Sequence record: PQ287644.1
Strand: one strand, 5' to 3'
Length of the DNA: 64,000 nucleotides
Shown: in pieces, positions 1 through 64,000 of the stretch
How the letters are laid out: each line of letters starts with the position of its first letter
Numbering within the stretch: the first letter of the stretch is position 1
The notes under the pieces: model-generated
Told to the model about the DNA's origin: nothing
Seen by the model: only the letters and a program-made list of their open reading frames with translations
Databases searched by the model: none
Position numbers and translations under genes: made by a program

Positions 1-3000
1 ATGACAGACGAACAAGACACATCCCTTTCCTATGCTAAATGGTTGGTTAAGTACCTGAGATGCAACAACCTACCCAAAGAACTGATTGATGATAAACGCC
101 TCCGTATTGATTGGGAGGCTCGAACAGACGATGAAACCCTTTTAGCTCACTTCAATGAAGACAGCTTAAGTGGTATTAAGACTGTTCGTTTTCTCAAGGA
201 CTTTTTCAACTACCAAGCGGGTTATGATCGGGAGACCCGGAATACCAGTTTCCTCAGAACCACCGAAGTGTTCAGGCAACAGGGGATCAATAACTTTTAC
301 TTTATCCTCCAATTGAACAATCCCCTGTTGAAAGGGGTGGATCCCTTTGATCCTAACCTCACTCCTGAGCAACAGGTGTGGGTCCTGGAGGAGTGTCGGA
401 GTAACTTTTGGTACTTCCTACGGGAAGTCTGCCGGTTAAAGCCGAATCAGCCCTTCTTAGCGAACCGGGGGAATATCAGTTTTATTTGGTCGTATTTGAA
501 TCACATTACCACCTACATGATCATGCCGCGGCAACAGGGTAAGCAGCAGCGGAACAGTGCTAAGGTTCGTATTGTACCTAAAGATACCCTGAAGACCATT
601 ACCCCTCAGGATACCTGGAAACGGATTGAACACCTACGGGTGGGGGATCGAGTCCTGGACCGTTCCGGGAAGCCGTGTCAGGTGATTGGTATTCATCCCC
701 AGGGTAAACGCCGGTTGTATCGTGTCATTACCAGTGATGGACGAGCTACAGACGTAGGGACTGAACATCTGTGGACCTTGAAGGATTATTCCAACTGCCT
801 CAATGGACGTGCACTCTGGAATGACTATTCGACCGTTGATGTCATTAACCTGTTGAAGAAGAAGGTGAAGCTTCAATTGCCGTTACCGGCTCCGGTACCC
901 GGGAGTGAACAGGACCTTCCTGTTGACCCGTACGTTCTCGGGTTGATCTATTGCGGACAAGATCAAGACGGTAAGGTTATTATCCCCACGCGTACGGATG
1001 CGGTTAAACAGTACGTAGTTGATCATCTCCCTCGGGGGGTAACAGTTATTCAGGGAGTGGCTAACAGTTGCTTAGAACGGACTGATAACCAACCTTATTT
1101 ATTCAACAGGGAACACGGTTTACCGGATCAATACCTAGAAGCCCCTTTAAACGCCCGGAGAGACCTCTTACAGGCGTTTTTAGACGTTAGGGGTAAGGTT
1201 GGTAGGGGTAAGGTCTTTATAGCCTTAAATCGCGTCCTAGGAGGTCAACTGGCGTATTTAGCCCGTAGTCTAGGTGGAACCGGTAAAGTCACCAAGAACG
1301 GAGTAGAGATTACCCTACCGGAAGAGGTACCTCCGTTCAAGTTCAGGGAAGAGAGTGTCGTCTTTGATAATCGGTTGCTGATCGACCGAGTGACCTTCGT
1401 AGGGGATGACGACTGTACCTGTATTGAAGTCGATAACAGTGAACAGTTGTATTTGACCGATGACTTCATTGTGACCCACAACACGGTATCGGTTCAGGTG
1501 ATTGACTTCTGGTTAACGTACATCATGGGCCGGGGGTATACGAGCCACTTGATTACCTTGAAGTCGGATAACCGAGCTCAGTTCATTGCGGCTATTAAAC
1601 AGATTCGGAGTTCAATTCCCTCGTATTTGATTAACTCGACCTACAAGGACAAGGATGCTGGTACCAGTCTGACCTACAAGGCCTTTGGGGAAGATAACGT
1701 TAATACGCTGTACATTAACGTCCCTCAGATCAGTCAGGATGCAGCAGGGGATCTCGGTCGGGGGTTACGGGTAGGGACTACCAACTACGATGAGTCCGGG
1801 TATATTCGGTTCATCGACACCATCATTGACGGGTGTTCCCCGTCCTCGCTAACGGAAATGGCGTTGTGTAGAGAGCAGGGGTTGCCGTATGGGATTACGC
1901 ACATTACGACCCCCAATACCACGCTCCATCCCAGCGGGGAGTTTATGTTCAATAAACTCATGAGTGCAACGGAGTGGCGGGAGAAGTTCTTTGATTGCTT
2001 CAGTGAGAGTCACTTGAGGCAGATGTTACTCAGGGCTTCCCCTACGAAGACAACCTCTCCGTCAGTCTCCATGGTGTACAATTACCTTCAACTGGGTAAG
2101 GACAAAGCCTGGGTGCGGGAAACCATTGACCTGCTAGGATTGAGTTTGGCGAAAGCCAAGATCGACTTATTGCTCATGTGGGTGGAAGATGGGGAGAATC
2201 GGTTGTTTGACGATGTGACCCGGGAATCCATTAACAACATGAAGCGGGACGTGGTGTGGAGTAAGGAGTATCGGGACTGTAACCTGTACGTGGACTTCTT
2301 TGTGACCCAACAGGAATTGTTGGAGATGGCAAAGAAGGAGTACAATGACCATTTCCTGATTGGTGTGGATACGTCCTCAGCCATTAACAAGGATGCCTGC
2401 ACCATTGTGATTCGCAGTATGAAGACGGGTAAGGTCATTGGGGTGGGACGATATCCCTTAACCTTCTTGGATGATGTCACAGCCATTGTTGTGGATTTGC
2501 TGGACGTGATTCAGAACAGCACCTTGATCATAGAGCGTAACTACGCACATCACATGATCGACAGTCTGTTGATTATGCTGCCGGCTAAGGGTATGGATCC
2601 CTTTAAACGGGTCTTTAACCAAATCTACCAAGACACCGTCAATAACGCTAAGGAGTTTGAGGAAGTCCAGAACACCAAATTTGCTTACCGGAATAAAGCG
2701 TTCTACCTGAAGTATAAACAATACTTCGGGTTCGTAACGACCAAGACCAGTCGGGAAGTCCTGTACGGCCTCATCCAAGAGGCGGTCGGGAATACCGGGT
2801 ACGGCCTCTGTTATGCGAAGCTCGCGGACGAATTGATCAACCTGAAACTCAAGGGGGATCGAATCGACCACGATGCGAAGCAGCACGATGACTTGGTCAT
2901 TGCGTGGCTACTGAGTTACTGGTTCATTAAGCTCGGGGAGAACAAGTCTTTGTACGGGATTCCTCCAGGGATTGCCTTAACGGACACCCGTAACTTACTG

Positions 3001-3267
3001 AACTCTGTTCAGAACCAAGGACGAACCGAGTATGAGCCGTACGTGGTTCAACTCATCGATAAAGTCCGGAGTAAGGTTCACAGCCTAACTGAAGAACTGA
3101 TGAGCACCCAGGACAATATCTTAGCACTTCGTCTAGAGGTGGAGATTCGGAAGTTAGCCAAGATGTTGCCTCCGGAACAGAATCGCATGATGACCATTGA
3201 CGTGCTGTTGGAGAACGCTAAAGTGGAACGCAACAAACGCCTACTGCAACAACGCAGAACAGCATAA
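1..3267 (+). CDS. terL: Terminase large subunit, interrupted by an intein
   Basis: Walker A PRQQGK|T is split by the intein. Walker B TTNYDE and nuclease-domain motif IGVDTS are present, and the later DHDAKQHDD segment fits terminase nucleases. Confidence 0.95.
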   Translation: MTDEQDTSLSYAKWLVKYLRCNNLPKELIDDKRLRIDWEARTDDETLLAHFNEDSLSGIKTVRFLKDFFNYQAGYDRETRNTSFLRTTEVFRQQGINNFYFILQLNNPLLKGVDPFDPNLTPEQQVWVLEECRSNFWYFLREVCRLKPNQPFLANRGNISFIWSYLNHITTYMIMPRQQGKQQRNSAKVRIVPKDTLKTITPQDTWKRIEHLRVGDRVLDRSGKPCQVIGIHPQGKRRLYRVITSDGRATDVGTEHLWTLKDYSNCLNGRALWNDYSTVDVINLLKKKVKLQLPLPAPVPGSEQDLPVDPYVLGLIYCGQDQDGKVIIPTRTDAVKQYVVDHLPRGVTVIQGVANSCLERTDNQPYLFNREHGLPDQYLEAPLNARRDLLQAFLDVRGKVGRGKVFIALNRVLGGQLAYLARSLGGTGKVTKNGVEITLPEEVPPFKFREESVVFDNRLLIDRVTFVGDDDCTCIEVDNSEQLYLTDDFIVTHNTVSVQVIDFWLTYIMGRGYTSHLITLKSDNRAQFIAAIKQIRSSIPSYLINSTYKDKDAGTSLTYKAFGEDNVNTLYINVPQISQDAAGDLGRGLRVGTTNYDESGYIRFIDTIIDGCSPSSLTEMALCREQGLPYGITHITTPNTTLHPSGEFMFNKLMSATEWREKFFDCFSESHLRQMLLRASPTKTTSPSVSMVYNYLQLGKDKAWVRETIDLLGLSLAKAKIDLLLMWVEDGENRLFDDVTRESINNMKRDVVWSKEYRDCNLYVDFFVTQQELLEMAKKEYNDHFLIGVDTSSAINKDACTIVIRSMKTGKVIGVGRYPLTFLDDVTAIVVDLLDVIQNSTLIIERNYAHHMIDSLLIMLPAKGMDPFKRVFNQIYQDTVNNAKEFEEVQNTKFAYRNKAFYLKYKQYFGFVTTKTSREVLYGLIQEAVGNTGYGLCYAKLADELINLKLKGDRIDHDAKQHDDLVIAWLLSYWFIKLGENKSLYGIPPGIALTDTRNLLNSVQNQGRTEYEPYVVQLIDKVRSKVHSLTEELMSTQDNILALRLEVEIRKLAKMLPPEQNRMMTIDVLLENAKVERNKRLLQQRRTA
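544..1482 (+). mobile_element. Class-3 intein (313 aa) in terL with degenerate LAGLIDADG domain
   Basis: Starts with Gln after QQGK and ends ...FIVTHN before Thr. WCT triad: TEHLW, CTCIEV, VTHN. Decayed endonuclease blocks YVLGLIYCG and LLQAFLDVRG. Confidence 0.93.
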
Positions 3268-3275
3268 GACCTGAC

Positions 3276-3306
3276 CCTCCTGGAGCCCCACAAGGGCTCC
3301 AGGAGG
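3276..3306. terminator. Hairpin between convergent genes, likely bidirectional terminator
   Basis: cctcctggagccc-cacaa-gggctccaggagg, a perfect 13-bp stem. Confidence 0.75.
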
Positions 3307-3360
3307 TATCGGGTTATTTCTGCTTCAGAAAGGGCGGTATAACCCACTTAGTTACAAGGG

Positions 3361-3657
3361 TTACGCTACAGCAAGCAGTGCATGTTCCAGTTCTTGCAGA
3401 GTGTGGCCTTTAGCCGGCTTGCCGTTGGCCAATAGGGTGAAGGCTTCAGAGGCGGTGGTATGATCCAGATACCAACGGTAGTTCGGCGAGTTTTCGTCGA
3501 ACATCGGCGAGCGGGAGGGTTCACCTGGTGGTGTAGGGATCCAAGGGAAGATCATGAACACCCGGATTGACGCTGAACCACTTTCCACCATCACACTAAC
3601 CATGGTGTGCGTATGGCACGAACAGAGAAGCTTTTGGGTCAAGGGGAGTGCGTGCAT
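3361..3657 (-). CDS. Small hypothetical protein (98 aa, start re-assigned to MHALPL)
   Basis: AGGAG lies 8 nt upstream of the ATG at 3657. This start removes the overlap with the upstream gene. Confidence 0.55.
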   Translation of the reverse strand: MHALPLTQKLLCSCHTHTMVSVMVESGSASIRVFMIFPWIPTPPGEPSRSPMFDENSPNYRWYLDHTTASEAFTLLANGKPAKGHTLQELEHALLAVA

Positions 3658-3704
3658 AGTGTCTGCTCCTACGCAGTCTGCATGAATAAATTCCTTGTAA
3701 CTGG

Positions 3705-5066
3705 TTATTCGAAATAATCCTTGGACAGTACGCGCAGTACAATGAACAAGCACAACGCCGTACGAGTGGTTAATACCCACTGAGGGGTTTTACGTCCGGT
3801 AATGGCAATCACAATCTGATCACCTAATTCCCGAATCGTCTTAACCATGTCATTCCGACTCCGACTCGCCCCGTAAGCACCGCGCATCTTGATCAACACG
3901 TTGTAGACTTTACTGCGTTTGATGTTGTTGGCGTGCAGGTAATCAAACAGGTGCAATACGACTGTTTCAGCAAACTGTTTGTACTCAGGGGTTTTGGGGT
4001 TGTTGTACCGCTTAGGGAACTCTTGCAGGGTATACGCCAGCATGTTCATTCGAACATCCTCCAGTACACTGGCTGCATAGTTCATTAACTCTTCCTTGTA
4101 GAACGAGGTTTCCTCTGTCAGGATACGGTCCAGGTACTGAACGTGTTGATTCACGTCTTTCGCTACCGACTTAATGGTCAGTTCATCCCCGAGGTTAACC
4201 TTAGAGTTCTCCAGTTTAACGATGTTGGTCTTGTTCTTGACATCGTGGAAGACTTTGTTAATGTCGTTAATCGCCCTTCTAAGCCTGTTCTGAATATCTC
4301 CTACCATGTAAACGATTTTCTTATCATCGTTCATCTGGGTAAAGGTGTCGTAGTGAATGCCGGTTTTAGGGTTCAGGATAAACTCAGCCCGAGCCTCAAT
4401 CAACGCCCTCCAGCTTCCATACCGTTTAATGTCATACTTCAAGCTCAACCGGTTATAGGTCTCCAGGACAACCTCTTTACGGGCGGTAAAGGGATAGTCG
4501 TTGTGAATGATCGAAGTGAGGCATTTGTAGTGGTACATGCACACCACGTCTTTCATGGCTTGATGTTTGACTTTCTCCGGTAATTTCGAATGATGGATCC
4601 GGTACAGCAAGTAAGGAATGGTCATATTGAACGCATCCCCTACGACCGCCCACTCTTTCTTAATGGCTGCCGCGTTGTGGAGGTTCTCTTTGAGTTCCTC
4701 TTCATCCAGGTCAATGATGTCATTGAACCATTGGTTACGGTCTGCGGTGGTAAAGGTGATCTTCTGCAACCCTAGGTACGGGCTCCCAAAGAACTCCATA
4801 TGGTCCACCACGCCCATACGGCGGGTAATGAACGCATACACGTACTTCTGAAGATCACTCGCCCACCGAGGGGTAATCTCCAAGTACGTTGCCAGTCGAG
4901 TAAAGATCTCCAGGATGGCATGGTTACTCTGGAATTCCACCCCTGACAGTAAGGCTTCATTCCCTTCTACGCCTAAGAGGTCACTATCGGGAGTCTTTGC
5001 CTCTTCAAAGAGACTAAAGATATCCTGGTCCCCTACGAGGTCTTCCGTTCCGTCTAATACTAACAT
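3705..5066 (-). CDS. Conserved jumbo-phage protein, probably virion structural
   Basis: Long ORF; start MLVLDG at 5066 with GAGG RBS; position next to terL as in phiKZ-like phages. Confidence 0.7.
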   Translation of the reverse strand: MLVLDGTEDLVGDQDIFSLFEEAKTPDSDLLGVEGNEALLSGVEFQSNHAILEIFTRLATYLEITPRWASDLQKYVYAFITRRMGVVDHMEFFGSPYLGLQKITFTTADRNQWFNDIIDLDEEELKENLHNAAAIKKEWAVVGDAFNMTIPYLLYRIHHSKLPEKVKHQAMKDVVCMYHYKCLTSIIHNDYPFTARKEVVLETYNRLSLKYDIKRYGSWRALIEARAEFILNPKTGIHYDTFTQMNDDKKIVYMVGDIQNRLRRAINDINKVFHDVKNKTNIVKLENSKVNLGDELTIKSVAKDVNQHVQYLDRILTEETSFYKEELMNYAASVLEDVRMNMLAYTLQEFPKRYNNPKTPEYKQFAETVVLHLFDYLHANNIKRSKVYNVLIKMRGAYGASRSRNDMVKTIRELGDQIVIAITGRKTPQWVLTTRTALCLFIVLRVLSKDYFE

Positions 5067-5082
5067 TGAAAACCCCTCTTGG

Positions 5083-5931
5083 TTAATTCCGACGTGGTGT
5101 TGCCATCCGTATTGCTTCAATACGGGCTTGTTTATCCGACCACGTCATGCAGTTGATCCATGTGTTCTTGAAATACTCTTTGTATTGGGTCCACGCGTCA
5201 CTGTAGGCCTGTATATCGTCCCGTATGGCGTCTAGGGGAACGCCTGAGCGATAAACCGCCTCTTGGGTAGGTCGCCTACAGGTTTTGTAAATATACGCCT
5301 TAACGGCCAATTCAACGAGCTCTGCGAACTGCCGGTAATGACGAGGGTGAATACTGCTCATCCCTTCATCGTATTCCAAGATTACTTTAGCACTCATGGA
5401 ATACGTTCCCGCATTCAACCCAAAGATCACAAAGCAGTTATTACCGGTCATATGGACATTGGTGAACGTGACTGGCATACTGCGGTTAGAACTCAATCCC
5501 CCCAGTAAGCCATCCATCATGTCATTCAGTACTCCGGACCCACACATCGTGTTCTCATTCACCCCGGCTCCTAACTGACCAACTGCGGAACTCATACTCC
5601 CCAAATAGACTTCTGTCACACTAATGATCTTAGCACCCCGAGTCGTCGCTTCCGGTACGTTCACCTCTACACACCCATTCCCCCGATCACGGATCATGGA
5701 TCCTCCCAGATCCAACAACTCCGTCTTCCCACCCGCTACGTTACATTCCGGTAGAACAATACGGTGAATCACCTTCTCCCGTATACCCTGTTCCACAGTT
5801 GTCTGGTTAACCAGGTTATACCAATTCCCCGCATAGTTCGCATTGGGGGTTTCAAACGCTAGCTTTAACAAGTACTCGTCAATATCACTACCGCTTACTA
5901 CACGATTGATCGCATGGTCTACTGGATTCAT
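5083..5931 (-). CDS. Conserved jumbo-phage protein, probably virion structural
   Basis: 282-aa ORF with ATG start and GAGG RBS; co-oriented with the neighbouring minus-strand genes. Confidence 0.7.
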   Translation of the reverse strand: MNPVDHAINRVVSGSDIDEYLLKLAFETPNANYAGNWYNLVNQTTVEQGIREKVIHRIVLPECNVAGGKTELLDLGGSMIRDRGNGCVEVNVPEATTRGAKIISVTEVYLGSMSSAVGQLGAGVNENTMCGSGVLNDMMDGLLGGLSSNRSMPVTFTNVHMTGNNCFVIFGLNAGTYSMSAKVILEYDEGMSSIHPRHYRQFAELVELAVKAYIYKTCRRPTQEAVYRSGVPLDAIRDDIQAYSDAWTQYKEYFKNTWINCMTWSDKQARIEAIRMATPRRN

Positions 5932-6490
5932 TTAAGGTAACCTCGTCTAACAAACCTTAACGGGATGTATAAACCCGTTAACTTAGGATTAGGGAATCAT
6001 AACATCTTCCAGTGATTCCTCATTCGGTTTCCATTATATGTTCCACTTACCCAATTCTCATTTTGGAGGAGGGGGTAAGATTCTTTAGGACTGAGCGACA
6101 TGAGCCTACGGCGAGTGGAGTGAAGGAGTAAAGAATCTTGGGGGAGGAGGCCCTACCGAAGGTAGAGTCCAGAGAAGAGAAAAGAGAAAATCCGAAGGAA
6201 AAACCTATTACTCCGTAATAGCTTTTGCTCTTTATATAAGCCCCGGAGGGGCTTATAAGGCAATAAAATTTAACTTTACTATTTATTATTATTATAGGAA
6301 ATTGCTTTTTTATTTAAAAAAGGAAAAATGAAGAGGAAATGAAAATGGGAAAATACCTTTTAAATATTCCCTAAATTTCATTTACTCTTAAAGAAGTACC
6401 CCTTTCAAAGTTAATTACCCCGACCGGCATTCCCGAACAGGGAAGCCGGCGTATAGGGTTTATAATGCAATACTGCAATAGGGTTAATGG
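5932..6490. other. AT-rich non-coding region with hairpins (candidate origin or divergent control region)
   Basis: Inverted repeats at 6077-6087/6129-6139, 6205-6221, 6235-6257 and 6424-6449; purine-rich tract 6165-6203; A/T-rich 6260-6400; no credible ORF. Confidence 0.45.
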
Positions 6491-6491
6491 A

Positions 6492-6509
6492 TTTCAGTTC
6501 TACATTATC
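6492..6509 (+). promoter_or_regulatory. Candidate phage early promoter (TTTyaaaCCtAyATTAtc motif)
   Basis: tttcagttctacattatc; divergent copy of a motif found 5 times in intergenic positions. Confidence 0.5.
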
Positions 6510-6580
6510 ATTGGGTAATGAAAGAATACGGTTATTCGTATTGATATGTTTTGTTAAACCCAGAAAAGGAAGAGTGTGTA

Positions 6581-7135
6581 ATGACAACGATTGCTTATCG
6601 TGACGGTATAATGGCAGCGGATACCCGGGTGGTCAACGGGGCCGATATGATCAACCTCGGAGAGCAACGTAAGATCCACGAACCGGGGGAAGGAGAGTAC
6701 TGGAGTGTCAATGGTGACCGTATTATCTGTTTTGGTTTGTCGGGGAGTCTGACGGATCTGTTGGCCTTTAAAGAACTGTTGAGTGAAGGGATTACCTTTA
6801 AGACCAAAGCACCTGACCACCTCGTTGGGGACTCGAATATGCTCTGTGTGGGTGAACAGGGTAATGTTTGGCTGGTTTCAGCATTTAAACAACGAGACGG
6901 GAGTATGGTGTTTACAGTGTCATGCGTACAACCCCCGTTTGCAATTGGATCGGGGGGTATTTACGCCAGTTCGGTGATGGCGGTGGGTAAAAGTGCGGTG
7001 GATGCAGTTAAAGTGGCGTGTAAGTTGGATATCTTTTCTGGCGGTCGTATTGATACCTGGGAACTCCCCCTATTCCAGAAACCCCCAGTAAGCGCCCTGA
7101 ACCGGCCGCCGATAAGACGGCAAAATAATCCCTAG
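6581..7135 (+). CDS. Proteasome beta/HslV-like N-terminal threonine (Ntn) hydrolase
   Basis: M-TTIAY start (Thr1 nucleophile), AADTR, RKIH, AIGSG and DIFSGG match beta-subunit catalytic motifs. RBS aaggaag precedes ATG 6581. Confidence 0.8.
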   Translation: MTTIAYRDGIMAADTRVVNGADMINLGEQRKIHEPGEGEYWSVNGDRIICFGLSGSLTDLLAFKELLSEGITFKTKAPDHLVGDSNMLCVGEQGNVWLVSAFKQRDGSMVFTVSCVQPPFAIGSGGIYASSVMAVGKSAVDAVKVACKLDIFSGGRIDTWELPLFQKPPVSALNRPPIRRQNNP

Positions 7136-7535
7136 GGGGTAAGACCCTCAGAATGTAGGCGATGGAAACTAGAGTGTGTAGGTATTTTATGCCGATGACC
7201 TGCATTCACTCCATCGCCGGTCCTGGTGGGAAGGTTAGGAGTGTTAGACACCCACCACCCCTCAACTGCCCAAGCCTATTCTGTCAGGCTTGAGAGGGTT
7301 GCCTACAAAACGCTCCGCCCCTCCAGCTCTATGTCACTATGATGTAGGGCTGGAGGTTTTACTTCTTTTGTTTTTTATTTACCCAGGAGGGGATATCTTA
7401 TACCGTTAAAGTGACCTGTTTCCACGCCATGGTTCTCTGGGTCACTGTAACGGTACAACGTTATTGATCCTCTTGGATGCGCTAACGGGTGGTGTTATGG
7501 TTATATCGGCGGTTGCCCACCCGTTAGTCTTTTTT
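7132..7535 (+). ncRNA. Candidate structured non-coding RNA(s) or regulatory leader
   Basis: Series of stems: 7158-7166/7210-7218, 7225-7230/7251-7256, 7263-7301, 7321-7355 plus U-tract, 7401-7416/7440-7455, about 7481-7528 plus U-tract; no convincing ORF. Confidence 0.4.
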
Positions 7536-7551
7536 TGATTACGCTAGATAA

Positions 7552-7569
7552 TTTGAAACCTAAATTATT
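7552..7569 (+). promoter_or_regulatory. Candidate phage early promoter upstream of phuZ
   Basis: tttgaaacctaaattatt. Confidence 0.65.
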
Positions 7570-7632
7570 AGCAGGCTATTGGAGAATAGTCTTTTTAATG
7601 ACTTCCCTGTAAACCAAAGAGAGCGATTCGAT

Positions 7633-8595
7633 ATGTCTCAGATTCAATACTACCTCATGGGCGGCGCAGGTATCAACATTGGCGCGGGTTTGAAAGAACA
7701 TTCCCGCACGCGCGTGAACAGTGATGCGGGGATGGTAGGTTTCGATACCAGTGATAAGAACTTCACTGCGGCGTTCCCCATTGAGCAACTCGAAGGGGTG
7801 AACGGGAGTGGTAAGGATTCCACCAAGCACTACGACAAACTCCTCCCCTTCGTAGCGGCTAACCTGAAGAAACACCGTCCCGGTGTTCACAACATCATCG
7901 TAGCCAGTACCGCTGGTGGTACTGGACGTGTTATGGCGATGATTGCGTTGCGCCTGCTGGTCGAGTCGGGTAAGAACGTCATTCTCTGTCTGATCTCGGA
8001 ACACACCTCCCTGGTGGATAAAGAGAACGCGGTTAACGCCCTCCGTTCCTTTGCCAACCAGTGCCAACCCAATCAACTGAACCGTCCGGTGTGCTACATG
8101 GAGTTCCTCAATACGCCGAACCTGACCCGTAAGGAAGTCAACCTTCAGGCGATTGATTCACTGAATCTCCTGAGTCTCCTCTTTGATCCCGGTAATACGG
8201 AAATCGATGAGGAAGACATTAAACGCTTCTTCAATTACTCGGCGGGGGGTAAAACCAGGCCGGCGTTGAGTCGTATTCATTTCTACGACCAGGATGGTGC
8301 AGCGGACTATACCGGTAAGGTACCGGTCTCGGTCGCCAGCCTGTACCCGAACAACGATGACGTGGTTCCTCGGTTTATGGGATCGGTTTACCGGACGACG
8401 GGTATCTTCTCCCCCAACAGTGATCGTCCGGAGGACATCAAAGAGCTGCACGTGACCCTCGATCACGGTGAAGCCCTGGAAGAACTGGAGAAAGAGATCG
8501 AAGGGCTGGAAACGGTTCAAGCTCAAGCTGCCGTTGACTTCTCTCAGCAGAAGGACATTTCGGAAGGATCGAACGATCTGGGCTTCATGCTGTAA
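7633..8595 (+). CDS. phuZ: PhuZ phage tubulin
   Basis: GGAGINIG, GSGKD and STAGGTG tubulin/FtsZ motifs; acidic-hydrophobic C-terminal tail; likely start MSQIQ at 7633. Confidence 0.93.
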   Translation: MSQIQYYLMGGAGINIGAGLKEHSRTRVNSDAGMVGFDTSDKNFTAAFPIEQLEGVNGSGKDSTKHYDKLLPFVAANLKKHRPGVHNIIVASTAGGTGRVMAMIALRLLVESGKNVILCLISEHTSLVDKENAVNALRSFANQCQPNQLNRPVCYMEFLNTPNLTRKEVNLQAIDSLNLLSLLFDPGNTEIDEEDIKRFFNYSAGGKTRPALSRIHFYDQDGAADYTGKVPVSVASLYPNNDDVVPRFMGSVYRTTGIFSPNSDRPEDIKELHVTLDHGEALEELEKEIEGLETVQAQAAVDFSQQKDISEGSNDLGFML

Positions 8596-8610
8596 GACAG
8601 ACAGTGAATC

Positions 8611-8652
8611 GCTAAGGTAGGGAGCTCACGCTCCCTACCTTAGCCTTTATTA
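8611..8652 (+). terminator. Rho-independent terminator after phuZ
   Basis: gctaaggtagggagc-tcac-gctccctaccttagc followed by ctttatta. Confidence 0.85.
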
Positions 8653-8733
8653 CGCTTTGGGGTATTTTTTATAATGGGTTTTTACTGAAATGGGCATTAT
8701 TATACAGGCTTAATTAAATATAGGGGCTAGAAG

Positions 8734-9027
8734 GTGGCTATAAGCTTCTCTGTTGATTTATCAAGGGGTTACCTATACCGACCTACCGGTCCAGGTAAAA
8801 ACGTCGTGTTAAGGAAAATAGACCGGTTTGACGTGGTGCACTGTTTACAGGCGTTAGGGTACCACAACCTTAACGAACGCAGTCTGAATCGTCGAGCCGC
8901 GGTCTTTATTCCGTCTCTGGAGGAGGACATCACGAAATTCACGATCGGTGTACCGAGTGATGCACAGGTTCGTATTCGTGGGATTGGGAAGTGCTCCCAA
9001 CGGTTATTGATTACATTTGTTTATTAA
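8734..9027 (+). CDS. Hypothetical protein
   Basis: 97-aa ORF with GTG start, first gene of a small-gene run. Confidence 0.55.
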   Translation: MAISFSVDLSRGYLYRPTGPGKNVVLRKIDRFDVVHCLQALGYHNLNERSLNRRAAVFIPSLEEDITKFTIGVPSDAQVRIRGIGKCSQRLLITFVY

Positions 9028-9041
9028 GGAGACGTCGTCCC

Positions 9042-9608
9042 ATGTTACTGTTCAATGTGAAGGAGATGACGAATGGTATCCTCATGCCATCTGAATTGTC
9101 TCGGGTAGAACGAGAGACCATTATTAAGGACTTGATTGAAACGGCCTTGAGTATCTTCAATAATCCTTCTTTGTGTGACGGGATCCTGGATGACCTGTTG
9201 GAGCATTATGAGTTTAACGTAGGGATACTGAATACCGACCGTATCGTTCTGGATCTCGTAAAGGTCATTAAACACACCGCCCGTAAGCTGGGGTGGGACA
9301 GTCGTTTGAAGGCGAAGGTGGAATTCAAGCAGGTCGGGAGTGGGTATCATAAAGCCCGTATTGTAATGGATTTGGATGAAACCCTCCAAGCGTTGTCTTC
9401 GAATGTAACAGAACCGGTTCGCCTCAACGACGTTATTAGTGACCATCCAGAAGTCGAGATGCTCAATGAAATCATTTCACTACGATCTAGCAAAGCCCCA
9501 AGGAGAGTTCCGGTACTACCAGATCGACGTCCAGTGGTTGTTAAAGGAAATCAGGAGTCAGGTTGGGTACCTGGTTACCGGGAGCATTACCGGAAAATCG
9601 GTTACTGA
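9042..9608 (+). CDS. Hypothetical protein
   Basis: AAGGAG RBS before ATG 9042; its 3' end overlaps the next gene by 143 nt. Confidence 0.65.
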   Translation: MLLFNVKEMTNGILMPSELSRVERETIIKDLIETALSIFNNPSLCDGILDDLLEHYEFNVGILNTDRIVLDLVKVIKHTARKLGWDSRLKAKVEFKQVGSGYHKARIVMDLDETLQALSSNVTEPVRLNDVISDHPEVEMLNEIISLRSSKAPRRVPVLPDRRPVVVKGNQESGWVPGYREHYRKIGY

Positions 9609-9897
9609 ACATTACGACGAAGTAGCCTTAGGGGTCCTACAGAAAGCCATTGATGAGTGTTTAGTCTTTAACCGCGGCTTTGAGTTGGAAGAGTCTCCTA
9701 ACGTCTTTCCCCGTAGGCAAGCGGACAAGTACCTGTTACCAGACGATCGAAATGAGTTGGTGATTGATGCAGTAGCTCATTTAAGCCGTTTAATAACCCT
9801 CCACAGCCCCTATACCGCACTTAGTCACCCGGTGGTGTACCGGGTGCTGCCGAATGGCAATCTCTTAGTTGGGATCGATAAGAGGGATTTATTATGA
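9466..9897 (+). CDS. Hypothetical protein
   Basis: MKSFHYDL start; ATGA-coupled to the next gene. Confidence 0.6.
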   Translation: MKSFHYDLAKPQGEFRYYQIDVQWLLKEIRSQVGYLVTGSITGKSVTEHYDEVALGVLQKAIDECLVFNRGFELEESPNVFPRRQADKYLLPDDRNELVIDAVAHLSRLITLHSPYTALSHPVVYRVLPNGNLLVGIDKRDLL

Positions 9898-10253
9898 TTA
9901 CGAAAACCATTCCCCTCGCGTTGGTGAACCGTTGTTTTACGAACGCTGGCTTAAAGCCTGAGCAGACCTATTCGGTGATAGCGACCCTGGTACATATCTG
10001 GCGAGTGAATGATCATAATGAGGGAATGACCCGGGAGTTGATTTTCAATGAATTGGAATTGGATGAACTAACCGCTCAAACCCTATGGAACTCGCTTCAA
10101 CAGCCATTACTGACCATTAGTCAGCAAATTCGTGAGTTAGCACTGGCCGGGCGATTGGTTAGCTGGAAAGTTCTTCCCCTCACCATTATCTTAGAGATAG
10201 AAGATGAAAACCTTGTCCCACTCAGTACCTATACCCCCGTTGACCGATCATAA
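9894..10253 (+). CDS. Hypothetical protein
   Basis: 119-aa ORF, ATGA coupling, AGAGGG RBS. Confidence 0.65.
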   Translation: MITKTIPLALVNRCFTNAGLKPEQTYSVIATLVHIWRVNDHNEGMTRELIFNELELDELTAQTLWNSLQQPLLTISQQIRELALAGRLVSWKVLPLTIILEIEDENLVPLSTYTPVDRS

Positions 10254-10527
10254 GGAATTCCTGGGGGCGTATAAAGCGTTGTTGAACGCCTTACAGATCC
10301 AAGAGAACATTCCCTTCCCGCTGTCTGCTGGCTTTACGCATCCGGTTGAAAAAGAGAACCAGGCGCTCACCACCCGCTTCTTTCACGATAAGAGTCTTTT
10401 CCAACAACTCAAGTTGAACCATCCTTTGCTTCGGTTACTGGAAGTGAGGGTCCACAACCACATGGCCACCTTTATTTTCGGTTACCCAGAGATCGGTCAA
10501 GATGAAAAAGCGTTTCCTCCGAGTTGA
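10204..10527 (+). CDS. Hypothetical protein
   Basis: 107-aa ORF in the co-oriented run; overlaps its neighbours. Confidence 0.5.
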   Translation: MKTLSHSVPIPPLTDHKEFLGAYKALLNALQIQENIPFPLSAGFTHPVEKENQALTTRFFHDKSLFQQLKLNHPLLRLLEVRVHNHMATFIFGYPEIGQDEKAFPPS

Positions 10528-10882
10528 TTATGAGCGGATAGCTGAATACGTGTTAGACCGTTCGTTGAAGACTGACGGCCTGCTGGTGGATACACCATCG
10601 AATGTCATTGACCTGTACCTCACCCACGCCTTACTTGCTCGTCATTTAAAGCACTTGGAAGCCGCCCTCCAGCCATTCAATAGGAACGGTGAATGGGGGT
10701 CTTCCCTGGAGATTGAGGGTGAAGACGAGGATCCCCAATTGACCGAAGTGTTGTTTTCCGATCAAGGGGAAGACATCGTCCACACCTTCCAGGTGAGCTC
10801 ACGGCCATGCGCAGTGGTTCACCTTCGGGGTAGAGTCGTTGTGTTACCCCTGATCAAAATAGAAGTGCTTACACGAGGTTAA
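10502..10882 (+). CDS. Hypothetical protein
   Basis: 126-aa ORF in the co-oriented run. Confidence 0.55.
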   Translation: MKKRFLRVDYERIAEYVLDRSLKTDGLLVDTPSNVIDLYLTHALLARHLKHLEAALQPFNRNGEWGSSLEIEGEDEDPQLTEVLFSDQGEDIVHTFQVSSRPCAVVHLRGRVVVLPLIKIEVLTRG

Positions 10883-10883
10883 T

Positions 10884-11306
10884 ATGGCAGTTACTCCCAG
10901 ACTCAATGACATTGTGGATTTCCAATTGGTACGTAATGGCATCCTTGGGGATGAACGGGTGGGGGTGTTGGTCATCTCAGCCTCTATGACGTACCAAGCG
11001 GCTAAGGCCATGGATCCTCAGATCAATGTAAAACACAGTAACCTGTTTCAATACTTCCAGAATAAAGTGGGTGGGGTAGACGATCCGTCCAAGTACCCGT
11101 ACTTCGCGGTACAGCTCACCAATGGGCAATTTGAGGTCATTGGGATTCCTTGGGTGAACGATGCGACCTTTAAGACTATCGAAGGACGTATTCGTACCTA
11201 CACGATCACCAATTACCAGGAATCCATGGCGGGGCCTATCGCCAACATGCTGCGTAACCTGGGTGCGAGTTATACCGTGCATGACACCACCACGACCAAG
11301 AATTAA
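10884..11306 (+). CDS. Conserved phiKZ-like protein (position of phiKZ gp49)
   Basis: GAGG RBS; 140 aa; directly upstream of the DNA polymerase gene and followed by a terminator. Confidence 0.7.
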   Translation: MAVTPRLNDIVDFQLVRNGILGDERVGVLVISASMTYQAAKAMDPQINVKHSNLFQYFQNKVGGVDDPSKYPYFAVQLTNGQFEVIGIPWVNDATFKTIEGRIRTYTITNYQESMAGPIANMLRNLGASYTVHDTTTTKN

Positions 11307-11310
11307 TTCA

Positions 11311-11360
11311 CTACCACATCCTCTATTTAAACGGGGGATGTGGTAGAACCTTTATTTTTT
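11311..11360 (+). terminator. Rho-independent terminator
   Basis: ctaccacatcctc...gggggatgtggtag followed by a T-tract. Confidence 0.75.
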
Positions 11361-11407
11361 CGTCCCGTGTCTTTTTTAATAGACGTTTTGAACAGAGAGA
11401 AAGTCGT

Positions 11408-13510
11408 ATGAATGTTCCAGCGACTCAAGAGACTGAGTCTTATCAGTCACCCTTTATAGAGAAAACGTATGTAAGTAATCGTAACTTCCTGAAAGCGTAC
11501 CACTACTTAGCGGCCCGTTACCTCTCCATTGTGTACGGGTGGGACTATGAGAACCTGCTAGAGATTTGCGAGAAGGTCTTCGTACCGAACGAGAATGGGT
11601 TCAAAGAAGCCAAGTTCGGGGTCTTTAAGAAAGACAAGTACGGAGACCGTGTCCCGACGGTAATGGGAACCCGGGAGTTCTTTAACGCGGTCCGAGAGAA
11701 CAACTGGCACCTCTCCCCATCCTTGGTCGCGTATACCAATACAGAGGAAGAACAGTCCGTTAACGCGGCAGGTACCGAAGAGTTTATTGAGTTTCGTCGG
11801 TTGTACAAAGGCAAGAAACAAGCCGCTAAAGACGTTGGGGACGAGGAAGCGGAGAAGGCGTTCCATGAAATTCAGAATGCCTTAAAGATCTTTAATAATT
11901 CTCAATCCGGCGGGATGTCGTCATCCGGTACCCCTTTGTTCAATAAGTCCGGCCATACGACACTCACCAGCACCTGCCGAGCCCTCACCAGTACGGCTAA
12001 CCTGATCAATGAACGGCTAATCACCGGTAACCGCTTGTTGTTAACCTACAACAAGACGATGGAACTGTTCGTCAGTCAGCTCCAATTCGCCGACCGTGAT
12101 CTAATCCAATCGGTGATTGACGAGTACGGGATGGCGTACGCCACGGTCGATCAGGTCATGGACATGGTGAGACGGTGTACAGCGTACTACTGGGATAACC
12201 CTGTTAAACTCAGGGCTATTGAACAGTTCTTGAGGGATCTCACCCCCTTGGAACTGACCATTATCCTCTGTACCCAGGATTTGAGAGGGTTGTATACCAC
12301 CAACCCAGACCTGATTAAACGGTTCTTTAAGGAATGGTGCGATATCCCGGAGTTTCCGGAAGGGGTTAAGGAAGAGGATCATCCTAAACCCTTGAATGGG
12401 GATTATTACATCCTGTGTTTAACCAAGCTCGGGGAAAAGTCCAGTAAAGCCCAAATCAACTTCTTGAATGGTTATCACTTGGAGGTTGAGAAACGCTGGG
12501 GGAACTTCATTAGTGCGTTCCTCAAATCTTCTATCCCTCCCACCGACATTTACAGCGTCAAAGAGTTGGTTCGTGAAAACGTAATGACCTCTGATACAGA
12601 CGCCTGTATTTACAGTGTGGATCAACTGATTCAAGAGTTCTCGACTGACCCTACGGTTTCGTTGAGGTTCAATGGCGTTCTAACCTTCTTCATTCGCAAC
12701 ATTGCGATCGACCAGCACGCTAAACTCAGTCGCAACATGAATGTGGCTAAGAAGTACGAGCGTCGGTTGAACATGAAGAATGAGTACTTGTATGCGTCGT
12801 ATGTGACGACCTCCATGTCGAAACACTACTTCGCGTTGCAACTCATGGTGGAAGGGGTCTTGAATAAGAAACCGAAGTTGGATTTGAAGGGTGTTCACTT
12901 ACGAGGGGTCAAGATTGCGGAATTGGTGAGGGAGTTCACCGGGAAACTCATGCGGAAAATCTTGAATGCACTGTACAGCCGTGAGAAGCTGGATGCGCCT
13001 AAGATTTTGAGGGAAGTGGCTGACATCGAGCGTCAGCTGTTTGCCAACCTGGAAGAAGGGGGTTGGGCGTGGTTAACGATTGAAGGGGTTAAGGACCCAT
13101 CAGCCTATACAGACCCAGAGAGTAACGAACGGTACATCAACCATTTGTTCTGGGACGAGGTATTGGCTCCTAAGTATGGGGATACCCCCCCATTCCCGTA
13201 TAAAGCCTACAAGATCAACCTGACCTTAACCGGTAAGAAGAAACTGGAGGACTTCTTTAACAGCATCGAGGACCCGAATTATAAAGCCCTGTTGGTGGAT
13301 CACCTTAAAGGACGAGATAAGCTGAGTTCCATCTATATCCCCACCGATCAGATAGATCAAATGGGTGGAATCCCTAAAGAGTTTATCCCATTTATTGACA
13401 AGCGCAGAATCGTTAGTCATAACCTAAAATCCATTTATGCGATTCTAGAAGCGTTAGGACTCTTTATCTTAAATGCTAAGGTAACGAGGCTGGTTTCTGA
13501 TGAACATTGA
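11408..13510 (+). CDS. Family B DNA polymerase, catalytic part (phiKZ gp50-like)
   Basis: Motif B KIFNNSQSG, motif C SDTDA, and KHYF...KGV; no exonuclease domain or motif A, which are on a separate gene. Confidence 0.9.
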   Translation: MNVPATQETESYQSPFIEKTYVSNRNFLKAYHYLAARYLSIVYGWDYENLLEICEKVFVPNENGFKEAKFGVFKKDKYGDRVPTVMGTREFFNAVRENNWHLSPSLVAYTNTEEEQSVNAAGTEEFIEFRRLYKGKKQAAKDVGDEEAEKAFHEIQNALKIFNNSQSGGMSSSGTPLFNKSGHTTLTSTCRALTSTANLINERLITGNRLLLTYNKTMELFVSQLQFADRDLIQSVIDEYGMAYATVDQVMDMVRRCTAYYWDNPVKLRAIEQFLRDLTPLELTIILCTQDLRGLYTTNPDLIKRFFKEWCDIPEFPEGVKEEDHPKPLNGDYYILCLTKLGEKSSKAQINFLNGYHLEVEKRWGNFISAFLKSSIPPTDIYSVKELVRENVMTSDTDACIYSVDQLIQEFSTDPTVSLRFNGVLTFFIRNIAIDQHAKLSRNMNVAKKYERRLNMKNEYLYASYVTTSMSKHYFALQLMVEGVLNKKPKLDLKGVHLRGVKIAELVREFTGKLMRKILNALYSREKLDAPKILREVADIERQLFANLEEGGWAWLTIEGVKDPSAYTDPESNERYINHLFWDEVLAPKYGDTPPFPYKAYKINLTLTGKKKLEDFFNSIEDPNYKALLVDHLKGRDKLSSIYIPTDQIDQMGGIPKEFIPFIDKRRIVSHNLKSIYAILEALGLFILNAKVTRLVSDEH

Positions 13511-13555
13511 GGGTGGGTTTACGCTCAGAAACGAGGCGAATCAATAACACTGACA

Positions 13556-13603
13556 TACCGAGAGAGGAGGCCCTAAGCCTGCCTCTCTCGGTAGTTTTTA
13601 TTT
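13556..13603. terminator. Terminator between convergent genes
   Basis: taccgagagaggaggc-cctaa-gcctgcctctctcggta followed by gtttttattt. Confidence 0.8.
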
Positions 13604-13665
13604 AACTTTTTCAATAAGCTTATTGGGTAAGTCAATTTCTTGACCTCCCACAAGATGGCAGCGTG

Positions 13666-14766
13666 TTATTTCTTGAGGTTAATACGGTTTAGCGTATTCA
13701 ACTCGTCTGCCAGTTCCAAGAACCATCCTTTGAAGTACGATTCAGGGATACGTTGGTAGTTATTCACCCGTTTCAAATGACTTCGTTCCACCACACTGTT
13801 AATGTCAGCCGCGGGGTAATTCCCGTGGTTGCAGATACTCAAGTAGGTGGAATACAGCTTCATTAAAGCCGGTTCCCAAACCCAACTGGTTTGCGTAAAC
13901 AACGCGTTCTTACCCGCCGGAACGTAGTTGAAGTAGGGTTGTTTATAAATCGACTCAAGGGTAACGAGGAGGTGTTCCAGGTTAAAGAGTCTACGTCCTG
14001 TTAAGGCCTCTCCCAGGAAAGTCAGGTAGAGGTCCATTAGCCGTTGTTCACTGACCGTATTAAACACCACTTTGTCCGAGTTCATCACACTCTTCAGTGG
14101 CTGTTGGTGAACGAAGTGATCGTAGAGGGTGTTAATGACCGTAAGTTGATTATGGATCAACTGGGCGTTGGCTAAAGGTATCTGAGCAACAAATGCCCGT
14201 ATACCCGTATCCCGCTCGTAGTCCATTTGCTGGTACGCCCACCACGCAACAGCCAACTCCACCAGGTCCACGCCTATAATGGCCAAGTCATTGATCTGTC
14301 CGTTAACCGTCTTATCCCGGTTGAGTGGGTGGGAATAACTTCGTTCGGTAACCGTAGAACACAACGGTACCACAGGACACATGGATACAAAGTCAATAGG
14401 AGCACTGTATTGCTTGGTATTCTCAATCAGACACCAGTGTTCCCGCACACTGTTCCGGTAGAACCCATTGGTGATTGCTTTACCCACATGACCCAACGAG
14501 GTAATATTAAACAACGTACATAATGAATACGCCCGGAACCTCGTATAACTGACCACGTAGGAGAGATCCCAATCCTTATTGATGCTTAACTGTTGAAGTA
14601 ATCCTACTAGGACGTGTTCGTTCTCGGTATGGAACGGTTGTGCCCTGACGTAGTGGAAAAAGGCTTTACGGTTGAACGCCGTTTGCCGTTGCAGGTTACC
14701 CAAGTCACCGAACAGTAACCGGGGATAAACCGTGTTAGACGGTTTAGGGAATGACAAGGTTAGCAT
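13666..14766 (-). CDS. Conserved Chimalliviridae protein (position of phiKZ gp52)
   Basis: 366 aa from MLTLSF; divergent from chimallin, as in phiKZ-like synteny. Confidence 0.75.
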   Translation of the reverse strand: MLTLSFPKPSNTVYPRLLFGDLGNLQRQTAFNRKAFFHYVRAQPFHTENEHVLVGLLQQLSINKDWDLSYVVSYTRFRAYSLCTLFNITSLGHVGKAITNGFYRNSVREHWCLIENTKQYSAPIDFVSMCPVVPLCSTVTERSYSHPLNRDKTVNGQINDLAIIGVDLVELAVAWWAYQQMDYERDTGIRAFVAQIPLANAQLIHNQLTVINTLYDHFVHQQPLKSVMNSDKVVFNTVSEQRLMDLYLTFLGEALTGRRLFNLEHLLVTLESIYKQPYFNYVPAGKNALFTQTSWVWEPALMKLYSTYLSICNHGNYPAADINSVVERSHLKRVNNYQRIPESYFKGWFLELADELNTLNRINLKK

Positions 14767-14924
14767 GTGAGTATTTTTCCAGTGATGAACTATTATATAG
14801 CACACCACGGTCTCCCGGTTCGTCCGGGAGTCGTTGGAGTGCAATTTCGAAAATGGTATGAGTTTGAACAAGTACCTATAGCATTTCAGCCTAAAAAGCC
14901 GGAATGTCACCAGGTGCTAGAATT

Positions 14925-14942
14925 TTTCAAACCCATATTACC
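14925..14942 (+). promoter_or_regulatory. Candidate early promoter upstream of chimallin
   Basis: tttcaaacccatattacc, which contains the phiKZ-type TATTAC. Confidence 0.65.
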
Positions 14943-15044
14943 AGTGTGAATCGCCACAAGGATATTTGTGTGTGTAGGCAAACACTACGCGATTCCGCTA
15001 TAGCGAAGCAAACCCTTTCTTAAGAAAACGATGGAGTTTACCCC

Positions 15045-17057
15045 ATGGCTGTGAATAAAGGTCGTTCGTCCGAATCCACCACTCCGAACTCTTCCTGGAC
15101 TGATGAAGAAGCCGGCGATAACGGTTTGAGCGCCAGCGTACGTCAAGACACCACCGGTCTGTCGGGCCTCTTCAGCCTGACCTCGATGACTTCGGACAAC
15201 CGCAATATGGTGGAAGTCTCCGAAGTCGCCAAGATCCTCAAGGAACGTTTCACCCGTATCGCGGAGGCTACCACTCCGGAAGCTCAGCGCAACATCGTTC
15301 CGAACGTGGATGAAATGACCGCCGGCATCTCCAGCATCCTCCCGGGCCTGGTACTGCACAAAGTCATCAACAACAAACTCTGGGTAATGGGTGTCCTGTT
15401 CTCCAACAAGGACCTGACCATTTCCTCGGAGCCGATCCGTATCAACACCCTCAACGGTATCCAACAGCAAATCTCGGTACCGCTGACCCCGACCAACTAC
15501 GCCAACGAAGCGGTCATGAAGAACCTGGTGTCTTACTACACCCGTGTGGCGGAACAGCAAGGTGCGAAAGGGGTTGAAGTCATCAACATGGTCGTGGTTG
15601 ACCTGGAGATGCTGAACCACCCGGAAGCAGGCGATCCCAAGGACCGTTCGGCCAAGCTGGCGGGTTACCTCACCAACCAGTGGGAAACCGGTGTTCTGGT
15701 CCGCGCAACCATCGAGATCGCCAGCGCTGGCGTTCCGCTGCCGTCTCCGTTCGCAGATCCGAAGCATCCCTTCGGTAAAGACGGTTGCGCGGAAGCGCGG
15801 GTTACCGCTATCCAAGAACGTGTTACCAAGGCGTTCACCCTGAGCGCTGCGAACATGGAAGTGGTGGCGGCTACCATCAGCGACCTCAACCGTAGTGGTG
15901 GTGTCTCTTCCCAGAACAACAGCAAGGAGATCGCGCGCGCTACGGCTATCGTCAGCCTGGCAGGTATCACCATGCAGGCTCACCAAGCCAACCTGGCTGC
16001 CAGCCGCGGTGCCGCTCAGCACAATGACCTGATCAATCAGTTCCTGAACCTGACCGGTGGTGTTTACCCGCACGGCTACCGTCCGCTGCACCCGGTGATC
16101 ACCATGGAAACCGCGTACGCCGGTGAAATGATGAACTTCAACCAGGGTCTGTTCCCGTTCTTCTTCGGGCTGTACCTGCTGATGACCACCAACACCGACT
16201 ACGTCTTCTCTGAAGCACTGCGTAAGGTGAGTGTGGGTCAACGGGGTAACCTGAGTGCACTGGAGCCGCGTATCGACAGTCTGCTGGGTGGTGTGAACCC
16301 GCCGAACCGTCTGAAACTGAATGACAAAAACATCACGGATATCGATGTTGTTAACCAATGGATTCGTCAGAACGTTTCGCAACACGCGATCTTCCGTTCG
16401 AACATCGTCCTGAATGGTCCGGATTCCGCGATCAACAACTTCCTCAGCCGGTTGAGCCAGCAAAACCGTTCTAAGGAAGTGGGGATCGTGGTGTCGGTGA
16501 TCGATGCGATGACCAAGAACAAGTTCTCTCAGATCATCGAGCAGAACCGTTCGGCACGCACCGGTTGGACCCCGGAAAAACCGGTTCTACACCGCACCCC
16601 GATCCTGGTGGTCAACGGCTTGGCTGAAGCGCCCAATGGTAAGAAACTGAATACCTTGGAAGTGGATGAAATGCTGCTGGGCCACTACAAAGGTGCGAAC
16701 GGTGCTCAGGCGATGATGAACTACCTGGCGGTCATGTACGGTGTGACCAACGAAGACCCCAAAGCCCGTTGCCAGAAGCTCAACCTGGAGCTGAACCAAT
16801 CGCTGTTCAACGGTGCGGTTCACATCAACAGCTACTCGCAAGCGGCGGTCTGGGATCCGAACTTCATGGCGGCCCTGGCGCAAGCTATGGAAAGCCTGGG
16901 TAGCATGAACGCAGCGAACTCCGCGGCCAGCTTCCGTCCGAATCAGGCTGTTTATGTACCGGGTGCAGGTCTGGCTACTACCGCCTTTGCAGGTGGTAGT
17001 TCCCTGTCCAACCCGAACCTCATGAACGCCTTCCTGGGTGGTTTTGCGTTCGGCTGA
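15045..17057 (+). CDS. chmA: Chimallin, major phage nuclear shell protein
   Basis: 670 aa; strongly biased high-expression codon usage; low-complexity N-terminus; canonical position between DNA pol/gp52-like and RNAP beta'; own promoter and terminator. Confidence 0.85.
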   Translation: MAVNKGRSSESTTPNSSWTDEEAGDNGLSASVRQDTTGLSGLFSLTSMTSDNRNMVEVSEVAKILKERFTRIAEATTPEAQRNIVPNVDEMTAGISSILPGLVLHKVINNKLWVMGVLFSNKDLTISSEPIRINTLNGIQQQISVPLTPTNYANEAVMKNLVSYYTRVAEQQGAKGVEVINMVVVDLEMLNHPEAGDPKDRSAKLAGYLTNQWETGVLVRATIEIASAGVPLPSPFADPKHPFGKDGCAEARVTAIQERVTKAFTLSAANMEVVAATISDLNRSGGVSSQNNSKEIARATAIVSLAGITMQAHQANLAASRGAAQHNDLINQFLNLTGGVYPHGYRPLHPVITMETAYAGEMMNFNQGLFPFFFGLYLLMTTNTDYVFSEALRKVSVGQRGNLSALEPRIDSLLGGVNPPNRLKLNDKNITDIDVVNQWIRQNVSQHAIFRSNIVLNGPDSAINNFLSRLSQQNRSKEVGIVVSVIDAMTKNKFSQIIEQNRSARTGWTPEKPVLHRTPILVVNGLAEAPNGKKLNTLEVDEMLLGHYKGANGAQAMMNYLAVMYGVTNEDPKARCQKLNLELNQSLFNGAVHINSYSQAAVWDPNFMAALAQAMESLGSMNAANSAASFRPNQAVYVPGAGLATTAFAGGSSLSNPNLMNAFLGGFAFG

Positions 17058-17080
17058 TACGAGAGTGTGCTGAAACAGTA

Positions 17081-17116
17081 AAGGTTAGGGGGCTTTCGGG
17101 CTCCCTAACCTTTATT
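17081..17116 (+). terminator. Terminator after chimallin
   Basis: aaggttagggggc-tttcgg-gctccctaacctt followed by tatt. Confidence 0.8.
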
Positions 17117-17144
17117 CCGCTTTTGTCTTTTTGGAGTTTATTCG

Positions 17145-18596
17145 ATGGAATTACCTGAACTGACTCCGAGCCTTTCGTTGGCCATTAAACGGTTAACGGA
17201 ATACAGTGAAGAAGTGCTGGATCCCCTTAAGGACTTTGTTGGCTACGCCAGTAAGCTGGATTTTTCCTTGGAGGATGATCCTCGGTTCTCGATGCCGGCC
17301 TATCCCGATTTTGAAGACTACGACTACCTGCACGATACCAGCCGTCTTAAGCAAGTCTACCTGAATGACTTCGATTTCAATCTGGAAGAAGACCGAGAAG
17401 CCCTCAGTCGTTTAACCCGGATGGAGTTTGAGGGTAATTCGTTTGATACCGTTGCGCGGTGTTTGTGTAAGGACGGCAAGGGACTCCGGGGTAACTACCT
17501 CCTGGGTACCGAACGGGTGTGTCCACGGTGTGGGAGTAAAGCAGAACTCTTCTTGGATCAAGGGGAAGACACCCGGATCTGGCTCAAATGCCCCGAAGGG
17601 GTGAAGAAGTTCGTTAACATCGGGTTCTTTACGACCTTCTTTAACAATATCAGCATAGGAAACCCGTCCCCCAAGATCAATGTACCGCGTTACTTCATTG
17701 ATCCTCTGTATCGAACCAAGGTTAAGAAGCAACGGAATGGAACCCTCATTGCCATTAACCAGATGCTCGGTGACTTGGAGATCCACCATGTTGACCTGAA
17801 TACGTTCTATGATCATTGTGATCGGATCATGGAATACATCCTGGTAGGTCCAGGGGAACGCTGGTCGAAGTACCGGGGTGGGGAAGGTGCTGAGATCCTG
17901 GAACTGTATCATCGGTATAAACACATCGCGTTCTGTAATTACTTGAAGGTACCCAGTAGGTACTGCATGGTACTGGAACGGGTGGGTAAAGAAGTACGGA
18001 GTTATGAGCATCAGCCTGAAACGGCCAAGCTTTATAACGCCATTGCGGATACCATGAAGTCCAGCAATTGTTATCAGCTCACTGAAAAGGACTTGCAACG
18101 CAATGTGGACATTGTGGGTAAGAACCTGGTGGCGTTAGCCGATCAATTCAGGAGTGTCAATAACCCCAAAGCCGTGTTTAATAAACACGGTATCAACCGT
18201 AAGCATGTGTGTGCGGGTCCGGTGCCATTAACGGGACGGTCGGTGATTACCTCTCAAACGGGTATTATTAATCACTCCGAAGTGATTATGCCGTGGAAGA
18301 TGGTCGTTACCATCCTGGAACAACCCATTACGAACCACCTCTATCGGTTAGGGCATACCCCCCGGAGTGCCCGTAAGCTGATCTATAACGCGGCCTATCG
18401 GATCGTTCCAGAAATCGATGCGTTCTTACGGCGTGCGGAGGAGAGTCGTAAAGTCCTGGTTCAAATGGGGCGTAACCCCTCGATTGAGTACCTCAGTCGA
18501 CGCACCAATTACCTGCGGGTGAACCGGGATCTGGAAGATGAGAGTATTAAGATCCCCATTACTTCAGTCGGTCCTTACAATGCTGACTTCGACGGT
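17145..18596 (+). CDS. rpoC: nvRNAP beta' N-terminal subunit, exon 1
   Basis: Zn finger CLC...CPRC; GRSVI; GRNPSI; ends PYNADFDG at the splice site. Confidence 0.92.
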
Positions 18597-20021
18597 AAAT
18601 CGAATTGCCGTCTGTAAACTTCTCTAACTGCTGGAACCTTCTAAAGCTCATCGGGCTACAACGTCATCCGAAAGGATAAGCGTGAATGCAGACGAAAGTC
18701 AGAAAGAATCGATGAGATGACCTAAGCTTAATATCCCGTTGACATGACGTCGATGGAGTGCTAAGGGTTACTGACAATGGGGAATCAGCCTCGAAGCCTA
18801 CGAACGTGGGTGTGATCAACGACTAAGTGGTAGCAAGTGCTATCGAACGGGAAGGTCTTATTCAGGATGACATAAGGCAAGATATAGTCTCACCCGGTAC
18901 GAAAGTATCGGAAGGAATGTTATCTAGCCAATAACGTTCCCTCGATCTAACGAATCGAGTAGCCTCTCTCACAAGGGTATTCAGTGTGCGTAAAAAAATT
19001 CCATTTACTCAGGGTTTCACCGCATCTGAAAGTGGGGATATCCACGATGCGGATGGAAACCTAAGGGAACAATACACAAACGGGGATGGTTACAAAACTG
19101 CCTCAGTTTTAACTGATGACGGTAAATGGGTGACATTTGGTGTCCACCGTTTGGTGGCATTAGCATTCAAACCACCTAAAACAGACCATCTCACTTTGAC
19201 TGTCAACCACATTGACGGAGTAAGAATCAATAATCACCCCGATAATCTCGAATGGATTAGCAATCGATTAAATGTTGTGCATGGGACTTTGTTGAACCGA
19301 TACACCAATCGACCCTTGATTGTTTGTACAAAGGACGATTTGCTGTTTTGGTTGAATGACCTGTATGACGCAGCAAACCATTTCTCGTCAGACATTGATA
19401 CGGTTTGGCAGAAAATAAGAGATGGCGAGCTTCTTGATGGGTGGAAGATTGAACATGTCAAAGGCTCTGACAAACGAGTGGCTTTGATGATGGTTCAGCG
19501 CCCAGGTGAGCTTAATCGTGGATTACGTCCTGTCAAGGTTCTTGACTTGGAAACGAACGCTGTGCTTGACTTCGAATCGCTTGCTGAAACAGCTCGTTAT
19601 TTCGGAGTGAAGACAACCCACATCAGGATTCGTGTTTCGACACCGAGATATCTGAAGATTTTTAGAATGCGTTGGGTAATTATTGACGCTGAAGAAAACT
19701 TTGATTTCCTGACCCCTGAAGTGATTGAATCGTTAAAGTCCCGTGGACCCAAGTCCATTGTTTGCTACAGCACCGATACACAATCATTCGAAACCTATCC
19801 GTCGGCTCATCACTTCCTCAAAGTCACTCCGGGTTTGAGTAAGAAAGCCATTACGGTTAGGTTGAAAAAAGGCGAGCTAAAGCCTTCAAATGGATGGATT
19901 GTAAAGGTCATTGAAGACCTAGAGGAAGACAAGCGCAAGATTCTGGAGATGGCTAGATCCCTTAATCTTGTTAAGTAAACGAGAGGCGATAAAAAGCGCA
20001 GTAATGCGTAACAATGTTGTG
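18597..20021 (+). mobile_element. Group I intron (IA-like, 1425 nt) splitting the catalytic NADFDG|D motif
   Basis: 5' exon gacggU pairs with IGS gccgtc (18607-12); P3 cttctc/gggaag; P7 GACTA (18821-25)/TAGTC (18885-89); S element AAGATATAGTCT; P9 GNRA hairpins; terminal G at 20021 restores the frame. Confidence 0.93.
18986..19978 (+). CDS. Intron-encoded HNH homing endonuclease
   Basis: VHRLVALAF...VNHIDGVRINNHPDNLEW HNH motif; C-terminal repeated NUMOD1-like DNA-binding modules; located in the P9 region. Confidence 0.9.
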   Translation: MRKKIPFTQGFTASESGDIHDADGNLREQYTNGDGYKTASVLTDDGKWVTFGVHRLVALAFKPPKTDHLTLTVNHIDGVRINNHPDNLEWISNRLNVVHGTLLNRYTNRPLIVCTKDDLLFWLNDLYDAANHFSSDIDTVWQKIRDGELLDGWKIEHVKGSDKRVALMMVQRPGELNRGLRPVKVLDLETNAVLDFESLAETARYFGVKTTHIRIRVSTPRYLKIFRMRWVIIDAEENFDFLTPEVIESLKSRGPKSIVCYSTDTQSFETYPSAHHFLKVTPGLSKKAITVRLKKGELKPSNGWIVKVIEDLEEDKRKILEMARSLNLVK

Positions 20022-20201
20022 GATTCCATGTATGCCATCTTCTTGATTGACTTGGAGTCTAAAGCGAAAGCCTACGGGGGATTAGGTCATCATCAGGTAT
20101 TGGATAACAACGTTCCCTTCAAGATCAGCAAGTATGCGGGACAAACCGCTACCAACCTGATGAACTTCAATACCCTCATGCTACAGAAACCGATTGAGTA
20201 A
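20022..20201 (+). CDS. rpoC: nvRNAP beta' N-terminal subunit, exon 2
   Basis: GAT TCC ATG (DSM) completes NADFDGD in frame; the spliced product is 543 aa. Confidence 0.9.
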   Translation, partial: DSMYAIFLIDLESKAKAYGGLGHHQVLDNNVPFKISKYAGQTATNLMNFNTLMLQKPIE

Positions 20202-20210
20202 GGAGGTGAG

Positions 20211-20858
20211 GTGTCGATGCGAAGTGCTAATGCCTTCAGTCACGCGATCTCAGGTAGTTTTACCGAAGAGTCCATAGCCAAGTACGCCGACTACGTAAAC
20301 AACTCCACAGCGCTCCTACAGAACGCTGGAGGCTGGTTGGGGGAACAAGCCAAGAAGACCCTGGATTGTTTTACCAGCTTCGTAAACTCCCGCGCGTGGG
20401 AAATGGGTAAACGGCTGTTGAATAAGAACGACGGGGAGTATGTAGGGCGGTATTCCATTGGCTACCTGGGGAGTATTGAAGCCCTCCAAGGTGCTGAGGG
20501 GTATATGCGGGACTACATCATGGCCAATCCCGTCATGATGCAGCTGTACCTGGACGGTGAAATCGAAGGGTATGGTGGGGAGTTCAGCAAGTTCTGTTCA
20601 GGTGTTGGGGAGGAGAACCTCTTCTATCGCCGCAGTATGAATGGGTTGCTGAATTTGACTACCGTGGATGATAAACCACATCTACGCCATACCCATTACC
20701 ACGACAGCCTAGGTGGTAAGATCTCCTTCAGGGAACGGTGTGATGTCCAGAAGACCTGGGCAGCCATCGATCATCATCGGGCTAAATCCCTGTTCGACCT
20801 CACCAGTCCTGCCGGGAATAAGTTGAAGAGCGCTGAAGAAGAAACCACCGAGGAATAA
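20211..20858 (+). CDS. Conserved Chimalliviridae protein (position of phiKZ gp59)
   Basis: AGGAGG RBS; 215 aa; follows nvRNAP beta'. Confidence 0.7.
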   Translation: MSMRSANAFSHAISGSFTEESIAKYADYVNNSTALLQNAGGWLGEQAKKTLDCFTSFVNSRAWEMGKRLLNKNDGEYVGRYSIGYLGSIEALQGAEGYMRDYIMANPVMMQLYLDGEIEGYGGEFSKFCSGVGEENLFYRRSMNGLLNLTTVDDKPHLRHTHYHDSLGGKISFRERCDVQKTWAAIDHHRAKSLFDLTSPAGNKLKSAEEETTEE

Positions 20859-20864
20859 GGCCTC

Positions 20865-20898
20865 TAAACCAAGCAGGGAATCACCCCTGCTTGGTTTA
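20865..20898 (+). terminator. Terminator hairpin
   Basis: taaaccaagcaggg-aatcac-ccctgcttggttta. Confidence 0.75.
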
Positions 20899-20957
20899 TT
20901 ATGACCTTTTATTTTGTCTTTCTATAGAGAGCCTTCTTTCTTTAGGGAGTTAACAGT

Positions 20958-21365
20958 ATGGCGCGGTTTTGCGTAGGGACAATGGACAGTAAGTTAGGGT
21001 GGGAGACTCAGTCTCCTGATACCGCTATTTCACGTCATGTGACCTATTGGTTTACCAGTCGAGAGAACCAAGGTAAACTGATTGGAGGGGTTCCTAGTTT
21101 CTACATGATCTTTAAAGACTTCGCTCAATACCCCGATCAAATGGTGGAACAAGTCCAGGACAAATTCAAGGCGTACCTGGAGGAATTGTTCGACGAAGTC
21201 ATGGTGGGTGTAAGTCGACAAAATGTTACTGGGAGTGTCAATAATTACAGGCTCATACTGACCGCTCGTGTCGTAGTGGACAATATGAAGTATGACTTGG
21301 CGCAAACCATTCTGATCACCGGTGAACTGTACAAAGTTCTGGACTTAGAGAGACTTAAACGATGA
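20958..21365 (+). CDS. Conserved protein, possibly virion/baseplate
   Basis: GGAG RBS; 135 aa; ATGA-coupled to the next gene. Confidence 0.7.
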   Translation: MARFCVGTMDSKLGWETQSPDTAISRHVTYWFTSRENQGKLIGGVPSFYMIFKDFAQYPDQMVEQVQDKFKAYLEELFDEVMVGVSRQNVTGSVNNYRLILTARVVVDNMKYDLAQTILITGELYKVLDLERLKR

Positions 21366-22195
21366 CTGACAAACACAACGAAGACTTCCGGGGTAAAGTT
21401 CCTGATCATATCCAAGAGATGCACCTGGAGAATGACCTTGGTTGGTTGAAGGACTTGAAAGTCCACGAACTGGATGGTAAACTCCTGCTGGGTGAGCCGG
21501 GAGAAGAACTCCCCTTTAATGTGAGTCATGTGATTGAAGAGAAGGAATTCGTTCAGAAATGGTTGATTCCCTTTGCGCTGGGGAATTCCACCGGAGTGAA
21601 CTACTTCCCCTTCCAGGAATGGTGCTCCTTTACCTTTAACGGAACCCGGTCTGTATTGGTGGTTGCCCGGGATGCTGAAACCGGTAAATACGAACCGACT
21701 CTCTTGGTTCCGCCGATTATTTCCAACTCCCTGACCGCGGATGACCGGTACAAGCTCCGGATGGCCTCGCTGGCTATTTACAATATCAGTGAAGACAACC
21801 GCCAGAAAGAGAACCTGAACGCCAGCTTGAAGGTTGCGAATGCCTTGGCGGATAGCAAAATAGGTCTGGAAGCTAAACCCACGACCTTGACGGATTTGAT
21901 TACTCCGGCCTTCTTTGAGAAGTTCTCGGTCGTTCCGGAAGTGGAACGGAAGGTTTACTGGATACGGGATGTTATCCGGAAAGGAACTGAAACCAATCCC
22001 GACGACCTGACTCGCGCCCGGGAGTTGTTCTTTAAAGAACACAAAGGTGAGACCCTGACTCAGGAAGAGTTGAAATTCCTGAACCAACTGAGTTTAGGGG
22101 ATTATGAAATTGAAGACCGTCTGGCTGACGCACCGAGTGAACAGGCGGATAACGAATCGCCGGACGATCCCGACTTCGATCCGTTGGCGTGTTAA
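21362..22195 (+). CDS. Hypothetical protein
   Basis: 277-aa ORF with an acidic C-terminus. Confidence 0.75.
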   Translation: MTDKHNEDFRGKVPDHIQEMHLENDLGWLKDLKVHELDGKLLLGEPGEELPFNVSHVIEEKEFVQKWLIPFALGNSTGVNYFPFQEWCSFTFNGTRSVLVVARDAETGKYEPTLLVPPIISNSLTADDRYKLRMASLAIYNISEDNRQKENLNASLKVANALADSKIGLEAKPTTLTDLITPAFFEKFSVVPEVERKVYWIRDVIRKGTETNPDDLTRARELFFKEHKGETLTQEELKFLNQLSLGDYEIEDRLADAPSEQADNESPDDPDFDPLAC

Positions 22196-22217
22196 GGTAG
22201 TAAGGGGTAGACTATTC

Positions 22218-23333
22218 ATGCGGATTCTTTGGACTTCCGACCACCATACGCTGCACCAGACAACCCCCACTACTCATGTACTGGGGAATATGTCGACGTT
22301 TTACTTTAAAGATCACGATCTGAACAACATCGATTTGTCGATCTTTGGTGGGGACCTCACAGAACGCATGGTAGAGGCCCCTAACCCTGATTTCATTAAA
22401 CTTAAGGAATGGGCCAAGGTTTACCTGAACGCGTGTGACAAGACCCATACAGCCGCTTTAGTACTGGAAGGGACCCACTCCCACGACAGGGGTCAGCCTA
22501 AACACTTGGAGACGCTGGCTCCCGAGGGAATGGATTTCCGGTATGTGGATACCTTGTCCATTCAGTATTACCCCCAATTCAACAATCTCAGTATTCTCTG
22601 TGTTCCTGACAACATGGGAACCCTGACACCTGATGAGATTTGGGATAAGACCGTAGCGTTGCTCAATGAGCACAAACTGAAGCAAGTGGACTTGATTGTG
22701 TTTCATGGTGCGTGGGAGCATCAATTGCCGGTGCAAGTACGACACAAGGCTCACCAGTTAGCCCGATGGGAAACCATTGTTAAGTACTTCATTCTGTCGG
22801 GTCATATTCACGTCCCCTCTGAAGTGGGTAAGATGCGGTGTTCGGGTTCCTTTGACCGTACAGCCCACGGGGAAGAACACCCGAAAGGGGGGTATTTGGT
22901 TGAGCTTGACCTGGAGAAGGAAACCGCTACTTCAACCTTCCAGGAAAATAAGAACGCCCTCCCGTATTTAACCCTGAAAGTCAAGGAAGACATTACGACC
23001 GAGCAATTGGTCTTGGACCTTCAGCAGTTCATCCGCCGGAAGAAACTCCCGTACCACAGCCAAATCCGGGTCATGGGCGGTGCAGCGGATATCGTTAAAC
23101 CGGTTATACGTATCTTTGAGAAAGAATTCCCCTACTTTGGCTTTAAAGCGGAGAATGCGAAAGCCAAAGAACAGCATGTCCAAGACGACCTGTTCAATAA
23201 CCAAACGTACGACTACCCTCAGTTAACGAAAAAGAACTTGGCATCAGCCCTGTTACCTGAATGTCAAGGTGTCTTCGAGAAGGAAGGGATCTCTGATGAA
23301 GAAGCCTTGAAAGTCCTGGAGGAATTCCTATGA
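22218..23333 (+). CDS. SbcD/Mre11-like metallophosphoesterase nuclease
   Basis: WTSDHH, GGDL, EGTHSHD, FHG and SGHIH calcineurin-like motifs; start MRILW at 22218. Confidence 0.85.
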   Translation: MRILWTSDHHTLHQTTPTTHVLGNMSTFYFKDHDLNNIDLSIFGGDLTERMVEAPNPDFIKLKEWAKVYLNACDKTHTAALVLEGTHSHDRGQPKHLETLAPEGMDFRYVDTLSIQYYPQFNNLSILCVPDNMGTLTPDEIWDKTVALLNEHKLKQVDLIVFHGAWEHQLPVQVRHKAHQLARWETIVKYFILSGHIHVPSEVGKMRCSGSFDRTAHGEEHPKGGYLVELDLEKETATSTFQENKNALPYLTLKVKEDITTEQLVLDLQQFIRRKKLPYHSQIRVMGGAADIVKPVIRIFEKEFPYFGFKAENAKAKEQHVQDDLFNNQTYDYPQLTKKNLASALLPECQGVFEKEGISDEEALKVLEEFL

Positions 23334-24127
23334 GAAGTACAGGTGCTTTGGGAATGTCCGTAGGGACATCGTTGGCGTTTGAGAGTGATGCGGCTTCTCT
23401 AATACGTAATTCGGATACCATCCTGCTGAACCTTATGACGCTAATACGGAATGCGTATGACGCGTATGAGACCAAAGAGGAAAAGGATCAACTGACATCA
23501 GATCAACTGGTAGAGGCGGTTACCGGTGATCTGAAGGTCCTGGCGAAATGGATGGAAGAGACGCGTAAAAGTAAACCGGTTGAACTGGTGGTGTATTATC
23601 CCACCTATACGGGTCTTAAGACCCGTTTCCGTCATGCGGATCTCAAACTCCCTACGACGAAGAATCAAATCCGGTACGATACCCTCTCGAAAGAGACAGC
23701 AAAGAAGCTGTATACGAAATACGAGAAACTGTTGTCTAAGACAGACATCGGTATGCCTGAATTCAAAGGGCGGGGTATTGTATTGACGCACCACGTGGTG
23801 GACCTCGCGGTATCGAACAGTGTTGGACGTTTAATACTGTTGGAGTCGTATACGGGTAAAACCAAACCCTTTACCCAGTGGTACACCAAACTGACGGGAG
23901 GGGAGGATCTGTTTTACATGCCGTTTAACCGGTTTACCATCCAGATCTTTGGTGACCGTTCAACCAATTTCATGTCGTCCTCAACAGGGATTAAGGAGCT
24001 GGTGAAGAAACTGGCGCTGGATAATAAGTGGACATCCGCCACAACACTGGGACGAATCAGAAGTCATATCAACAACCTGCCACAAGGGGTAGATCGAGCC
24101 GGTCTACAACTGATGCTGAACGGTTAG
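23330..24127 (+). CDS. Conserved protein, possible 5'-exonuclease/RNase H-like (position of phiKZ gp66)
   Basis: 265 aa, ATGA-coupled; function inferred from synteny only. Confidence 0.55.
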   Translation: MRSTGALGMSVGTSLAFESDAASLIRNSDTILLNLMTLIRNAYDAYETKEEKDQLTSDQLVEAVTGDLKVLAKWMEETRKSKPVELVVYYPTYTGLKTRFRHADLKLPTTKNQIRYDTLSKETAKKLYTKYEKLLSKTDIGMPEFKGRGIVLTHHVVDLAVSNSVGRLILLESYTGKTKPFTQWYTKLTGGEDLFYMPFNRFTIQIFGDRSTNFMSSSTGIKELVKKLALDNKWTSATTLGRIRSHINNLPQGVDRAGLQLMLNG

Positions 24128-24196
24128 TCTCCCATCTATTCTCACTGAAGATTCTATCTTTATTGGTTAGGAATTTCGAATTTAAGGTAACCTCTC

Positions 24197-24895
24197 ATGA
24201 GTGACAATCAACATCGCAAGTTTACCCCCCGTAAGAAAACCCTCCTGAATGACTGGAAACAGCCTCATCCAACGACCTTGGAACCTTTGCCGGGAGCAAA
24301 GTACCCGGCGCAGGGGATGTTCGAGTGCAAGAACAGTGGGGCGTTTCCCATTGTCTTCAAGATCAACGACGGCATCTTTGAGAAAGGTTCCAACAGTAAC
24401 CACAAAGAAGTCGAACTGAACTATTCGGATCGGGGTGCGCTCTTCGAAGCGATTATTGAGGCCTCGAATGATGCGAACTTTGGGTTCCGTCAGATCCCGA
24501 TTTCGAAGAAGCAGATGATCTTCTCGGGTGGGAGCGCGCGTCAATCGGAGAACCCGATTGTTCAAGCGACCTTTACCATCATCCGGGATAAGAACGGTGT
24601 GATCCACCTGGGGTATACCAAAGGGGATTACAAAGTTCCGTTGGTATTCCGGGGTTCCAACTTCACGACGGTATACGTCAAGAATGAAGCCGGTGAACGC
24701 GTTGAAGACCAGGGCCTGATGTCCCGTTGGGCAGCCCGGGCCTGGGTGCGTTTCCACCAGGATCTCCTGAATGAGATCGAGCAGGCGGCTTGGGAACCCC
24801 CGAAACCGCGTGACGGTGGGGCGAACAACAACCGGCAGCCTTCCAATGACTCCGGTTCGGCCACCCACGATGACTTCGATGACGTGGAATTCTAA
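24197..24895 (+). CDS. chmC: ChmC-like nucleic-acid-binding protein (position of phiKZ gp67)
   Basis: 232 aa; beta-rich with an SSB-like acidic tail HDDFDDVEF; two genes upstream of the PicA position. Confidence 0.6.
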   Translation: MSDNQHRKFTPRKKTLLNDWKQPHPTTLEPLPGAKYPAQGMFECKNSGAFPIVFKINDGIFEKGSNSNHKEVELNYSDRGALFEAIIEASNDANFGFRQIPISKKQMIFSGGSARQSENPIVQATFTIIRDKNGVIHLGYTKGDYKVPLVFRGSNFTTVYVKNEAGERVEDQGLMSRWAARAWVRFHQDLLNEIEQAAWEPPKPRDGGANNNRQPSNDSGSATHDDFDDVEF

Positions 24896-24908
24896 TTAGA
24901 CCAAAAAA

Positions 24909-24935
24909 GGGTAGGAGGGGTTGCCCCTCCTACCC
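24909..24935 (+). terminator. Terminator hairpin
   Basis: gggtaggagggg-ttg-cccctcctaccc. Confidence 0.7.
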
Positions 24936-24958
24936 GGTCTATTCGTTTGGTTAGAATA

Positions 24959-24976
24959 TTTTAAACCTACATTATC
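24959..24976 (+). promoter_or_regulatory. Candidate early promoter
   Basis: ttttaaacctacattatc. Confidence 0.7.
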
Positions 24977-25013
24977 TTCCCGTAATCCTGGACTATTCTG
25001 TTTGGAGTGAACC

Positions 25014-26567
25014 ATGTTTAACATCGAAGTTAAGCGGAAATCCAAGAAGACGATTAAAGCCATCATTGTTTCGCTGAATGAGAAGAGCCTCCGCTTTAAC
25101 GGTGATGCAACAATCAAACTTGAACGGGTGATTAAAGAAAAGGATGCGAGTGATCCTAATCTCTTCAGTTGTTTCAACGAGTATGTAGAAAATATCTTCG
25201 ATACGGATAAGAAGATTGAACTCTTTAAGTTGTATGAAAAGGCGTATCAGATTGCTGAAAGTCCCACGTATAAGGACTACCGGGTTGAAATCGCTGAAAT
25301 TAAACCGATTATCAATGCTATTCTAAACCTCATTGATATTCCCAAGTACTGTAGTTTCATCCAGTATTCCGAACACATGGTCGTTCCTCCTGACCTGAGC
25401 GTTGCTTCTAGTAAAGGGGATTACCCGGAGCAAACGACCATTACGGATTACGACTATAAAGAGTTGGTTAAGCTGACCTTTGTGATCCGTTCGGTTTATC
25501 CGATCATCTTCTCGTTAATTGCTCGCTTCGATGCGGCAATGGGAACAGGGTACAGTGAGCAGGTGTGTGGGAGTCTGATTAAAGATAACGCCCACATCGT
25601 TAACCTGTATGGATGGAAGAAGCTTCAGACCTATGTGAACTTTGCCTTTGGTAAACGAGGTATACCCCAGCAAGCAGACAGCATTGGGAGTGTAGAGTAT
25701 TTCGTGGAGCGGGTGCTGTATGATACCCTCTTCTCCCGGCTGTGCTGCGCGGTGATCCCTGAGACCGAAGAAGGGAAGCACCTCGCCACCGCCATTAACG
25801 CTTCGGTACGCCATCATGGATCGATTGGGGGTGGGTTTAAAGCCAAGGATGCCCGGGAAGGTGAGGATGATAAGCGGTCCCTGTTGGAACGGTATCATAT
25901 CAACGAAGAGATCAAGGCGGCAAATGAAACCGTAGACGCTGAGTATTTCAGTTTAGGGTTGTTTGACGAGAATGACAATGAACGGTACGTGGATCGGTTC
26001 AAGATCCCGTGTCTGGGCCTAGGTATAAAGAATCCCCAGCTGGTGGAACAGGTCTACGACAACATGCCCCCGAACTGGGACATCACGTTGGACAATCATG
26101 TCATTACGTTGCTTCAACTGACGTTCGTCGATGCGATCTCTCCTATGATCTTCTGGAGTTGTGACGGGCATCAACTGCGGGCAGCCATTGCCTTGGCTCA
26201 GGTCCGTTTGAGCGAACAAGGGTATCATTACCTTCCGTCGGTACTGGGAGCGAGTAATAATCCCGGAGGCATGCGATCCCTTTCGGATGGTTTGCGGTTG
26301 AACACCGAAGATAAAGAATTCCTGGTCAGTATTTGTGACATCCAAAGTCGTAATGACGAAGGACGGTCCTTTAATGAAGCCGTGGAGGTCGCAACGGAGT
26401 TCTTGGAAACCTTTGGGAATGGGCAATGGAAATCGAACCTGGAATATGGGGTATTGGATGATCCTGAAGTCTATCAACGGGTAGAACGCGCTGCGTTGTT
26501 CGACCTGGAGATTGATTTGGAAATCAAGAATGAGTTCATGCGGTTAGTTAGACAAGTCAGTACCTGA
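25014..26567 (+). CDS. nvRNAP promoter-specificity subunit (phiKZ gp68-like)
   Basis: 517 aa; size and position match gp68; GGAG RBS; no diagnostic motif recognised. Confidence 0.65.
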   Translation: MFNIEVKRKSKKTIKAIIVSLNEKSLRFNGDATIKLERVIKEKDASDPNLFSCFNEYVENIFDTDKKIELFKLYEKAYQIAESPTYKDYRVEIAEIKPIINAILNLIDIPKYCSFIQYSEHMVVPPDLSVASSKGDYPEQTTITDYDYKELVKLTFVIRSVYPIIFSLIARFDAAMGTGYSEQVCGSLIKDNAHIVNLYGWKKLQTYVNFAFGKRGIPQQADSIGSVEYFVERVLYDTLFSRLCCAVIPETEEGKHLATAINASVRHHGSIGGGFKAKDAREGEDDKRSLLERYHINEEIKAANETVDAEYFSLGLFDENDNERYVDRFKIPCLGLGIKNPQLVEQVYDNMPPNWDITLDNHVITLLQLTFVDAISPMIFWSCDGHQLRAAIALAQVRLSEQGYHYLPSVLGASNNPGGMRSLSDGLRLNTEDKEFLVSICDIQSRNDEGRSFNEAVEVATEFLETFGNGQWKSNLEYGVLDDPEVYQRVERAALFDLEIDLEIKNEFMRLVRQVST

Positions 26568-26601
26568 AAGTATCATCCGTAACTAGACAGAGGAAACAAA
26601 C

Positions 26602-28038
26602 ATGTCCGAAATGTTGGTGACATTGACCCGAGCCATCTTTGGTATGGGGAATAGCAACCACGATCACGTTCATCGTCATAACCAACTCAACCTGGACAGC
26701 ACTGAGGTGGATGACCTCATCATGGAACAGGTCAATGGAGGTGTCACCGCAGGTACCCTGAACCGCATTGCTGCCTCCAGCGGTAACCTGTCCCAGCGTC
26801 CTCAAGGCTACGTCTCCGTCGAAGAAGGCTTCGGTGTACGGCGGGGGATTGGACAACTCACGTTCGTTATTGAAAGCAATTCGAACTTCCATTCTGAAAT
26901 GTGTGTGGTGGGGTATCTCTTTGGAGGCACTGCGTCGGAACAAGGTATCTCGGATGACACCATGTTCGTTCCGGTACGGACTTGGTCAACCTTGACGACC
27001 AATACCCACGACAGTCAAGGCTTCCCGATGACCAAGCGGATGATCGACAGTTCCCATCAGTTCCTCATGGGATCGGTGGATCAGAACAAAGACCTGAAAG
27101 CCGTACGTCCGTTGGATGTTGGGAATGAAGCCTTGGGGTTTGCCGCCAGTGAAGAAGATGGTTCTGAGATGATGTATGCCGGGACGGTGGGGAGCGACCT
27201 CAAGAACAACACCTTGATGTCGAAGACCCTCAACCTCAATCCCACACATTATTCCCGGGAGTTGCTTAAACTGGCGACCAATGCAGGGTTCCACTCCTCC
27301 AATGGCAGTTCGTTGGAAGTGGAACTGTCCAATGGATTGATCGGGGAATCGATTGGAGAGCTTTCTCCGCTCGAAAACCCTTTCATGCGGGCGATGATGC
27401 AATCCACCGGTCAGTACATGCTGGGTGGTTTCCAGGGGTTCAGTATTGGGGAAATCTATCAGGTTTTCGATAACCTGTTGGATGTCATGAACCTCAACCT
27501 GTTGAACCCCAGTTCCTTTGCGGAAGACAACACTCTGCTCACCAGCAGTGAATATGGCTCTGCGGGTAACCATGAGGTAATCGCTACGGAACTGGCGATG
27601 ATGTCGGTTCACCTGATGTTGCAGTGCGGTCTCTCCAGCCTACGGTTCTCCGCCACCAATAACCTCATGGAATACAGCACGATCATGGATGATGGTGTGG
27701 GTGTCGCTTTCGTCATCGGTGAAGCCATGTCCATGTTGGACAATGACATGTTCGTGGAAAACCGGGTGGAGGACTTCAAGCGTCTGATTGCTCAGCACTT
27801 CTTCTCGAAATACTCGGGTCCTCATGTTCATTTGAGAACCTTGATGAATATTGAGGTGGAGTGTTACATGTTTGGTGAGATCGTTATTACGATTTCGTTC
27901 AATGGGGAAGCCAACGAGAAAACCTTCACCAACGCCACCTACTACATTAATCATACCAGCAGCAGCATTGCCGGTAATGAAAACGGCCTGTTGGAAGCCA
28001 AGAACTTCCTGACCGGTATTCGTGAATACTTCAGCTAA
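26602..28038 (+). CDS. picA: PicA/Imp1-like nuclear import factor (position of phiKZ gp69)
   Basis: 478 aa directly after the gp68-like gene; assignment by synteny. Confidence 0.6.
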   Translation: MSEMLVTLTRAIFGMGNSNHDHVHRHNQLNLDSTEVDDLIMEQVNGGVTAGTLNRIAASSGNLSQRPQGYVSVEEGFGVRRGIGQLTFVIESNSNFHSEMCVVGYLFGGTASEQGISDDTMFVPVRTWSTLTTNTHDSQGFPMTKRMIDSSHQFLMGSVDQNKDLKAVRPLDVGNEALGFAASEEDGSEMMYAGTVGSDLKNNTLMSKTLNLNPTHYSRELLKLATNAGFHSSNGSSLEVELSNGLIGESIGELSPLENPFMRAMMQSTGQYMLGGFQGFSIGEIYQVFDNLLDVMNLNLLNPSSFAEDNTLLTSSEYGSAGNHEVIATELAMMSVHLMLQCGLSSLRFSATNNLMEYSTIMDDGVGVAFVIGEAMSMLDNDMFVENRVEDFKRLIAQHFFSKYSGPHVHLRTLMNIEVECYMFGEIVITISFNGEANEKTFTNATYYINHTSSSIAGNENGLLEAKNFLTGIREYFS

Positions 28039-28052
28039 GAGGATAACCGCTC

Positions 28053-29489
28053 ATGCACGAAACCAATGAACTGAACAAACTGTACGAAGCGATGTGTTTG
28101 TCGTGGGGCGCGCAGGTTAAAGAACAGGGACGACTCGTCTTTATGATCGATGGGGAAGAATTCCCACTCCGTATTGATGGGATGACCCTCCACCTTCCGC
28201 TGAGCGAAGTCCTGGATGGGAACTGCGTGGATAAGGTCTTCTTCCACCCGGCCTGTGAAAACATCGTGTCGAAAGAAACGGAAGTGTTCAAGATCATCCG
28301 GCGGATGACCTGTATGAAACTGCTGGATACCTTCCGTCGTATTCCGATGGTGTTGTTCACCGTTGCAGGCCATAAGCCCAAGAGCACCTGGAACCAACGC
28401 ATCCATGACATGCTGGAGCCCCTTAAAGGCACCAAGCGCGCGGTACGGGATGAACTCAACGCATTGTTCAGCCGTATGCATGTGGAAGTGGAAGAGAATG
28501 GGTTGGATAACCGTTTCATTCACTTCAAGGTATCTAAGGGCGGTGGTACCAGCAAGACCACGGGTCAACGGATCTATTACAAGACCCGTCCGGAGTTTCC
28601 GTTCTATACGGAAATCGTTCGTCGTCTGGCACGTTCGGATGGTCAATCGGATAACCAGACCATTGAAATCAATAACCACACGGTCTCCCGAGCAGCACTT
28701 CGTCTGGCCGCCCATATCTTCCAGAACGTCCTCCCGGCGGTGAACAGTCCCAGTGACTATGAGTTTGAATCGACTTCCCCGGTGGCGTCTCGTCTAGTGT
28801 CCTACATGGGGTGCTATGCGGAAATCGCAGATCAATTGAATAAGATCCAGAATACCTTCCGATCTGATTTCGATAAAGCCGGGTTGTACCCGATTGATCT
28901 GAGCTGGACGGAACGCCTGGAAGAACTACCGGATATTTATCGCCAAGTCCCAGTACTGGATTACAACAGCCACAACACCCATGATGAAGTCCAGCATCAA
29001 GCAGTGAGTCGGAATGACATGGGTGGTCTGCTGTCGGTTACCAGTACCAACCAACAGGGTGTTTCTCAACATCAATCCCAACCGCAGCACGTTGCAGGAA
29101 TGGGTGGGGACTATGACGTATCGCCTCCGCAGATGCAAGCGGGAGACCGGTATGTCCGTACGGAGATCGATTATGTCGGTCAGCGCGTCCTCCACCATGC
29201 GATTAACCAAACCACCAATAACCCGGTCGTCTACATCTGTAGTCGTAAAGGGAACTTCCTGCAACGCTCTGAAACCAACATGATGCTTCAGCAAATGGGT
29301 ATGTTGGGTGGGATGGGTAGTATGATGGGTGGAACGATGCTGGCCAATGGGATGGTTCAACTGCCGAACGGCATGATCGTGAATCCGCAGATGATGGGGG
29401 GTGTTTCGATGCCTACGCCTACCGCGACACCGAGTGTATACCCGGACACCGGTATGGGGTTTGACCTGGGAGCCCCAGGTATCTTCTAA
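28053..29489 (+). CDS. Conserved protein (position of phiKZ gp70) with Met/Gly-rich C-terminal tail
   Basis: 478 aa; GAGG RBS; low-complexity tail MMLQQMGMLGGMGSMMGG... Confidence 0.75.
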   Translation: MHETNELNKLYEAMCLSWGAQVKEQGRLVFMIDGEEFPLRIDGMTLHLPLSEVLDGNCVDKVFFHPACENIVSKETEVFKIIRRMTCMKLLDTFRRIPMVLFTVAGHKPKSTWNQRIHDMLEPLKGTKRAVRDELNALFSRMHVEVEENGLDNRFIHFKVSKGGGTSKTTGQRIYYKTRPEFPFYTEIVRRLARSDGQSDNQTIEINNHTVSRAALRLAAHIFQNVLPAVNSPSDYEFESTSPVASRLVSYMGCYAEIADQLNKIQNTFRSDFDKAGLYPIDLSWTERLEELPDIYRQVPVLDYNSHNTHDEVQHQAVSRNDMGGLLSVTSTNQQGVSQHQSQPQHVAGMGGDYDVSPPQMQAGDRYVRTEIDYVGQRVLHHAINQTTNNPVVYICSRKGNFLQRSETNMMLQQMGMLGGMGSMMGGTMLANGMVQLPNGMIVNPQMMGGVSMPTPTATPSVYPDTGMGFDLGAPGIF

Positions 29490-29505
29490 GCAACAATAAC
29501 CTTAC

Positions 29506-29537
29506 CAGTACCTAGCGGGATATCCCGCTAGGTACTG
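29506..29537. terminator. Bidirectional terminator hairpin
   Basis: cagtacctagcggga-ta-tcccgctaggtactg between convergent genes. Confidence 0.75.
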
Positions 29538-29564
29538 TGTTTTCTCTATTTTATTCCAGTATTT

Positions 29565-29894
29565 TTACGCTTGGGTCGTATTACTACGTGCAACGGCCTG
29601 GGTCAAATGGGCCTCGTCAATTATCTTGTAACTTTGCATGCCCGCACAATCCATAAAGGGATCTTCAATCCCATTCAGATAGGCGGTGACCCACAGCATA
29701 TGGTTTTCAACCCCTTGAACCCTCAGGAATCGATAGAAGTCATACCGATAAGCGTACAGTTGTGCGTGAGAGACGATTGGAATCTCCTGGGTTTGACGGA
29801 GGAGTATTTCCCGTTCGGACCGCACCAAGACTTTGAACCGTTCAGTAAAGAAGAAATCACGTCCTTCACTGAAGTTAACAATAGACAGTGGCAT
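29565..29894 (-). CDS. Small hypothetical protein, possibly LysM-like baseplate component
   Basis: 109 aa; LYAYRYDF...LWVTAYLNGIEDP loosely resembles T4 gp53/LysM wedge proteins. Confidence 0.55.
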   Translation of the reverse strand: MPLSIVNFSEGRDFFFTERFKVLVRSEREILLRQTQEIPIVSHAQLYAYRYDFYRFLRVQGVENHMLWVTAYLNGIEDPFMDCAGMQSYKIIDEAHLTQAVARSNTTQA

Positions 29895-29925
29895 GGAGAA
29901 GATCCTTATCGATGCAGCTAACCAT

Positions 29926-29943
29926 TTTTGAACCTATATTATC
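29926..29943 (+). promoter_or_regulatory. Candidate early promoter upstream of nvRNAP beta-C
   Basis: ttttgaacctatattatc. Confidence 0.7.
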
Positions 29944-30005
29944 TTCAGGAATGAGTTGAGACCGTCTTTATTGAAAAGACTGCTGTTGACTGTAATGGAG
30001 CCGTT

Positions 30006-32312
30006 ATGAGTAAAGAAAAATTGAATCAGGACCTGAAAGGTGTAAGCAGTGAAATCCGTGCCGCACTGGGTACAGAGGATCCGGTTCTTACCCCTGACAG
30101 TGCAGCGGGTCAATTCCTCCAGGAAGTTCGTTACAAGTATCCCTGCGGGGAGAATCAAATCCATCCTGCTTTAGTGGGTGTCAGCAGTAACCTGATTCTC
30201 TTCCCGCACGAAGCCTCCGCGGGTCGTCTCTATATGGCGGGTAACATGATCCCTAAATCCGTGCCGACCGAAGGAGCGGGTGAACGGATGATGGTAACCG
30301 GGTACGAATTTGAGGAACATTACGGTGGAACGGCTCGTAAGGTCGAAGCCCCTGCGAATATGCTGGTGGAAGAGATCTTCTTCGTTCAGAGTCTGGTTCC
30401 GGGTAAGGATACGGATGACTGGAATTCGATTTACGTGGTCTTTAAGAACGACGAACAGAACGCCTACGACCTTCTGGAGCTACCTCGGTATAACACTCAT
30501 AACCACTACGTTGGGTTCGAATATAAATACGATAAAGAGAAACTCCGTAAGCTCCGTAAAGGTGCCACTTTCGCTAAAGGGACCGTCTTCGCTAAGAGTC
30601 CTCGTATCAGTGAGAATGGGGAATGGTGTTTTGCAATGCCGACCTTGGTAGCCGCCTATTCGGACCAAAGGACTGAGGAGGATGGTGTGCTTATCACCCG
30701 TTCCTACGCGGAACGTTCGGCTTGTATGTTCAAGCACGAGTTCAGCTATGAATGGAATGAGGATGAATGGATTCCTCTGATGCTGTACGGAACGGACGAG
30801 AACCCCCAACCGCTCCCTGAGTCGGGTGATAACATCCGTGAGGATGGCATCGTCATGGGCTTCCGTCGCCGCATCAAAGAGAACGCGCTGGTTTCCCTGA
30901 CCAAGAAGTCCCTGCGAGAACCAGATCTGGTGTACGACAAGTTGTTCTACGCGCCTGTGGATGCGGTTGTGATGTCAGTCACTGTTCGGTCGGATCGGAT
31001 GAAGAACCGGTCCAATAACCGAGGTACGGATTACATCGAACAACACCACAACGCCATGCTGGACCGCTATGAGAAACGCCAGAATGAAATGTGGAACAAT
31101 GTGATCCGGTGGTACGAAGGGAAGATTGCCGCCAACCGCGGGGAAGACATTCCCATTACCTTTAACCTCGATACGTTCATTCGGAACGCGTATGGCAACT
31201 ATACTCGCAATGGGTTGGGTCGTATTAACCCATTGGCCCGAGTGGAACGGTGGGATAAGCTGAAAGATTGGAACGTGACCATCGAACTGAAGGAACGGGT
31301 TAAAGGTCGTGTTAAATTCAAGTACGCGGGTTTGAACGGTGACAAAGGGGTGTGTGTACGAGTCATTGAAGACGACGAAGCCCCAACCTATCCGGACGGG
31401 ACTCGGGCAGAGTTCATTAAAGATAACGTACCAGCGTTCCGTCGCCAGATCTTTTCGTTGCTTATGGAACTGAGTATCAACTATGTGAACATGAACGTTC
31501 AACGGGAAGTCAGACACCTACGGTTACAAGGGGATTATGAAGGCGCTTTCCAGGCGTTGATGACGTTCTATGAAACCGGTTTCCCTGAATTCAGTGAATT
31601 GGTTGCTCACGCGTTGGTTACGGAGGAGGAGAAACGTGAGCACGTCGACGATGTCTGTCGCCGGAAGATTTCTGTGCATGTGGTCAGTAACACGAAGTTG
31701 TATGGTGTGAACCTGATCAACGCCCTGCGTCGTCAATACCCGTATAAGCCGCAGAAAGCCATTATCGTGAACGCGCTGGGGGAACGAGTGGAAACCGAGA
31801 ACCCTATCCTTATCAGCTGTCAGGACATTATGCTCCTGGATAAGTTTGGTACGGACATGAGTGCGCAGAGTATGCCGAAGGCTAACCTCTTTGGTATGCC
31901 AGCGAAGATGAACGAAGGCAGTAAATACGCCACCCCCATGAAAGACAGCAATAACAAGAATACCGGTGAAACCGAAGGCCGGTTGCAAGTCAGTCATGCG
32001 GGCGGGCAGGAAATGATCAAGCAACTGGCTCTGGCGTATTCCCCCGAGAACCAGAAAAAAGCCTCCCAACGGGTTATTCGTGCGGATGATCCGTTTGAGA
32101 TTCCTCGGTTGATTAAACCGGAGGAGTATTTGGGGAATCGGGCGTTGAAAATGGCGGTGGGAATGTTGTCGGATTCGGGTTATCGGCTGCGAGCTGAACT
32201 ACCCGGTGATCGTCGGGAATATCCAACCTTTAACATGGATGAAATCCCAGGGTTGGATGACGAGACCTTGAAGCAGCTTCAGTCATCCGAGAAACCCACT
32301 CAAGAACCTTAA
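30006..32312 (+). CDS. rpoB: nvRNAP beta C-terminal subunit (phiKZ gp71-73-like), intron-less
   Basis: EDGVLIT, KYAGLNGDKGV and TGETEGRL beta motifs. Confidence 0.9.
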   Translation: MSKEKLNQDLKGVSSEIRAALGTEDPVLTPDSAAGQFLQEVRYKYPCGENQIHPALVGVSSNLILFPHEASAGRLYMAGNMIPKSVPTEGAGERMMVTGYEFEEHYGGTARKVEAPANMLVEEIFFVQSLVPGKDTDDWNSIYVVFKNDEQNAYDLLELPRYNTHNHYVGFEYKYDKEKLRKLRKGATFAKGTVFAKSPRISENGEWCFAMPTLVAAYSDQRTEEDGVLITRSYAERSACMFKHEFSYEWNEDEWIPLMLYGTDENPQPLPESGDNIREDGIVMGFRRRIKENALVSLTKKSLREPDLVYDKLFYAPVDAVVMSVTVRSDRMKNRSNNRGTDYIEQHHNAMLDRYEKRQNEMWNNVIRWYEGKIAANRGEDIPITFNLDTFIRNAYGNYTRNGLGRINPLARVERWDKLKDWNVTIELKERVKGRVKFKYAGLNGDKGVCVRVIEDDEAPTYPDGTRAEFIKDNVPAFRRQIFSLLMELSINYVNMNVQREVRHLRLQGDYEGAFQALMTFYETGFPEFSELVAHALVTEEEKREHVDDVCRRKISVHVVSNTKLYGVNLINALRRQYPYKPQKAIIVNALGERVETENPILISCQDIMLLDKFGTDMSAQSMPKANLFGMPAKMNEGSKYATPMKDSNNKNTGETEGRLQVSHAGGQEMIKQLALAYSPENQKKASQRVIRADDPFEIPRLIKPEEYLGNRALKMAVGMLSDSGYRLRAELPGDRREYPTFNMDEIPGLDDETLKQLQSSEKPTQEP

Positions 32313-32351
32313 CCCCATGATAGACTCACGGTATGGAGAGGAATGTAACTC

Positions 32352-35300
32352 ATGGTAATGAAGATCAAACTCCGTGAATGGGCTAATTTACCAGAAGAAA
32401 CTGTTCTCCGTTGGTTAAATACCCGTCGGTGGGTGGAGGTCACGGATGACCTGGACCAGGTCGCTTTAACGGATACCTACGCCCTGATCATTACCTGGCA
32501 TGGAATGATCATCCACCGGCATTATAACGATGTTCCCTATTCCATTAAGGAAATGGTGCCCAGTAACAAGGTGGAAGGGGGTGAAGACACCGTCTATAAC
32601 GATGGAACCAACGCGACGCCTATTAACCAGTTCTTAAAGGTCATTCTTCCTACGATTATTGACCCGGTGGAAGTGGACGGGATTAAACGGCTTATTCATA
32701 TCTGGCAGAATAAGCTGAATAACCTGCTGGTGGTGATGAGTGAGCGTTACGTTATTTCGGCCACCGCTGAATCCGTAGCGGAGTTCATGGAAGATGAAGG
32801 GATCTCTGGAATACGGGACCGTGTCCTGAGCAAGGAGATTTCAATTGATGAGGGCGAGCGGGAGTTTGCGGATTATGTCCGGACCTCTCATTCCATTGCC
32901 AACAACACCCTCACCCTGCTGTCGCGTACGGGTGGGGTGGCCATTAACCAGGCGTATCAGAAGACGATCATCCGGGGTAAGGTCTTTGACCTGAACAACT
33001 CGATCATGCCGAATGCGATTACGGTTCCGTATGCGCATGGGATCACCAACCTGGCTGATATGCTGGGTGAACGGAATGCAGCGGGTAAAGCCGGAGTTTT
33101 GTCTTCAAAGATAAAAATCCCTGGTGGATGGAAAACCATGGGTAACATTCGGGTGGGTGATGAAGTCGTTACACCCGATGGAGGTACCGCTAAGGTGCTG
33201 GCAGTTCACCCACAAGGTGTAACCAAGGTTGTACGGGTGCACTTCAAAGACGGTCGATATACTGACGTTAGTCCAGATCACCTGTGGAAGGTTAGACGTC
33301 ATCATTGGTGCAACGATAAAGCCATGGCTAAACTCACTCGGGAGGAAGTGGAAGAACGTGTATGGCGAGTCATCACCACCAATGAGTTGAAAGACTATAT
33401 TGGTCTGTCAACTAAGGTATACGTCCAACTGATTGAACCTGAAAGAAATGCCGATAAACCCTTCAAAATTCACCCGTATGTGCTCGGTGTCTTGTTGGGG
33501 GATGGATGCATTAGTCAAAAGGCTGTGGATATCACCAAACCTTATCAACAGCTATTCGATAAGGTCCAATCGCTATTGCCAGAACATTTGGAATGTGTTT
33601 GGCGGAGCAATGGTGATAAAGAACCTAAAACGTTTGCGATCCGTTTTAAAGATCGTCGGTCCGAACAGCACATCAACTGGCATATCCGTGATGGCCTGAA
33701 GGAACTGGGCTTGTATGGAATGCGGTCGTGGGGAAAAGTCATTCCCGAAGAATATCTTCACGGATCGGCCAAACAGCGTTTGGAGCTCCTCCAAGGACTG
33801 TTGGACACAGACGGAACTGTGGACAAACACAAATCGGTTAGCTTTAGCTCTTCGTCTAAGTTACTCTCCCTCGGAGTGCAATACTTGGTCAGAAGCCTAG
33901 GGGGGATGGCGCGTCTCCAAGAACGTACTTCCCACTACACCCACAATGGAGAAAAAGGGAAGGTCGTACGGACTATCGGGTTTATATCCGATACCCTCGA
34001 CCGGAAGAACTCTTTACCCTAGACCACAAACGGGAACGTGCGGTCTCGCACCAGCATACGGAAACCCTGAGACTGCAAGTAACCCATATTGAAGAACGTC
34101 CTGATGAGGAGACACAATGCATTACGATCGATCATCCTGATCATCTGTACATTACAGACGACTTCATTGTCACCCACAACAGCTTGACCAATAACGGGAA
34201 GGCCCTGAAATCATCGGAATGGTTCCACCGGAAGGTACACATCCTGTCCGCTGTGGTAGCGGATATCGATCATTTCATGGACTGTGGTACGACCACTACA
34301 GTACCGATCCGAATTCCCAATATGCAAGCGGCAATGGCATTGTTGGGTAAATTCAGGGTAAAGGATACAGGAGAATTAGAACTCATTGATCAAACCACCG
34401 TGTGGTCAATTAAGCCAGGGGAGTGGGTTAATATTCGTAGTGTAGCCTTCTGTAATCACTACAATAACGCTTCACCCTGCCGGGTATGCTACGGGATGAT
34501 GGCGAGCTCTATCCCGTATAACGTGATAATGAAGAAAGGGGCGAATGTCGGGATGTGGTGCGCCACCTCGATCTGTAACCCCATCGGCCAGGGAATGCTC
34601 TCCACCAAGCATTTCATTCGGAATGCAACGACCCGTAAGTTCGTTCCTGCGACTAAGGATAAGAACGTTATCTATTCCAATGGTGACGATATTTTCCTGA
34701 CTAAGGAACTCTGTGCGCCGGGTACTGAATTGGTGCTCAAAGCCGATATTGTGAACATCCTCTCGGATATCCGTTCCTTGGATGTTCTGGACAACTTGAG
34801 CCTGGATAAACTCCCGTACTTCTCTGAAGTCACATTCCGCTATGAAGTCGAAGACATCATGATGGGGGGTAAAACCCTCCAGCAGCATGCGGCCTGTACC
34901 TCGGTGTCGTCTCGGAATGCCCGGTTCTCGTTGGAGTTCCTGAACTATCTCCTGAGTAAAGGTTGGGCGAACGAAGGTAAGAAACATATTACCGTTGATT
35001 TGAGTGAATGGAATACGCTCAGTCCTATCTTCACACTGCCGTATGTTCGTGAAGACTTGGACATGCACCGGGCTCGGGTAGAGAACTTCATCACGTTCAA
35101 TAAACGCAATAACGCCTGGAGACAGCAGATCGTTACACCCCGTCTCTTTGGTGAGGTCTTAGCGGAATACTGGGGATTGATCAACCAGGAAACGAAAGGG
35201 ATTAACATCATCCATCCTGAGGTCTTGCTCTATTCCACGTTGTGTCGGGATCCCATGCGCGGGGATTATTCCCTGGCGAATGGTAAAGGACCTAAGTATT

Positions 35301-35455
35301 TCGTGAACTTCCAGGAGTGTATCAAAGGCAGAGGGGCGGGTATGCTCATGATCTACGAGAACCAGCAAAATGTGCTGAGCGATCCTAAGACATTCCGTGT
35401 GGTGAACCGTCAGGGGAGTCCGCTGGAGTGCTTCTTTAGCTTAGCGGTGAGTTGA
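32352..35455 (+). CDS. rpoC: nvRNAP beta' C-terminal subunit (gp74-like) with intein; reading frame broken at 33952-33956
   Basis: Bridge-helix region AAGK|SLTNNGKALKSSEWFHRK is joined across the intein. DCGT and CNH...CRVCYG Zn motifs. The two ORFs join by a -1 shift in gAAAAAggg. Confidence 0.88.
33090..34180 (+). mobile_element. Class-3 intein with intact-looking LAGLIDADG endonuclease
   Basis: Ala1 after AAGK; PDHLW; YVLGVLLGDG; LLQGLLDTDG; TQCITI; FIVTHN|S. About 364 aa if one A is restored. Confidence 0.92.
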
Positions 35456-35482
35456 GTGGGTGACCCCGTTCGTTAGTGTGGA

Positions 35483-35516
35483 CCTCTTAAGGGGTCCTCG
35501 GAATCCCCTTAAGAGG
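35483..35516 (+). terminator. Hairpin between beta'-C and helicase
   Basis: cctcttaagggg-tcctcggaat-ccccttaagagg. Confidence 0.65.
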
Positions 35517-35522
35517 TTGATT

Positions 35523-37805
35523 ATGCGAGCAACAGCAACTATCAGCAAAGCGAATCATTACTTCAGAATCAACGGGTTCTATGAGGAATTCGCGGTTCGG
35601 GTAATCTTACCGTTTTGTAAACTGAATCTCTGCAAGATGGCTAAGAAGCCAATACCGGGTACCCGGAAGCAGGCGTGGTTTGTTCAACACGTCTTTGCTC
35701 GGTCGAATTATGACAAGAGTGAATACCGGCTACCCATTGAAACCCTTAAAGAGTTTGTGGAATTTGCGGGCTACAGGGGGTATAAAGAATCCCGCTTGAA
35801 GATTCAGGATGAACCGGAGATCGAAGGCAAGGATGTTGTATTCGAATTCAATCCAGGGTTTGATCAGTTCAGGGAGGGTCAAGGTGAATGGATCGACTAC
35901 ATGCTGAGCGATGGTCACCTGAAGGTCAATAATGCGTCTACGGGCTTTGGGAAGATGCAACCGCTGTACGCGAAGATCAAAGTCCCGGGTGGTTGGAAGA
36001 CAATGAGGGAGATGACCGTCGGTACCGAGGTCATTGCAGCGGATGGTACGGTCACTCAGGTGACTGGTGTTTACCCGCACGGTAAACAACCCATTTACCG
36101 TTTGCACTTCGAAGACGGCCGTTATACCGATGCAGGACTGGATCACCTGTGGAAAGTGTTCACAGAGGAGACTCGGGCATGGACAGTCGTTGATACCCGT
36201 TCCGTACAGACCCTGTTGGCGAAAGAGCCAGAAGGGGTATTTATCCCTCTGTGTGAGCCTGAAGACGGTCCAGAGAAGCCCTTTGTAACGGACCAATTGG
36301 AAGGTTCCCGCCAACAACGGTTGGAACACCTACGACGACTCATGGATGAGAAAGGGTATGTGCGTGATGACGGTAGTCTGTCCTTTTCCAGTGAGGATGA
36401 GGTGGAAAGTACTACGGTTCAATACCTGGTTAGGAGTCTGGGGGGTATTGCTCGAAAGGTACCGTCTACAGGACTGTACCGCCGCAGGCAATACCGGGTG
36501 TACATCAAGCACCCTCGTCCTGAGGAACTCTTTACCCTGACGAATAAGGGTGGTAACTTGGCATCAAAGTCGGGTAACCAGTCCCTTAAGCTCCGGGTGA
36601 ACCGCATTGAATTCATTGGGGAACATGAAGCCCAGTGCATCTCTGTAGCACACCTGGATCGTCTGTACATCACGGACGACTTCATTGTCACCCACAACAC
36701 CTACATGGCCATCCACAGCATGGTGAAGATTGGTAAACGGACCTTAATCACCATGCAACCCCGTTACCAGATCAACTGGATACGGGAACTCAACAAGATC
36801 GTTAAACTCATTCCAGGGGATCTCTTAATCTGGGAGAATACCCTGGAGTCGTTGTATGAGTGTTTAGAAGACGGGAAGTTTGATCCTAAGATTATTATTA
36901 TTCCGATGTCTCGTATTGAGGTCTTCCTCCGTAAGGGGAAAGAGACCCGAGACGGGTTACACATGGATGATTTGATCAAACGGATCAATCCGGGATTAAG
37001 GATCATTGATGAAGGGCATGAAGCGATTCATCAGATCTTCTTGTCCTTAATGTTTGGGAATATCAAGAAACTCTTCCTGCTCTCAGCCACCTTGAAAGCA
37101 GACGATCCCTTTACGAACAAGATGTACCAGTACTTGTTCCCTAAACGGTTACGGTTAAAGGAGGCGGAACCCGAACATTACATCGATGTAGTGGCGTACC
37201 TGTATCGCCTCAACACCCGTCGTTATCATCTCAAGACGGAGCAGTTTGGAGCGTATAACGATAAGACGTTTGAAAAGAGCATCTTAAAGTCGGGTGTACT
37301 CCTGGCATTCTACTTTAAATTGGTCAATAAGGCCTTTAAGGAGTATTACCTCAATGTGAGGCGTGAAGGAACGAAGTGTTTGTTCTTCTTCTCCAGGGTC
37401 AGTATGTGCGATGCCATGTTGGAACTGTTCAGGAAAGAATATCCCGGCTGGGATTTCGAAACCTTTACTGGGGACGATTCCAAGCTGAAAGATAAGAAGG
37501 ACAAGTACTTAAAGCACGAGATCATCATTACAACTCCGAACAGTTGTGGAACAGGTAAGGATATCGGGGGGTTGGTAACGGTGATCTGCGCCCACACGGT
37601 TGCGTCGACTCAGGCTAATAAGCAGATCATTGGACGACTCAGGGCGTTGTCGGGTAAGTTCAATAATGAGATCGACCCTGCCTTTGTGTTCCTGGTGTGT
37701 TTGGACTTAGCGAAGCACGTGGAATATTTAGCCAAACGGGAACAGGTGTTCTTTGAGAAACAGAAGACCTTCAAGCGTATCAATTCGGAATGCTCCCTGG
37801 ACTGA
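35523..37805 (+). CDS. SF2 DExH helicase with intein (phiKZ gp75-like)
   Basis: Walker A STGFGK|T, DEGH, LSAT, GTGKDI and QIIGRLR; start MRATA at 35523. Confidence 0.9.
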   Translation: MRATATISKANHYFRINGFYEEFAVRVILPFCKLNLCKMAKKPIPGTRKQAWFVQHVFARSNYDKSEYRLPIETLKEFVEFAGYRGYKESRLKIQDEPEIEGKDVVFEFNPGFDQFREGQGEWIDYMLSDGHLKVNNASTGFGKMQPLYAKIKVPGGWKTMREMTVGTEVIAADGTVTQVTGVYPHGKQPIYRLHFEDGRYTDAGLDHLWKVFTEETRAWTVVDTRSVQTLLAKEPEGVFIPLCEPEDGPEKPFVTDQLEGSRQQRLEHLRRLMDEKGYVRDDGSLSFSSEDEVESTTVQYLVRSLGGIARKVPSTGLYRRRQYRVYIKHPRPEELFTLTNKGGNLASKSGNQSLKLRVNRIEFIGEHEAQCISVAHLDRLYITDDFIVTHNTYMAIHSMVKIGKRTLITMQPRYQINWIRELNKIVKLIPGDLLIWENTLESLYECLEDGKFDPKIIIIPMSRIEVFLRKGKETRDGLHMDDLIKRINPGLRIIDEGHEAIHQIFLSLMFGNIKKLFLLSATLKADDPFTNKMYQYLFPKRLRLKEAEPEHYIDVVAYLYRLNTRRYHLKTEQFGAYNDKTFEKSILKSGVLLAFYFKLVNKAFKEYYLNVRREGTKCLFFFSRVSMCDAMLELFRKEYPGWDFETFTGDDSKLKDKKDKYLKHEIIITTPNSCGTGKDIGGLVTVICAHTVASTQANKQIIGRLRALSGKFNNEIDPAFVFLVCLDLAKHVEYLAKREQVFFEKQKTFKRINSECSLD
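35955..36698 (+). mobile_element. Class-3 intein (248 aa), endonuclease partly deleted
   Basis: Met1 after GFGK; LDHLW; AQCISV; FIVTHN|T; first LAGLIDADG block missing. Confidence 0.92.
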
Positions 37806-37845
37806 GGTCCCAGGGGGTTTCCCTTTATGTCGGGGTACCGCTACT

Positions 37846-38271
37846 ATGCCGCTATTCAAACGTCAGCCCATGCTGATCATTTCATGCCCTAACATCGGAC
37901 AGATCAGCTGGGTAGCCACCCAGTTGGTCGAGGACTCCCTTTACCACATCTTTGCGGATGGTTCACTCGTTGAAGATGATATTCTGGAAGAATGGTTAGA
38001 AACCGAAACCGAAAACATCCTTTTTGATGAAGAGGGACAGGTTAAAATGTCCCCCCTACTGCACGAGCAGGAATATTGGAACCTGGTTAAGGATCCTCAC
38101 GCCATGACCGAGTTTTACATGGACGAAGCCCTCGGTATTCTGGATCACCTTTTCCAGTTAAATAAGGACAAGCTCGCAGAGGTGTCAAATACGCTCTCTG
38201 TTGAACGTTACTGGGTAATCCGACATCTCCCTAACCATTGGCTCATAAAACTCTATGGTGACCCTAAATGA
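37846..38271 (+). CDS. Hypothetical protein
   Basis: Start MPLFKR at 37846 avoids overlap with the helicase; ATGA-coupled to the next gene. Confidence 0.65.
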   Translation: MPLFKRQPMLIISCPNIGQISWVATQLVEDSLYHIFADGSLVEDDILEEWLETETENILFDEEGQVKMSPLLHEQEYWNLVKDPHAMTEFYMDEALGILDHLFQLNKDKLAEVSNTLSVERYWVIRHLPNHWLIKLYGDPK

Positions 38272-38648
38272 CCTATTCCTGCAACCCTCACAGCCGTACT
38301 GTTAAGTCCCAGAACATCAGAACCCCCGGAATGGAGTTTTTGCGTCAGAAATTCATCCTGAAGATTCTGGTAACCGAACGGGTTCGATGCTTCATGGATG
38401 AAGTGAACTTTGATATGTCGGGTGAATTTATCCGTAAGTTCATTACAGTGCCTCCGGAGTATACGGAACCTGAAACCATCGAACAGTACATCCAAACCGA
38501 AGTCCTGGACATCATGGAAGCGTTTAAGCAGTATGAGGAGAACGCAGTGTACCAGGAGGATTTAAAAGCCCTGTTGCCGTATAAAGGTCACCGGTGGCAT
38601 CTGGTGTCTTCAACAGACTCCGGAGTCCTGATTACAGTCGAGGCGTAG
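38268..38648 (+). CDS. Hypothetical protein
   Basis: 126-aa ORF; the true start may be downstream. Confidence 0.6.
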   Translation: MTYSCNPHSRTVKSQNIRTPGMEFLRQKFILKILVTERVRCFMDEVNFDMSGEFIRKFITVPPEYTEPETIEQYIQTEVLDIMEAFKQYEENAVYQEDLKALLPYKGHRWHLVSSTDSGVLITVEA

Positions 38649-38653
38649 GGTGT

Positions 38654-39133
38654 ATGAAGTCTGTTATCATTAACCTCGATCCTGATACCCGAGCGGAGCT
38701 GTATGCGGATGTTTCCAATACACTCATGGATTTCATCCTGATAGAAGCCTTAACGATCGCCTTAAAGGACTATTCGTCATCCGTAGAAACGCTCCAAGAC
38801 GCTATAGCCGATCCTGAATACTACAAAAATGATCCGGATACGAACATTGAACAGTCAATTGAATTACTGCTCGATGTACTGAAAGAGCTAGACCGACAGG
38901 ACGGAGAAGATGTTGAGTCTCCCTTCTACGACGTGTCCAGTTATTCGGATTGGCTCAGGGATAAACTGTGTTTAGCCATTAGCTCCATAACAGATGCTAA
39001 TAGCCCCTTGGATTTCATGATGTTGAATGATGTCCTCACTCTTCCTGAACTCAGTAAACAGTTCAACTTCCAAGGGAAACACCTGAATAACCGTGTTGTC
39101 ATGTTGCTAACCGGAGTCGATGACCATCTCTAG
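38654..39133 (+). CDS. Hypothetical acidic protein
   Basis: AGGG RBS before MKSVII at 38654. Confidence 0.65.
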   Translation: MKSVIINLDPDTRAELYADVSNTLMDFILIEALTIALKDYSSSVETLQDAIADPEYYKNDPDTNIEQSIELLLDVLKELDRQDGEDVESPFYDVSSYSDWLRDKLCLAISSITDANSPLDFMMLNDVLTLPELSKQFNFQGKHLNNRVVMLLTGVDDHL

Positions 39134-39145
39134 ACAGTACACATA

Positions 39146-39179
39146 TACTACCTCCCTTCCGCAAGGAAGGGAGGTAGTA
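39146..39179. terminator. Bidirectional terminator
   Basis: tactacctcccttcc-gcaa-ggaagggaggtagta, a 15-bp stem with a GNRA loop. Confidence 0.85.
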
Positions 39180-39196
39180 GTCGTTTATTTATTTAT

Positions 39197-40498
39197 TTAT
39201 TTCAATGCCATCTCCAAGTCTAAGAGGTTCGTACGGCTGCCCGCTGTGTGGTGTGCCTTCATGCGCTGCAATAAAAATGCAGTAGGAATCAAGACCACTT
39301 CAGAGCTGAGACGATGCCCTAAAGCCCCTAGACCTTCCCCACAACAGGTCTTACAGTAGTAACCGTCCTTTAGGGTACAGAACTGAGGGACTCTGGCTTG
39401 TACGGGTTTATTAACGTAGCGATCCAGGTTTTCAGCGGTGAGCTGTACCAGGACTTTCCCATCCTGGATCCACGTTCCTACCCAGTATCCTTTATTGGTT
39501 GGGAGGATCGTAACGGTTTCGGTCACCGGGGTACCACAATCCACGATATCCTCGCTAACGGCTGTGCGGCCTATTAGACGCAACGTTTCCTTAACCCTAG
39601 CCCCACCTTCACCGGTGGACATAGAACGGCTGTAAGAGCCCTCTACGGCCGTGTTAATGTAGTCTGCCAAGAAGTTCGGATCCCAACCCTCCGCCAGGGA
39701 GTTAGGGAGCAGTACCCAACCGTCTCCTGAAGCATTGGGTTCAATACCGAAGGAAATGAACATCCGTTTACGCGAGTTGTCAATAAACTTCTTTGCAATA
39801 AAGAACTTACGACTAGGACCAGACATCACGATCTTCATGTCCAGCGCCACACACTGATCAATAATCGAGGTAGCAACAACCGGATCATTGAGTTCGTCTT
39901 TATGCTCTTTAAAGAGACGATCCCTGAGTTTAATGACTTCAGGACTCACCGTTAGGGCATCTACACCACCCGGTTTAATGAAGTGAGACCCTAACCCTTC
40001 CAGGAACTGGCAGTTATGGGAGAACTTCAAACACTGGTCTACACTCGCCTTCCCTTCAGGTACTGTTTCCCCCGGTGGGGGATTATCCACCATGAGAGTA
40101 CTCAAGATCTTCAAGATAACCGGTTTAGTGAACTCCTGGTTAAGGTAGGGTTGGGTCTTCCCGAAGCATTCCCAGAAGAGGATAACGTTGAAGAGTAAGA
40201 GTCCAAAGGTAGTCGTGACCGCTTTACCTTGCAACACGGGATGGAAGTCTCCCGGGAGTTCCAGGATTTCATCCATGTAGAACAGGGGTTCATTCACCTC
40301 CCCATTTACGGTATGGGTAGAACCCTCTACCACGACATTGAACCGATTATCCTCCACAAAGACAGCGTAGGGGTATTTCTTGAACTGTCCAGAGGAATCT
40401 TCGTCTTCAAACTGGATAGTAATAATCGATTGAATAGCCGCCTTTTCGTTATAGGCTCGGTTATTCAGAAAGAGTTTAAGGTAGTCGAGTTTAGTCAT
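39197..40498 (-). CDS. rpoC: Virion RNAP beta' fragment (phiKZ gp80-like)
   Basis: GEGG...L (bridge-helix region), DCGT and PQFC...YYCKTCCG Zn site. Confidence 0.85.
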   Translation of the reverse strand: MTKLDYLKLFLNNRAYNEKAAIQSIITIQFEDEDSSGQFKKYPYAVFVEDNRFNVVVEGSTHTVNGEVNEPLFYMDEILELPGDFHPVLQGKAVTTTFGLLLFNVILFWECFGKTQPYLNQEFTKPVILKILSTLMVDNPPPGETVPEGKASVDQCLKFSHNCQFLEGLGSHFIKPGGVDALTVSPEVIKLRDRLFKEHKDELNDPVVATSIIDQCVALDMKIVMSGPSRKFFIAKKFIDNSRKRMFISFGIEPNASGDGWVLLPNSLAEGWDPNFLADYINTAVEGSYSRSMSTGEGGARVKETLRLIGRTAVSEDIVDCGTPVTETVTILPTNKGYWVGTWIQDGKVLVQLTAENLDRYVNKPVQARVPQFCTLKDGYYCKTCCGEGLGALGHRLSSEVVLIPTAFLLQRMKAHHTAGSRTNLLDLEMALK

Positions 40499-41394
40499 GG
40501 GAGTTCCACTCGCTGAATAAGGTCTTCAATACGGGTCAATGTCAGAGGGTCTTCAATGACCGAATAGAGGTATTGGGTCATCTTATCCTTAAGCCATTCG
40601 TTATTGATTTCAGACACCAGGAAGAACCCAATGACCTCCTTGGCATACTGAAGGGTGCTGTCTTCCGTTTGTTGGGCCAGGAGAACCTCCAGGTTACGGC
40701 TGTAGAAACTCAGGAAACTCTTTACACTCCCTCCCAGTTGTCCGTTCTTCTTAACGTGTTCAAAGGCCAGAGTTCCTTCAATAAGGGTTGCATTCGCCCG
40801 AATACGCTGTTCAATAGGGGTGGGAACGTTCTCAATCTCCTCGGGGTTAAAGAGAGCGTCCTTAATGGCTTTAAGGGTGACTTCTGAAACATCCTCAATA
40901 AAGGTTTCGTACTCTGATAGGTCGAGGTCTTCACCCAGGTAAAGTTGCATCACCAGGAACAGTCGGTTCACAGGGGGGATGTCATACGCCTCCAAGACGT
41001 GTTTAAGACCAATCAGGTCTTCATACTCCTGCAACTCCATAAAGAACGACAACAACCGAGTTAAAGCAGGGAGGTTGTCTTCACCCAGGAAATCGTGATT
41101 GAAAACGAACCCTAGCTGTTCCAGCACATCGATTATATTGGTCGTTAGGATCAAATACACCTGATGCTTCTTAGCTGGGATTTCCAAGGCTTCATTAATC
41201 AACAGATCAGTCAGTTGACTGGGCATCAAGGACTCAGGTTGACTGAGCATAATTAAATTAAACGATTCATCCAATTCTTTAGCCTGATTGGCGGGTATGG
41301 CGTTCCGGAGTTCTGACCAGAGACCCCCTACCAGGGTGTCAGCCAGGTACACGCCCTCTTCCAGGGTAACAGATTCTTCATGCTCAATAATCAT
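40495..41394 (-). CDS. Conserved protein, probably virion-associated
   Basis: Start MIIEHE at 41394 with GAGAG RBS; overlaps the vRNAP gene start by 4 nt. Confidence 0.7.
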   Translation of the reverse strand: MIIEHEESVTLEEGVYLADTLVGGLWSELRNAIPANQAKELDESFNLIMLSQPESLMPSQLTDLLINEALEIPAKKHQVYLILTTNIIDVLEQLGFVFNHDFLGEDNLPALTRLLSFFMELQEYEDLIGLKHVLEAYDIPPVNRLFLVMQLYLGEDLDLSEYETFIEDVSEVTLKAIKDALFNPEEIENVPTPIEQRIRANATLIEGTLAFEHVKKNGQLGGSVKSFLSFYSRNLEVLLAQQTEDSTLQYAKEVIGFFLVSEINNEWLKDKMTQYLYSVIEDPLTLTRIEDLIQRVELP

Positions 41395-41439
41395 TGGGTT
41401 AACTCTCGTAAAGTGCGTTTCCAAAGGGAATCATAGCAT

Positions 41440-42309
41440 ATGTCGACTAAACAGCAACAGCGTCGGGTTAAGAAACTCAATAAGCGCAAGCAAGTGAGTA
41501 AACAAAAACAACGGGCTAAGAACATCCAGGACGCTTACCTCCGACAGGACTTTGGTAAAGGCTACCAGGGGGAGGCCCTGAGTAAAGATGCCTTGTACGA
41601 TAAGGTCAGGGGTGAAAACAAAGCCTTCTCGGTGCGTGACCTTATTAATAACCGTCAACGTCTGGCTGAGCTGGCTGAACAGATGAAGCTGACGGGTGAT
41701 GAGGACATCCCTCAGCTCTTCAGTGGGGAAGAACTCCTCAACGCCATCAATGACATGATTACCGTCACCATTAAGCTCCACAGTGGGGTGATTGTGTACA
41801 ACCGTCTGGCTGAAGAACGCCGCTTCGACATCAGTGAGGACGACCGTACCTTACTGGAGAACTACGAACGCAAAGTGGTGGAGTTTGCGGAAGATGTCTC
41901 AGTCGTTACGACCCTGCATGAAGCGGGTCAACAACCCGAGGACTACTTTGAAGTCGTCCTTAACCTGGCCGATGTCATGGCAGCCCTCAGTGAGGAGTTT
42001 GGGGAACCGGTTCTGGATCTCATTACCCAACAGGGTGATCTGATCGAAGCCTATGCCGTTGAACACAAACCTGAAGGACTGTCTGTCTACGATTACATGT
42101 GTCAACTTCATAGTGAACGTATTACGGTTATCCAACAGTTGTACGGTGAGAGCCGGCTGAATGACGTCTTTAACGAATTGCACACCCTGGAGCAGGAACT
42201 CCCAGATTCCCCTGAAGAGATCCCAGGTGATAACCTCCCCTTCCCTGAGAAGGAAGAGGTTGGCGAATTCATCGCTATTTCCAACGATCCTGTCATTAAC
42301 CCCCAGTAA
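41440..42309 (+). CDS. Hypothetical protein
   Basis: 289 aa with a basic N-terminus and acidic C-terminus. Confidence 0.7.
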   Translation: MSTKQQQRRVKKLNKRKQVSKQKQRAKNIQDAYLRQDFGKGYQGEALSKDALYDKVRGENKAFSVRDLINNRQRLAELAEQMKLTGDEDIPQLFSGEELLNAINDMITVTIKLHSGVIVYNRLAEERRFDISEDDRTLLENYERKVVEFAEDVSVVTTLHEAGQQPEDYFEVVLNLADVMAALSEEFGEPVLDLITQQGDLIEAYAVEHKPEGLSVYDYMCQLHSERITVIQQLYGESRLNDVFNELHTLEQELPDSPEEIPGDNLPFPEKEEVGEFIAISNDPVINPQ

Positions 42310-42321
42310 GGGACTGTTTGT

Positions 42322-44045
42322 ATGTCTGAGAATGTAACCCCGAACGAAAACCCTGAACTGACTCCCCCTTCGGAGTTGAGCAAAGCCGTTGAACAAACGA
42401 TTCCCAAAACGGAGCCTTCCAGCCACTTTGGCTTCATGGATACCCACACGCCTCAGAATACACCCATGAAGGAGGTGGTGGAGCCGCTCAACCCCATTAC
42501 CAAAGAACTGGTTGAAGACGATCGAGCTAGGGGTTCACCAGTATCTTCCTGGGGGTTGGTAAAGAAGAGAATGAGAAAGCGGCTGAACTGATTACCAACT
42601 GGAGTGCGTGGAATACGTTCAAAGAATTGAATAAGGTAGGGGAGGTTTCCCCAACGGTCTTTGCATCGGCTAAGCAAGACTGGGATGCCTTTGTTCAAGA
42701 GAACTACCCGGATGTGAATCCCAGTGAGTTGGAGAAGACCGCTAGTGATCTGTTCAAGTTCATGAACAGTCTTCAGGAGAACCTCCAACTTCGTACCCGC
42801 ATGGTGCGGGAAGAGAATATTACCAACGCCTCGCGTCGGTGTGATAAACTCACCACGACCGATATCGTGGGTAAAACCCCGTCGGTGAATAAGAAAGGGT
42901 TGAGTATTGCAGATCGCATGATTCGCTCGACCATTCGTTCGTCGGGGGGTGTATACCAGTATAACCAACTGCTGCGTAATTCGTTCCTGAGTATTACGTG
43001 GGAACGTCCTCAGAAGCTGGAAGTCGCCGATCTCATCAACAACATTAACCGCCGTATTCGGGGGTATGTACGGCGGGTCGGTGGGAACGCCATGGCGTTG
43101 TCTTACATTGCGGGGTATATTGAGATCTGGGATTGGTTGAAGCCCCGCTTGGTCAGCAGCAGTGTCAAAGGCCTGGCGGATTTCGATGACCTCAGCAAGG
43201 TGATCCGTATTACGGACATGCCGGTGATCTGTGCAGGTCTCTTGGCGTCGATCACGGATGACGGCGTCCAAATGGACCTCCGCTGCATGAACCCCAGCTG
43301 TGACTGGTATCAGTTCGATCTCATTGATCCGACTAAGTTGGTGCAGCGTCGTCCGTCAATTGAAACCGATGAAGAAGCCGCTTTCTTTGGTAATATCTTC
43401 AGTGGGCGTGAACAACATACCGTTGATGAAATCCTCAAGATGATCGAACAGTCCACCTACGGGATGGACAATCGGTACGTGTACAACGAGGATCAATCCA
43501 TTCGTCTGAAAGTAGGACCTCCCAGTCTGTCGGATGCCTTCGCTACCTTCGACTATTTCGTAGGGCGGGTGGATAAGCAGTTGGCGGATATTAACAACAA
43601 GGTCAACACGGAACAAGACCTGGAAGAGCAACGTCTCCTTCTGCTTAACAGCTTGAGTGGGGCGGAGTACATGCACTGGGTGGAAGAGTTCGCCATCATG
43701 CCACCTCCGGGTGAGGACAGTGAACCCCAGATCATTAAGCGGGCCAAGGAAGACCCTAACGAGTTCAATAAAGGTCTTATGGACTCCCTGCTGACCGATG
43801 AGGTGATGAATAAGAACTTGGTGTTGTTCGTCTACAATAAAGCGCCTTATCTGACTCGGACCTTTATTGGTGTCCGTAACTTCGTGTGTCCGAAGTGCGG
43901 TACGGAGTCGGATGCTCACCAAGAGGATCGTAAACTCGGGTATACCCCGATCGATGCCTTTATGAGTTTTTTTATCCATTCCCAGCTGATGTTGATGAAT
44001 CTGGCGATGGAGCGTCAAAAGGTAAACAACGAAGCCCTCTCCTGA
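42322..44045 (+). CDS. Zn-ribbon protein (about 574 aa; possible baseplate hub or tail chaperone), frame broken at 42530-42533
   Basis: The 89-aa and 472-aa ORFs join by a -1 shift at aGGGGt; the downstream frame is open from 42531. CMNPSC and CPKCG motifs. Confidence 0.65.
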
Positions 44046-44515
44046 TTGGCGGTAAAGCGATTCACAATCCGGAGTTCTCGGCGGTTTACTTAAACCTCCA
44101 GAAGCAAGATCTCAGTGGTCTCAAGGAAGAGACTATCCTGTTGAACAACCAAGCGTTGCATGACATCAACATGGGATATGTCTCACCCCGTAATCTCCCC
44201 CCTCACCAATCGATTAAGTTCTTTCCGTCTGAAACCCGGTATTACCACCCCTTCTCGTATGAGAGTATAGGAGAGTATTACGGGACTTTTCGGCTGGATG
44301 AATACCTGCCCTTAAAGGATTACCTGGAATTGCCCGCTAACTGTGCAGACACGTTGGTTAAGGCCGTTCAAAAGGGACGGGAAAAACGGTTGGCAATGGA
44401 GAAAGAACATCTGAAGGAAGAGGAAGAGAAACAGGCGAAGAGTGGGGGTAAACGAACCGCCTCGGACTCGGTTTCTATGGATGCATTACTGGATCAATTG
44501 TCTAAACTTCGTTAA
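44042..44515 (+). CDS. Downstream ORF without a canonical start (CTG start or -1 frameshift extension)
   Basis: Frame open from 43934; no ATG until 44171; T TTT TTT slippery site at 43967-43973; CTGA overlaps the upstream stop. Confidence 0.6.
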   Translation: MIGGKAIHNPEFSAVYLNLQKQDLSGLKEETILLNNQALHDINMGYVSPRNLPPHQSIKFFPSETRYYHPFSYESIGEYYGTFRLDEYLPLKDYLELPANCADTLVKAVQKGREKRLAMEKEHLKEEEEKQAKSGGKRTASDSVSMDALLDQLSKLR

Positions 44516-44524
44516 GAGAATGGG

Positions 44525-44553
44525 TAACCTGGGGGGTCTAAGCCCCCAGGTTA
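44525..44553 (+). terminator. Terminator hairpin
   Basis: taacctggggg-gtctaag-cccccaggtta. Confidence 0.7.
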
Positions 44554-44617
44554 TCTTATGACATACATGGTGACACCTCGTCTCTATACCGCTGTCTAAC
44601 TGAAAAGGGCCCTCCTA

Positions 44618-45226
44618 ATGTCCAACGATTACAAAGCACCTGAGGTTACTGACCTCGGTAAGAAAGAAGAAAGTCCGAAGACCCAACCTACGCCTTCCAC
44701 CCCCAATACGGTGGCTAAGGCTCAGGGTGCTAAATTCGAACCCGTACCTCTCCGTATTGGCATTGGCCAAATGGTCAATGGTAAAGGTAATGCGGTCACA
44801 GATATCATGAAAGAACGGATTGACCGTCACCTGACCTACCTGGCCGGTAAGAAAGGCTTCACCAGTGATACCGAACGGGAGGATGAACAAACCTCCTTTA
44901 TCGAGATCATTGGTTCTACACTGACCCTTCCGTTTCCCCAGTACGTCATCGTTACTGACTACCTGTTGGCGGTTATCCGGGAGAACCGGGAAATCTTTGC
45001 CAACGGTACGGCATTCCGCTTTACCTACAAGCTCCGTAAGGAGTACCCGATAGAGAACGTTAAACTCTATCACACCTACATGACCTTCCTGACGTTCATC
45101 GCGAGTAACTGGGAAGCTCGTCATCGCCTTAACCGCATCATTGATCTGGGAACGGCTATCCGCGATCTTCCTCGTAGGGGCAAAGAGAACGTCACCCAGT
45201 ACTTTAATAAGCTGCAAAACGTTTAA
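44618..45226 (+). CDS. Hypothetical protein, probably virion
   Basis: 202-aa ORF with a Pro/Thr-rich N-terminus. Confidence 0.7.
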   Translation: MSNDYKAPEVTDLGKKEESPKTQPTPSTPNTVAKAQGAKFEPVPLRIGIGQMVNGKGNAVTDIMKERIDRHLTYLAGKKGFTSDTEREDEQTSFIEIIGSTLTLPFPQYVIVTDYLLAVIRENREIFANGTAFRFTYKLRKEYPIENVKLYHTYMTFLTFIASNWEARHRLNRIIDLGTAIRDLPRRGKENVTQYFNKLQNV

Positions 45227-45252
45227 TTTCCCTTAGACTCTTTATCCAAGGA

Positions 45253-46338
45253 ATGCTTCCAATGGACAGTGTTGTACTTACCGAAGAAGACGGTAATGGC
45301 TATGAAATCCCAGATCTCCCTCATATCGGGATTGTGTATGATGCGCTCAACGATACCCTGGATCAAGTGGATCGGGGCGTTGCAGGCACGGAAAGCCTGA
45401 CTGCCTCCCAACAGTACCTGGTGGGTGTACTCAGTGCGAACCGACCTGGTTACTCGGTGACCGGTAACGAAGGCTTTATGGCCAATATCGGTGCAGGTCT
45501 TAAAGCCGCGTATGAGTACGTGGTGAAGATGTTCAAGAGTCTCTGGGACTTCTTCTTCAAGCGGGATGTGTCTCAGAAGACCTCGGATGCTAAGAAGGAG
45601 ATTGATGACCTCCAGACAAAACTGGAGGTGGTTCAGACCGGGGGTAAGACGGAAGCGGAAACCCAGGAAGCCCTGCACTCCATGAAGGCCCAGGTTAAGG
45701 AACAGGCCCAATCTAGCTTTAAGATCGACGGGGTAGACGCAGAAGAATGGGTGGAGAAACAGGCGAAGACTTCTGCTACCCATGAAGAGAAGAAAGCCGC
45801 GGTTAAGACCCTGGCTCGAGAGCTTCCCAAGGTCAACACTCGGGGTAAGAAACGCCTCCAAGGTGTCATTGAGCGGATGATCAAAACCCAGCAATATTTG
45901 GTCAGTGTGATTGATGTCGCTGATAAAGAAGCCCGAGAAACCCTGAATGAAAACCTCATGCGGGTAACGGACTCCATGAAACTCCTCCGCACCAATGTTC
46001 ATCAGTCTACCGAGCAGCTGAGTCGAGTGAAAGACGTTAAAGACCTGACGGCTGTTCACAACGTCATGAACGGTGTTATTAAAGAGATCGATACCTTTAA
46101 GAATGCTGCTCAGGCTGTACAGAGTGTTCGCAGCAAAATGGCTGACATGATTAAGACCGTCGAACAGCAATTGGCTGAGGTGGCTAAAGGTGGAGGTGAT
46201 ACCAAAGCGACTCAAGCAGCGCTGGATGAACTCCGCAAGATCATGAACTTCCTGGTTAAATGCGGTAAATGTATTACTAACATCATTGAAGACAGTGTGA
46301 AGCTCCAGAAAGCCTTTAATGGTGTCTTCGGGCTGTAA
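45253..46338 (+). CDS. Internal head protein paralog
   Basis: G-N-E|G site followed by the amphipathic helix FMANIG...LWDFFF that is shared with downstream head proteins. Confidence 0.7.
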   Translation: MLPMDSVVLTEEDGNGYEIPDLPHIGIVYDALNDTLDQVDRGVAGTESLTASQQYLVGVLSANRPGYSVTGNEGFMANIGAGLKAAYEYVVKMFKSLWDFFFKRDVSQKTSDAKKEIDDLQTKLEVVQTGGKTEAETQEALHSMKAQVKEQAQSSFKIDGVDAEEWVEKQAKTSATHEEKKAAVKTLARELPKVNTRGKKRLQGVIERMIKTQQYLVSVIDVADKEARETLNENLMRVTDSMKLLRTNVHQSTEQLSRVKDVKDLTAVHNVMNGVIKEIDTFKNAAQAVQSVRSKMADMIKTVEQQLAEVAKGGGDTKATQAALDELRKIMNFLVKCGKCITNIIEDSVKLQKAFNGVFGL

Positions 46339-46349
46339 CCCTGGTAACC

Positions 46350-46389
46350 CTTACTACCCCTCTCCCCGTGAAGGGAGAGGGGTAGTAAG
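46350..46389. terminator. Bidirectional terminator
   Basis: cttactacccctctccc-cgtgaa-gggagaggggtagtaag, a 17-bp stem. Confidence 0.85.
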
Positions 46390-46394
46390 GTCTA

Positions 46395-48199
46395 TTATGC
46401 GGTGTCTCGCACAGGTTCTTCCGTATCGATGTTAATACGAGATTTACGGTTACGAGCGTTCGCTTGCATTTCCTTAAGCAGTTCCTCTCGACCTGTTTCC
46501 ACCATTAACCGTTCAAACTCATCCTTCAATTGATCTAATTGAGGGAATCTAAACAAATCATGGCATAATCCAATAGCGTTCGCTTCTGCACTGCTCGCAA
46601 AGTTCACCCCAATCTGTCTGAACTTATTGCCGTCAGCGCCTTGAATCCGAAACACTTCCATTTGTGTGGTACGATTCCCGACGTTCAATGCCAAGGTCGC
46701 GTGAGGGTACGCGCCTTCAACATCGATATCGGATGAATCTGTACGCCCGGTACTATACACATCAGCGAGTCCGTGGAAGAGCGGAGCACCGACATCCGCA
46801 TTCTTCTCGGTATCGAGTAATGCAATCCAGTTTGACAACGGAGGTAGTTTATCAATAATGGATTGATCGCGTTTACGAGGGGTACTCCCCACACAAACCC
46901 ATACCGGCGTGCAAAGAAACTCAAGGTATCACTGACCAACTTGGGTTGAGAGACGTAGTTAAAATATTCTGAATACTTCAACAACATAGGAAGTGACAAT
47001 GACAAGTCATTGGTCTTCTCATTGATCTCTTCAATAACGAAGTCATCCCCAATGTTGTACATGCAATACAGATACGGCCATTTCCGTTGCATGTAACGGT
47101 GCCACTGAGGCGTACCCGGTCGGATATGAGCACCTTCTTCGGTATACAGTTTACCCGGTACGTTCACATGCTTCGCTGCTCCTTCTAACGAAACATCAGG
47201 AAGTTTACCTTCAGACGGTTGACGCTTAATGCAGAAGAACGACATCGCGTCTAACCATTGCCAGGTGGCCATGGTTCGAACAGTGGGCCATTTCTCTTGA
47301 GGTTCCAAGGGCATTTTAGAACCGTCTTCCTTGACTTTGTGGGTTCTCCCTAAGTTCAGCTCGTAATACCGAAATTCCTTAGGAATACTGGGATCGCAAT
47401 ACACATCCTCCAATCGATACCCTTCATTCCTAAGGGCTTCCTCATTCTTGGTCATGTCGTATTCAGCATTCCAACTGGCGACCCAGTCCGGTTGCCATTC
47501 GTGCATCTTGTTGATACACGCCACCACCACTTGACCTGGGGTATCAAAGAGTTCGTATTGAACCACACACTGACGCCGTTTAAGGTGTTCACTCAACCAC
47601 TTGCCTTCAGCGTCTTTAAGGTGCTTAAGAATCGTGGCGTCATCCGGTTCTTTAAACCAACTCCGTACGGCTGCAAAATACGCCTTACGCTTCATGGTAA
47701 CCGAGGCCATCATAATGGGGTTACCGGGAGCATCCATGTCGGTTTCAACGTCGTACGCTGCTACGGTAAAGGGTTCCTTCTCCTGATGTTCTCCATATTT
47801 CTTAAAGAACTGGTGTTTAATGTGCACCGGAGGGGTTTGGTCTAAGCCGAAGACGTAAGGACTTTCTTTAGCTTCCGCTAGACTGGCTTTATAATCTGCT
47901 CGTCCATAGAGCTGTTTAATCACATTAAAGGCAATCTGTGCCCGGGGAGCCTTGTACTCCCGACACCAGGATTCTTCAATGTAATCTTTATGCTGTTTGT
48001 ACTTCCGTTTGTTCTCTTTAACAATGTAGTACGGTTGCTTATAATCCTTAATCGAAATAAACGATTGACTTCGACCACCATCTTCATGAATATTGGTGAT
48101 CTTTACACACGTTAAATCACTGCCCCTGTTGAACCTGCTGACCGAGTAATTACTGTGTTTGCAGACTTTAGCGACAATGGGTGAAGTATTCTCGACCAT
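46395..48199 (-). CDS. Family B DNA polymerase exonuclease/motif-A subunit (phiKZ gp82-like), frame broken at 46887-46890
   Basis: ExoI YDVETD, ExoII WNAEYD, ExoIII YNIGD and motif A DVEGAYP. The two ORFs join as FVWG|STPRKRD if one G is added. Confidence 0.85.
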
Positions 48200-48283
48200 T
48201 CCTTAACCCTGCATTTTATGATTGCTTTGGAGACTATACCAATAGGGGTATAGGTCGGTATTTACAGTAGGAGTAACCCGTTA

Positions 48284-49644
48284 ATGTTGGACATGAGTTT
48301 TATTACCCGAAAGGTAGCGGGTACGGAGTTCATTGAGTTCCAGAATGCCACCTTTAAAGACGAATTAACCGCTTGTTTGGATCAGTACATTACGATTACT
48401 GATAAGCGTGTGGTATTATCCCCTGATTGCCAAGTGGACGTACTGGGACTCATTAAGAAACACACCGGCTTTAGCAACATAAAGCTGGAGTTGAACGACA
48501 GTGGTAACCTGTACATCGACGCGGGGTATTTCTCCCCGAACCATGTTCTGAACAACACGGGTACTGATGTGTTGATTCCAGCCTCTAAGACTACCCTGTA
48601 TCGGTGGTTTGTGGAGAACAAGAACAAGATCTTTAAAGGAGGTGTTGATTACCGCTCCGGTAAAGTGACTGGTTCGTTCCAAGACGTCCCCTTGACTATT
48701 GGGATCAATGTCAACCTGCATCAGTTCTTCCCGTTGGATAAGATCACCAAATGGAAAGTCTCCATGGGGGGTGCGCTAGCGGGTGGTATTGCTCACGAAC
48801 TGGGACATGCCTTTGGGGGTGTGCGCTCCTGCTGACTCACCTAGAAGACAACCTGGTAGCCCGAGCTGGCTTGGATCAGTACCGTAAAGCCACCAAAGCA
48901 GAAGAACGGGTGATTATCCTGAAAGACACCGCTGCTATTCTGGATGTCCCAGAAGCCAAGTTGGAGGAACTGAAAAGCTTTGCCCATCAAGAAGATGGAG
49001 AGAACTATCTCCTGTACTACACCAAACTGCTCTCTCAACGGAACAGTCGTCGGTCACTGTCTGTTGGGGTTCCAGAGATGACCAGTGAAGTGATTGCGGA
49101 TATGTACGCCATTCGCATGGGCTTCAGTAAGGAAGTGATCGCTGGGATCAGCGCTTTGGTAGACCGCGGTGTCTTTACCATTGCGACAGAGACCTTCCTG
49201 TTCGGTGCCGTTGCAACCCTCTTCTTGTTTTGGCCTACAGCCGCTGTCACCATCATTGTTACCGGGGGAACCTCGGCGCTGGGGGGTATGTTGTGGGGTG
49301 TCTTTGCCCTCAGTTCGGCCTTCGCGTATTTCCAAGCCGGGTATTCCGGGGTCTACAATTCCGACCACCGCCGTATGGAAGATGCTCTGCGTCAATTGAT
49401 TGCTAAACTGAAAGCCAGTAAAACTGTTTCCAGTGAGGAACGGGTACGGTTGATTGACGACATCACCAAAGCCCTGGAAGCGGTTAAGAAACTTAAACCC
49501 TGGTACGACAACACTGTCCTCTACCGCTTTATTGGTTGGGTTTTCTCAGGCAGCGATTTCCGTAAGCAAGAAATCGAACACTTTACTCAATCCCTTAATA
49601 ACCATGAACTGGCAGTCTTGTCCAGTCAACTGAAAACGCTCTAA
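48284..49644 (+). CDS. M48-like zinc metalloprotease with membrane segments, frame broken at 48815-48819
   Basis: AHELGH, then SEVIADMYA, then a hydrophobic hairpin. The ORFs join as HAFGG|CALL if one G is added (about 453 aa). Confidence 0.7.
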
Positions 49645-49654
49645 GGAGTTTATA

Positions 49655-50101
49655 ATGTCTCACCTCGCCCATGTAAACGATTACCGGGGTTACCTGACCA
49701 GTCAAGGGGTTACCTGCCCGTATGCGTTGACCACCGCCTGCCAGGAAGCCTACATCCGCGCCATTCTCAAACGCCATGCTCGTTCCCAGGATAGTTTCAC
49801 CCTGGCAGAAGACGAAGAGAACAGCATCTGGGTGCAGCTCGATAAGTGGAATTCGGTGTATCCGATCAATGCTTCCTTCATCGTGGAATCGGTTAAACTC
49901 CGTCTGACCCGTATTCGTGGCTGCCTGATGAAAGAAGGTAAAACGCCCGGTAATGCGGAATTCGATGTGTATCTGGATGTGAAACGTACCTGTCCCGAGT
50001 CGGGTGACACCACGGTGGATAAACTCGATGCCACGGACAATGATCTGTTCTGTGAGCTGGTTCATTTCCTCTACAATGAATTGGTGAAAGGCAATGAGTA
50101 A
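49655..50101 (+). CDS. Hypothetical protein
   Basis: AAGGAG RBS; 148 aa. Confidence 0.75.
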   Translation: MSHLAHVNDYRGYLTSQGVTCPYALTTACQEAYIRAILKRHARSQDSFTLAEDEENSIWVQLDKWNSVYPINASFIVESVKLRLTRIRGCLMKEGKTPGNAEFDVYLDVKRTCPESGDTTVDKLDATDNDLFCELVHFLYNELVKGNE

Positions 50102-51611
50102 TCCAGTGAGTTCGTATTTCCAATTGAGTGATCCGGTTGACGGCGTGCTCCCAGGTGATGATAAACAACTCATTGATCTGGACGAGTATTACGAAGAAAC
50201 CGGTCAACCCGTGGTGGATGCCATGATCCAAGGGAGTGAGAGCCTCGCACTCAATCGCTTCTCTCGGGACATTGCTATCCAACTCAAACTGAAGAATGCG
50301 TATGAAATGGATCCTTTCCCAACGGAACGTAATGCCGTGATGGGAGCGGAAGGGTTTATCTCTACCATTACGGAAGGGTTCAAGAAGTTCATTGAAGGGA
50401 TCATCAAGTACATCAAGATGGCCTTTAAATGGGTCATGGAACACATTAAAGGTCTTCTGGGGTTCCGTAAGAGCGCGCGTATTAACCAGGCCATTAATGA
50501 CTCCTTCGAGAACCTCCGGGAGGAGTTCCGTCAGACCTTGAACGGTCTGGGCTTCCCAGGGGCGAATTACAACCTGGAGAAGTTCATTGGGGAGTTCCCT
50601 AATGCCACTGACCGCATTGGTCAACTGACGATCCTCCGTACAAAGTTCGAAACCGATGAAGAGAGCATCGAGGCCCTTCGTAAAGTCTTCCCACTCTTCG
50701 AACAAATTATCGGTAAACTAACGGCGGCTTCTGACAAGGCAATACGTGCGTCTGAAAACCTTAAAAGGACCATCCGTAACGAATACAACGCTACCCGGGG
50801 TCGGGCTCACCTCCGAGAGTACGTAGACGGTGCGAACTCCCCTGAGGTTAACCGAGTCCAGAAAGCGGTGTTGGAAACCCTGACCTTCGTTAAACCGGAT
50901 GGTTTAGTAGAACAGATCGGTCAGCTCCTGGAAACCCTCTACAAGGTGAAGTTCGAAAACGAGGCGTTGAATGAAGGGTTCCATACCGTCCGGGAGACCC
51001 TTAAAGAGAACATTCAGGCTCAACGGGTGAAGTTGACCCGGGTGAACACTCCGGTGATCATGGACCTCGTTCAGCAGCTCAACGCAGCGTATATGACGAT
51101 CTCGGATAAGGCGATCGACATGTCTCGGATTCGTCTGAGTGAGTTGGGTAATCTGGTGGATGTAACCGATGCTGAGAAGGTCAAGAGCATCGCGGGATAC
51201 TACCAAGTCCCTGGACTCCTCAGTGATTACCAGGGCGTGGCGGTTGCCATGCGTAACTTCAGCCAATATTGCCAATCTGTAACCAGTCAGCTGTTGGCGG
51301 TTGAAAACCAAGTAGCAGCGTTGGTGGGTTGGTATCACCGTTCTCACATGTGGTATTACCATGGTCTGCTGGATGACATTGAAAAGCTTCGTGAAATCAA
51401 TATCCAAGCTCGCGAGGCGGGGCACTCTCCTGTGGCGAATGCGGAGGGTTATCCGACATTGGCGTTGGATTTTATTCCGGAAGCGGATGCAAAGACCTTC
51501 CTGGAGAAGATGAGTGGGACGATGAAAATCGTGATTGAAAACGACATTGGTGAACTTCGTTCCAAGTACAACACCTTGGCACGACAAACTGGATGGGGGA
51601 GAACCGTATGA
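50094..51611 (+). CDS. Internal head protein paralog
   Basis: G-A-E|G plus amphipathic helix (FISTITEGFKKF...); 505 aa. Confidence 0.75.
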   Translation: MSNPVSSYFQLSDPVDGVLPGDDKQLIDLDEYYEETGQPVVDAMIQGSESLALNRFSRDIAIQLKLKNAYEMDPFPTERNAVMGAEGFISTITEGFKKFIEGIIKYIKMAFKWVMEHIKGLLGFRKSARINQAINDSFENLREEFRQTLNGLGFPGANYNLEKFIGEFPNATDRIGQLTILRTKFETDEESIEALRKVFPLFEQIIGKLTAASDKAIRASENLKRTIRNEYNATRGRAHLREYVDGANSPEVNRVQKAVLETLTFVKPDGLVEQIGQLLETLYKVKFENEALNEGFHTVRETLKENIQAQRVKLTRVNTPVIMDLVQQLNAAYMTISDKAIDMSRIRLSELGNLVDVTDAEKVKSIAGYYQVPGLLSDYQGVAVAMRNFSQYCQSVTSQLLAVENQVAALVGWYHRSHMWYYHGLLDDIEKLREINIQAREAGHSPVANAEGYPTLALDFIPEADAKTFLEKMSGTMKIVIENDIGELRSKYNTLARQTGWGRTV

Positions 51612-52339
51612 ATAAGGAAGTGTGTGAACTGGGTGCTAAAGCCCTCCACGAACTGGAATTGATCCGTAAAACCAGCGAGGACGACCTTGCTCTGCTGAAA
51701 GAAGGGATTGGTCCTGAAACCGCTTACGCCATCATTGACCGGTACTGGTCCGGCGAACAGGCGGAAAAAATGAAGGTTCGTATTACGGCTCAGTTCCCTA
51801 AGGACAACGGGGGTATTATCCTCAGCACGTCGTTGGGTGAACAGGCTGGTTATATCCTGGCTCTGGGGGCTACCAAGGCCTTCTTTGCGGTGGCGTTCCC
51901 CAGGATCGGGGCTCGACTGGAACAGGTGTTCTCGTCCATTAACCAAGCAGACCTGAATGACCCCGTCGCCCTGGAGAAGTACAACGAACTCCGTAAGGAA
52001 CCAGCCCGGTTCTTTGAGTACTTTGCTAACGGGTTTTTCGAAGGGAAAGAGAAGGTTGCGGACGGTGAGATTACCTGTTGGACTCAACTGCGTGATCAAG
52101 CCCGTTGTGTGGATGACGGAGATTACCTCTTCCTGGATGACTACGCTTTTGAATTGAAGCAGGTCAAGGAGAACTTCTACCAGTATTACCTCTCACCCTC
52201 TTCGATCAAAGAGCAATCTCTGGCCGGTATCGATTACTACACCCAACAAGTTGGTGTTCGGGTGCGGTTGGCTAAGTTGTTCTCGTGTTTCTTGGACGAG
52301 TTGATTGAAGGTAATCTTCCCTCTAAAGACACCGAGTAA
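51608..52339 (+). CDS. Virion structural protein (putative)
   Basis: ATGA-coupled start MNKEV; within the head-gene cluster. Confidence 0.65.
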   Translation: MNKEVCELGAKALHELELIRKTSEDDLALLKEGIGPETAYAIIDRYWSGEQAEKMKVRITAQFPKDNGGIILSTSLGEQAGYILALGATKAFFAVAFPRIGARLEQVFSSINQADLNDPVALEKYNELRKEPARFFEYFANGFFEGKEKVADGEITCWTQLRDQARCVDDGDYLFLDDYAFELKQVKENFYQYYLSPSSIKEQSLAGIDYYTQQVGVRVRLAKLFSCFLDELIEGNLPSKDTE

Positions 52340-52347
52340 TGTAAAGG

Positions 52348-52386
52348 TAACTCTACCCACTCCCTTAGCGGGGAGTGGGTAGAGTT
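52348..52386. terminator. Bidirectional terminator
   Basis: taactctacccactccc-ttagc-gggagtgggtagagtta, a 17-bp stem. Confidence 0.85.
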
Positions 52387-52393
52387 AAACGTT

Positions 52394-55324
52394 TTAAATG
52401 GTGGTCGTCATTCTGACATCATGGGGTTGGAAGATGATATCAATGGCTTCCTGTATCGATACCAGTCCATCGCTGGTTAAGGCGAGCCGTTTACGGATGC
52501 TGAAACCAGTGAGGTCATCCAAGTTACTGATGACATCCACGGTACTGTCGCCTGCAAACGCACTCAACTTAACACTCACCACCTCTTCACTCACATTCTC
52601 CTTTAAGGCTTCTGCAAGGTCTAAGGTACTGACCGTTGTCTTATCAAACAACGCCATATTGAGTTGGCGAGGGGTGCTCTCCTCCAAGGCTGCGCGGAGG
52701 TTGGGGTTACGGTAACCATTTTCCGTGAGGTAGTAGGTGACCGAGAACGCCAGATCCTGCCGAAGGGTGGATTCGTAGTTACTGTTGATCACCACCCGCT
52801 GATACCCCAGCTTACTCCGAGGTTGGTAGAACAGGTCAGTCTGGTCAATCGCTTCCGAGCTAAAGGCCAGCATGTCTTGGTTAATACCGTTGACAAAGAA
52901 GTCCTTCGTGTATTTAGCAAATTGGATATCATATTCGTCTTTGCTGAACTGATAGTTCGCATCGAAGGCAATGAAGTCCCAATAGTACTTCAGCTTACGG
53001 GGTTCCAATTCAACCGGAACACCGTTCTCGTAAACGATATCAATCCCCCTCCGGTACAGCAACCGCATCGTGCCATCCGGGTTATAGACGATGTCACCCG
53101 CCTTATGTTCGATCACTGGTTTCCCTTCACTGTCGAACACAATCTGACCATTCTCCCGTTTCACCTGGGTAGTCTCATACCGTTCCGGGACATCCGCTTC
53201 GTAGTGCTTGTACTGGGCTTCACCCACCAGGGGACGAATCCGACTGTACAGGTTACCCAACCGGCGACCGAACTCAACTTTGTAATGGGTTTCAATCACC
53301 CCCACCATTGGGATATCAAAGATGGTCTCATCGATCTTGTCATCGATTTGAGACTGAGTCACCTCTTTATCCCCCGCCCGGGTAAAGATAAAGGTGACAT
53401 CTGTGGTCAGTTCACTACCGGTCTTACTCTGCTGACTTCCAAACTGCCAGAAGTTAGTAAAGTACAAGACGTCTGCCACATCCACATCAAACTGGGTGTT
53501 TAAGGTGAACTCCCAGACCCGTTCCTTATTGGGCAACACTCCCACCAGTTTACCTGCTACACTGGCCAGGCTGTTACTGTCCAGTGGGTTAATGGACAGT
53601 TGGACCCCTACACTGGTATTCGGCAATTCCTTATACGAATCCCCCGATTGAGTCACCAAGGTGATGAGATACCCGGTTTCTCGGTGTTCAATGGTGATTT
53701 GCCCCACTCCCAGTTCCAGACCCAATGCCGCGTTGTCGTCCACAAAGGTTTGATACCGAATCATCGGAGAGTCCAAATGATAGGTCCTGAGGACGGCTTG
53801 CTTGTTCGTGGTATCCAGTACGTAGTAGAAAGGGGTATAGACCAGGGTATTCTCCGCCATCATGTCCACCTGCTGTTCAGGGGTCATGTTGAAGTAGGCA
53901 TCCCGAGTCAACTTGTTCACCAGAACACTGGTGGGTTTATTGATGTTGAACAACACATTGTGAGGAATAGTTACCCGTTCCCCGTTGTCCAATACCACCC
54001 CGCTAGCCACCAGGTCTTCGACTGACGCCAAATAGCTTCCCACGTAACACGCCATCGGCGCGTAGAAGCCTTTGTTATCCTGAATAGGCAATTCCTTCGT
54101 TAATGCAAAGGAACGCTTCGTCATGTAGTCAATGACCTTAACCGAACTGTACCCGCGGTTCTCTGCCGCTCCTTTCAGGTTGTTTTCAGTGATCGGGAGG
54201 GTGCGTTGTTGACGACCATCAATTACCCGTTGTTTAATTTCCGTAAAGGGAATAGGATCTGTACCACCCGAGACAATCGCATCCATCTTCCAGGCAATAC
54301 CCCCCGCATTCACCAGAGGGACTGAATAGGGATCCAACTTATCAGACCCATACCGATAGTCCCGGTAGGCGGGTTTAATGTCCATCGGGGACACCGTGGT
54401 AAGGTCTTTGGTTAACGCCCCTTTGGTGGTATACGTGTAGATGTTGATAATCCCCCGGCCAATGTCATTCCCTGACGTGATGTACACATCTGGGATCTCA
54501 TACGAGAACCGTTTATTCACGGTATCGATACTGAGGGCTAGGGTTACATTCAACGGATCAAAGACATCCTGGTCGTAGGACACCCGGATCTCTTTCAGTT
54601 CCCCATTCCGTTGCAACATCGCACGAACCCCATACAGGTTGTCCGTGTACTCAATAATCCCCCGACAGCCAGAGGCTTCGTTAGACGTGAGGTTCTCCGT
54701 GGCCTTACAGCTCAATTGAGCTACGGGAATCGATACCATCACATACCGACGGTCATCCACTTGCTTGAAGGTACGGTCCAAGAGGTTCGTGGAAATAGGA
54801 ATAAAGGGGTTAGGCGAGCTGTCGTCGTAAACGATCTTCCACCCATTCCGTTCGTTGTACTGGATCCGTATCCCATTGACGACCCAGAAGTCGTATCCGT
54901 TGACATTCAAAATGGTATCCTTGGGTACGAGGATCTCTTTATACACCACGGTGTTCTTACCGACGGTTTGACGACGGTCCACAGCAATCTTCAGGAAGTT
55001 CTCAATATCCATGGTGAGAATCATCACTGAAGTCGAGGGATTCGCAAACAACCCAAACCGCTCTTCATCCGACATGTTCATGCTCAGCTCACTGACATTC
55101 CGAGCGTGCAGCAGGAACTTACGGCTGTTGACATCCAAGAGGCGGTTAATGAAGCCATGCGACGTACCCAGGATTAAATCCATGGCCAAGACAAAGGGGT
55201 GACTCTTACTGTTGAGTTTAACGGTCCCGTTGAACCAGTTATTCTCGATCTCATTCACAATGAGGTTAATACCCCGAATGGGGTTGTTTGCAATACGTTC
55301 CAATTCATCTTGACTAATAGCCAT
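52394..55324 (-). CDS. Large virion structural protein (position of phiKZ gp87; baseplate-wedge-like)
   Basis: 976-aa beta-rich ORF; synteny. Confidence 0.7.
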   Translation of the reverse strand: MAISQDELERIANNPIRGINLIVNEIENNWFNGTVKLNSKSHPFVLAMDLILGTSHGFINRLLDVNSRKFLLHARNVSELSMNMSDEERFGLFANPSTSVMILTMDIENFLKIAVDRRQTVGKNTVVYKEILVPKDTILNVNGYDFWVVNGIRIQYNERNGWKIVYDDSSPNPFIPISTNLLDRTFKQVDDRRYVMVSIPVAQLSCKATENLTSNEASGCRGIIEYTDNLYGVRAMLQRNGELKEIRVSYDQDVFDPLNVTLALSIDTVNKRFSYEIPDVYITSGNDIGRGIINIYTYTTKGALTKDLTTVSPMDIKPAYRDYRYGSDKLDPYSVPLVNAGGIAWKMDAIVSGGTDPIPFTEIKQRVIDGRQQRTLPITENNLKGAAENRGYSSVKVIDYMTKRSFALTKELPIQDNKGFYAPMACYVGSYLASVEDLVASGVVLDNGERVTIPHNVLFNINKPTSVLVNKLTRDAYFNMTPEQQVDMMAENTLVYTPFYYVLDTTNKQAVLRTYHLDSPMIRYQTFVDDNAALGLELGVGQITIEHRETGYLITLVTQSGDSYKELPNTSVGVQLSINPLDSNSLASVAGKLVGVLPNKERVWEFTLNTQFDVDVADVLYFTNFWQFGSQQSKTGSELTTDVTFIFTRAGDKEVTQSQIDDKIDETIFDIPMVGVIETHYKVEFGRRLGNLYSRIRPLVGEAQYKHYEADVPERYETTQVKRENGQIVFDSEGKPVIEHKAGDIVYNPDGTMRLLYRRGIDIVYENGVPVELEPRKLKYYWDFIAFDANYQFSKDEYDIQFAKYTKDFFVNGINQDMLAFSSEAIDQTDLFYQPRSKLGYQRVVINSNYESTLRQDLAFSVTYYLTENGYRNPNLRAALEESTPRQLNMALFDKTTVSTLDLAEALKENVSEEVVSVKLSAFAGDSTVDVISNLDDLTGFSIRKRLALTSDGLVSIQEAIDIIFQPHDVRMTTTI

Positions 55325-56397
55325 TAGCGTTTACCCCACAATTCCAGTTCCATAGTCGCCAGATTAATCCAGGGATACGAGCCGTAACCCGACAAGTACC
55401 GTTCCCTGAACGGAAGTTTGTAGTAATACTGATTCCTGACCCGAGGGTGCAGGTTAGGGTTGACCCTCAACGTGGTACGGTTAAAGGCATCTGCAATTTG
55501 GATATTGTTAAACCGGAATCCCTGACAATCAAAGGAGATATCCAGTTCATCAAGCCCTTGACCCCTCAGACTGTTCTGAGTACGGTCAATGGTACTGTAC
55601 GCCCCCGACGGGAAGGTCGTAGGCCACCCACCCCCACAGCAGAAGATCCATTCGATATTCCGCATGTTCTTGTTCATGATGAGGTGGTAAATACGGGTGG
55701 TGTAGTCCTTATAGTTCTGGAACAACGCATTGGGGTACGGTTCCATCCCTTCATCCCCGAGGGTTACCGCTTCAATGTAGTGAACCCACACTTCGTACAT
55801 ATACGCCAATACGTTGTGTTTAATGCCGTGATAGGTTTGTCTTAGGGTATAGTCGTAGTTGACTTTCAAGACCCCATCGACCCACGCATACACTTCTTTA
55901 CGGAACCCAGGCTCACTTTTGCCCGACGGTAACGAGAGATCAGGAAACCCTGAACTGACTTTAAGAAAGTTCGTTGCGGGTGGGATCCAAGGGTTCAAGG
56001 GATCCAGGGGAGTAATATCGTTCGCATTCGCCGCTCCCCAAACCGGATCCAGTAACCCTTTTACGTACGCGTTCAAACTGTTCCGTTGAGGACGGTACAA
56101 TGAGACCAATTGAGGATGAAGGATTACATTCTCATCCGACAGATTCAGCATGGGACGCGACATAAACGCTAATCCTATGGTGTCGTCTGGGATGGGCGCT
56201 AACTGATTGCCAGGCCCTAGAATACGAAATCCACGTAACAGGTTTGTCAAGGCGTTATCAAAACCAGGACCGCCATTCTCACGGAACGCGTAATTCCACC
56301 ATTCCAGGATGGTTTCTTTCGTGACTTCTCTGCTGGGTGGCGTATTCCCAGGTGTTCTGTCCAACCAAGCGTCGTAATTATTCGGGTCTTCAGCCAT
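55324..56397 (-). CDS. Virion structural protein (position of phiKZ gp88; tail-tube/baseplate-like)
   Basis: 357 aa; TAATG coupling to the downstream gene. Confidence 0.7.
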   Translation of the reverse strand: MAEDPNNYDAWLDRTPGNTPPSREVTKETILEWWNYAFRENGGPGFDNALTNLLRGFRILGPGNQLAPIPDDTIGLAFMSRPMLNLSDENVILHPQLVSLYRPQRNSLNAYVKGLLDPVWGAANANDITPLDPLNPWIPPATNFLKVSSGFPDLSLPSGKSEPGFRKEVYAWVDGVLKVNYDYTLRQTYHGIKHNVLAYMYEVWVHYIEAVTLGDEGMEPYPNALFQNYKDYTTRIYHLIMNKNMRNIEWIFCCGGGWPTTFPSGAYSTIDRTQNSLRGQGLDELDISFDCQGFRFNNIQIADAFNRTTLRVNPNLHPRVRNQYYYKLPFRERYLSGYGSYPWINLATMELELWGKR

Positions 56398-56430
56398 TGT
56401 TTATTACCTTAAAGTGATCAGGGGTTTATC

Positions 56431-57525
56431 ATGATAGGACAAGTATTGTCTCTAGGTTCCTTCTTCTTGGACATCGCCAAGCAGCTGTATCCTGAGAGCA
56501 AGGATATCGCCTCGGCGGCCCAAGTAACGGACCGGGCCAAACATTCATACAATGTGATTTCCACGAGCTCGGTACAACGTAGTGCAGCCCGCACTATTTT
56601 GAATCCGATGGTCGCCATTGAGGGGTCCCTTATCCACCAGGAATACACCCCGGATCTCATGACGGTGGTGACCCTACGGGATATTACCGCAACATTGACT
56701 CACCTCGCGTTGCAGAATTCCGTGGAAGTGGGGGTTAAGGTGGAGAACCTCATCGGGAGCATCAGTCCCAACCGCGGTGGGATGATGAGTCTCTTCTCGG
56801 GACTGGAAGCGATGGATAACAACATCAAACCCAAAGACCCGGCTACCCCGAACCAAGTTCAGGTCAATAGCAAGACCTACAGTGAACTGATGGAGTTCAC
56901 CCCCCTGGCGGTGGGTAAAGTGGTGAATGCTACGCTCTACGGAGCGAATGGTAACAAGATCGAAGTTCCCCTCACCATTCGTCAGATCCCGATTCCGGTG
57001 ACCCATGAGAACCTGGTGACCCTCTTCTCTGCCGCTAAACCCGATGAAGGGTTGAAGATGCGATGGATCATGAAGAAGAGTGGCGAGATCACCACGCCTC
57101 AGTGGTTTGATGGTAGCGACATCGTTAAAGCCCGTTTTAAAGCGAAGATGGGTGATACCTCTGGGTATTACAAGGAAGCCATGAAACGGGATACCCAGAA
57201 TAAGCTGGAAGCGATTCGCACGGGTATCATTAGCATGAACTCCATGGCGAACACGGTCATCATCACTCAAGATACGGCGACCCAGCTCGAACTGGAAATC
57301 GGTCGTAAGTTTGCCGATCCGGTTAGCCGTGAAAAAATCTTCGAGAGTATTTCGGCGAATACCCTCGTTATCGTGAATGATGACCGGGGTATTTTCACGT
57401 TCTACACCGATGGTCAAACCATGCCGGAAGTTTACACACGTCGAGACTTGTCCGTTAAGTCCAAGAAAGAAGGCTCTGCGAACACGCTACAAGATCTCGT
57501 TAAATTGCTCAACGGGGGTCTCTAA
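56431..57525 (+). CDS. Inner-body/head protein (position of phiKZ gp89)
   Basis: 364 aa; G-L-E|A site; synteny. Confidence 0.7.
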   Translation: MIGQVLSLGSFFLDIAKQLYPESKDIASAAQVTDRAKHSYNVISTSSVQRSAARTILNPMVAIEGSLIHQEYTPDLMTVVTLRDITATLTHLALQNSVEVGVKVENLIGSISPNRGGMMSLFSGLEAMDNNIKPKDPATPNQVQVNSKTYSELMEFTPLAVGKVVNATLYGANGNKIEVPLTIRQIPIPVTHENLVTLFSAAKPDEGLKMRWIMKKSGEITTPQWFDGSDIVKARFKAKMGDTSGYYKEAMKRDTQNKLEAIRTGIISMNSMANTVIITQDTATQLELEIGRKFADPVSREKIFESISANTLVIVNDDRGIFTFYTDGQTMPEVYTRRDLSVKSKKEGSANTLQDLVKLLNGGL

Positions 57526-58409
57526 TGAATATCTTTGAATACGTGAAGGGTGTTAAGACGTTCAAGAAGAACGAACTGATAACCAAGCTCACTACCCTCA
57601 CGGTGGCCAGTAACGACCTGATTTCGAACCTCGAACGAATGGTGGCGAATAAGGTGGATTTGAGCCATGAAATCAATCAGTGGGTGATTACCAAGAGTAT
57701 TGTTCGTGAACTGGACAATAACGGGTACCGGGGTGTAGGCTTTGTGGGTGCTACCCGGGGATCGTGTGAAACGATTATCAGTTTGGTCCCCGGGTTAACG
57801 AAACGGGTGAATGGGTATAAAGACGAAGTCTGGGACGGTAAGCTCCTGACCTTGCGTCAAGTCAATATCCTGAACCTGATGGAACACATGGAGTATTGGT
57901 TGAAATACACCAATATGGTCTACAATGTTCTGCTGGACTTGAACAACCAGTCGGTCACCACCCCTGAGAAGGCCTTGGATAAGGCTGACTTGAAACTGGT
58001 GAATGGAACCCTGGAGTTCTACAAGTCGGTTACCTTGGACCTCCTGAAAGGGTCTCGCCGTCTCCTGGAGGGTCTGGATGATCTTCCGGATGTGGAAGTC
58101 AATGAAACCTCGTTGGCTGTTCTGGAAGCCACTGATCCTAAAGCCGCTCCGGATTACCTGAAGCGAGGCTTTGGGGTCCATTTGCTGAATCCGAAGTATT
58201 GGATCAGTTTGGCGAACATGAACCTGAACATTGCACGTATCGAGAAGATGCGTCGGGACAACGAACTCTTCGCCATGAAGATCTCGAAAGCCGTGAACAT
58301 GAAGAACGGTGTCAACGATGCCGAAATCGATCGTCAGATCGAGGTGCTTCAGGACGAGATCATCAAGAACGTTAACACCATTGAAACCATCGAGAGACGC
58401 TATGAATAG
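57525..58409 (+). CDS. Inner-body/head protein (position of phiKZ gp90)
   Basis: 294 aa; TAATG coupling. Confidence 0.7.
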   Translation: MNIFEYVKGVKTFKKNELITKLTTLTVASNDLISNLERMVANKVDLSHEINQWVITKSIVRELDNNGYRGVGFVGATRGSCETIISLVPGLTKRVNGYKDEVWDGKLLTLRQVNILNLMEHMEYWLKYTNMVYNVLLDLNNQSVTTPEKALDKADLKLVNGTLEFYKSVTLDLLKGSRRLLEGLDDLPDVEVNETSLAVLEATDPKAAPDYLKRGFGVHLLNPKYWISLANMNLNIARIEKMRRDNELFAMKISKAVNMKNGVNDAEIDRQIEVLQDEIIKNVNTIETIERRYE

Positions 58410-58914
58410 TTTTCGTCGCTCCCCCAATGGGTTTGTGAACGCAAAGCTGACGGATGCGGAGATGACGGAGGCTTTTACTAACCTCAATCTCCTCCGGAAG
58501 GATGCGTACAGTGATTTCGAATTGGTCATCAAAGGTCATGTAGCCATTGAAACCATTCGGGATGTCAGTCGGCTTGTGGGTCCCAGTTTCCGTCAGTTCA
58601 TGGAAGCCAACTACGACAGTGGTCGAGCACCTATTGCAGGGTTGATCAAAGACATTGTTCATTACCTCAATGGGCGTATCGGTCACCACTCGCTGATTAC
58701 GTCACTTCGTATTGAGGAGCGTAAACTCCTGAGTGCGTCTAAAGTGCGTAAAGCGACCTACCGTCAAACCCAAACCACGCGCAGTCCGCTTCCGCTCCTG
58801 GAAGACGGCTACATCGTCCACGACTACGATCTCTATCGCCTAATGTCCGGTATCAGTCCTTCCAATGTAGGGCGGACCTTGTTGCTACTGGGCGGTGAGA
58901 ATTACTACAGCTGA
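58402..58914 (+). CDS. Hypothetical or virion protein
   Basis: Start MNSFRR at 58402. Confidence 0.65.
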   Translation: MNSFRRSPNGFVNAKLTDAEMTEAFTNLNLLRKDAYSDFELVIKGHVAIETIRDVSRLVGPSFRQFMEANYDSGRAPIAGLIKDIVHYLNGRIGHHSLITSLRIEERKLLSASKVRKATYRQTQTTRSPLPLLEDGYIVHDYDLYRLMSGISPSNVGRTLLLLGGENYYS

Positions 58915-58936
58915 CCCTTAGGTGGAGAAGAGTGCA

Positions 58937-60232
58937 ATGAATGATGATGAAAAGACGTTGGCTGCTGAAATGGCTGCGGTCAGCGCAGTTAAATCCCAGG
59001 AGATCGTGGAAGCCGCCCGTTCCACGGCGGAACTGTCGGAGTACCAGAACAGCCTCGATGATCTGTTCGATCGCGTGATTGAAGTCCAACGCACGTTGAA
59101 CACCCTGGAAGCCCACGAGGTGACACCGGAGTTGGCTGAACAGCTCGATAAAGAACTGATTGCGGCAGAAGCCCTCCCAGAGGCCGTAGAAGGGGCGGAA
59201 GCCTTGGGGTTTACCCTTCTCCCTAAGGCATACCTTGCGACGCGTCTAGCGGGCTGTGAGAGCTTCCTGAGCGACTTCTTTAAGAGCTCCCGGGAAGTAG
59301 TCAGTTTGATTGGAACCTTCTTCCGGGATTCGTACGTTCTCTTTATGGAATCCCAGGAGAGTCTGAGTAAGCAGATTGACCTGCTGGAAACCCGGTTGTC
59401 CTCTGTCGAGAAGTTTGGCAGTCAAGGTACCTTTATCCTGGGTCACCGTCTCTTTAACCGGTTTAAGATCAACGGTAAAGTGGATGAGAACTGGTCCGGT
59501 AACCTGACCAAGCTCAACCAAACCCTGTCGGGTCTGAGTAATAACTACTACCTCAACAGCAAGAATGCGTTGGCGGCATCATTCAGTTACTTCGGTGGGT
59601 TTGCAGGTCTGACCCAAGTGGAAGTGGATGAACGCCTCTGCATGATGCCGGTGAGTCTACCATCAACGCCGTTTAAGGAATGTACTTATCCGGATAAACG
59701 CCGTTCGGGACCTAACGTGGTGGCTAAACGGTCGGTCGAGCTGATGGGTGGTGCGTACTTCTACGATGTTCGCAGTACCGTTAAACCGGTGATCCTGAAG
59801 AACCCTGACGACATTCAAGACTTTGTGATTCGTTACACTGAAATTGATCACACCGGTTTCGATAACAACGAAGAGTATACCCTTCGGGATGTTGGGGCTG
59901 AAGTGAAGGCGTTGTCGAGTGAAGACATTAAGACCGTCATCAAACTCCTGCGTCAGCTTTTGAAAGACTGGGGTAAGGTCTTTGAAATGGCGGAGACCTA
60001 CCGCGTAACGGATTCGGATTACAACGACATCATTAAAGGTTTCCTGGAAGCCGATATCAGTGATGAAGCGAAGACAGTGCTGTCGAAGACGTTCGCTAAA
60101 GTCGTTCGTAAGAACCAAACCGAGCTCTTGGGTATTCGCGCTGAGGTCTCGAACTACCTCACCCTGATTGTCAACGGGATGGTGTCTATCTGTAACGATT
60201 CCATTGGGCTTTACGAAGAAAGCCTGGACTAA
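58937..60232 (+). CDS. Internal head protein
   Basis: Acidic propeptide, then G-C-E|S; GGAG RBS. Confidence 0.7.
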   Translation: MNDDEKTLAAEMAAVSAVKSQEIVEAARSTAELSEYQNSLDDLFDRVIEVQRTLNTLEAHEVTPELAEQLDKELIAAEALPEAVEGAEALGFTLLPKAYLATRLAGCESFLSDFFKSSREVVSLIGTFFRDSYVLFMESQESLSKQIDLLETRLSSVEKFGSQGTFILGHRLFNRFKINGKVDENWSGNLTKLNQTLSGLSNNYYLNSKNALAASFSYFGGFAGLTQVEVDERLCMMPVSLPSTPFKECTYPDKRRSGPNVVAKRSVELMGGAYFYDVRSTVKPVILKNPDDIQDFVIRYTEIDHTGFDNNEEYTLRDVGAEVKALSSEDIKTVIKLLRQLLKDWGKVFEMAETYRVTDSDYNDIIKGFLEADISDEAKTVLSKTFAKVVRKNQTELLGIRAEVSNYLTLIVNGMVSICNDSIGLYEESLD

Positions 60233-60245
60233 GCGGGGTGAGGGT

Positions 60246-61259
60246 ATGAGCGCGGGTTATAAAAGCCAATACGTTGATGCCCTCGAACAACACCAGGACT
60301 TGATGCAGGCTCACTCAGAACTCCTTGAGTTGGGCAGTATCATGGGAATGGATGATGTCGAGGGCAGTGAGGCGTTGAAAGAAGCCGCCATGGACAGTTT
60401 GTCTTCGGTAGGTCGGGGTTTGTTCAGTGTGAGTAAATGGGTCGGGGGTAAAGCGATTGATGGCTTTATTCGTGGTATGACGACCGCAGGTAATCAACTG
60501 AACAAGAGTTTCAATGACAACCAAGGACTTATTAAAAATGTCCTTAAAGACGCTGGTAAGGTGGCTGACAAAGATATTCAGGTTACTGGCAAGAAGATTG
60601 GACTGATTACCGCGACCGGTAATCCTGACCGTATTCTCCACGACATGGAACTCCTGGTTAAGGACCTCGAAGTCGTTGAACAGCACGCCAAAGACCTGAT
60701 GGGGTTCTTGGACCGTGAATTGGTGACCTTGAGGCAGTTGAAATCGGCTAAGAAGTCCGAAGACATTCACAAGGTCATTGACGCGTTCAACGGGTTGGAA
60801 TACCCGGTTATGAAGTTCGCTGACCGGTTGGATAAGGCGTATAAGTCTGAGGTGCTACCGGGTGGTCGTTTCTTCCTCTTCAAACAGGAAGAAGACGATA
60901 AACCTGCGGTGTATTCCATTGGGGGTGAACCGCATGAAGGGGAAGGGGTGACCCTGAACCTGTCTAAAACCGAGGTCACTGACATTCTGAATAAACTCGG
61001 GAAGGTCAATGCGTTGCACTTGCGGGTTAAGGCATCGTATGAGAGTTATCTCGGATTCATCAAATCTTGGGCAGAAATGGTCAAAGGTGTTGATGGTAAC
61101 TTGAGTCAACTCGATCAAGTGAGTAAGACGGTAATAGGCGAAGCTGAGAAGCTAATGGCCGGGAACATGGGAGCGCTCGCATTTTATAGCGGATTCACTC
61201 CTCGTGTGGTCGGTTATACCGATAAGTACATTCATGGTGTACTTGGGGTATTCGCTTGA
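60246..61259 (+). CDS. Internal head protein
   Basis: GAGG RBS; G-S-E|A site. Confidence 0.7.
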   Translation: MSAGYKSQYVDALEQHQDLMQAHSELLELGSIMGMDDVEGSEALKEAAMDSLSSVGRGLFSVSKWVGGKAIDGFIRGMTTAGNQLNKSFNDNQGLIKNVLKDAGKVADKDIQVTGKKIGLITATGNPDRILHDMELLVKDLEVVEQHAKDLMGFLDRELVTLRQLKSAKKSEDIHKVIDAFNGLEYPVMKFADRLDKAYKSEVLPGGRFFLFKQEEDDKPAVYSIGGEPHEGEGVTLNLSKTEVTDILNKLGKVNALHLRVKASYESYLGFIKSWAEMVKGVDGNLSQLDQVSKTVIGEAEKLMAGNMGALAFYSGFTPRVVGYTDKYIHGVLGVFA

Positions 61260-61311
61260 TTTGTTTATAAACAATCATTTCATTTCGTTAACGAAACAAA
61301 GGAAACAACTC

Positions 61312-62568
61312 ATGAGTATTCTCGATCGCTACACTGGCATGGAAGAGCTTCTGGAGAACGGCGCGGACAACCTCGAAGATGGTGTGACCGAAGCCGCTGT
61401 CGAAGAAGTTCGTGCTGACATCGCCGAGGTTGTGGCAGAGGTAGAACAGGTCGCGGCTGAAGTCGAAGAACTGCGTGATGACCTGGAAGAGCACGAAGAA
61501 GTCGTCGAAGAACTGGCTGAAGAAGTCGAAGGCCTGGAAAGCATGCTGAGCTCGGGTCAGTTCAGCTCCGTTGGTTTCGCTCACAGCTACAACAAAGCCC
61601 TGCGCCTGAACGCCAAGCTGGGCGGCCAATCCTTCGAACGCCTGGGTGCGGAATCCATCTCCGACGCCGCCACCGCCAAGATCGCTTCGGTGACCGGCGT
61701 TGAAGCCTTCATGGACACCGTGAAGAACGCCGGTAAGAAAGCCGCCGAGTTCATCAAGGCGATCTTCAACACCGTCATCAACTTCTTCGTGGGTCTGTTC
61801 AGCACCGCTGCCGGTATCGACCGTCGTCGCGCACAGCTCGCCGACAAACTCGGTAAAGCCGACAAGCTGAAAGAGAAAATCAAGCTGGGCAAATGGAACA
61901 TCGGTGTCGACTACGCCAAGAACGGCGCGGACATCCTGGACAAAGGTCCGTTCACCAAAGTCCTGAGCGATTCCCTGCCGGCCTTCATCGACATCGGCAA
62001 GAACCTCGACGGCGTCAACGCCTCCCAGTTCAAGACTGCGTACAACAGCCTGGTCGCTGACGTCAAAGCCGTTGTGAAAGAAACCGGCGGAAATGCCACT
62101 GAGAAAGGTTCCGGTGACAAGCGTCAAGTCCTGGCTGCACGTGCCGGCTTCGGCATCTATCTCACCTTCGAAGAGAAGGTCGATACCGATGAAGAAGTCC
62201 TGGCTGCCGCGCGTTCCATCAAGCTGTCCTTCGGCAAGAACAAGGACGCCTCCGAGTTCGCCAAAGGTGAAGCGGCTGTCAAGGCAACCAAAGCACAACT
62301 GGAAAGCCTGCTGAAAACTGTGAGCAGTACCGTATCCGTTCTGAAAGACAGCAAGATCAGCCAGAAGTTCTCCAAGGCTGAACGTGACCGTGTCGTCGGC
62401 ACCCTGAACGCCAAAGGTGGTGACAAGGACGCCAAGGCCGGCACCGACAAGGCGATCAAACTGGTGCGCGCGCTGTACAGCACCGGTGCGAGCCTGACCC
62501 AGTCGGTCAACCGTCTGCTGGCTTACCAAGCCAAGCAATCGCTGGATCTGGTTGCGGCTCACCTGTAA
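61312..62568 (+). CDS. Abundant inner-body head protein (phiKZ gp93-family-like)
   Basis: AAGGA RBS; strongly biased codon usage; very acidic propeptide; G-L-E|S and G-V-E|A sites. Confidence 0.8.
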   Translation: MSILDRYTGMEELLENGADNLEDGVTEAAVEEVRADIAEVVAEVEQVAAEVEELRDDLEEHEEVVEELAEEVEGLESMLSSGQFSSVGFAHSYNKALRLNAKLGGQSFERLGAESISDAATAKIASVTGVEAFMDTVKNAGKKAAEFIKAIFNTVINFFVGLFSTAAGIDRRRAQLADKLGKADKLKEKIKLGKWNIGVDYAKNGADILDKGPFTKVLSDSLPAFIDIGKNLDGVNASQFKTAYNSLVADVKAVVKETGGNATEKGSGDKRQVLAARAGFGIYLTFEEKVDTDEEVLAAARSIKLSFGKNKDASEFAKGEAAVKATKAQLESLLKTVSSTVSVLKDSKISQKFSKAERDRVVGTLNAKGGDKDAKAGTDKAIKLVRALYSTGASLTQSVNRLLAYQAKQSLDLVAAHL

Positions 62569-62599
62569 GGTCGAGTGTTAGGATCTATTCCTAGAGGTA

Positions 62600-62635
62600 C
62601 TACAGGTAGGGGGATCTCCCCTACCTGTAGCCTTT
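62600..62635 (+). terminator. Terminator
   Basis: ctacaggtagggg-gatct-cccctacctgtag followed by ccttt. Confidence 0.8.
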
Positions 62636-62694
62636 ATGTCGCAATACTGTAATTTCGATGCTATGTACTCAACTTGACTATTAGGTTGTTAACG

Positions 62695-63741
62695 ATGAAT
62701 ACGCATCCTGTAGCGCCCCTCCGATACGTGAATTCACCGACGGTGTATGAAGAGTATGAGGAGGATAGGGAGGGTTATAATCTAGTCAACGACGAAACGA
62801 CTATGGTTGCACTCTCCAGAGAGAACGACAAGATCAGTGGATTAGAAAGTGTCTACAACTACGTTCTCCACCGACATCAGAATCGGTTGACTGCTTCGAC
62901 CGGTACTGAGGGGTTTATTGATTCCGTTAAACACGGTATCAGTAAACTCATTCAAGTGGTTAAGGATTTCTTTAAGTGGATTTGGAGTTTCTTTGGGACC
63001 AAAGGGAAAGCCCTGAAAGACAAAGGAGATGAACTGGAGGTCGCTCTTAAAGCCAATGGTGTACGGGAGGATGACATTCCGTATCCCAAAGCCGCCTTTT
63101 ATATCTTCCCTAAAACGACCAAGTTACCGTCGAATGTGGCGTGGGTGGGTAGCGTCATCGGGGATATTGAGCGTGGGATTAAGACGATTGAACGGTACAG
63201 TGCAAGTGTGGGGAACTTCTGTAAGGAATTAGGTCGTCTGATTGACCATTCGAAATACGCAGAATTCACCACCAAACAGAAGGCCTTCTACCAAGAGGTT
63301 AAGGGTCTGTTAGGAGTGAACGCGAACCAGGAAGCCACCCTGGTGGTTAAAGATGACCTGGTCGTGGGTAAGAACACCGTGGAAGTGACGATTAACCTGA
63401 CGCGGGGGCTGGGTGTCCTGTCGGCTGATCGAGTGAAGAACGCGACCTTTAAGACTAATGTTTCGCAGGTGCGCGAACTCCTGGCCAAGCACAATCGTCT
63501 AACAGAATCCCTCAAGGACATGAACACTAAAGTCCATTCGTTGGAGAATGACTTTGTAACGGCGCTAATGGCAAGTTTGGACGTTAAAGAGGCGTCTCCT
63601 GAAGCTCAGGCTGCCATTAAGGAGATGAAAGCCGTGATTCGTAAAGCCATGGCGAGTCTTAAAGTCATGGAGACGGAAGTGTATCGGAGTGCTAACGCTG
63701 TTTACGCGGTGTTGGAAGCCGCTGTGAAGAGAAGGAGCTAA
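62695..63741 (+). CDS. Internal head protein paralog
   Basis: G-T-E|G plus amphipathic helix (FIDSVKHG...WIWSFF). Confidence 0.75.
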   Translation: MNTHPVAPLRYVNSPTVYEEYEEDREGYNLVNDETTMVALSRENDKISGLESVYNYVLHRHQNRLTASTGTEGFIDSVKHGISKLIQVVKDFFKWIWSFFGTKGKALKDKGDELEVALKANGVREDDIPYPKAAFYIFPKTTKLPSNVAWVGSVIGDIERGIKTIERYSASVGNFCKELGRLIDHSKYAEFTTKQKAFYQEVKGLLGVNANQEATLVVKDDLVVGKNTVEVTINLTRGLGVLSADRVKNATFKTNVSQVRELLAKHNRLTESLKDMNTKVHSLENDFVTALMASLDVKEASPEAQAAIKEMKAVIRKAMASLKVMETEVYRSANAVYAVLEAAVKRRS

Positions 63742-63746
63742 AGGTC

Positions 63747-64000
63747 ATGCAGCTTAGCTTATTGAATCAATCTGTTGTGGTGAAAGCCGCGCTGGGTGAT
63801 TACACGGACATTAACCCTCGGTTTGGGATTACCACGAGGATTAACGATACTGTGTTCAAATACGCCCCTCATGGAGAACTGCGTCAGAGTGTTCTGATTG
63901 AGCGCTTGGATCTTGGAGAATTCCTGAAGGGGATTCCCCAGGACATTAGCCAGGTGACGTATAAGGAGACCCCTGAGATCGTTGTGAGTCTTCTCCAGGA
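63747..64000 (+). CDS. Hypothetical protein, partial (runs off the window)
   Basis: MQLSLLNQ... open to the end of the window; AAGGAG upstream. Confidence 0.55.
   Translation, partial: MQLSLLNQSVVVKAALGDYTDINPRFGITTRINDTVFKYAPHGELRQSVLIERLDLGEFLKGIPQDISQVTYKETPEIVVSLLQ

Follow-up and report, generated by a model that had tools for sequence, protein, structure and literature searches.

The window analyzed here, a stretch of 64,000 nucleotides (bases 1-64000 of record PQ287644.1, the EL-like Elvirus Pseudomonas phage HHBS8_1), carries three inteins that, with a probability of roughly 0.78, are three of the four class-3 inteins of Elvirus and represent site-specific lineages within one very large phage-associated family that occupies mainly the P-loop junction Gly-Lys↓Thr/Ser (the arrow marks the insertion point throughout). 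They interrupt the genes of the terminase TerL, the beta'-C subunit of the non-virion RNA polymerase (RNAP), and an SF2 helicase, and each lies exactly at the coordinates given for it in a first-pass annotation of the same DNA (Table 1). The fourth class-3 intein of the genome, whose first residue is Ala, is located outside the window, and a search for a fourth intein within the window found none. The three hosts are orthologues of EL ORF011, ORF039, and ORF040, and the intein proteins are 96-99% identical to those of EL. All three EL ORFs were first annotated as 'putative ATP-dependent DNA helicase', which is the usual sign of intein similarity.

Table 1. Exteins, predicted class-3 inteins, and their motifs in the window (PQ287644.1).
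Feature	Position	Strand	Basis or remark
terL N-extein, ends with Walker A sequence MPRQQGK	1..543	+	ORF 1-3267; PQ287644 annotation; FishSpeaker/Joad junction identical
terL predicted class-3 intein, 313 aa, starts Gln	544..1482	+	clade with other terL-site inteins
terL intein motifs HLW; block-F Cys; THN	766-774; 1420-1422; 1474-1482	+	
terL intein, degenerate LAGLIDADG remnants	928-960 and 1165-1194	+	
terL C-extein, +1 Thr first (TVSVQV)	1483..3267	+	ORF 1-3267
Non-virion RNAP beta'-C N-extein, ends GERNAAGK at bridge-helix start	32352..33089	+	PDB 7OGP chain D, AR9 7S00 chain D
RNAP predicted class-3 intein, starts Ala, LAGLIDADG endonuclease; 364 aa in intact alleles	33090..34180	+	absent from GXNNE2/GXNNA8
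RNAP intein motifs HLW; block-F Cys; THN	33279-33287; 34118-34120; 34172-34180	+	
RNAP intein LAGLIDADG motifs	33480-33506 and 33786-33815	+	
A5 homopolymer, A6 in HHBS47_1 and EL	33952..33956	+	frame 0 stops 34020-34022
RNAP beta'-C C-extein, +1 Ser first (SLTNNGKALKSSEWFHRK, bridge helix)	34181..35455	+	
SF2 helicase (EL ORF040 orthologue) N-extein, ends with Walker A sequence STGFGK	35523..35954	+	
Helicase predicted class-3 mini-intein, 248 aa, starts Met	35955..36698	+	absent from GXNNE2/GXNNA8
Helicase intein motifs HLW; block-F Cys; THN	36144-36152; 36636-36638; 36690-36698	+	
Helicase intein, first LAGLIDADG motif deleted; second-motif remnant	36330-36356	+	
Helicase C-extein, +1 Thr first (TYMAIH)	36699..37805	+	Helicase_C domain (Pfam)

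The sequence features support reading all three as class-3-type inteins from a single large family, each placed after Gly-Lys. None begins with Cys, Ser, or Thr, position 1 being Gln in terL, Ala in RNAP, and Met in the helicase. In each, the block-B His is followed two residues on by Trp (HLW, aligning to HQW of MchDnaB1), and the block-F Cys, within TCIEV, QCITI, and QCISV, occupies one invariant alignment column, the alignment of this block to MchDnaB1 being weak. The C-terminal junctions VTHN↓T, VTHN↓S, and VTHN↓T supply the block-G Thr, the terminal His-Asn, and a +1 Ser or Thr. These residues would form the WCT triad (HLW, block-F Cys, VTHN) that the first-pass annotation had recognized in all three. 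The best matches with solved structures are to MchDnaB1 (6RIX, 6RIY). The family is large, with 10,514 relatives; the best 150 of these yielded 178 inteins, most of which follow a P-loop Gly-Lys and a minority of which lie elsewhere. YL(A/V)RSLGG and DDFIVTHN occur in all three Elvirus inteins, and the near-identical 3' DNA described earlier is confirmed, the final 24 nt being identical in the RNAP and helicase inteins (24/24) and matching at 22/24 positions in terL. The motifs formerly listed as shared (KIKxPGGW, HFxDGRYTD, PRPEELFTL, YLVRSLGG, and DDFIVTHN) are present, but they are family-wide and found in many foreign inteins rather than specific to EL.

Gly-Lys precedes each intein, as had been reported, with the codons ggt aag↓acg (terL), ggt aaa↓agc (RNAP), and ggg aag↓acc (helicase); since it precedes only 10 of the 2318 Ser, Thr, or Cys residues in the ORFs of the window (0.4%), the shared context is beyond chance. 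At the terL junction (MPRQQGK↓TVSV), PRQQGKT is the terminase form of Walker A; the terL exteins have no Pfam terminase match, and the identity of this host rests on the record annotation and on orthologues. The helicase junction (STGFGK↓TYMA), read as A-STGF-GKT, fits the Walker A form [AG]-x4-GK[ST]. The RNAP junction (ERNAAGK↓SLTN) lies in an orthologue of PhiKZ gp74 (match to PDB 7OGP chain D, E = 1.5e-30) and aligns with the start of the beta' bridge helix, and its GERNAAGKS is of the form G-x5-GKS, which is not a Walker A sequence; the non-P-loop site claimed for this intein is thus genuine. Mimicry of Walker A at the RNAP site is, from the sequence, plausible only for the core DNA GGTAAA↓A-CT (about 9-10 bases) that the occupied RNAP and helicase sites have in common. 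Compared as DNA, the three EL target sites are near chance outside the Gly-Lys codons, at 9-11/24 positions.

Natural empty sites prove the boundaries of the RNAP and helicase inteins. The Elvirus isolates GXNNE2 and GXNNA8 lack exactly 33090-34180 (1091 nt) at the RNAP site and, in the helicase gene, a block of 744 nt; the flanks of isolates with and without these inteins are about 98% identical, so that both are precise insertions absent from near-identical alleles. The presence/absence mapping that had been proposed, run on Elvirus records, gives variable RNAP and helicase inteins and a constant terL intein. The RNAP intein is carried by 7/9 full-length genome records and missing from 2/9, all four combinations of RNAP-site and helicase-site occupancy are seen, and the terL intein is present in 9/9, with no empty terL allele found among these nine.

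Each of the three inteins groups with alleles of its own site from elsewhere, which was named beforehand as the outcome that would speak against spread within the genome. The terL intein falls in a clade with the terL-site inteins of FishSpeaker and Joad (support 100/99), and the helicase mini-intein pairs with P0054 (97/91), an intein which has the same endonuclease deletion and resides in the helicase of a distant phage, only 50% identical. Three metagenomic orthologues of the RNAP host also carry an intein at this GK↓SL site, in exteins 52-61% identical. Two of these inteins (L013 and L014, exteins 57-61% identical) form with the EL intein a clade (93/84) nested in the helicase P-loop intein clade (98/94), and the three share the insertion signature WC(N/S)...AK.LT.EE...WR; on the tree, inteins from the two types of helicase host are interspersed. 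The long branches of decayed inteins weaken every tree placement. Of the earlier proposal of ectopic spread, the part that stands is an older ectopic move out of a P-loop into the RNAP site, as this nesting indicates, and the part left unsupported is one intein spreading within the genome.

The RNAP site may also have been invaded more than once, independently, from helicase inteins, in which case the RNAP-site inteins would not be one lineage. The third metagenomic RNAP intein (mgL016, contig L016) stands apart from the other three in every tree, and a single change to the RNAP site appears in no bootstrap tree. We nevertheless regard repeated invasion as rather unlikely: a single clade of the four RNAP-site inteins survives the AU test (p = 0.19), mgL016 has a long branch and is a decayed mini-intein, and the insertion signature of EL, L013, and L014 is distinctive.

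Much less probable is ectopic duplication of one intein inside the EL genome, to helicase, RNAP, and terL, through DNA encoding GK(T/S). The three inteins do belong to one family with a common GK↓T/S context, the RNAP and helicase genes adjoin, the 3' 42 nt of their inteins are 93% identical, and an RNAP-helicase pair within EL survives the AU test (p = 0.26-0.40). A clade of all three EL inteins, however, is rejected (AU p = 0.0099) in the careful 38-row tree, the only one to do so, since the 77-row and 82-row quick trees with endonuclease columns included rejected neither pair nor trio (p = 0.40 and 0.21). Identity points the same way, the terL intein being closer to foreign terL inteins (36-40%) than to the RNAP and helicase inteins (27-33%), and the RNAP intein sharing, in common columns, 58-65% identity with foreign helicase inteins against 49% with the resident one. 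Further evidence against duplication comes from the RNAP-site alleles in phages with diverged exteins, the deletion shared with P0054, and the family-wide distribution of the motifs. For the terL intein, these sequence comparisons largely refute within-genome duplication. Some exchange between the RNAP and helicase inteins is indicated by their last 42 nt, where the 93% identity compares with about 69% elsewhere and synonymous codons match at 11/13 positions against 40/104 in the rest (p = 0.002); a short patch of gene conversion is the probable cause.

Site-specific lineages that share one family remain the preferred reading. On the phylogeny, the terL intein lineage is common to other chimalliviruses, and helicase P-loop inteins pass freely between two helicase families. 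One of the latter switched to the RNAP bridge-helix site with its GGTAAA↓A-CT core before the present Elvirus isolates diverged, and the RNAP intein is no recent copy of the resident helicase intein. By analogy with published class-3 chemistry, each host gene would be translated with its intein in place, the block-F Cys would attack the Lys-X bond of the N-terminal junction, the acyl group would then move to the +1 Thr or Ser, and the terminal Asn would cyclize, resealing terminase, RNAP beta'-C, or helicase.

The graded decay of the endonuclease noted in the first-pass annotation is borne out. Among the three, Pfam finds LAGLIDADG_3 only in the RNAP intein (E = 2.6e-12), whose motifs LLGDG and LLDTDG both keep an acidic residue and predict an endonuclease. 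The terL intein has LGLIYCGQ and LDVRG at the motif positions, so that the two motifs are not retained, and in the helicase intein motif 1 is gone and MDEKG stands where motif 2 would be; neither has a Pfam match. The RNAP intein alone thus appears to keep an intact LAGLIDADG homing endonuclease, and it probably still homes between intein-carrying and intein-free Elvirus.

The intact appearance of the RNAP intein extends to its endonuclease motifs and Pfam match but not to its reading frame in this record. The intein is not one open frame here (1091 nt is no multiple of 3); the A-run is one base short relative to HHBS47_1 and EL, which brings on the frame 0 stop and leaves blocks F and G in another frame. 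Homopolymers at about 35490 and 35504 are likewise one base short, in this record only, and together the three contractions point to a sequencing artefact; the frameshift in PQ287644.1 is probably a sequencing error. It is most improbable that the frameshift is real, with beta'-C of HHBS8_1 broken or expressed by slippage and the intein dead or conditional there. The deposited sequence does have A5, the record annotation divides the beta'-C gene into three CDS, and the annotation of MIZ-Pa99 is likewise split. Nonetheless, the sister isolate HHBS47_1 is in frame and otherwise identical, the further contractions lie within 1.6 kb, the downstream part of beta'-C has no start codon, and the phages of this family require the non-virion RNAP. 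Programmed -1 frameshifting or transcriptional slippage at A5 was rejected, as the sequence has no canonical slippery heptamer (X XXY YYZ) there, the run is short for slippage, and other homopolymers are contracted. In the deposited record, homopolymer errors probably account for the broken annotation of an essential gene.

Taken together, these features allow a joint reading, decidedly tentative and unlikely to hold as a whole, in which the RNAP intein is an active homing element segregating in nature, serves as a weapon in co-infection, and gates the onset of RNAP activity by splicing. Because the intein splits the bridge helix, splicing could control when the non-virion RNAP becomes active. 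On this reading, the endonuclease would reach phage DNA within the RNAP precursor as it enters the phage nucleus, or be imported after splicing, and could act against intein-free relatives in co-infection, as PhiPA3 gp210 does against its competitors. Isolates that have the RNAP and helicase inteins and isolates that lack them offer a ready test system for intein homing and competition in nucleus-forming phages, in which only an intron endonuclease has been studied so far.

The InBase entries for the PhiEL ORF11, ORF39, and ORF40 inteins are, from the matching ORF numbers, what we take to be the counterparts of the three inteins described here; EL ORF039 was presumably not yet recognized as RNAP beta' at that time. 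A literature search found no paper joining PhiEL and intein, and the primary survey of class-3 inteins is reportedly that of Tori and Perler in 2011. As inteins and host switching through P-loop DNA are already known, the headline claim of the first-pass annotation adds little. What survives is the earlier move from the P-loop of a helicase into the RNAP bridge helix, by a process already described as "extein switching". A P-loop intein lineage has thereby moved into a catalytic element that binds no nucleotide, which shows a requirement for a short DNA core and a +1 Ser and no need for an ATPase fold.

Class-3 inteins are described from mycobacteriophage Bethlehem DnaB, Deinococcus Snf2, Catera gp206, and MchDnaB1 (PMC3196547, PMC7664689). 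Like these, the Elvirus inteins have no N-terminal nucleophile, a WCT triplet, a terminal HN, P-loop GK↓T sites, and LAGLIDADG; unlike them, they interrupt RNAP beta', two helicases, and the terL of a chimallivirus, and one of their sites is not a nucleotide-binding loop. An intein in RNAP subunit A' of Methanocaldococcus jannaschii is implied by the 'intein-free mjA'' constructs (PMC2988716). The EL intein likewise interrupts a multisubunit RNAP in its largest-subunit lineage. The M. jannaschii A' intein is of class 1. In PhiPA3, a virion RNAP gene contains an intron that encodes the HNH homing endonuclease gp210 (PMC11620839). Both this element and the EL one are mobile, carry a homing endonuclease, and lie in a chimallivirus RNAP gene at a conserved catalytic motif, with relatives that lack them, but gp210 is an HNH nickase and belongs to a group I intron in the gene of the virion beta subunit, whereas the EL element is an intein with a predicted LAGLIDADG enzyme in the non-virion beta'-C. 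A further parallel is extein switching, in which class-3 inteins of TerL moved into Cas4 by way of similar DNA at the nucleotide-binding sites (bioRxiv 10.1101/2025.01.02.630785). In both cases a class-3 clade at one host site seeds a lineage in a gene unrelated to the first, with short identical DNA and the +1 nucleophile in common; in EL, by contrast, the new site is an RNAP bridge helix without nucleotide binding, and only about 9-10 core bases are shared.

Bases 1-64000 of PQ287644.1, the genome of Pseudomonas phage HHBS8_1, match the window at 100% identity, and phage EL and seven further Elvirus records (Chimalliviridae) are 97-99% identical to it. The three inserts reported in the first-pass annotation were located at the positions given there and are listed below. 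The RNAP insert is exactly absent from phages GXNNE2 and GXNNA8, in which the helicase gene is also exactly 744 nt shorter, so the boundaries of the RNAP and helicase inteins are proven by natural empty alleles. The terL insert was found in all nine full-length Elvirus records.

Intein-bearing features of the window (a slash within a junction marks the intein boundary)
Feature	ORF	Insert	Junctions
terL ORF with in-frame insert	1-3267	544-1482	MPRQQGK/Q...VTHN/TVSV
RNAP insert		33090-34180	ERNAAGK/A...VTHN/SLTN
Helicase ORF with in-frame insert	35460/35523-37805	35955-36698	STGFGK/M...VTHN/TYMA

In GXNNE2 (PV400809.1), the helicase and RNAP genes (CDS 112850-114388 and 114458-116470) contain no intein and yet are labelled "terminase large subunit, intein-containing", and several other records name the RNAP/helicase genes terminase or DarB-like; these labels are annotation-transfer errors arising from intein similarity. 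GXNNE2 also carries about 1188 nt that are missing from the window at about 39224, with unusually divergent flanks (mismatches of 5.7-8.8% at 39000-39500), and this block may be a further mobile insertion or the result of gene replacement.

None of the three inteins has an N-terminal nucleophile, and all possess a block B His-Leu-Trp, an invariant block F Cys, a terminal Thr-His-Asn, and Thr or Ser at +1, which agrees with the published sequence criteria for class 3 (PMC3196547; PMC5050341) and supports the class proposed earlier. The closest solved structures are those of the class-3 MchDnaB1 intein (6RIX, 6RIY), where His65-Gln-Trp67 aligns with the HLW of the window inteins. The graded endonuclease decay described at first reading was also correct: a LAGLIDADG domain is recognized by Pfam in the RNAP intein only (E = 2.6e-12), with acidic residues retained in both motifs, while the motifs are degenerate in the terL intein, and the first motif and the region following it are deleted from the helicase intein.

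The three inteins had been interpreted as one element that spread ectopically within the genome. In tblastn searches, the terL intein is closest, among foreign sequences, to those in the terL genes of FishSpeaker (39% identity) and Joad/RisingSun (36%), which occupy an identical MPRQQGK/TVSVQV site, and its identity to the EL RNAP and helicase inteins is 27-33%; the terL-site clade has a support of 100/99. The EL helicase mini-intein pairs (97/91) with that of P0054, a helicase protein of a distant phage, and has the same deletion boundaries; the two host helicases are only 50% identical. For the RNAP intein, the nearest foreign sequences are inserted in helicases: the intein of Raoultella phage VB_ZK_P1 (57%), which likewise begins with the uncommon AGVLSS, and that of FishSpeaker (55%). 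Over the columns kept by the mini-intein, identity of the RNAP intein to these foreign inteins is 58-65%, versus 49% to the EL helicase intein. Among the best 60 of 280 matching phage records, an RNAP-site intein is present in Elvirus only, and in metagenomes three RNAP orthologues (exteins 52-61% identical) carry inteins at the same GK/SL site. Two of these three inteins have a characteristic insertion signature in common with the EL RNAP intein and form a clade with it (93/84, splicing-domain columns), and this clade sits inside a helicase-site clade (98/94), with the EL helicase intein outside. A single clade of all three EL inteins was rejected by the AU test (p = 0.0099); the pair of RNAP and helicase inteins (p = 0.26) and a single clade of the four RNAP-site inteins (p = 0.19) were not rejected. 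All four presence/absence combinations of the adjacent RNAP and helicase inteins are found in nature. Each window intein thus groups with relatives from elsewhere, terL with foreign terL-site alleles, helicase with P0054 and RNAP with metagenomic RNAP-site inteins, and the trees indicate that an ectopic jump into RNAP occurred, as had been proposed, and that the window inteins did not arise by spread of one element inside the genome.

The occupied RNAP and helicase sites have GGTAAA/A-CT in common, and the VB_ZK_P1 helicase site matches the EL RNAP site at 19/36 central positions; the three EL target sites match pairwise at only 9-11/24 positions. Gly-Lys precedes 0.4% of Ser/Thr/Cys residues in the window ORFs, and against this background a chance origin of the GK/S context at the RNAP site is unlikely. 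AAA precedes the site in the examined RNAP-site and full-length helicase-site alleles and AAG precedes the decayed EL helicase mini-intein. The -1 codon is AAG, not AAA, in both empty alleles examined, RNAP (GXNNE2, window 33087-33089) and helicase (metagenome contig L014:6394-7936), which could reflect endonuclease resistance or co-conversion, a hint from two alleles only. Over the last 42 nt, identity between the RNAP and helicase inteins reaches 93%, versus about 69% elsewhere, with 11/13 synonymous codons matching versus 40/104 in the rest (p = 0.002). Eight identical DDFIVTHN codons have a chance of 0.002 under window codon usage, and other codons are used for this motif in foreign inteins. 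The simplest reading of these matches is that a short patch was transferred by gene conversion between the adjacent RNAP and helicase inteins; the patch does not reach the terL intein.

The intein-free RNAP protein matches PhiKZ gp74, the non-virion RNAP beta'-C (PDB 7OGP chain D, E = 1.5e-30), as well as its AR9 counterpart, and the insertion point aligns to G-A-R-K at the start of the bridge helix. The site had been likened to a Walker A motif, but at the protein level GERNAAGKS is no match. Of 93 orthologues without an intein, 38 have GK/S at the site, 27 GK/A, and 15 GM/S, so many relatives are predicted to be unable to splice an intein there. In the nearest intein-free orthologues (P0154-P0156, P0159, P0163; 65-71% identical), GK/S alternates with GK/A, and Ala at +1 would prevent an intein from using the site.

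A search of 1.84 billion representative proteins recovered 10,514 relatives; the best 150 yielded 178 inteins, most of which follow a P-loop GK, with minority sites such as GFLPG/, AYMRGR/ and FFREAGK/S. The motifs KIKxPGGW, HFxDGRYTD, PRPEELFTL, YLVRSLGG, and DDFIVTHN, listed at first reading as shared by the EL inteins, are widespread among foreign ones. Of the representative hosts, 21 are orthologues of an SNF2-like helicase, that of FishSpeaker among them, and inteins from both helicase types are fully interspersed on the tree, which argues that switching between P-loops is frequent and that the RNAP bridge helix is one more target. Outside the window, the SNF2-like helicase of HHBS8_1 (CDS 155432-158254) carries a fourth class-3 mini-intein of 262 aa (157016-157801, minus strand; KPGSGK/AMPL...VTHN/TFTS), which to our knowledge is not among the catalogued phage EL inteins.

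The RNAP insert of 1091 nt is not a single open frame, a break that escaped the first reading. The A-run at 33952-33956 is A5 in the window versus A6 in HHBS47_1 and EL, so frame 0 ends in a stop at 34022, leaving blocks F and G in a different frame, where they have no start codon of their own. Near 35490 and 35504, HHBS8_1 has G4 and C4 versus G5 and C5 in all other records, including an otherwise identical sister isolate. Three homopolymer contractions within 1.6 kb favour sequencing error over biology, and the frameshift probably has this origin. The last two lie in an inverted repeat between the RNAP and helicase genes (35485-35510, CTTAAGGGG(G)...(C)CCCCTTAAG), which resembles a hairpin, each arm being one base short versus HHBS47_1, EL, and GXNNE2. 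RNAP searches used the HHBS47_1 allele, which is intact, and the GXNNE2 allele, which naturally lacks the intein, with no read-through of the break. In MIZ-Pa99 (PV472050.1), the RNAP intein region (44166-45258, 1093 nt) aligns as two segments and the gene annotation is split into two CDS, which suggests that a second deposited Elvirus record has an indel that breaks the frame.

The first-pass observation is sound apart from the frameshift and the family-wide motifs, and its interpretation is half right. ORF011, ORF039, and ORF040 of phage EL, each first annotated as helicase, are presumably the PhiEL inteins of InBase; one review of nucleus-forming phages makes no mention of inteins. In a chimallivirus, an intron-borne homing endonuclease in an RNAP gene acts in phage-phage competition (PMC11620839), and in actinobacteriophages class-3 inteins have been proposed to switch between unrelated genes via similar nucleotide-binding-site DNA (bioRxiv 10.1101/2025.01.02.630785). 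The window inteins add new detail to a kind of element that is already known.

Follow-up and report, generated by a model that had tools for sequence, protein, structure and literature searches.

Two predicted structured RNA modules, one with a pseudoknot, upstream of phuZ in EL-like jumbo phages

Background

In nucleus-forming jumbo phages transcription and translation take place apart, and the phages are under development both for therapy and as model systems in viral cell biology. To our knowledge their non-coding RNAs are almost unexplored: phiKZ has a few candidates, for none of which is a function known or a structure established by comparison. Phage phi29 encodes, near one end of its genome map, a packaging RNA (pRNA, RF00044) of about 170 nt that works in trans as a component of a protein machine. 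H-type pseudoknots followed by terminators are familiar as the aptamers of the preQ1-II, SAM-II, fluoride and ZTP riboswitches.

The phiKZ candidates are short, abundant and terminator-bounded; ONT-cappable-seq gave 17 of them and also revealed that conditional termination is widespread in phiKZ 5′ UTRs (bioRxiv 10.1101/2023.10.13.562163), and Grad-seq gave two candidates (PMC8545117). The former report also summarizes ncRNA1 and ncRNA2 of phage PAK_P3, abundant tandem small RNAs of about 210 and about 120 nt (bioRxiv 10.1101/2023.10.13.562163). In the rrn operons of E. coli the sRNAs rrA, rrB and rrF lie between dual terminators (PMC8144298).

The locus and its likeness to known systems

The DNA analysed, a window of 64,000 nt, is from the nucleus-forming, EL-like jumbo phage HHBS8_1 of Pseudomonas (PQ287644.1). 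Between the gene for an HslV-family peptidase and phuZ, the tubulin gene, there is a gap of 497 nt (7136-7632) which, judged by comparison of relatives, contains two RNA structures kept lineage-wide, each with a 3′ terminator and one with a pseudoknot (Table 1).

Table 1. Features of the protease-phuZ gap and its neighbours, by position in the window
Feature	Position	Strand	Basis or remark
HslV-family peptidase gene, upstream neighbour	6581..7135	+	annotation of PQ287644.1
Hairpin H1 (stem 1)	7158..7218; arms 7158-7166/7210-7218; inner helix 7177-7183/7198-7204	+	inverted repeat and MFE fold
Module 1	about 7221-7375	+	H-type pseudoknot, inserted hairpin and predicted intrinsic terminator
Helix S2 (stem 2)	7225-7230/7251-7256	+	encloses invariant loop motif AGGUUAGG and pseudoknot 5′ strand
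Pseudoknot helix	7238-7245 with 7309-7316	+	arm-swap test
Helix S3o	7259-7263/7294-7298 (CCCUC/GAGGG)	+	encloses S3i
Hairpin S3i (stem 3 inner helix)	7271-7277/7286-7292	+	conserved UCUGUC in loop
Invariant single-stranded junction UUGCCUACAAAAC	7299..7316	+	alignments; continues into pseudoknot 3′ strand
Predicted intrinsic terminator T1 (stem 4)	7320..7380; 17-bp stem 7320-7356 and U-rich tail	+	terminator scan
Module 2	about 7393-7536	+	leader, long hairpin, small hairpin and second terminator
AU-rich conserved leader (AUAUCUUAUACC)	7393..7404	+	alignment; last bases are the base of H5
Long hairpin H5 (stem 5)	7401..7455	+	inverted repeat 7398-7416/7440-7458
Small hairpin H6	7467..7478	+	predicted in each relative's own fold, sequences differing
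Predicted intrinsic terminator T2 (stem 6)	7481..7536; 12-bp outer stem 7481-7492/7517-7528 and T7 run; stem 6 at 7482-7492/7517-7527	+	terminator scan
Conserved phage promoter motif of phuZ (ATTTGAAACCTAAATTAT)	7551..7568	+	'putative phage promoter' in EL record
phuZ (tubulin), downstream neighbour	7633..8595	+	

Like the phiKZ candidates, the modules belong to a nucleus-forming Pseudomonas jumbo phage, are short, highly structured and intergenic, have a predicted intrinsic terminator, adjoin a protein gene and contain no credible small ORF. Unlike them, they rest on covariation rather than on transcript data, and module 1 has a pseudoknot core, none being described for the phiKZ candidates; there is no similarity in sequence or by model between the two sets, the comparison covering the phiKZ phuZ neighborhood. 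The module models find no match in that region, which has a gap of just 50 nt before phuZ. The phiKZ ncRNA 'p40' was considered as a counterpart and set aside, as it does not adjoin phuZ.

The sizes and tandem layout of PAK_P3 ncRNA1 and ncRNA2 resemble modules 1 and 2, but PAK_P3 is of an unrelated phage family, its RNAs have experimental evidence and no conserved pseudoknot is reported for them. Module 2, lying between T1 and T2, shares the geometry of the rrn sRNAs; these differ in coming from a bacterial ribosomal locus and being of unrelated sequence, and T1 read-through in the phage is just hinted at. With phi29 pRNA there is in common that a structured RNA is phage-encoded, but Rfam yields no match here, the fold is different and nothing ties the gap RNA to packaging.

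Relatives and conservation

BLASTN with the gap against all phage records matches only 10 EL-like genomes, at 96-100% identity, and among the EL-likes 3.8% of gap columns vary versus about 10% at the third codon positions of the neighboring genes. The gap sequence has no similarity to RisingSun, FishSpeaker or the remaining window, and PhuZ alone as query for related loci retrieved only EL itself. In eleven more distant relatives, mostly metagenomic and with PhuZ 44-67% identical, the 384-561 nt immediately before phuZ are likewise free of genes. The same modules are kept in nine to ten of the eleven, and in every relative they lie directly 3′ of the last HslV gene, of which relatives have 2-3 tandem paralogs. 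Module 1 is strongly diverged in one relative (L028), and most of module 2 has been lost in one lineage (L023/L024). The layout put forward in the preliminary description, of two units each closed by a U-tract hairpin, is conserved.

When a covariance model is made solely from EL sequences, it detects module 1 in nine relatives (E 1e-22 to 4e-10) and in a further one from IMG/VR, with zero matches in about 1.5 Mb of control loci; with the refined model, members score 82-157 bits. The EL-only model of module 2 performs poorly on relatives (E 1e-5 to 0.5). With a loose two-anchor DNA pattern, viral and metagenome collections gave some 240 chance loci, only three of which the model accepted. Tighter patterns gave one additional match, a false one inside an ORF, and of the 76 chance loci from a pattern scan of genome contigs the best scored 25 bits. 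Also rejected were a 20-bit match in FishSpeaker, which consists of hairpin and terminator only with the motifs absent, and a weak match at 309-425 (−) of the window, antisense within the terminase gene.

Rfam 15 at the gathering threshold gives 0 matches in the whole window and six relatives' loci; the sub-threshold matches are mutually unrelated and do not recur between relatives. ARAGORN finds 0 tRNA or tmRNA genes in the window. On these searches the predicted gap RNAs match no described RNA family, whether in Rfam, by ARAGORN or in the literature, which agrees with the initial impression of novel ncRNA of no recognized family.

Structure of the two modules

The gap has a minimum free energy of −186.9 kcal/mol versus −143.8 ± 6.7 for dinucleotide shuffles (z −6.45). 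When the window is scanned in 150-nt pieces, 7236-7385 ranks 9th and 7386-7535 ranks 20th of 426, so that the region is not uniquely structured: the gap is strongly structured, yet other parts of the HHBS8_1 genome are comparably so. All six stems that had been proposed for the gap are in the sequence, each where it had been placed.

In module 1, helix S2 and the pseudoknot helix cross, the S3o/S3i hairpin domain sits in the long loop and T1 comes directly after. Both sides have changed in 6 of the 6 pairs of S2 (arm-swap z −5.4), in 3 of 5 in S3o and 7 of 7 in S3i (z −4.3), and in 15 of 17 in T1 (z −7.8). The inner helix of stem 3 as initially drawn holds, but its outer 'caac/gttg' pairing does not, the relatives conserving the S3o pairing instead. 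For the pseudoknot, the cognate arms have a duplex energy of −119.3 versus −93.7 ± 5.8 for non-cognate arms, with 0 of 20000 permutations as good, in a test that is independent of the model-fitted alignment columns; a further arm-swap test gives z −4.5. With its helices in a-b-a′-b′ order and each of them independently supported, the predicted core is an H-type RNA pseudoknot. The unpaired invariant motifs of the module are AGGUUAGG, UCUGUC and UUGCCUACAAAAC; an A-rich strand adjoins the pseudoknot 3′ arm, and T1 starts 3 nt downstream. The pseudoknot helix was absent from the stem list of the preliminary description.

Stem 1 of that list, the predicted hairpin H1, is present and, within the EL-likes, has changes of U-G to C-G and A-U to G-U, but it is specific to the EL group. 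The relatives carry a conserved UAUGUGAACCUCGUGG motif in its place, and an arm-swap test on their 5′ domain reveals no helix covariation (p = 0.54). Seen from the other side, the conserved 5′ motif of the relatives is replaced in EL-likes.

In module 2 the arms of H5 have an arm-swap energy of −177.3 versus −127.5 ± 10.9 (p = 5e-5), the base UACCG/CGGUA becomes UACCA/UGGUG in relatives and the apical sequence CACGCCAUGGUUC (7426-7438) is invariant. The arms of T2 give −179.1 versus −105.9 ± 12.1, with 0 of 20000 permutations as good. Given the covarying stems and the U tracts conserved in relatives, T1 and T2 are both predicted to be intrinsic (Rho-independent) terminators. The AUAUCUUAUACC leader has a single occurrence in the window; transcription may start there, or the RNA may be processed there. 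The AGGAGG that had been noted before the second unit is indeed at 7385-7390, but it is not conserved in relatives.

Overall, 31 of 35 nested pairs have compensatory changes and 96% of cells are paired, in an alignment that the model had itself fitted to the structure. The covariation score of 0.717 compares with 0.238 when the alignment is shuffled and with no more than 0.163 in slid controls. Plain MAFFT alignments did not suit RNAalifold, as covarying stems fall out of register in them, and therefore the EL-seeded model and the arm-swap tests were used instead. The evidence for real RNA structure in the gap is strong. The preliminary description had argued for structure at the RNA level and had regarded an absence of covariation in relatives as fatal to it; the covariation found there is strong.

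Strand and coding capacity

Paired cells of the alignment include 38 G-U or U-G against 4 A-C or C-A combinations; G-U being tolerated and A-C not, this indicates RNA read from the + strand. The near-equal in silico folding of the two strands (z −6.45 and −6.25) and the presence of a terminase gene about 4 kb from the gap would suit an element acting as DNA, such as protein-binding inverted repeats, a cruciform or a replication or packaging site. Such an element is very improbable, as the G-U asymmetry is expected only for + strand RNA, only the + strand has U tracts after its hairpins and the pseudoknot has no DNA-duplex equivalent.

Substitutions between relatives' gaps have no codon periodicity, which is clear in phuZ, and only 34 of 174 indels (20%) are divisible by 3. 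Within the EL-likes the variable sites in the two annotated ORFs are distributed over codon positions as 2/2/3 and 1/2/3. Peptide similarity in the gap is alike in all frames and on both strands, shifts between frames and in no case joins EL to any relative. These ORFs, of 43 aa (7162-7293) and 36 aa (7299-7409), are both called by the automatic annotation of four EL-like records, and in some relatives' gaps there are + strand stop-free stretches of 91-137 codons, but that the small proteins are real and the stems incidental is scarcely credible: 3-periodicity, frame-preserving indels and a peptide conserved in one frame are all lacking, a gene caller finds zero genes in the gaps of the eleven relatives and the original EL annotation has no gene in the gap. 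Protein coding by a small ORF, the other objection that had been foreseen, is excluded by these comparative tests, and the 'hypothetical protein' calls for the two ORFs in several records are probably wrong.

Promoters and transcripts

The ATTTGAAACCTAAATTAT promoter motif of phuZ, with three copies in the window versus 0.2 expected, is conserved in all relatives including RisingSun and lies downstream of both terminators; EL-likes have zero substitutions across 7541-7632. No promoter was recognized for module 1 or module 2. The conserved 5′ motif of the relatives and the module 2 leader were considered as repeated promoters, but neither is repeated in the window or the loci.

Three of four candidate RNA runs over the region look like DNA, not RNA. 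The one true RNA-seq library (X24, 6 Mb), represented by a single low-depth contig set, has a contig over 7173-7389 at a depth of 7.5, that of phuZ being 3.9, with zero coverage of the protease gene and module 2. The contig has no clear 5′ start, passes T1 and ends about 10 nt beyond its U-rich tail. It is compatible with a UTR-derived ncRNA of the phiKZ type, a hint that is not decisive. The literature has nothing on EL transcripts or on the gap element.

A contig with no clear 5′ start is also what a purely cis-acting 3′ end would give, namely a 3′ UTR of the HslV operon mRNA that protects it against 3′ exonucleases and whose tandem terminators insulate the phuZ promoter from transcription upstream, with no RNA function of its own. 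The position of the modules directly after the last HslV gene, the good terminators closing both and the phuZ promoter right after T2 all fit, as does FishSpeaker, where the element is absent, HslV and phuZ are 16 nt apart and the two are presumably co-transcribed. Such a role is nevertheless doubtful. Insulation and 3′ protection need hairpins only, and so explain neither the invariance of AGGUUAGG, UCUGUC, UUGCCUACAAAAC and CACGCCAUGGUUC nor a covarying pseudoknot kept down to PhuZ identities of about 44-50%; furthermore, X24 covers module 1 but not the protease gene.

The core of module 1 resembles pseudoknot riboswitches in its a-b-a′-b′ helix order, its covarying helices around invariant junctions, the A-rich strand by the 3′ arm and the immediate terminator. 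An attenuator in which the core binds a metabolite or protein and sets the efficiency of T1, and hence read-through to module 2 and phuZ, would accord with this, with the contig extending past T1 and with the conditional termination in phiKZ 5′ UTRs (bioRxiv 10.1101/2023.10.13.562163). Unlike those riboswitches, module 1 has no Rfam riboswitch match, sub-threshold ones included, no conserved antiterminator and no regulated ORF before the next terminator. Five candidate pairings of the core with an arm of T1 have no cognate advantage (arm-swap, z −0.9 to +1.2), which disfavors the classical terminator/antiterminator form of the attenuator or switch considered, alongside sRNAs and a scaffold, in the preliminary description. 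What follows T1 is module 2, T2 and then the phuZ promoter rather than a regulated gene directly in the same transcript, and because of that second strong terminator and dedicated promoter little would be gained from read-through. We consider attenuation quite improbable.

Proposed products and their significance

The gap is predicted, with its fold, conservation, strand and non-coding nature all following from the comparisons above, to encode a + strand non-coding RNA of two conserved modules. As no antiterminator pairing is conserved and phuZ is served by a promoter of its own after T2, the likeliest product, with a probability of roughly 0.55, is one or two stable non-coding RNAs acting in trans and not a phuZ switch; the transcript ends, the action in trans and the partner are the parts that we infer. 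Transcription from the HslV peptidase gene or genes, whose transcript probably runs into module 1, or from an unrecognized start near the conserved 5′ motif, would stop at T1 and free a stable RNA of roughly 150-220 nt. Read-through of T1, or a start or cleavage at the AUAUCUUAUACC leader, would then lead to an end at T2 and a second RNA of about 140 nt, phuZ being transcribed separately from its conserved promoter. The pseudoknot core and invariant loops would present a surface to which a protein or another RNA binds; no conserved complementary target site was found within the neighboring 9 kb in any relative, or anywhere in the 64-kb window.

More speculatively, and unlikely as a whole, module 1 would be a new class of pseudoknot RNA that senses a ligand or a protein, or else the RNA component of a phage RNP, specific to the EL clade and needed for efficient infection, with module 2 as a partner sRNA. 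It might, for instance, couple expression of the HslV-like protease or the PhuZ spindle to the state of the cell, or be an RNA decoy against host defense or the host translation machinery.

The gap element has a fold backed by covariation, a pseudoknot and invariant loops at one locus beside the spindle gene throughout a phage lineage, and it supplies the seed alignment for a new RNA family. As the host is tractable (P. aeruginosa, with phage EL), it can serve as a definite target for antisense oligomers and Cas13, tools that now exist for these phages.

Genomic setting

HHBS8_1 (PQ287644.1), whose first 64 kb form the window, is a 211.7-kb EL-like nucleus-forming jumbo phage (Elvirus, Chimalliviridae), and the gap upstream of its phuZ holds no gene in the original EL annotation, where a 'putative phage promoter' was marked at what is here 7551-7568; in more recent records, automatic annotation places small ORFs at 7162-7293 and 7299-7409. 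The promoter motif, ATTTKAAACCTAMATTAT, stands at 7551-7568, 24958-24975 and 29925-29942, three copies in 64 kb against 0.2 expected, and the copy upstream of phuZ, which sits 3′ of terminator T2, is kept in all relatives, RisingSun included. Directly 3′ of phuZ, a perfect 15-bp hairpin with a 4-nt loop at 8611-8644 (piece 8586-8735, z -5.8) is likely the phuZ terminator.

The gap folds at -186.9 kcal/mol versus -143.8 ± 6.7 for dinucleotide shuffles (z -6.45; reverse strand, z -6.25). When the window is scanned in 150-nt pieces, 7236-7385 (z -5.3) ranks 9 of 426 and 7386-7535 (z -3.8) ranks 20, and several further intergenic spots equal or exceed the gap in structure. Other very strong folds are at 3186-3335 (z -7.8, end of the terminase gene), 29436-29585 (z -6.6) and 6036-6185 (z -7.2, second best of the 426 pieces). 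The last lies inside a divergent 649-nt gene-free region, 5932-6580, AT-rich with many inverted repeats and three tiny automatically annotated ORFs, where EL-likes differ at 3.7% of columns; this could be one more stretch with regulatory elements or ncRNAs. A terminator scan gave two terminator-like hairpins in the gap, 7320-7356 and 7508-7525, each followed by a T run. ARAGORN found no tRNA or tmRNA, and Rfam, in agreement with the earlier remark that no known family was recognised, gave no match at gathering thresholds and only unrelated noise up to E 10.

Anatomy of two modules

Purifying selection acts on a plus-strand RNA fold that consists of two modules, each closed by a predicted intrinsic terminator: module 1 comprises S2, the pseudoknot, S3o with S3i, and T1, and module 2 the conserved leader, H5, H6 and T2. 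Every stem listed in the preliminary description is present where that description placed it, though the outer pairing proposed for its third stem has been replaced by S3o, its first stem exists but is confined to EL-likes, and the AGGAGG that it pointed out at 7385-7390 is not conserved in the alignment of relatives. The pseudoknot and the invariant loops are further additions to that description.

Features of the gap and its flanks
Feature	Position	Strand	Remark
HslV-family peptidase gene	6581-7135	+	upstream neighbour of gap
Gap under study	7136-7632		497 nt, HslV-family peptidase gene to phuZ
Large hairpin (first stem)	7158-7218	+	EL-likes only
Helix S2	7225-7230/7251-7256	+	closes loop beginning with invariant AGGUUAGG
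Pseudoknot helix	7238-7245 with 7309-7316	+	S2-loop bases after AGGUUAGG; H-type
Helix S3o	7259-7263/7294-7298	+	between pseudoknot strands; carries S3i
Hairpin S3i	7271-7277/7286-7292	+	UCUGUC kept in loop
Invariant single strand UUGCCUACAAAAC	7299-7311	+	3′ of S3o; A-rich end enters pseudoknot helix
Terminator T1	7320-7356	+	three bases 3′ of pseudoknot; U-rich tail to about 7380
Conserved leader AUAUCUUAUACC	7393-7404	+	AU-rich, 3′ of U-rich spacer; last bases begin H5
Long hairpin H5	7401-7417/7439-7455	+	invariant CACGCCAUGGUUC in apical part
Small hairpin H6	7467-7470/7475-7478	+	between H5 and T2
Terminator T2	7481-7492/7517-7528	+	then T7
phuZ (tubulin gene)	7633-8595	+	downstream neighbour of gap

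In place of the large hairpin, relatives keep a conserved sequence, UAUGUGAACCUCGUGG, in a region with no covarying helix. Its UAUG resembles the T-3ATG+1 core of phiKZ late promoters (PMC7598289); each locus has a single copy, however, and in EL-likes the UAUG is AAUG, so it is regarded as a possible start or processing site only.

Distribution among relatives

The ten phage records that match the gap are all EL-like and 96-100% identical. Across six EL-likes 3.8% of gap columns vary, versus about 10% (184/1820) of third codon positions in eight neighbouring genes, and 7541-7632 (promoter and 5′ UTR) has no substitution. The few in-stem changes are mostly U-G to C-G, A-U to G-U and U-G to U-A, which a plus-strand RNA tolerates; one disrupts a pair of H5. 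Of the genes nearby, HslV varies most among EL-likes (9.3% of columns, with many of the changes in the first two codon positions), and indels at 7069 and 7134 alter its C-terminus, so that other EL-likes match residues 1-169 of 184 only. The vB_PQ1 record (PQ516283.1; 184 kb, 488 features) has a 77-nt tandem duplication in module 1 from S3i to T1 and a split phuZ, and appears poorly assembled; MIZ-Pa99 (PV472050.1) has Straboviridae in its taxonomy line and is nonetheless about 98% identical to phage EL here.

More distant relatives were gathered by PhuZ protein search, and the contigs of metagenomic homologues 44-67% identical were taken. In eleven distinct relatives phuZ directly follows a gap of 384-561 nt that is free of genes and is itself preceded by two or three tandem HslV-family paralogs (e.g. 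L018:1599-3519, L021:1681-3524, L025:1560-3513) of about 25-40% mutual identity, where EL-like phages carry one only. Aligned with the window, these gaps have near-invariant blocks between hairpins that differ in sequence while their arms stay complementary.

Further out the situation is different. In Shewanella phage FishSpeaker (PhuZ 40%) 16 nt separate HslV from phuZ, phiKZ has a 50-nt gap 5′ of phuZ, and Erwinia phage RisingSun and contig L030 (PhuZ 44-45%) have a different conserved gene-free stretch there; the element is therefore confined to one lineage, the EL clade. The RisingSun-lineage stretch (L011:2345-3000, L030:2757-4000) is moderately structured (z -2.9) and matches neither Rfam nor the module 1 covariance models R1 and R3. 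FishSpeaker also has a 667-nt gene-free stretch upstream of its HslV-phuZ cluster (L012:754-1420); a weak, 20-bit R3 match within it (L012:1243-1360) was rejected, being a hairpin and terminator only and lacking the family motifs.

Covariation

R1, built from three EL-like sequences and nested helices only, matches the element in nine relatives (E 1e-22 to 4e-10) and later in one more, a 238-kb IMG/VR contig; it has no match in RisingSun, L030, FishSpeaker or the phuZ region of phiKZ, and none in loci, about 1.5 Mb in total, where the two anchor motifs occur together by chance. With the refined R3 members score 82-157 bits, and L028 is a strongly diverged copy that scores 20 bits by local search. 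In the module 1 alignment, which is fitted to the model, standard pairs make up 96% of cells, and both partners have changed in 31 of the 35 pairs; covariation scores 0.717, versus 0.238 ± 0.022 when shuffled (0/500) and at most 0.163 with partners slid.

Because of that fitting, arm-swap tests were added, which are independent of alignment columns and pair each 5′ arm with every lineage's 3′ arm. Cognate arms win for T1 (z -7.8), S2 (-5.4), S3o (-4.3) and the pseudoknot (-4.5; in a first run -119.3 versus -93.7 ± 5.8 kcal/mol, 0/20000 permutations), whose variants include GGAGG/CCUCC, GGGAG/CUCCC, GGAAG/CUUCC, GGGGGAG/CUCCCCC, GGAGGC/GCCUCC and GGAGUGUU/AACGCUCC. Stem cells hold 38 G-U or U-G against 4 A-C or C-A, which identifies the plus strand as functional and the molecule as RNA.

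Module 2 is more divergent in sequence, so its EL-seeded model, R2, matches relatives weakly, yet always at the syntenic spot, and individual folds of nine relatives repeat its order of elements. Arm-swapping favours cognate arms for H5 (-177.3 versus -127.5 ± 10.9, p = 5e-5) and T2 (-179.1 versus -105.9 ± 12.1, 0/20000), and the H5 base changes from UACCG/CGGUA to UACCA/UGGUG. One lineage (L023/L024) has module 2 reduced to the leader and a short H5 with the U tract directly after. Covariation in relatives, named in the preliminary description as a check, is thus present in module 1, arm-swapping bears out both modules, and its overall interpretation is supported.

Coding potential and expression

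That the stretch instead encodes short peptides, the alternative raised at the outset, is not borne out. Mismatches between the relatives' gaps are evenly spread over the three phases, and of 174 indels only 34 have a length divisible by three, whereas phuZ in the same pairs has, as expected, an excess at third positions and indels that mostly keep the frame; among EL-likes the variable sites of the two annotated small ORFs fall 2/2/3 (7162-7293) and 1/2/3 (7299-7409) over codon positions. Peptide similarity of translated gaps occurs in all frames on both strands, shifting between frames, and none links EL to any relative; a gene caller found no gene in any of the eleven gaps. On these grounds the gap is non-coding.

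The papers searched included no transcript study of phage EL. Assembled contigs of four public runs were compared with the region, and three of these runs were rejected as RNA evidence because, as in DNA libraries, they are evenly covered and retain bits of adaptor. X24 alone is registered as a transcriptome, and its contigs, about 6 Mb in all, include just two pieces in 6400-8800, 7173-7389 at depth 7.5 and 7642-7850, in phuZ, at 3.9, and no contig on the protease gene or module 2. On this weak and not strand-specific evidence, module 1 could equal or exceed phuZ mRNA in abundance, and some transcripts could pass T1 and reach the conserved leader.

Possible function

No conserved antiterminator was found (five candidate pairings of the core with a T1 arm gave z -0.9 to +1.2, versus -4.3 to -7.8 for the real helices), and T2 and a separate phuZ promoter follow downstream, all of which argues against a classical attenuator controlling phuZ. 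Insulation or 3′ protection would need no more than hairpins; the conservation of unpaired motifs and of a pseudoknot therefore suggests a surface for recognition. Most likely, transcription that comes from the HslV gene or genes, or from an unrecognised start, stops at T1 and leaves a stable RNA of about 150-220 nt. A second RNA, about 140 nt long and with its 3′ end at T2, would arise from transcripts that pass T1, or that begin or are cleaved at the AU-rich leader, and both RNAs would act in trans via a protein or RNA partner. As no conserved complementary site occurs in the window or the relatives' 9-kb loci, any target would lie in the rest of the phage genome or in the host.

The position of module 2 between two terminators matches that of E. 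coli rrn-operon sRNAs, which arise by read-through of a first terminator (PMC8144298). As a tandem pair the modules recall PAK_P3 ncRNA1/2 (bioRxiv 10.1101/2023.10.13.562163), and the class as a whole recalls phiKZ UTR-derived candidates (bioRxiv 10.1101/2023.10.13.562163; PMC8545117). None of the papers searched describes the element. Phage ncRNAs that are structured and bounded by terminators are already known, and to these the element adds a new family outside all those of Rfam; its fold is unusually well supported, and its place in the genome, beside the spindle gene, is fixed.

Follow-up and report, generated by a model that had tools for sequence, protein, structure and literature searches.

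The window analysed here is a stretch of 64,000 nucleotides from the very start of the Pseudomonas phage HHBS8_1 sequence (PQ287644), as seen from a 100% megablast match at the same coordinates when positions 42300-44600 were used as the query. HHBS8_1 is an Elvirus, that is, an EL-like nucleus-forming jumbo phage of the Chimalliviridae, and phage EL and seven more full-length EL-like records match the same query at 98-100% identity. The region of interest is annotated in EL as gp47 (574 aa) followed by gp48 (124 aa, with a TTG start), and in the HHBS8_1 record as three CDS. A separate small downstream gene is called in all public annotations, and its counterpart in phiKZ is PHIKZ076.4. Genes annotated nearby encode hypothetical proteins, a structural protein of the virion or head (opposite strand) and, downstream, a DNA polymerase or an RNA polymerase subunit; no tube or tape-measure label is found among them, annotation being sparse. 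The features of the locus are the following.

42322-44045, + strand: frame-0 gene, homolog of EL gp47 and phiKZ gp77 (phrog_4585) by profile match; broken by one frameshift in this record
43967-43973, + strand: slippery heptamer T_TTT_TTT, the proposed -1 shift site; in frame and conserved as T_TTT_TTN
43973-44045, + strand: dual-coding overlap, read in frame 0 as the C-terminal helix of the short form and in frame -1 as a Pro-containing linker
43973-44515, + strand: -1 extension of 180 codons plus stop; contains HHBS81_CDS0053 (44171-44515), with the equivalent of EL gp48 running from 44141
44526-44552 (core 44532-44547), + strand: terminator-like GC-rich hairpin of ten pairs, directly 3' of the stop of the -1 ORF

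The assignment of the frame-0 gene is secure, with EL gp47 matching the phrog_4585 profile over its full length (E 6e-159), 50 of 50 distant members matching as well, and tblastn connecting the EL gp47 family to PHIKZ077. The sequence-only reading of this DNA had proposed an upstream product of about 574 residues. This is indeed the length of EL gp47, but the ORF in the HHBS8_1 record itself is not intact. A comparison of lengths with six relatives shows that the gene lacks one base, equivalent to one frameshift, which splits it into ORFs at 42322-42591 and 42627-44045 that PQ287644 annotates as two CDS. In the sister phage HHBS47_1 the gene is intact and otherwise identical over 2.2 kb, with no substitution. 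This break is separate from the finding at the heptamer. The frame-0 protein family has four invariant Cys in two pairs, and in an alignment with a mean column identity of 20% the only invariant columns are a Phe-Phe, these four Cys, two Gly and one Asp. Longer forms of 686-693 residues exist in phrog_8054, where the extra length is N-terminal and not C-terminal. At the other end of the locus, the GC-rich hairpin may mark the end of the transcription unit; chance alone is expected to give equally many such consensus matches.

The slippery heptamer and its conservation

The in-frame sequence ATG AGT TTT TTT ATC at 43962-43976 reads as had been claimed, with the T run at 43967-43973 and 23 codons between the second Phe codon and the frame-0 stop at 44043-44045. 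A sequencing under-call of a run of eight T (T8) had been raised as another way to account for the two frames. This does not hold, as the run is equally long in 8-9 EL-like records, with PQ287644 counted and phage EL included.

To look beyond the EL-like phages, loci were collected from IMG/VR, from annotated phage records and from contigs encoding distant profile matches, and the set was extended by a tblastn walk to phiKZ (PHIKZ077), an SPN3US-like phage, RSL2, AgentSmith, JM-2012 and FBKp24. All 32 distinct loci that keep the Phe-Phe have an in-frame T_TTT_TTN (T_TTT_TTT, T_TTT_TTC or T_TTT_TTA), 11-37 codons ahead of the frame-0 stop, and all 32 keep the open -1 frame along with the T run. 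Within the clade of EL, RisingSun, Miami, pTD1, OBP and Aeromonas phages, where protein identity is 25-58%, the site is T_TTT_TTY at 21-27 codons ahead of the stop in 23 of 23 distinct loci. Outside it, T_TTT_TTN is also found in phiKZ gp77, the SPN3US-like phage, RSL2, Bacillus phage AgentSmith, Halocynthia phage JM-2012 and FBKp24, and likewise in three metagenomic relatives; Vibrio and Aeromonas phages are among the 32 loci. The loci of the RisingSun, FishSpeaker and Miami type share the same ATG-NNT-TTT-TTT motif followed by nearly identical bases. These loci extend down to about 20% protein identity, a level at which the Phe-Phe is still invariant in the family alignment. The comparison thus shows the heptamer and the start-less -1 ORF behind it to be conserved, in the sequences collected, across the Chimalliviridae and more distant relatives.

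The choice of codons at the site is as informative as the residues. TTT is a minority Phe codon in these genes and accounts for 0-5% of the other Phe codons in five loci. The first Phe codon of the site is nevertheless always TTT, and the codon preceding the site, which is variable (AGT, AAT, GCT or ACT, encoding Ser, Asn, Ala or Thr), always ends in T. Taking 12 separate lineages, the joint chance of such a site under codon usage is about 1e-15. Retention of T_TTT_TTN against codon usage amounts to conservation at synonymous positions, one of the traits of a frameshift cassette.

Not every relative keeps the Phe-Phe, which is absent from 10 of 133 long distant representatives. We fetched five such loci, and all five keep a run of T5-T6 at the same place with no perfect in-frame heptamer. 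Their -1 frame is open for 164-215 codons, except in one locus where it is ended by the contig edge. Two of the five have G_GTT_TTT, and in the remaining three re-pairing is possible for the A-site Phe codon only. Because these loci retain both the T run and the open -1 frame, the two-frame arrangement outlasts the perfect heptamer.

The start-less -1 frame and the dual-coding overlap

In HHBS8_1 the -1 frame is open from 43934 to 44515 (stop at 44513-44515), as the sequence-only reading had it, and there is no ATG before 44171. We can add that the first TTG is at 44141, with no ATG, GTG or TTG any earlier. Across the 32 loci the -1 frame opens 12-195 nt 5' of the heptamer. Of these loci, 31 extend to the stop of the small downstream gene, and in them the frame stays open for 149-191 further codons up to that stop; the remaining one, on a short contig (L038), has 113 open codons up to the contig end. 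No stop occurs among the 1462 start-less -1 codons after the site. The background rate of -1 stops in the gene bodies is 9.8% of codons, so this absence has a log10 P of about -69, taking the loci as independent. In the other alternative frame the open stretch is just 9-33 codons long.

The -1 frame is not only open but conserved as protein from the heptamer onward. A tblastn search with the -1 frame alone gave matches at about 30% identity in Erwinia phages RisingSun and Joad, Shewanella phage FishSpeaker and the Klebsiella Miami group. These matches start at query residue 1, which is the second codon past the heptamer and lies well upstream of the frame-0 stop, and each of them spans two annotated genes. 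In the alignment of -1 translations, conserved blocks precede any start codon. Among the phages, the first ATG, GTG or TTG is scattered over alignment columns 27-74, and in many of them it falls on a Met within a conserved internal motif. The first canonical start is therefore not a conserved start.

These observations bear directly on the possibility that the locus simply holds two separate genes, with the downstream ORF initiating on its own, either at the CTG at 44042 by termination-reinitiation or at the annotated TTG or ATG. All public annotations do draw a separate small gene, and in a few relatives a canonical start lies 3-5 codons past the frame-0 stop (columns 27-28). Against this, the -1 frame is conserved from the heptamer on, 21-27 codons ahead of the frame-0 stop, with invariant residues there, and the canonical starts are spread over about 47 alignment columns, often within a conserved motif. 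The CTG at 44042, which had been put forward as a start, is not conserved, and the position reads GGA, GAC or GAG in relatives. Independent initiation would also leave the retention of the heptamer against codon usage unexplained. Taken together this makes two separately initiated genes very unlikely.

The overlap at 43973-44045 provides a closer view of the constraint on the two frames. In the -1 frame there are two invariant Pro, at positions 2 and 4 past the site, and a Leu, likewise invariant, where the overlap ends. The DNA alignment shows that the invariant CC dinucleotides forming these Pro codons begin at frame-0 wobble positions. At the second CC the frame-0 residue is variable (Thr, Ser, Ile, Arg, His or Ala), and because of this variation the constraint at this point comes from the -1 frame. 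Frame 0 is likewise conserved to its end. The suggestion that frame 0 ends in a helix is borne out by the AlphaFold2 model of the 42627-44042 piece, in which helix 444-471 falls in the overlap. These patterns indicate purifying selection on both frames and on both products.

The same evidence can be used to assess whether the layout is an artefact or a decayed gene, caused either by an error in run length or by a pseudogene split in two. In the HHBS8_1 record the gene does have one frameshift elsewhere, absent from all relatives, which could be taken as a sign of such decay. The T run is nevertheless of identical length in the 8-9 EL-like records, the window's own counted, the two-frame layout occurs in every genus that we examined, and selection on both frames is not what a decaying gene would display. 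An artefact or pseudogene is refuted by this distribution across relatives and is extremely improbable. Relatives in which the two parts are fused into a single ORF were also looked for, and none was found among 52 homologs (563-615 aa) or among the best 150 of 342 profile matches. Given that no fused relative was found, it can be argued that both the short and the long product are needed.

Ribosomal frameshifting as the proposed mechanism

We propose that programmed -1 ribosomal frameshifting at T_TTT_TTT yields a short and a long isoform, a reading to which we assign a probability of about 0.8. The shift into a start-less downstream ORF that the sequence-only reading had suggested is strongly supported by comparative evidence, namely the conserved heptamer, the codon usage at the site, the 0 of 1462 stops and the conservation of the -1 frame. 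Most ribosomes would terminate at 44043-44045 and release the short form, about 574 residues long. The minority would slip back by one base on 43967-43973, with two tRNA-Phe re-pairing, and would then read the -1 frame to 44515 to give a long form of about 730 residues. In the long form the 23-residue C-terminal helix would be exchanged for a linker containing Pro, joined to a helical domain about 150 residues long. This C-terminal domain would be the protein now annotated as EL gp48, HHBS81_CDS0053 or PHIKZ076.4. AlphaFold2 models the -1 domain as about 32 disordered residues followed by helices, at low confidence (pLDDT 53.5).

A downstream RNA structure 5-9 nt from a -1 site is common, not obligatory. 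Searches for such a signal gave no support for one here. RNAalifold predicts no pairs for a conserved structure after the heptamer, and the z-scores of 14 single-sequence folds after the site are near 0. The 45 nt after the site have a mean z of +0.27 over 30 loci, with no stimulatory hairpin or pseudoknot. Hairpins around the frame-0 stop in several relatives were considered and set aside as too weak (mean z -0.90, compared to -0.53 in a control region). No Shine-Dalgarno-like element was seen upstream of the heptamer. In E. coli, U_UUU_UUU and U_UUU_UUA are far less shift-prone than A_AAA_AAG (PMC5009743). Because no stimulator was found and this type of heptamer is only moderately shift-prone (PMC5009743), the shift is probably of low efficiency and the long form a minor product.

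The same proteins could also be made without any slip of the ribosome, if a phage or host RNA polymerase added one U at the T run. Such transcriptional slippage would be in keeping with the T run of 5-8 bases that is present in every locus, including the five that have no perfect heptamer, and with the lack of a ribosomal stimulator in the structure tests. In addition, nucleus-forming jumbo phages use their own, unusual RNA polymerases. On the other hand, efficient polymerase slippage usually needs runs longer than five or six T, and the run here is just T6 before a C in roughly half of the lineages and T5 in some. The fixed codon phase X_XXY_YYZ and the invariable T at the preceding wobble position are required by the ribosomal model only. 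The fixed phase, the T at the preceding wobble and the frequent T6-then-C all fit ribosomal slippage better, and we infer that the slippage is ribosomal rather than transcriptional, the latter being improbable.

The proposed ribosomal shift at this site has parallels in known systems. The first is the capsid protein gene 10A/10B of T7, where a low-level -1 shift at Phe codons near the end of a structural gene likewise yields a C-terminally extended minor form. The T7 gene 10 site has G_GU as its X_XX (Condron et al. 1991, cited in PMC5009743), and a heptamer of this type, G_GTT_TTT, is the one found in two of our distant relatives. The T7 case differs in the protein, the phage group and the role, and it relies on a distant 3' element, to which nothing comparable was seen here. 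The second is E. coli dnaX (tau/gamma), which shares with our locus a homopolymeric heptamer, a -1 shift and isoforms with a common N-terminal part (PMC5009743). It differs in that the shifted product of dnaX is the shorter one and here it would be the longer one, and in that dnaX has an upstream Shine-Dalgarno-like stimulator and a downstream hairpin (PMC5009743), neither of which was detected at our site.

Possible role and implications

The predicted structure gives some indication of function. The AlphaFold2 model of the 472-residue piece encoded by 42627-44042 has a pLDDT of 81 and a pTM of 0.78, and Foldseek found no match to it in the PDB with E below 0.5. Against BFVD, jumbo-phage homologs rank first, followed by more than 10 T4-type proteins of about 250 residues whose names make them a hub subunit, a baseplate hub assembly protein or its chaperone counterpart, hub assembly chaperone (E 1e-4 to 1e-2, probability 0.99-1.0, target TM 0.46-0.57). 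Some depositors already label relatives as 'putative baseplate hub assembly protein'. The sequence profiles are less telling. PF12322 (T4_baseplate) is reached by 3 of 50 members with a best E of 0.1, below threshold, and phrog_150 (baseplate hub) is matched at 2e-4 by only 1 of 50 members. Pfam gives nothing significant for the protein of either frame, and PHROG matches are to families of unknown function only. A PDB sequence search matched no chain to the family, for either part, which fits a non-virion role without proving one. The label 'ZipA-like cell division protein', which some relatives carry, found support in no search of this study.

The likeness of the predicted fold to T4-type baseplate hub assembly proteins makes a role as an assembly chaperone plausible. 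In T4, gp26 and gp51 are hub assembly chaperones, and gp51 is absent from the finished particle (PMC3004832). The fold predicted here matches the BFVD models of hub assembly proteins; those proteins are about 250 residues long and have no reported frameshift. We consider it possible, at somewhat less than even odds, that the gp47/gp77-family protein is an assembly factor. A function in baseplate hub assembly is what the model would suggest, and by analogy with T4 gp26 and gp51 (for the fold) and with lambda G/GT (for the expression logic) both isoforms may cooperate in the assembly of the baseplate hub or the tail. One observation sits oddly with this. The Churi homolog of phiKZ gp077 is listed among the proteins detected early in infection (PMC11849849), which would be unexpected for a late tail-assembly factor.

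The sequence-only reading had suggested a chaperone pair of the G/GT type, known from lambda and other long-tailed phages (Levin 1993; Xu, Hendrix and Duda 2004, summarised in PMC5009743). This stands as far as the expression strategy is concerned, with a shift near the 3' end, a C-terminal extension and two products that selection maintains, but no chaperone family in Pfam or PHROG is matched. Going by the PMC5009743 summary, lambda gpG/gpGT also has a downstream ORF that lacks its own start and a short major product beside a C-terminally extended minor one. [quoted passage not shown] The differences are considerable. The protein here is larger by a factor of four (574 residues) and contains four invariant Cys, the phage that carries it is a contractile-tailed, nucleus-forming jumbo phage, and in the sparse annotation no tube and tape-measure genes are seen to flank the gene. 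By sequence and size the gp47/gp77 protein does not fall within the G/GT family, and its gene position as annotated gives no sign of membership. In a wider reading, nucleus-forming jumbo phages and their relatives would all share this recoding event, so far unrecognised, and the isoforms would act as a fixed-ratio machine for hub and tail assembly, the counterpart of G/GT in contractile jumbo phages on a different and much larger Zn-binding scaffold. We offer this as a speculative and rather unlikely extension of the main proposal.

As for precedent, a literature search covering sources outside the subscription journals returned no description of frameshifting in phiKZ-like, jumbo or Chimalliviridae phages or in genes of the baseplate hub, in agreement with the earlier remark that no such case was known for nucleus-forming jumbo phages. 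If the frameshift is real, the annotation of the gene pair would be corrected in at least 289 public phage records with a match to the family (69 + 220), including phiKZ gp77 with PHIKZ076.4 and EL gp47 with gp48. The small downstream 'genes' in these records have arbitrary starts that leave off 25-85 conserved residues; since the shift site is kept in relatives, such a 'gene' would be the tail end of a longer protein. The heptamer could in turn be used as a simple sequence marker of the gene family. As the Phe-Phe and the T run persist at about 20% protein identity, the site would be among the most deeply conserved phage frameshift sites known. It would also add an isoform of about 730 residues to the proteome of an intensely studied phage family, and would suggest that a protein so far lacking an assigned role works as an assembly factor with two isoforms. 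Should the reading as a fixed-ratio assembly machine prove true, a chaperone ratio controlled by frameshifting would be a convergent principle of tail assembly.

The -1 frame in phiKZ and the downstream gene in EL-like records

In phiKZ the -1 frame opens at a T_TTT_TTT heptamer in the end of PHIKZ077, the phiKZ counterpart of the gp47-family gene, and it runs as follows:

L039 (the phiKZ locus) 2646-3149, complement of AF399011: -1 frame of 165 codons, the 3' part of which is PHIKZ076.4 (80 aa)

The annotated start of PHIKZ076.4 is preceded in this frame by 85 codons that contain no start. Among the near-identical EL-like genomes (L001, L002, L003, L005, L006 and L007) the equivalent of window 44141-44515, the downstream 'gene', is called inconsistently. 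It is annotated as 124 aa with a TTG start in EL and GXNNE2 and as 114 aa with an ATG start in HHBS8_1, HHBS47_1 and MIZ-Pa99, while in IR-QUMS-PaBa1 it carries no annotation at all.

Predicted hairpins at the two stops

A possible hairpin with the frame-0 stop codon inside or beside its loop was found in seven relatives (loci L013, L015, L017, L019, L023, L025 and L028), where it sits about 60 nt past the heptamer; no hairpin was predicted at this stop in the window. Across the 30 loci tested, the folding signal of the frame-0 stop region was weak, with a mean z-score of -0.90 against -0.53 for a control region. A second structure lies beyond the -1 ORF:

44526-44552: GC-rich hairpin of ten pairs, 11 nt past the -1 ORF stop

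This hairpin may be a terminator that closes the transcription unit, and in a consensus scan an equal number of such terminator-like sites is expected by chance.

The gene copy in the window and record quality

The gp47-family gene at 42322-44045, which is given as two CDS in the GenBank annotation, differs from six relatives by one frameshift, a single-base difference in length, and shows no substitutions relative to the copy in the sister phage HHBS47_1. Either a recent mutation or an error of assembly probably accounts for the frameshift. MIZ-Pa99 (L005, PV472050) is classed under Straboviridae, yet it is 98.6% identical to EL across the gp47-family region, and the 488 CDS and many split genes in the 184 kb of vB_PQ1 (L008, PQ516283) suggest that this assembly is of low quality.

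Product names and gene neighbourhood

Three family members, RisingSun gp53 (L009), ZPAH34 gp061 (L030) and LAh10 gp004 (L034), carry the label 'putative ZipA-like cell division protein', a name unsupported by any search in this analysis; alternative depositor labels within the family are 'putative baseplate hub assembly protein' and 'baseplate protein'. The two neighbour genes tested gave no sequence match in the PDB. The genes stand in the following order:

Gene 1: minus strand, virion-structural-like gene
Gene 2: 230-290 aa
Gene 3: gp47-family gene with its -1 ORF
Gene 4: 180-200 aa
Gene 5: no shorter than 118 aa (its length in the window is 361 aa; in the other loci it is truncated by the locus edge)

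Loci L027-L034, which are syntenic with window 40495-46338, share this order with it, and the order holds across genera.
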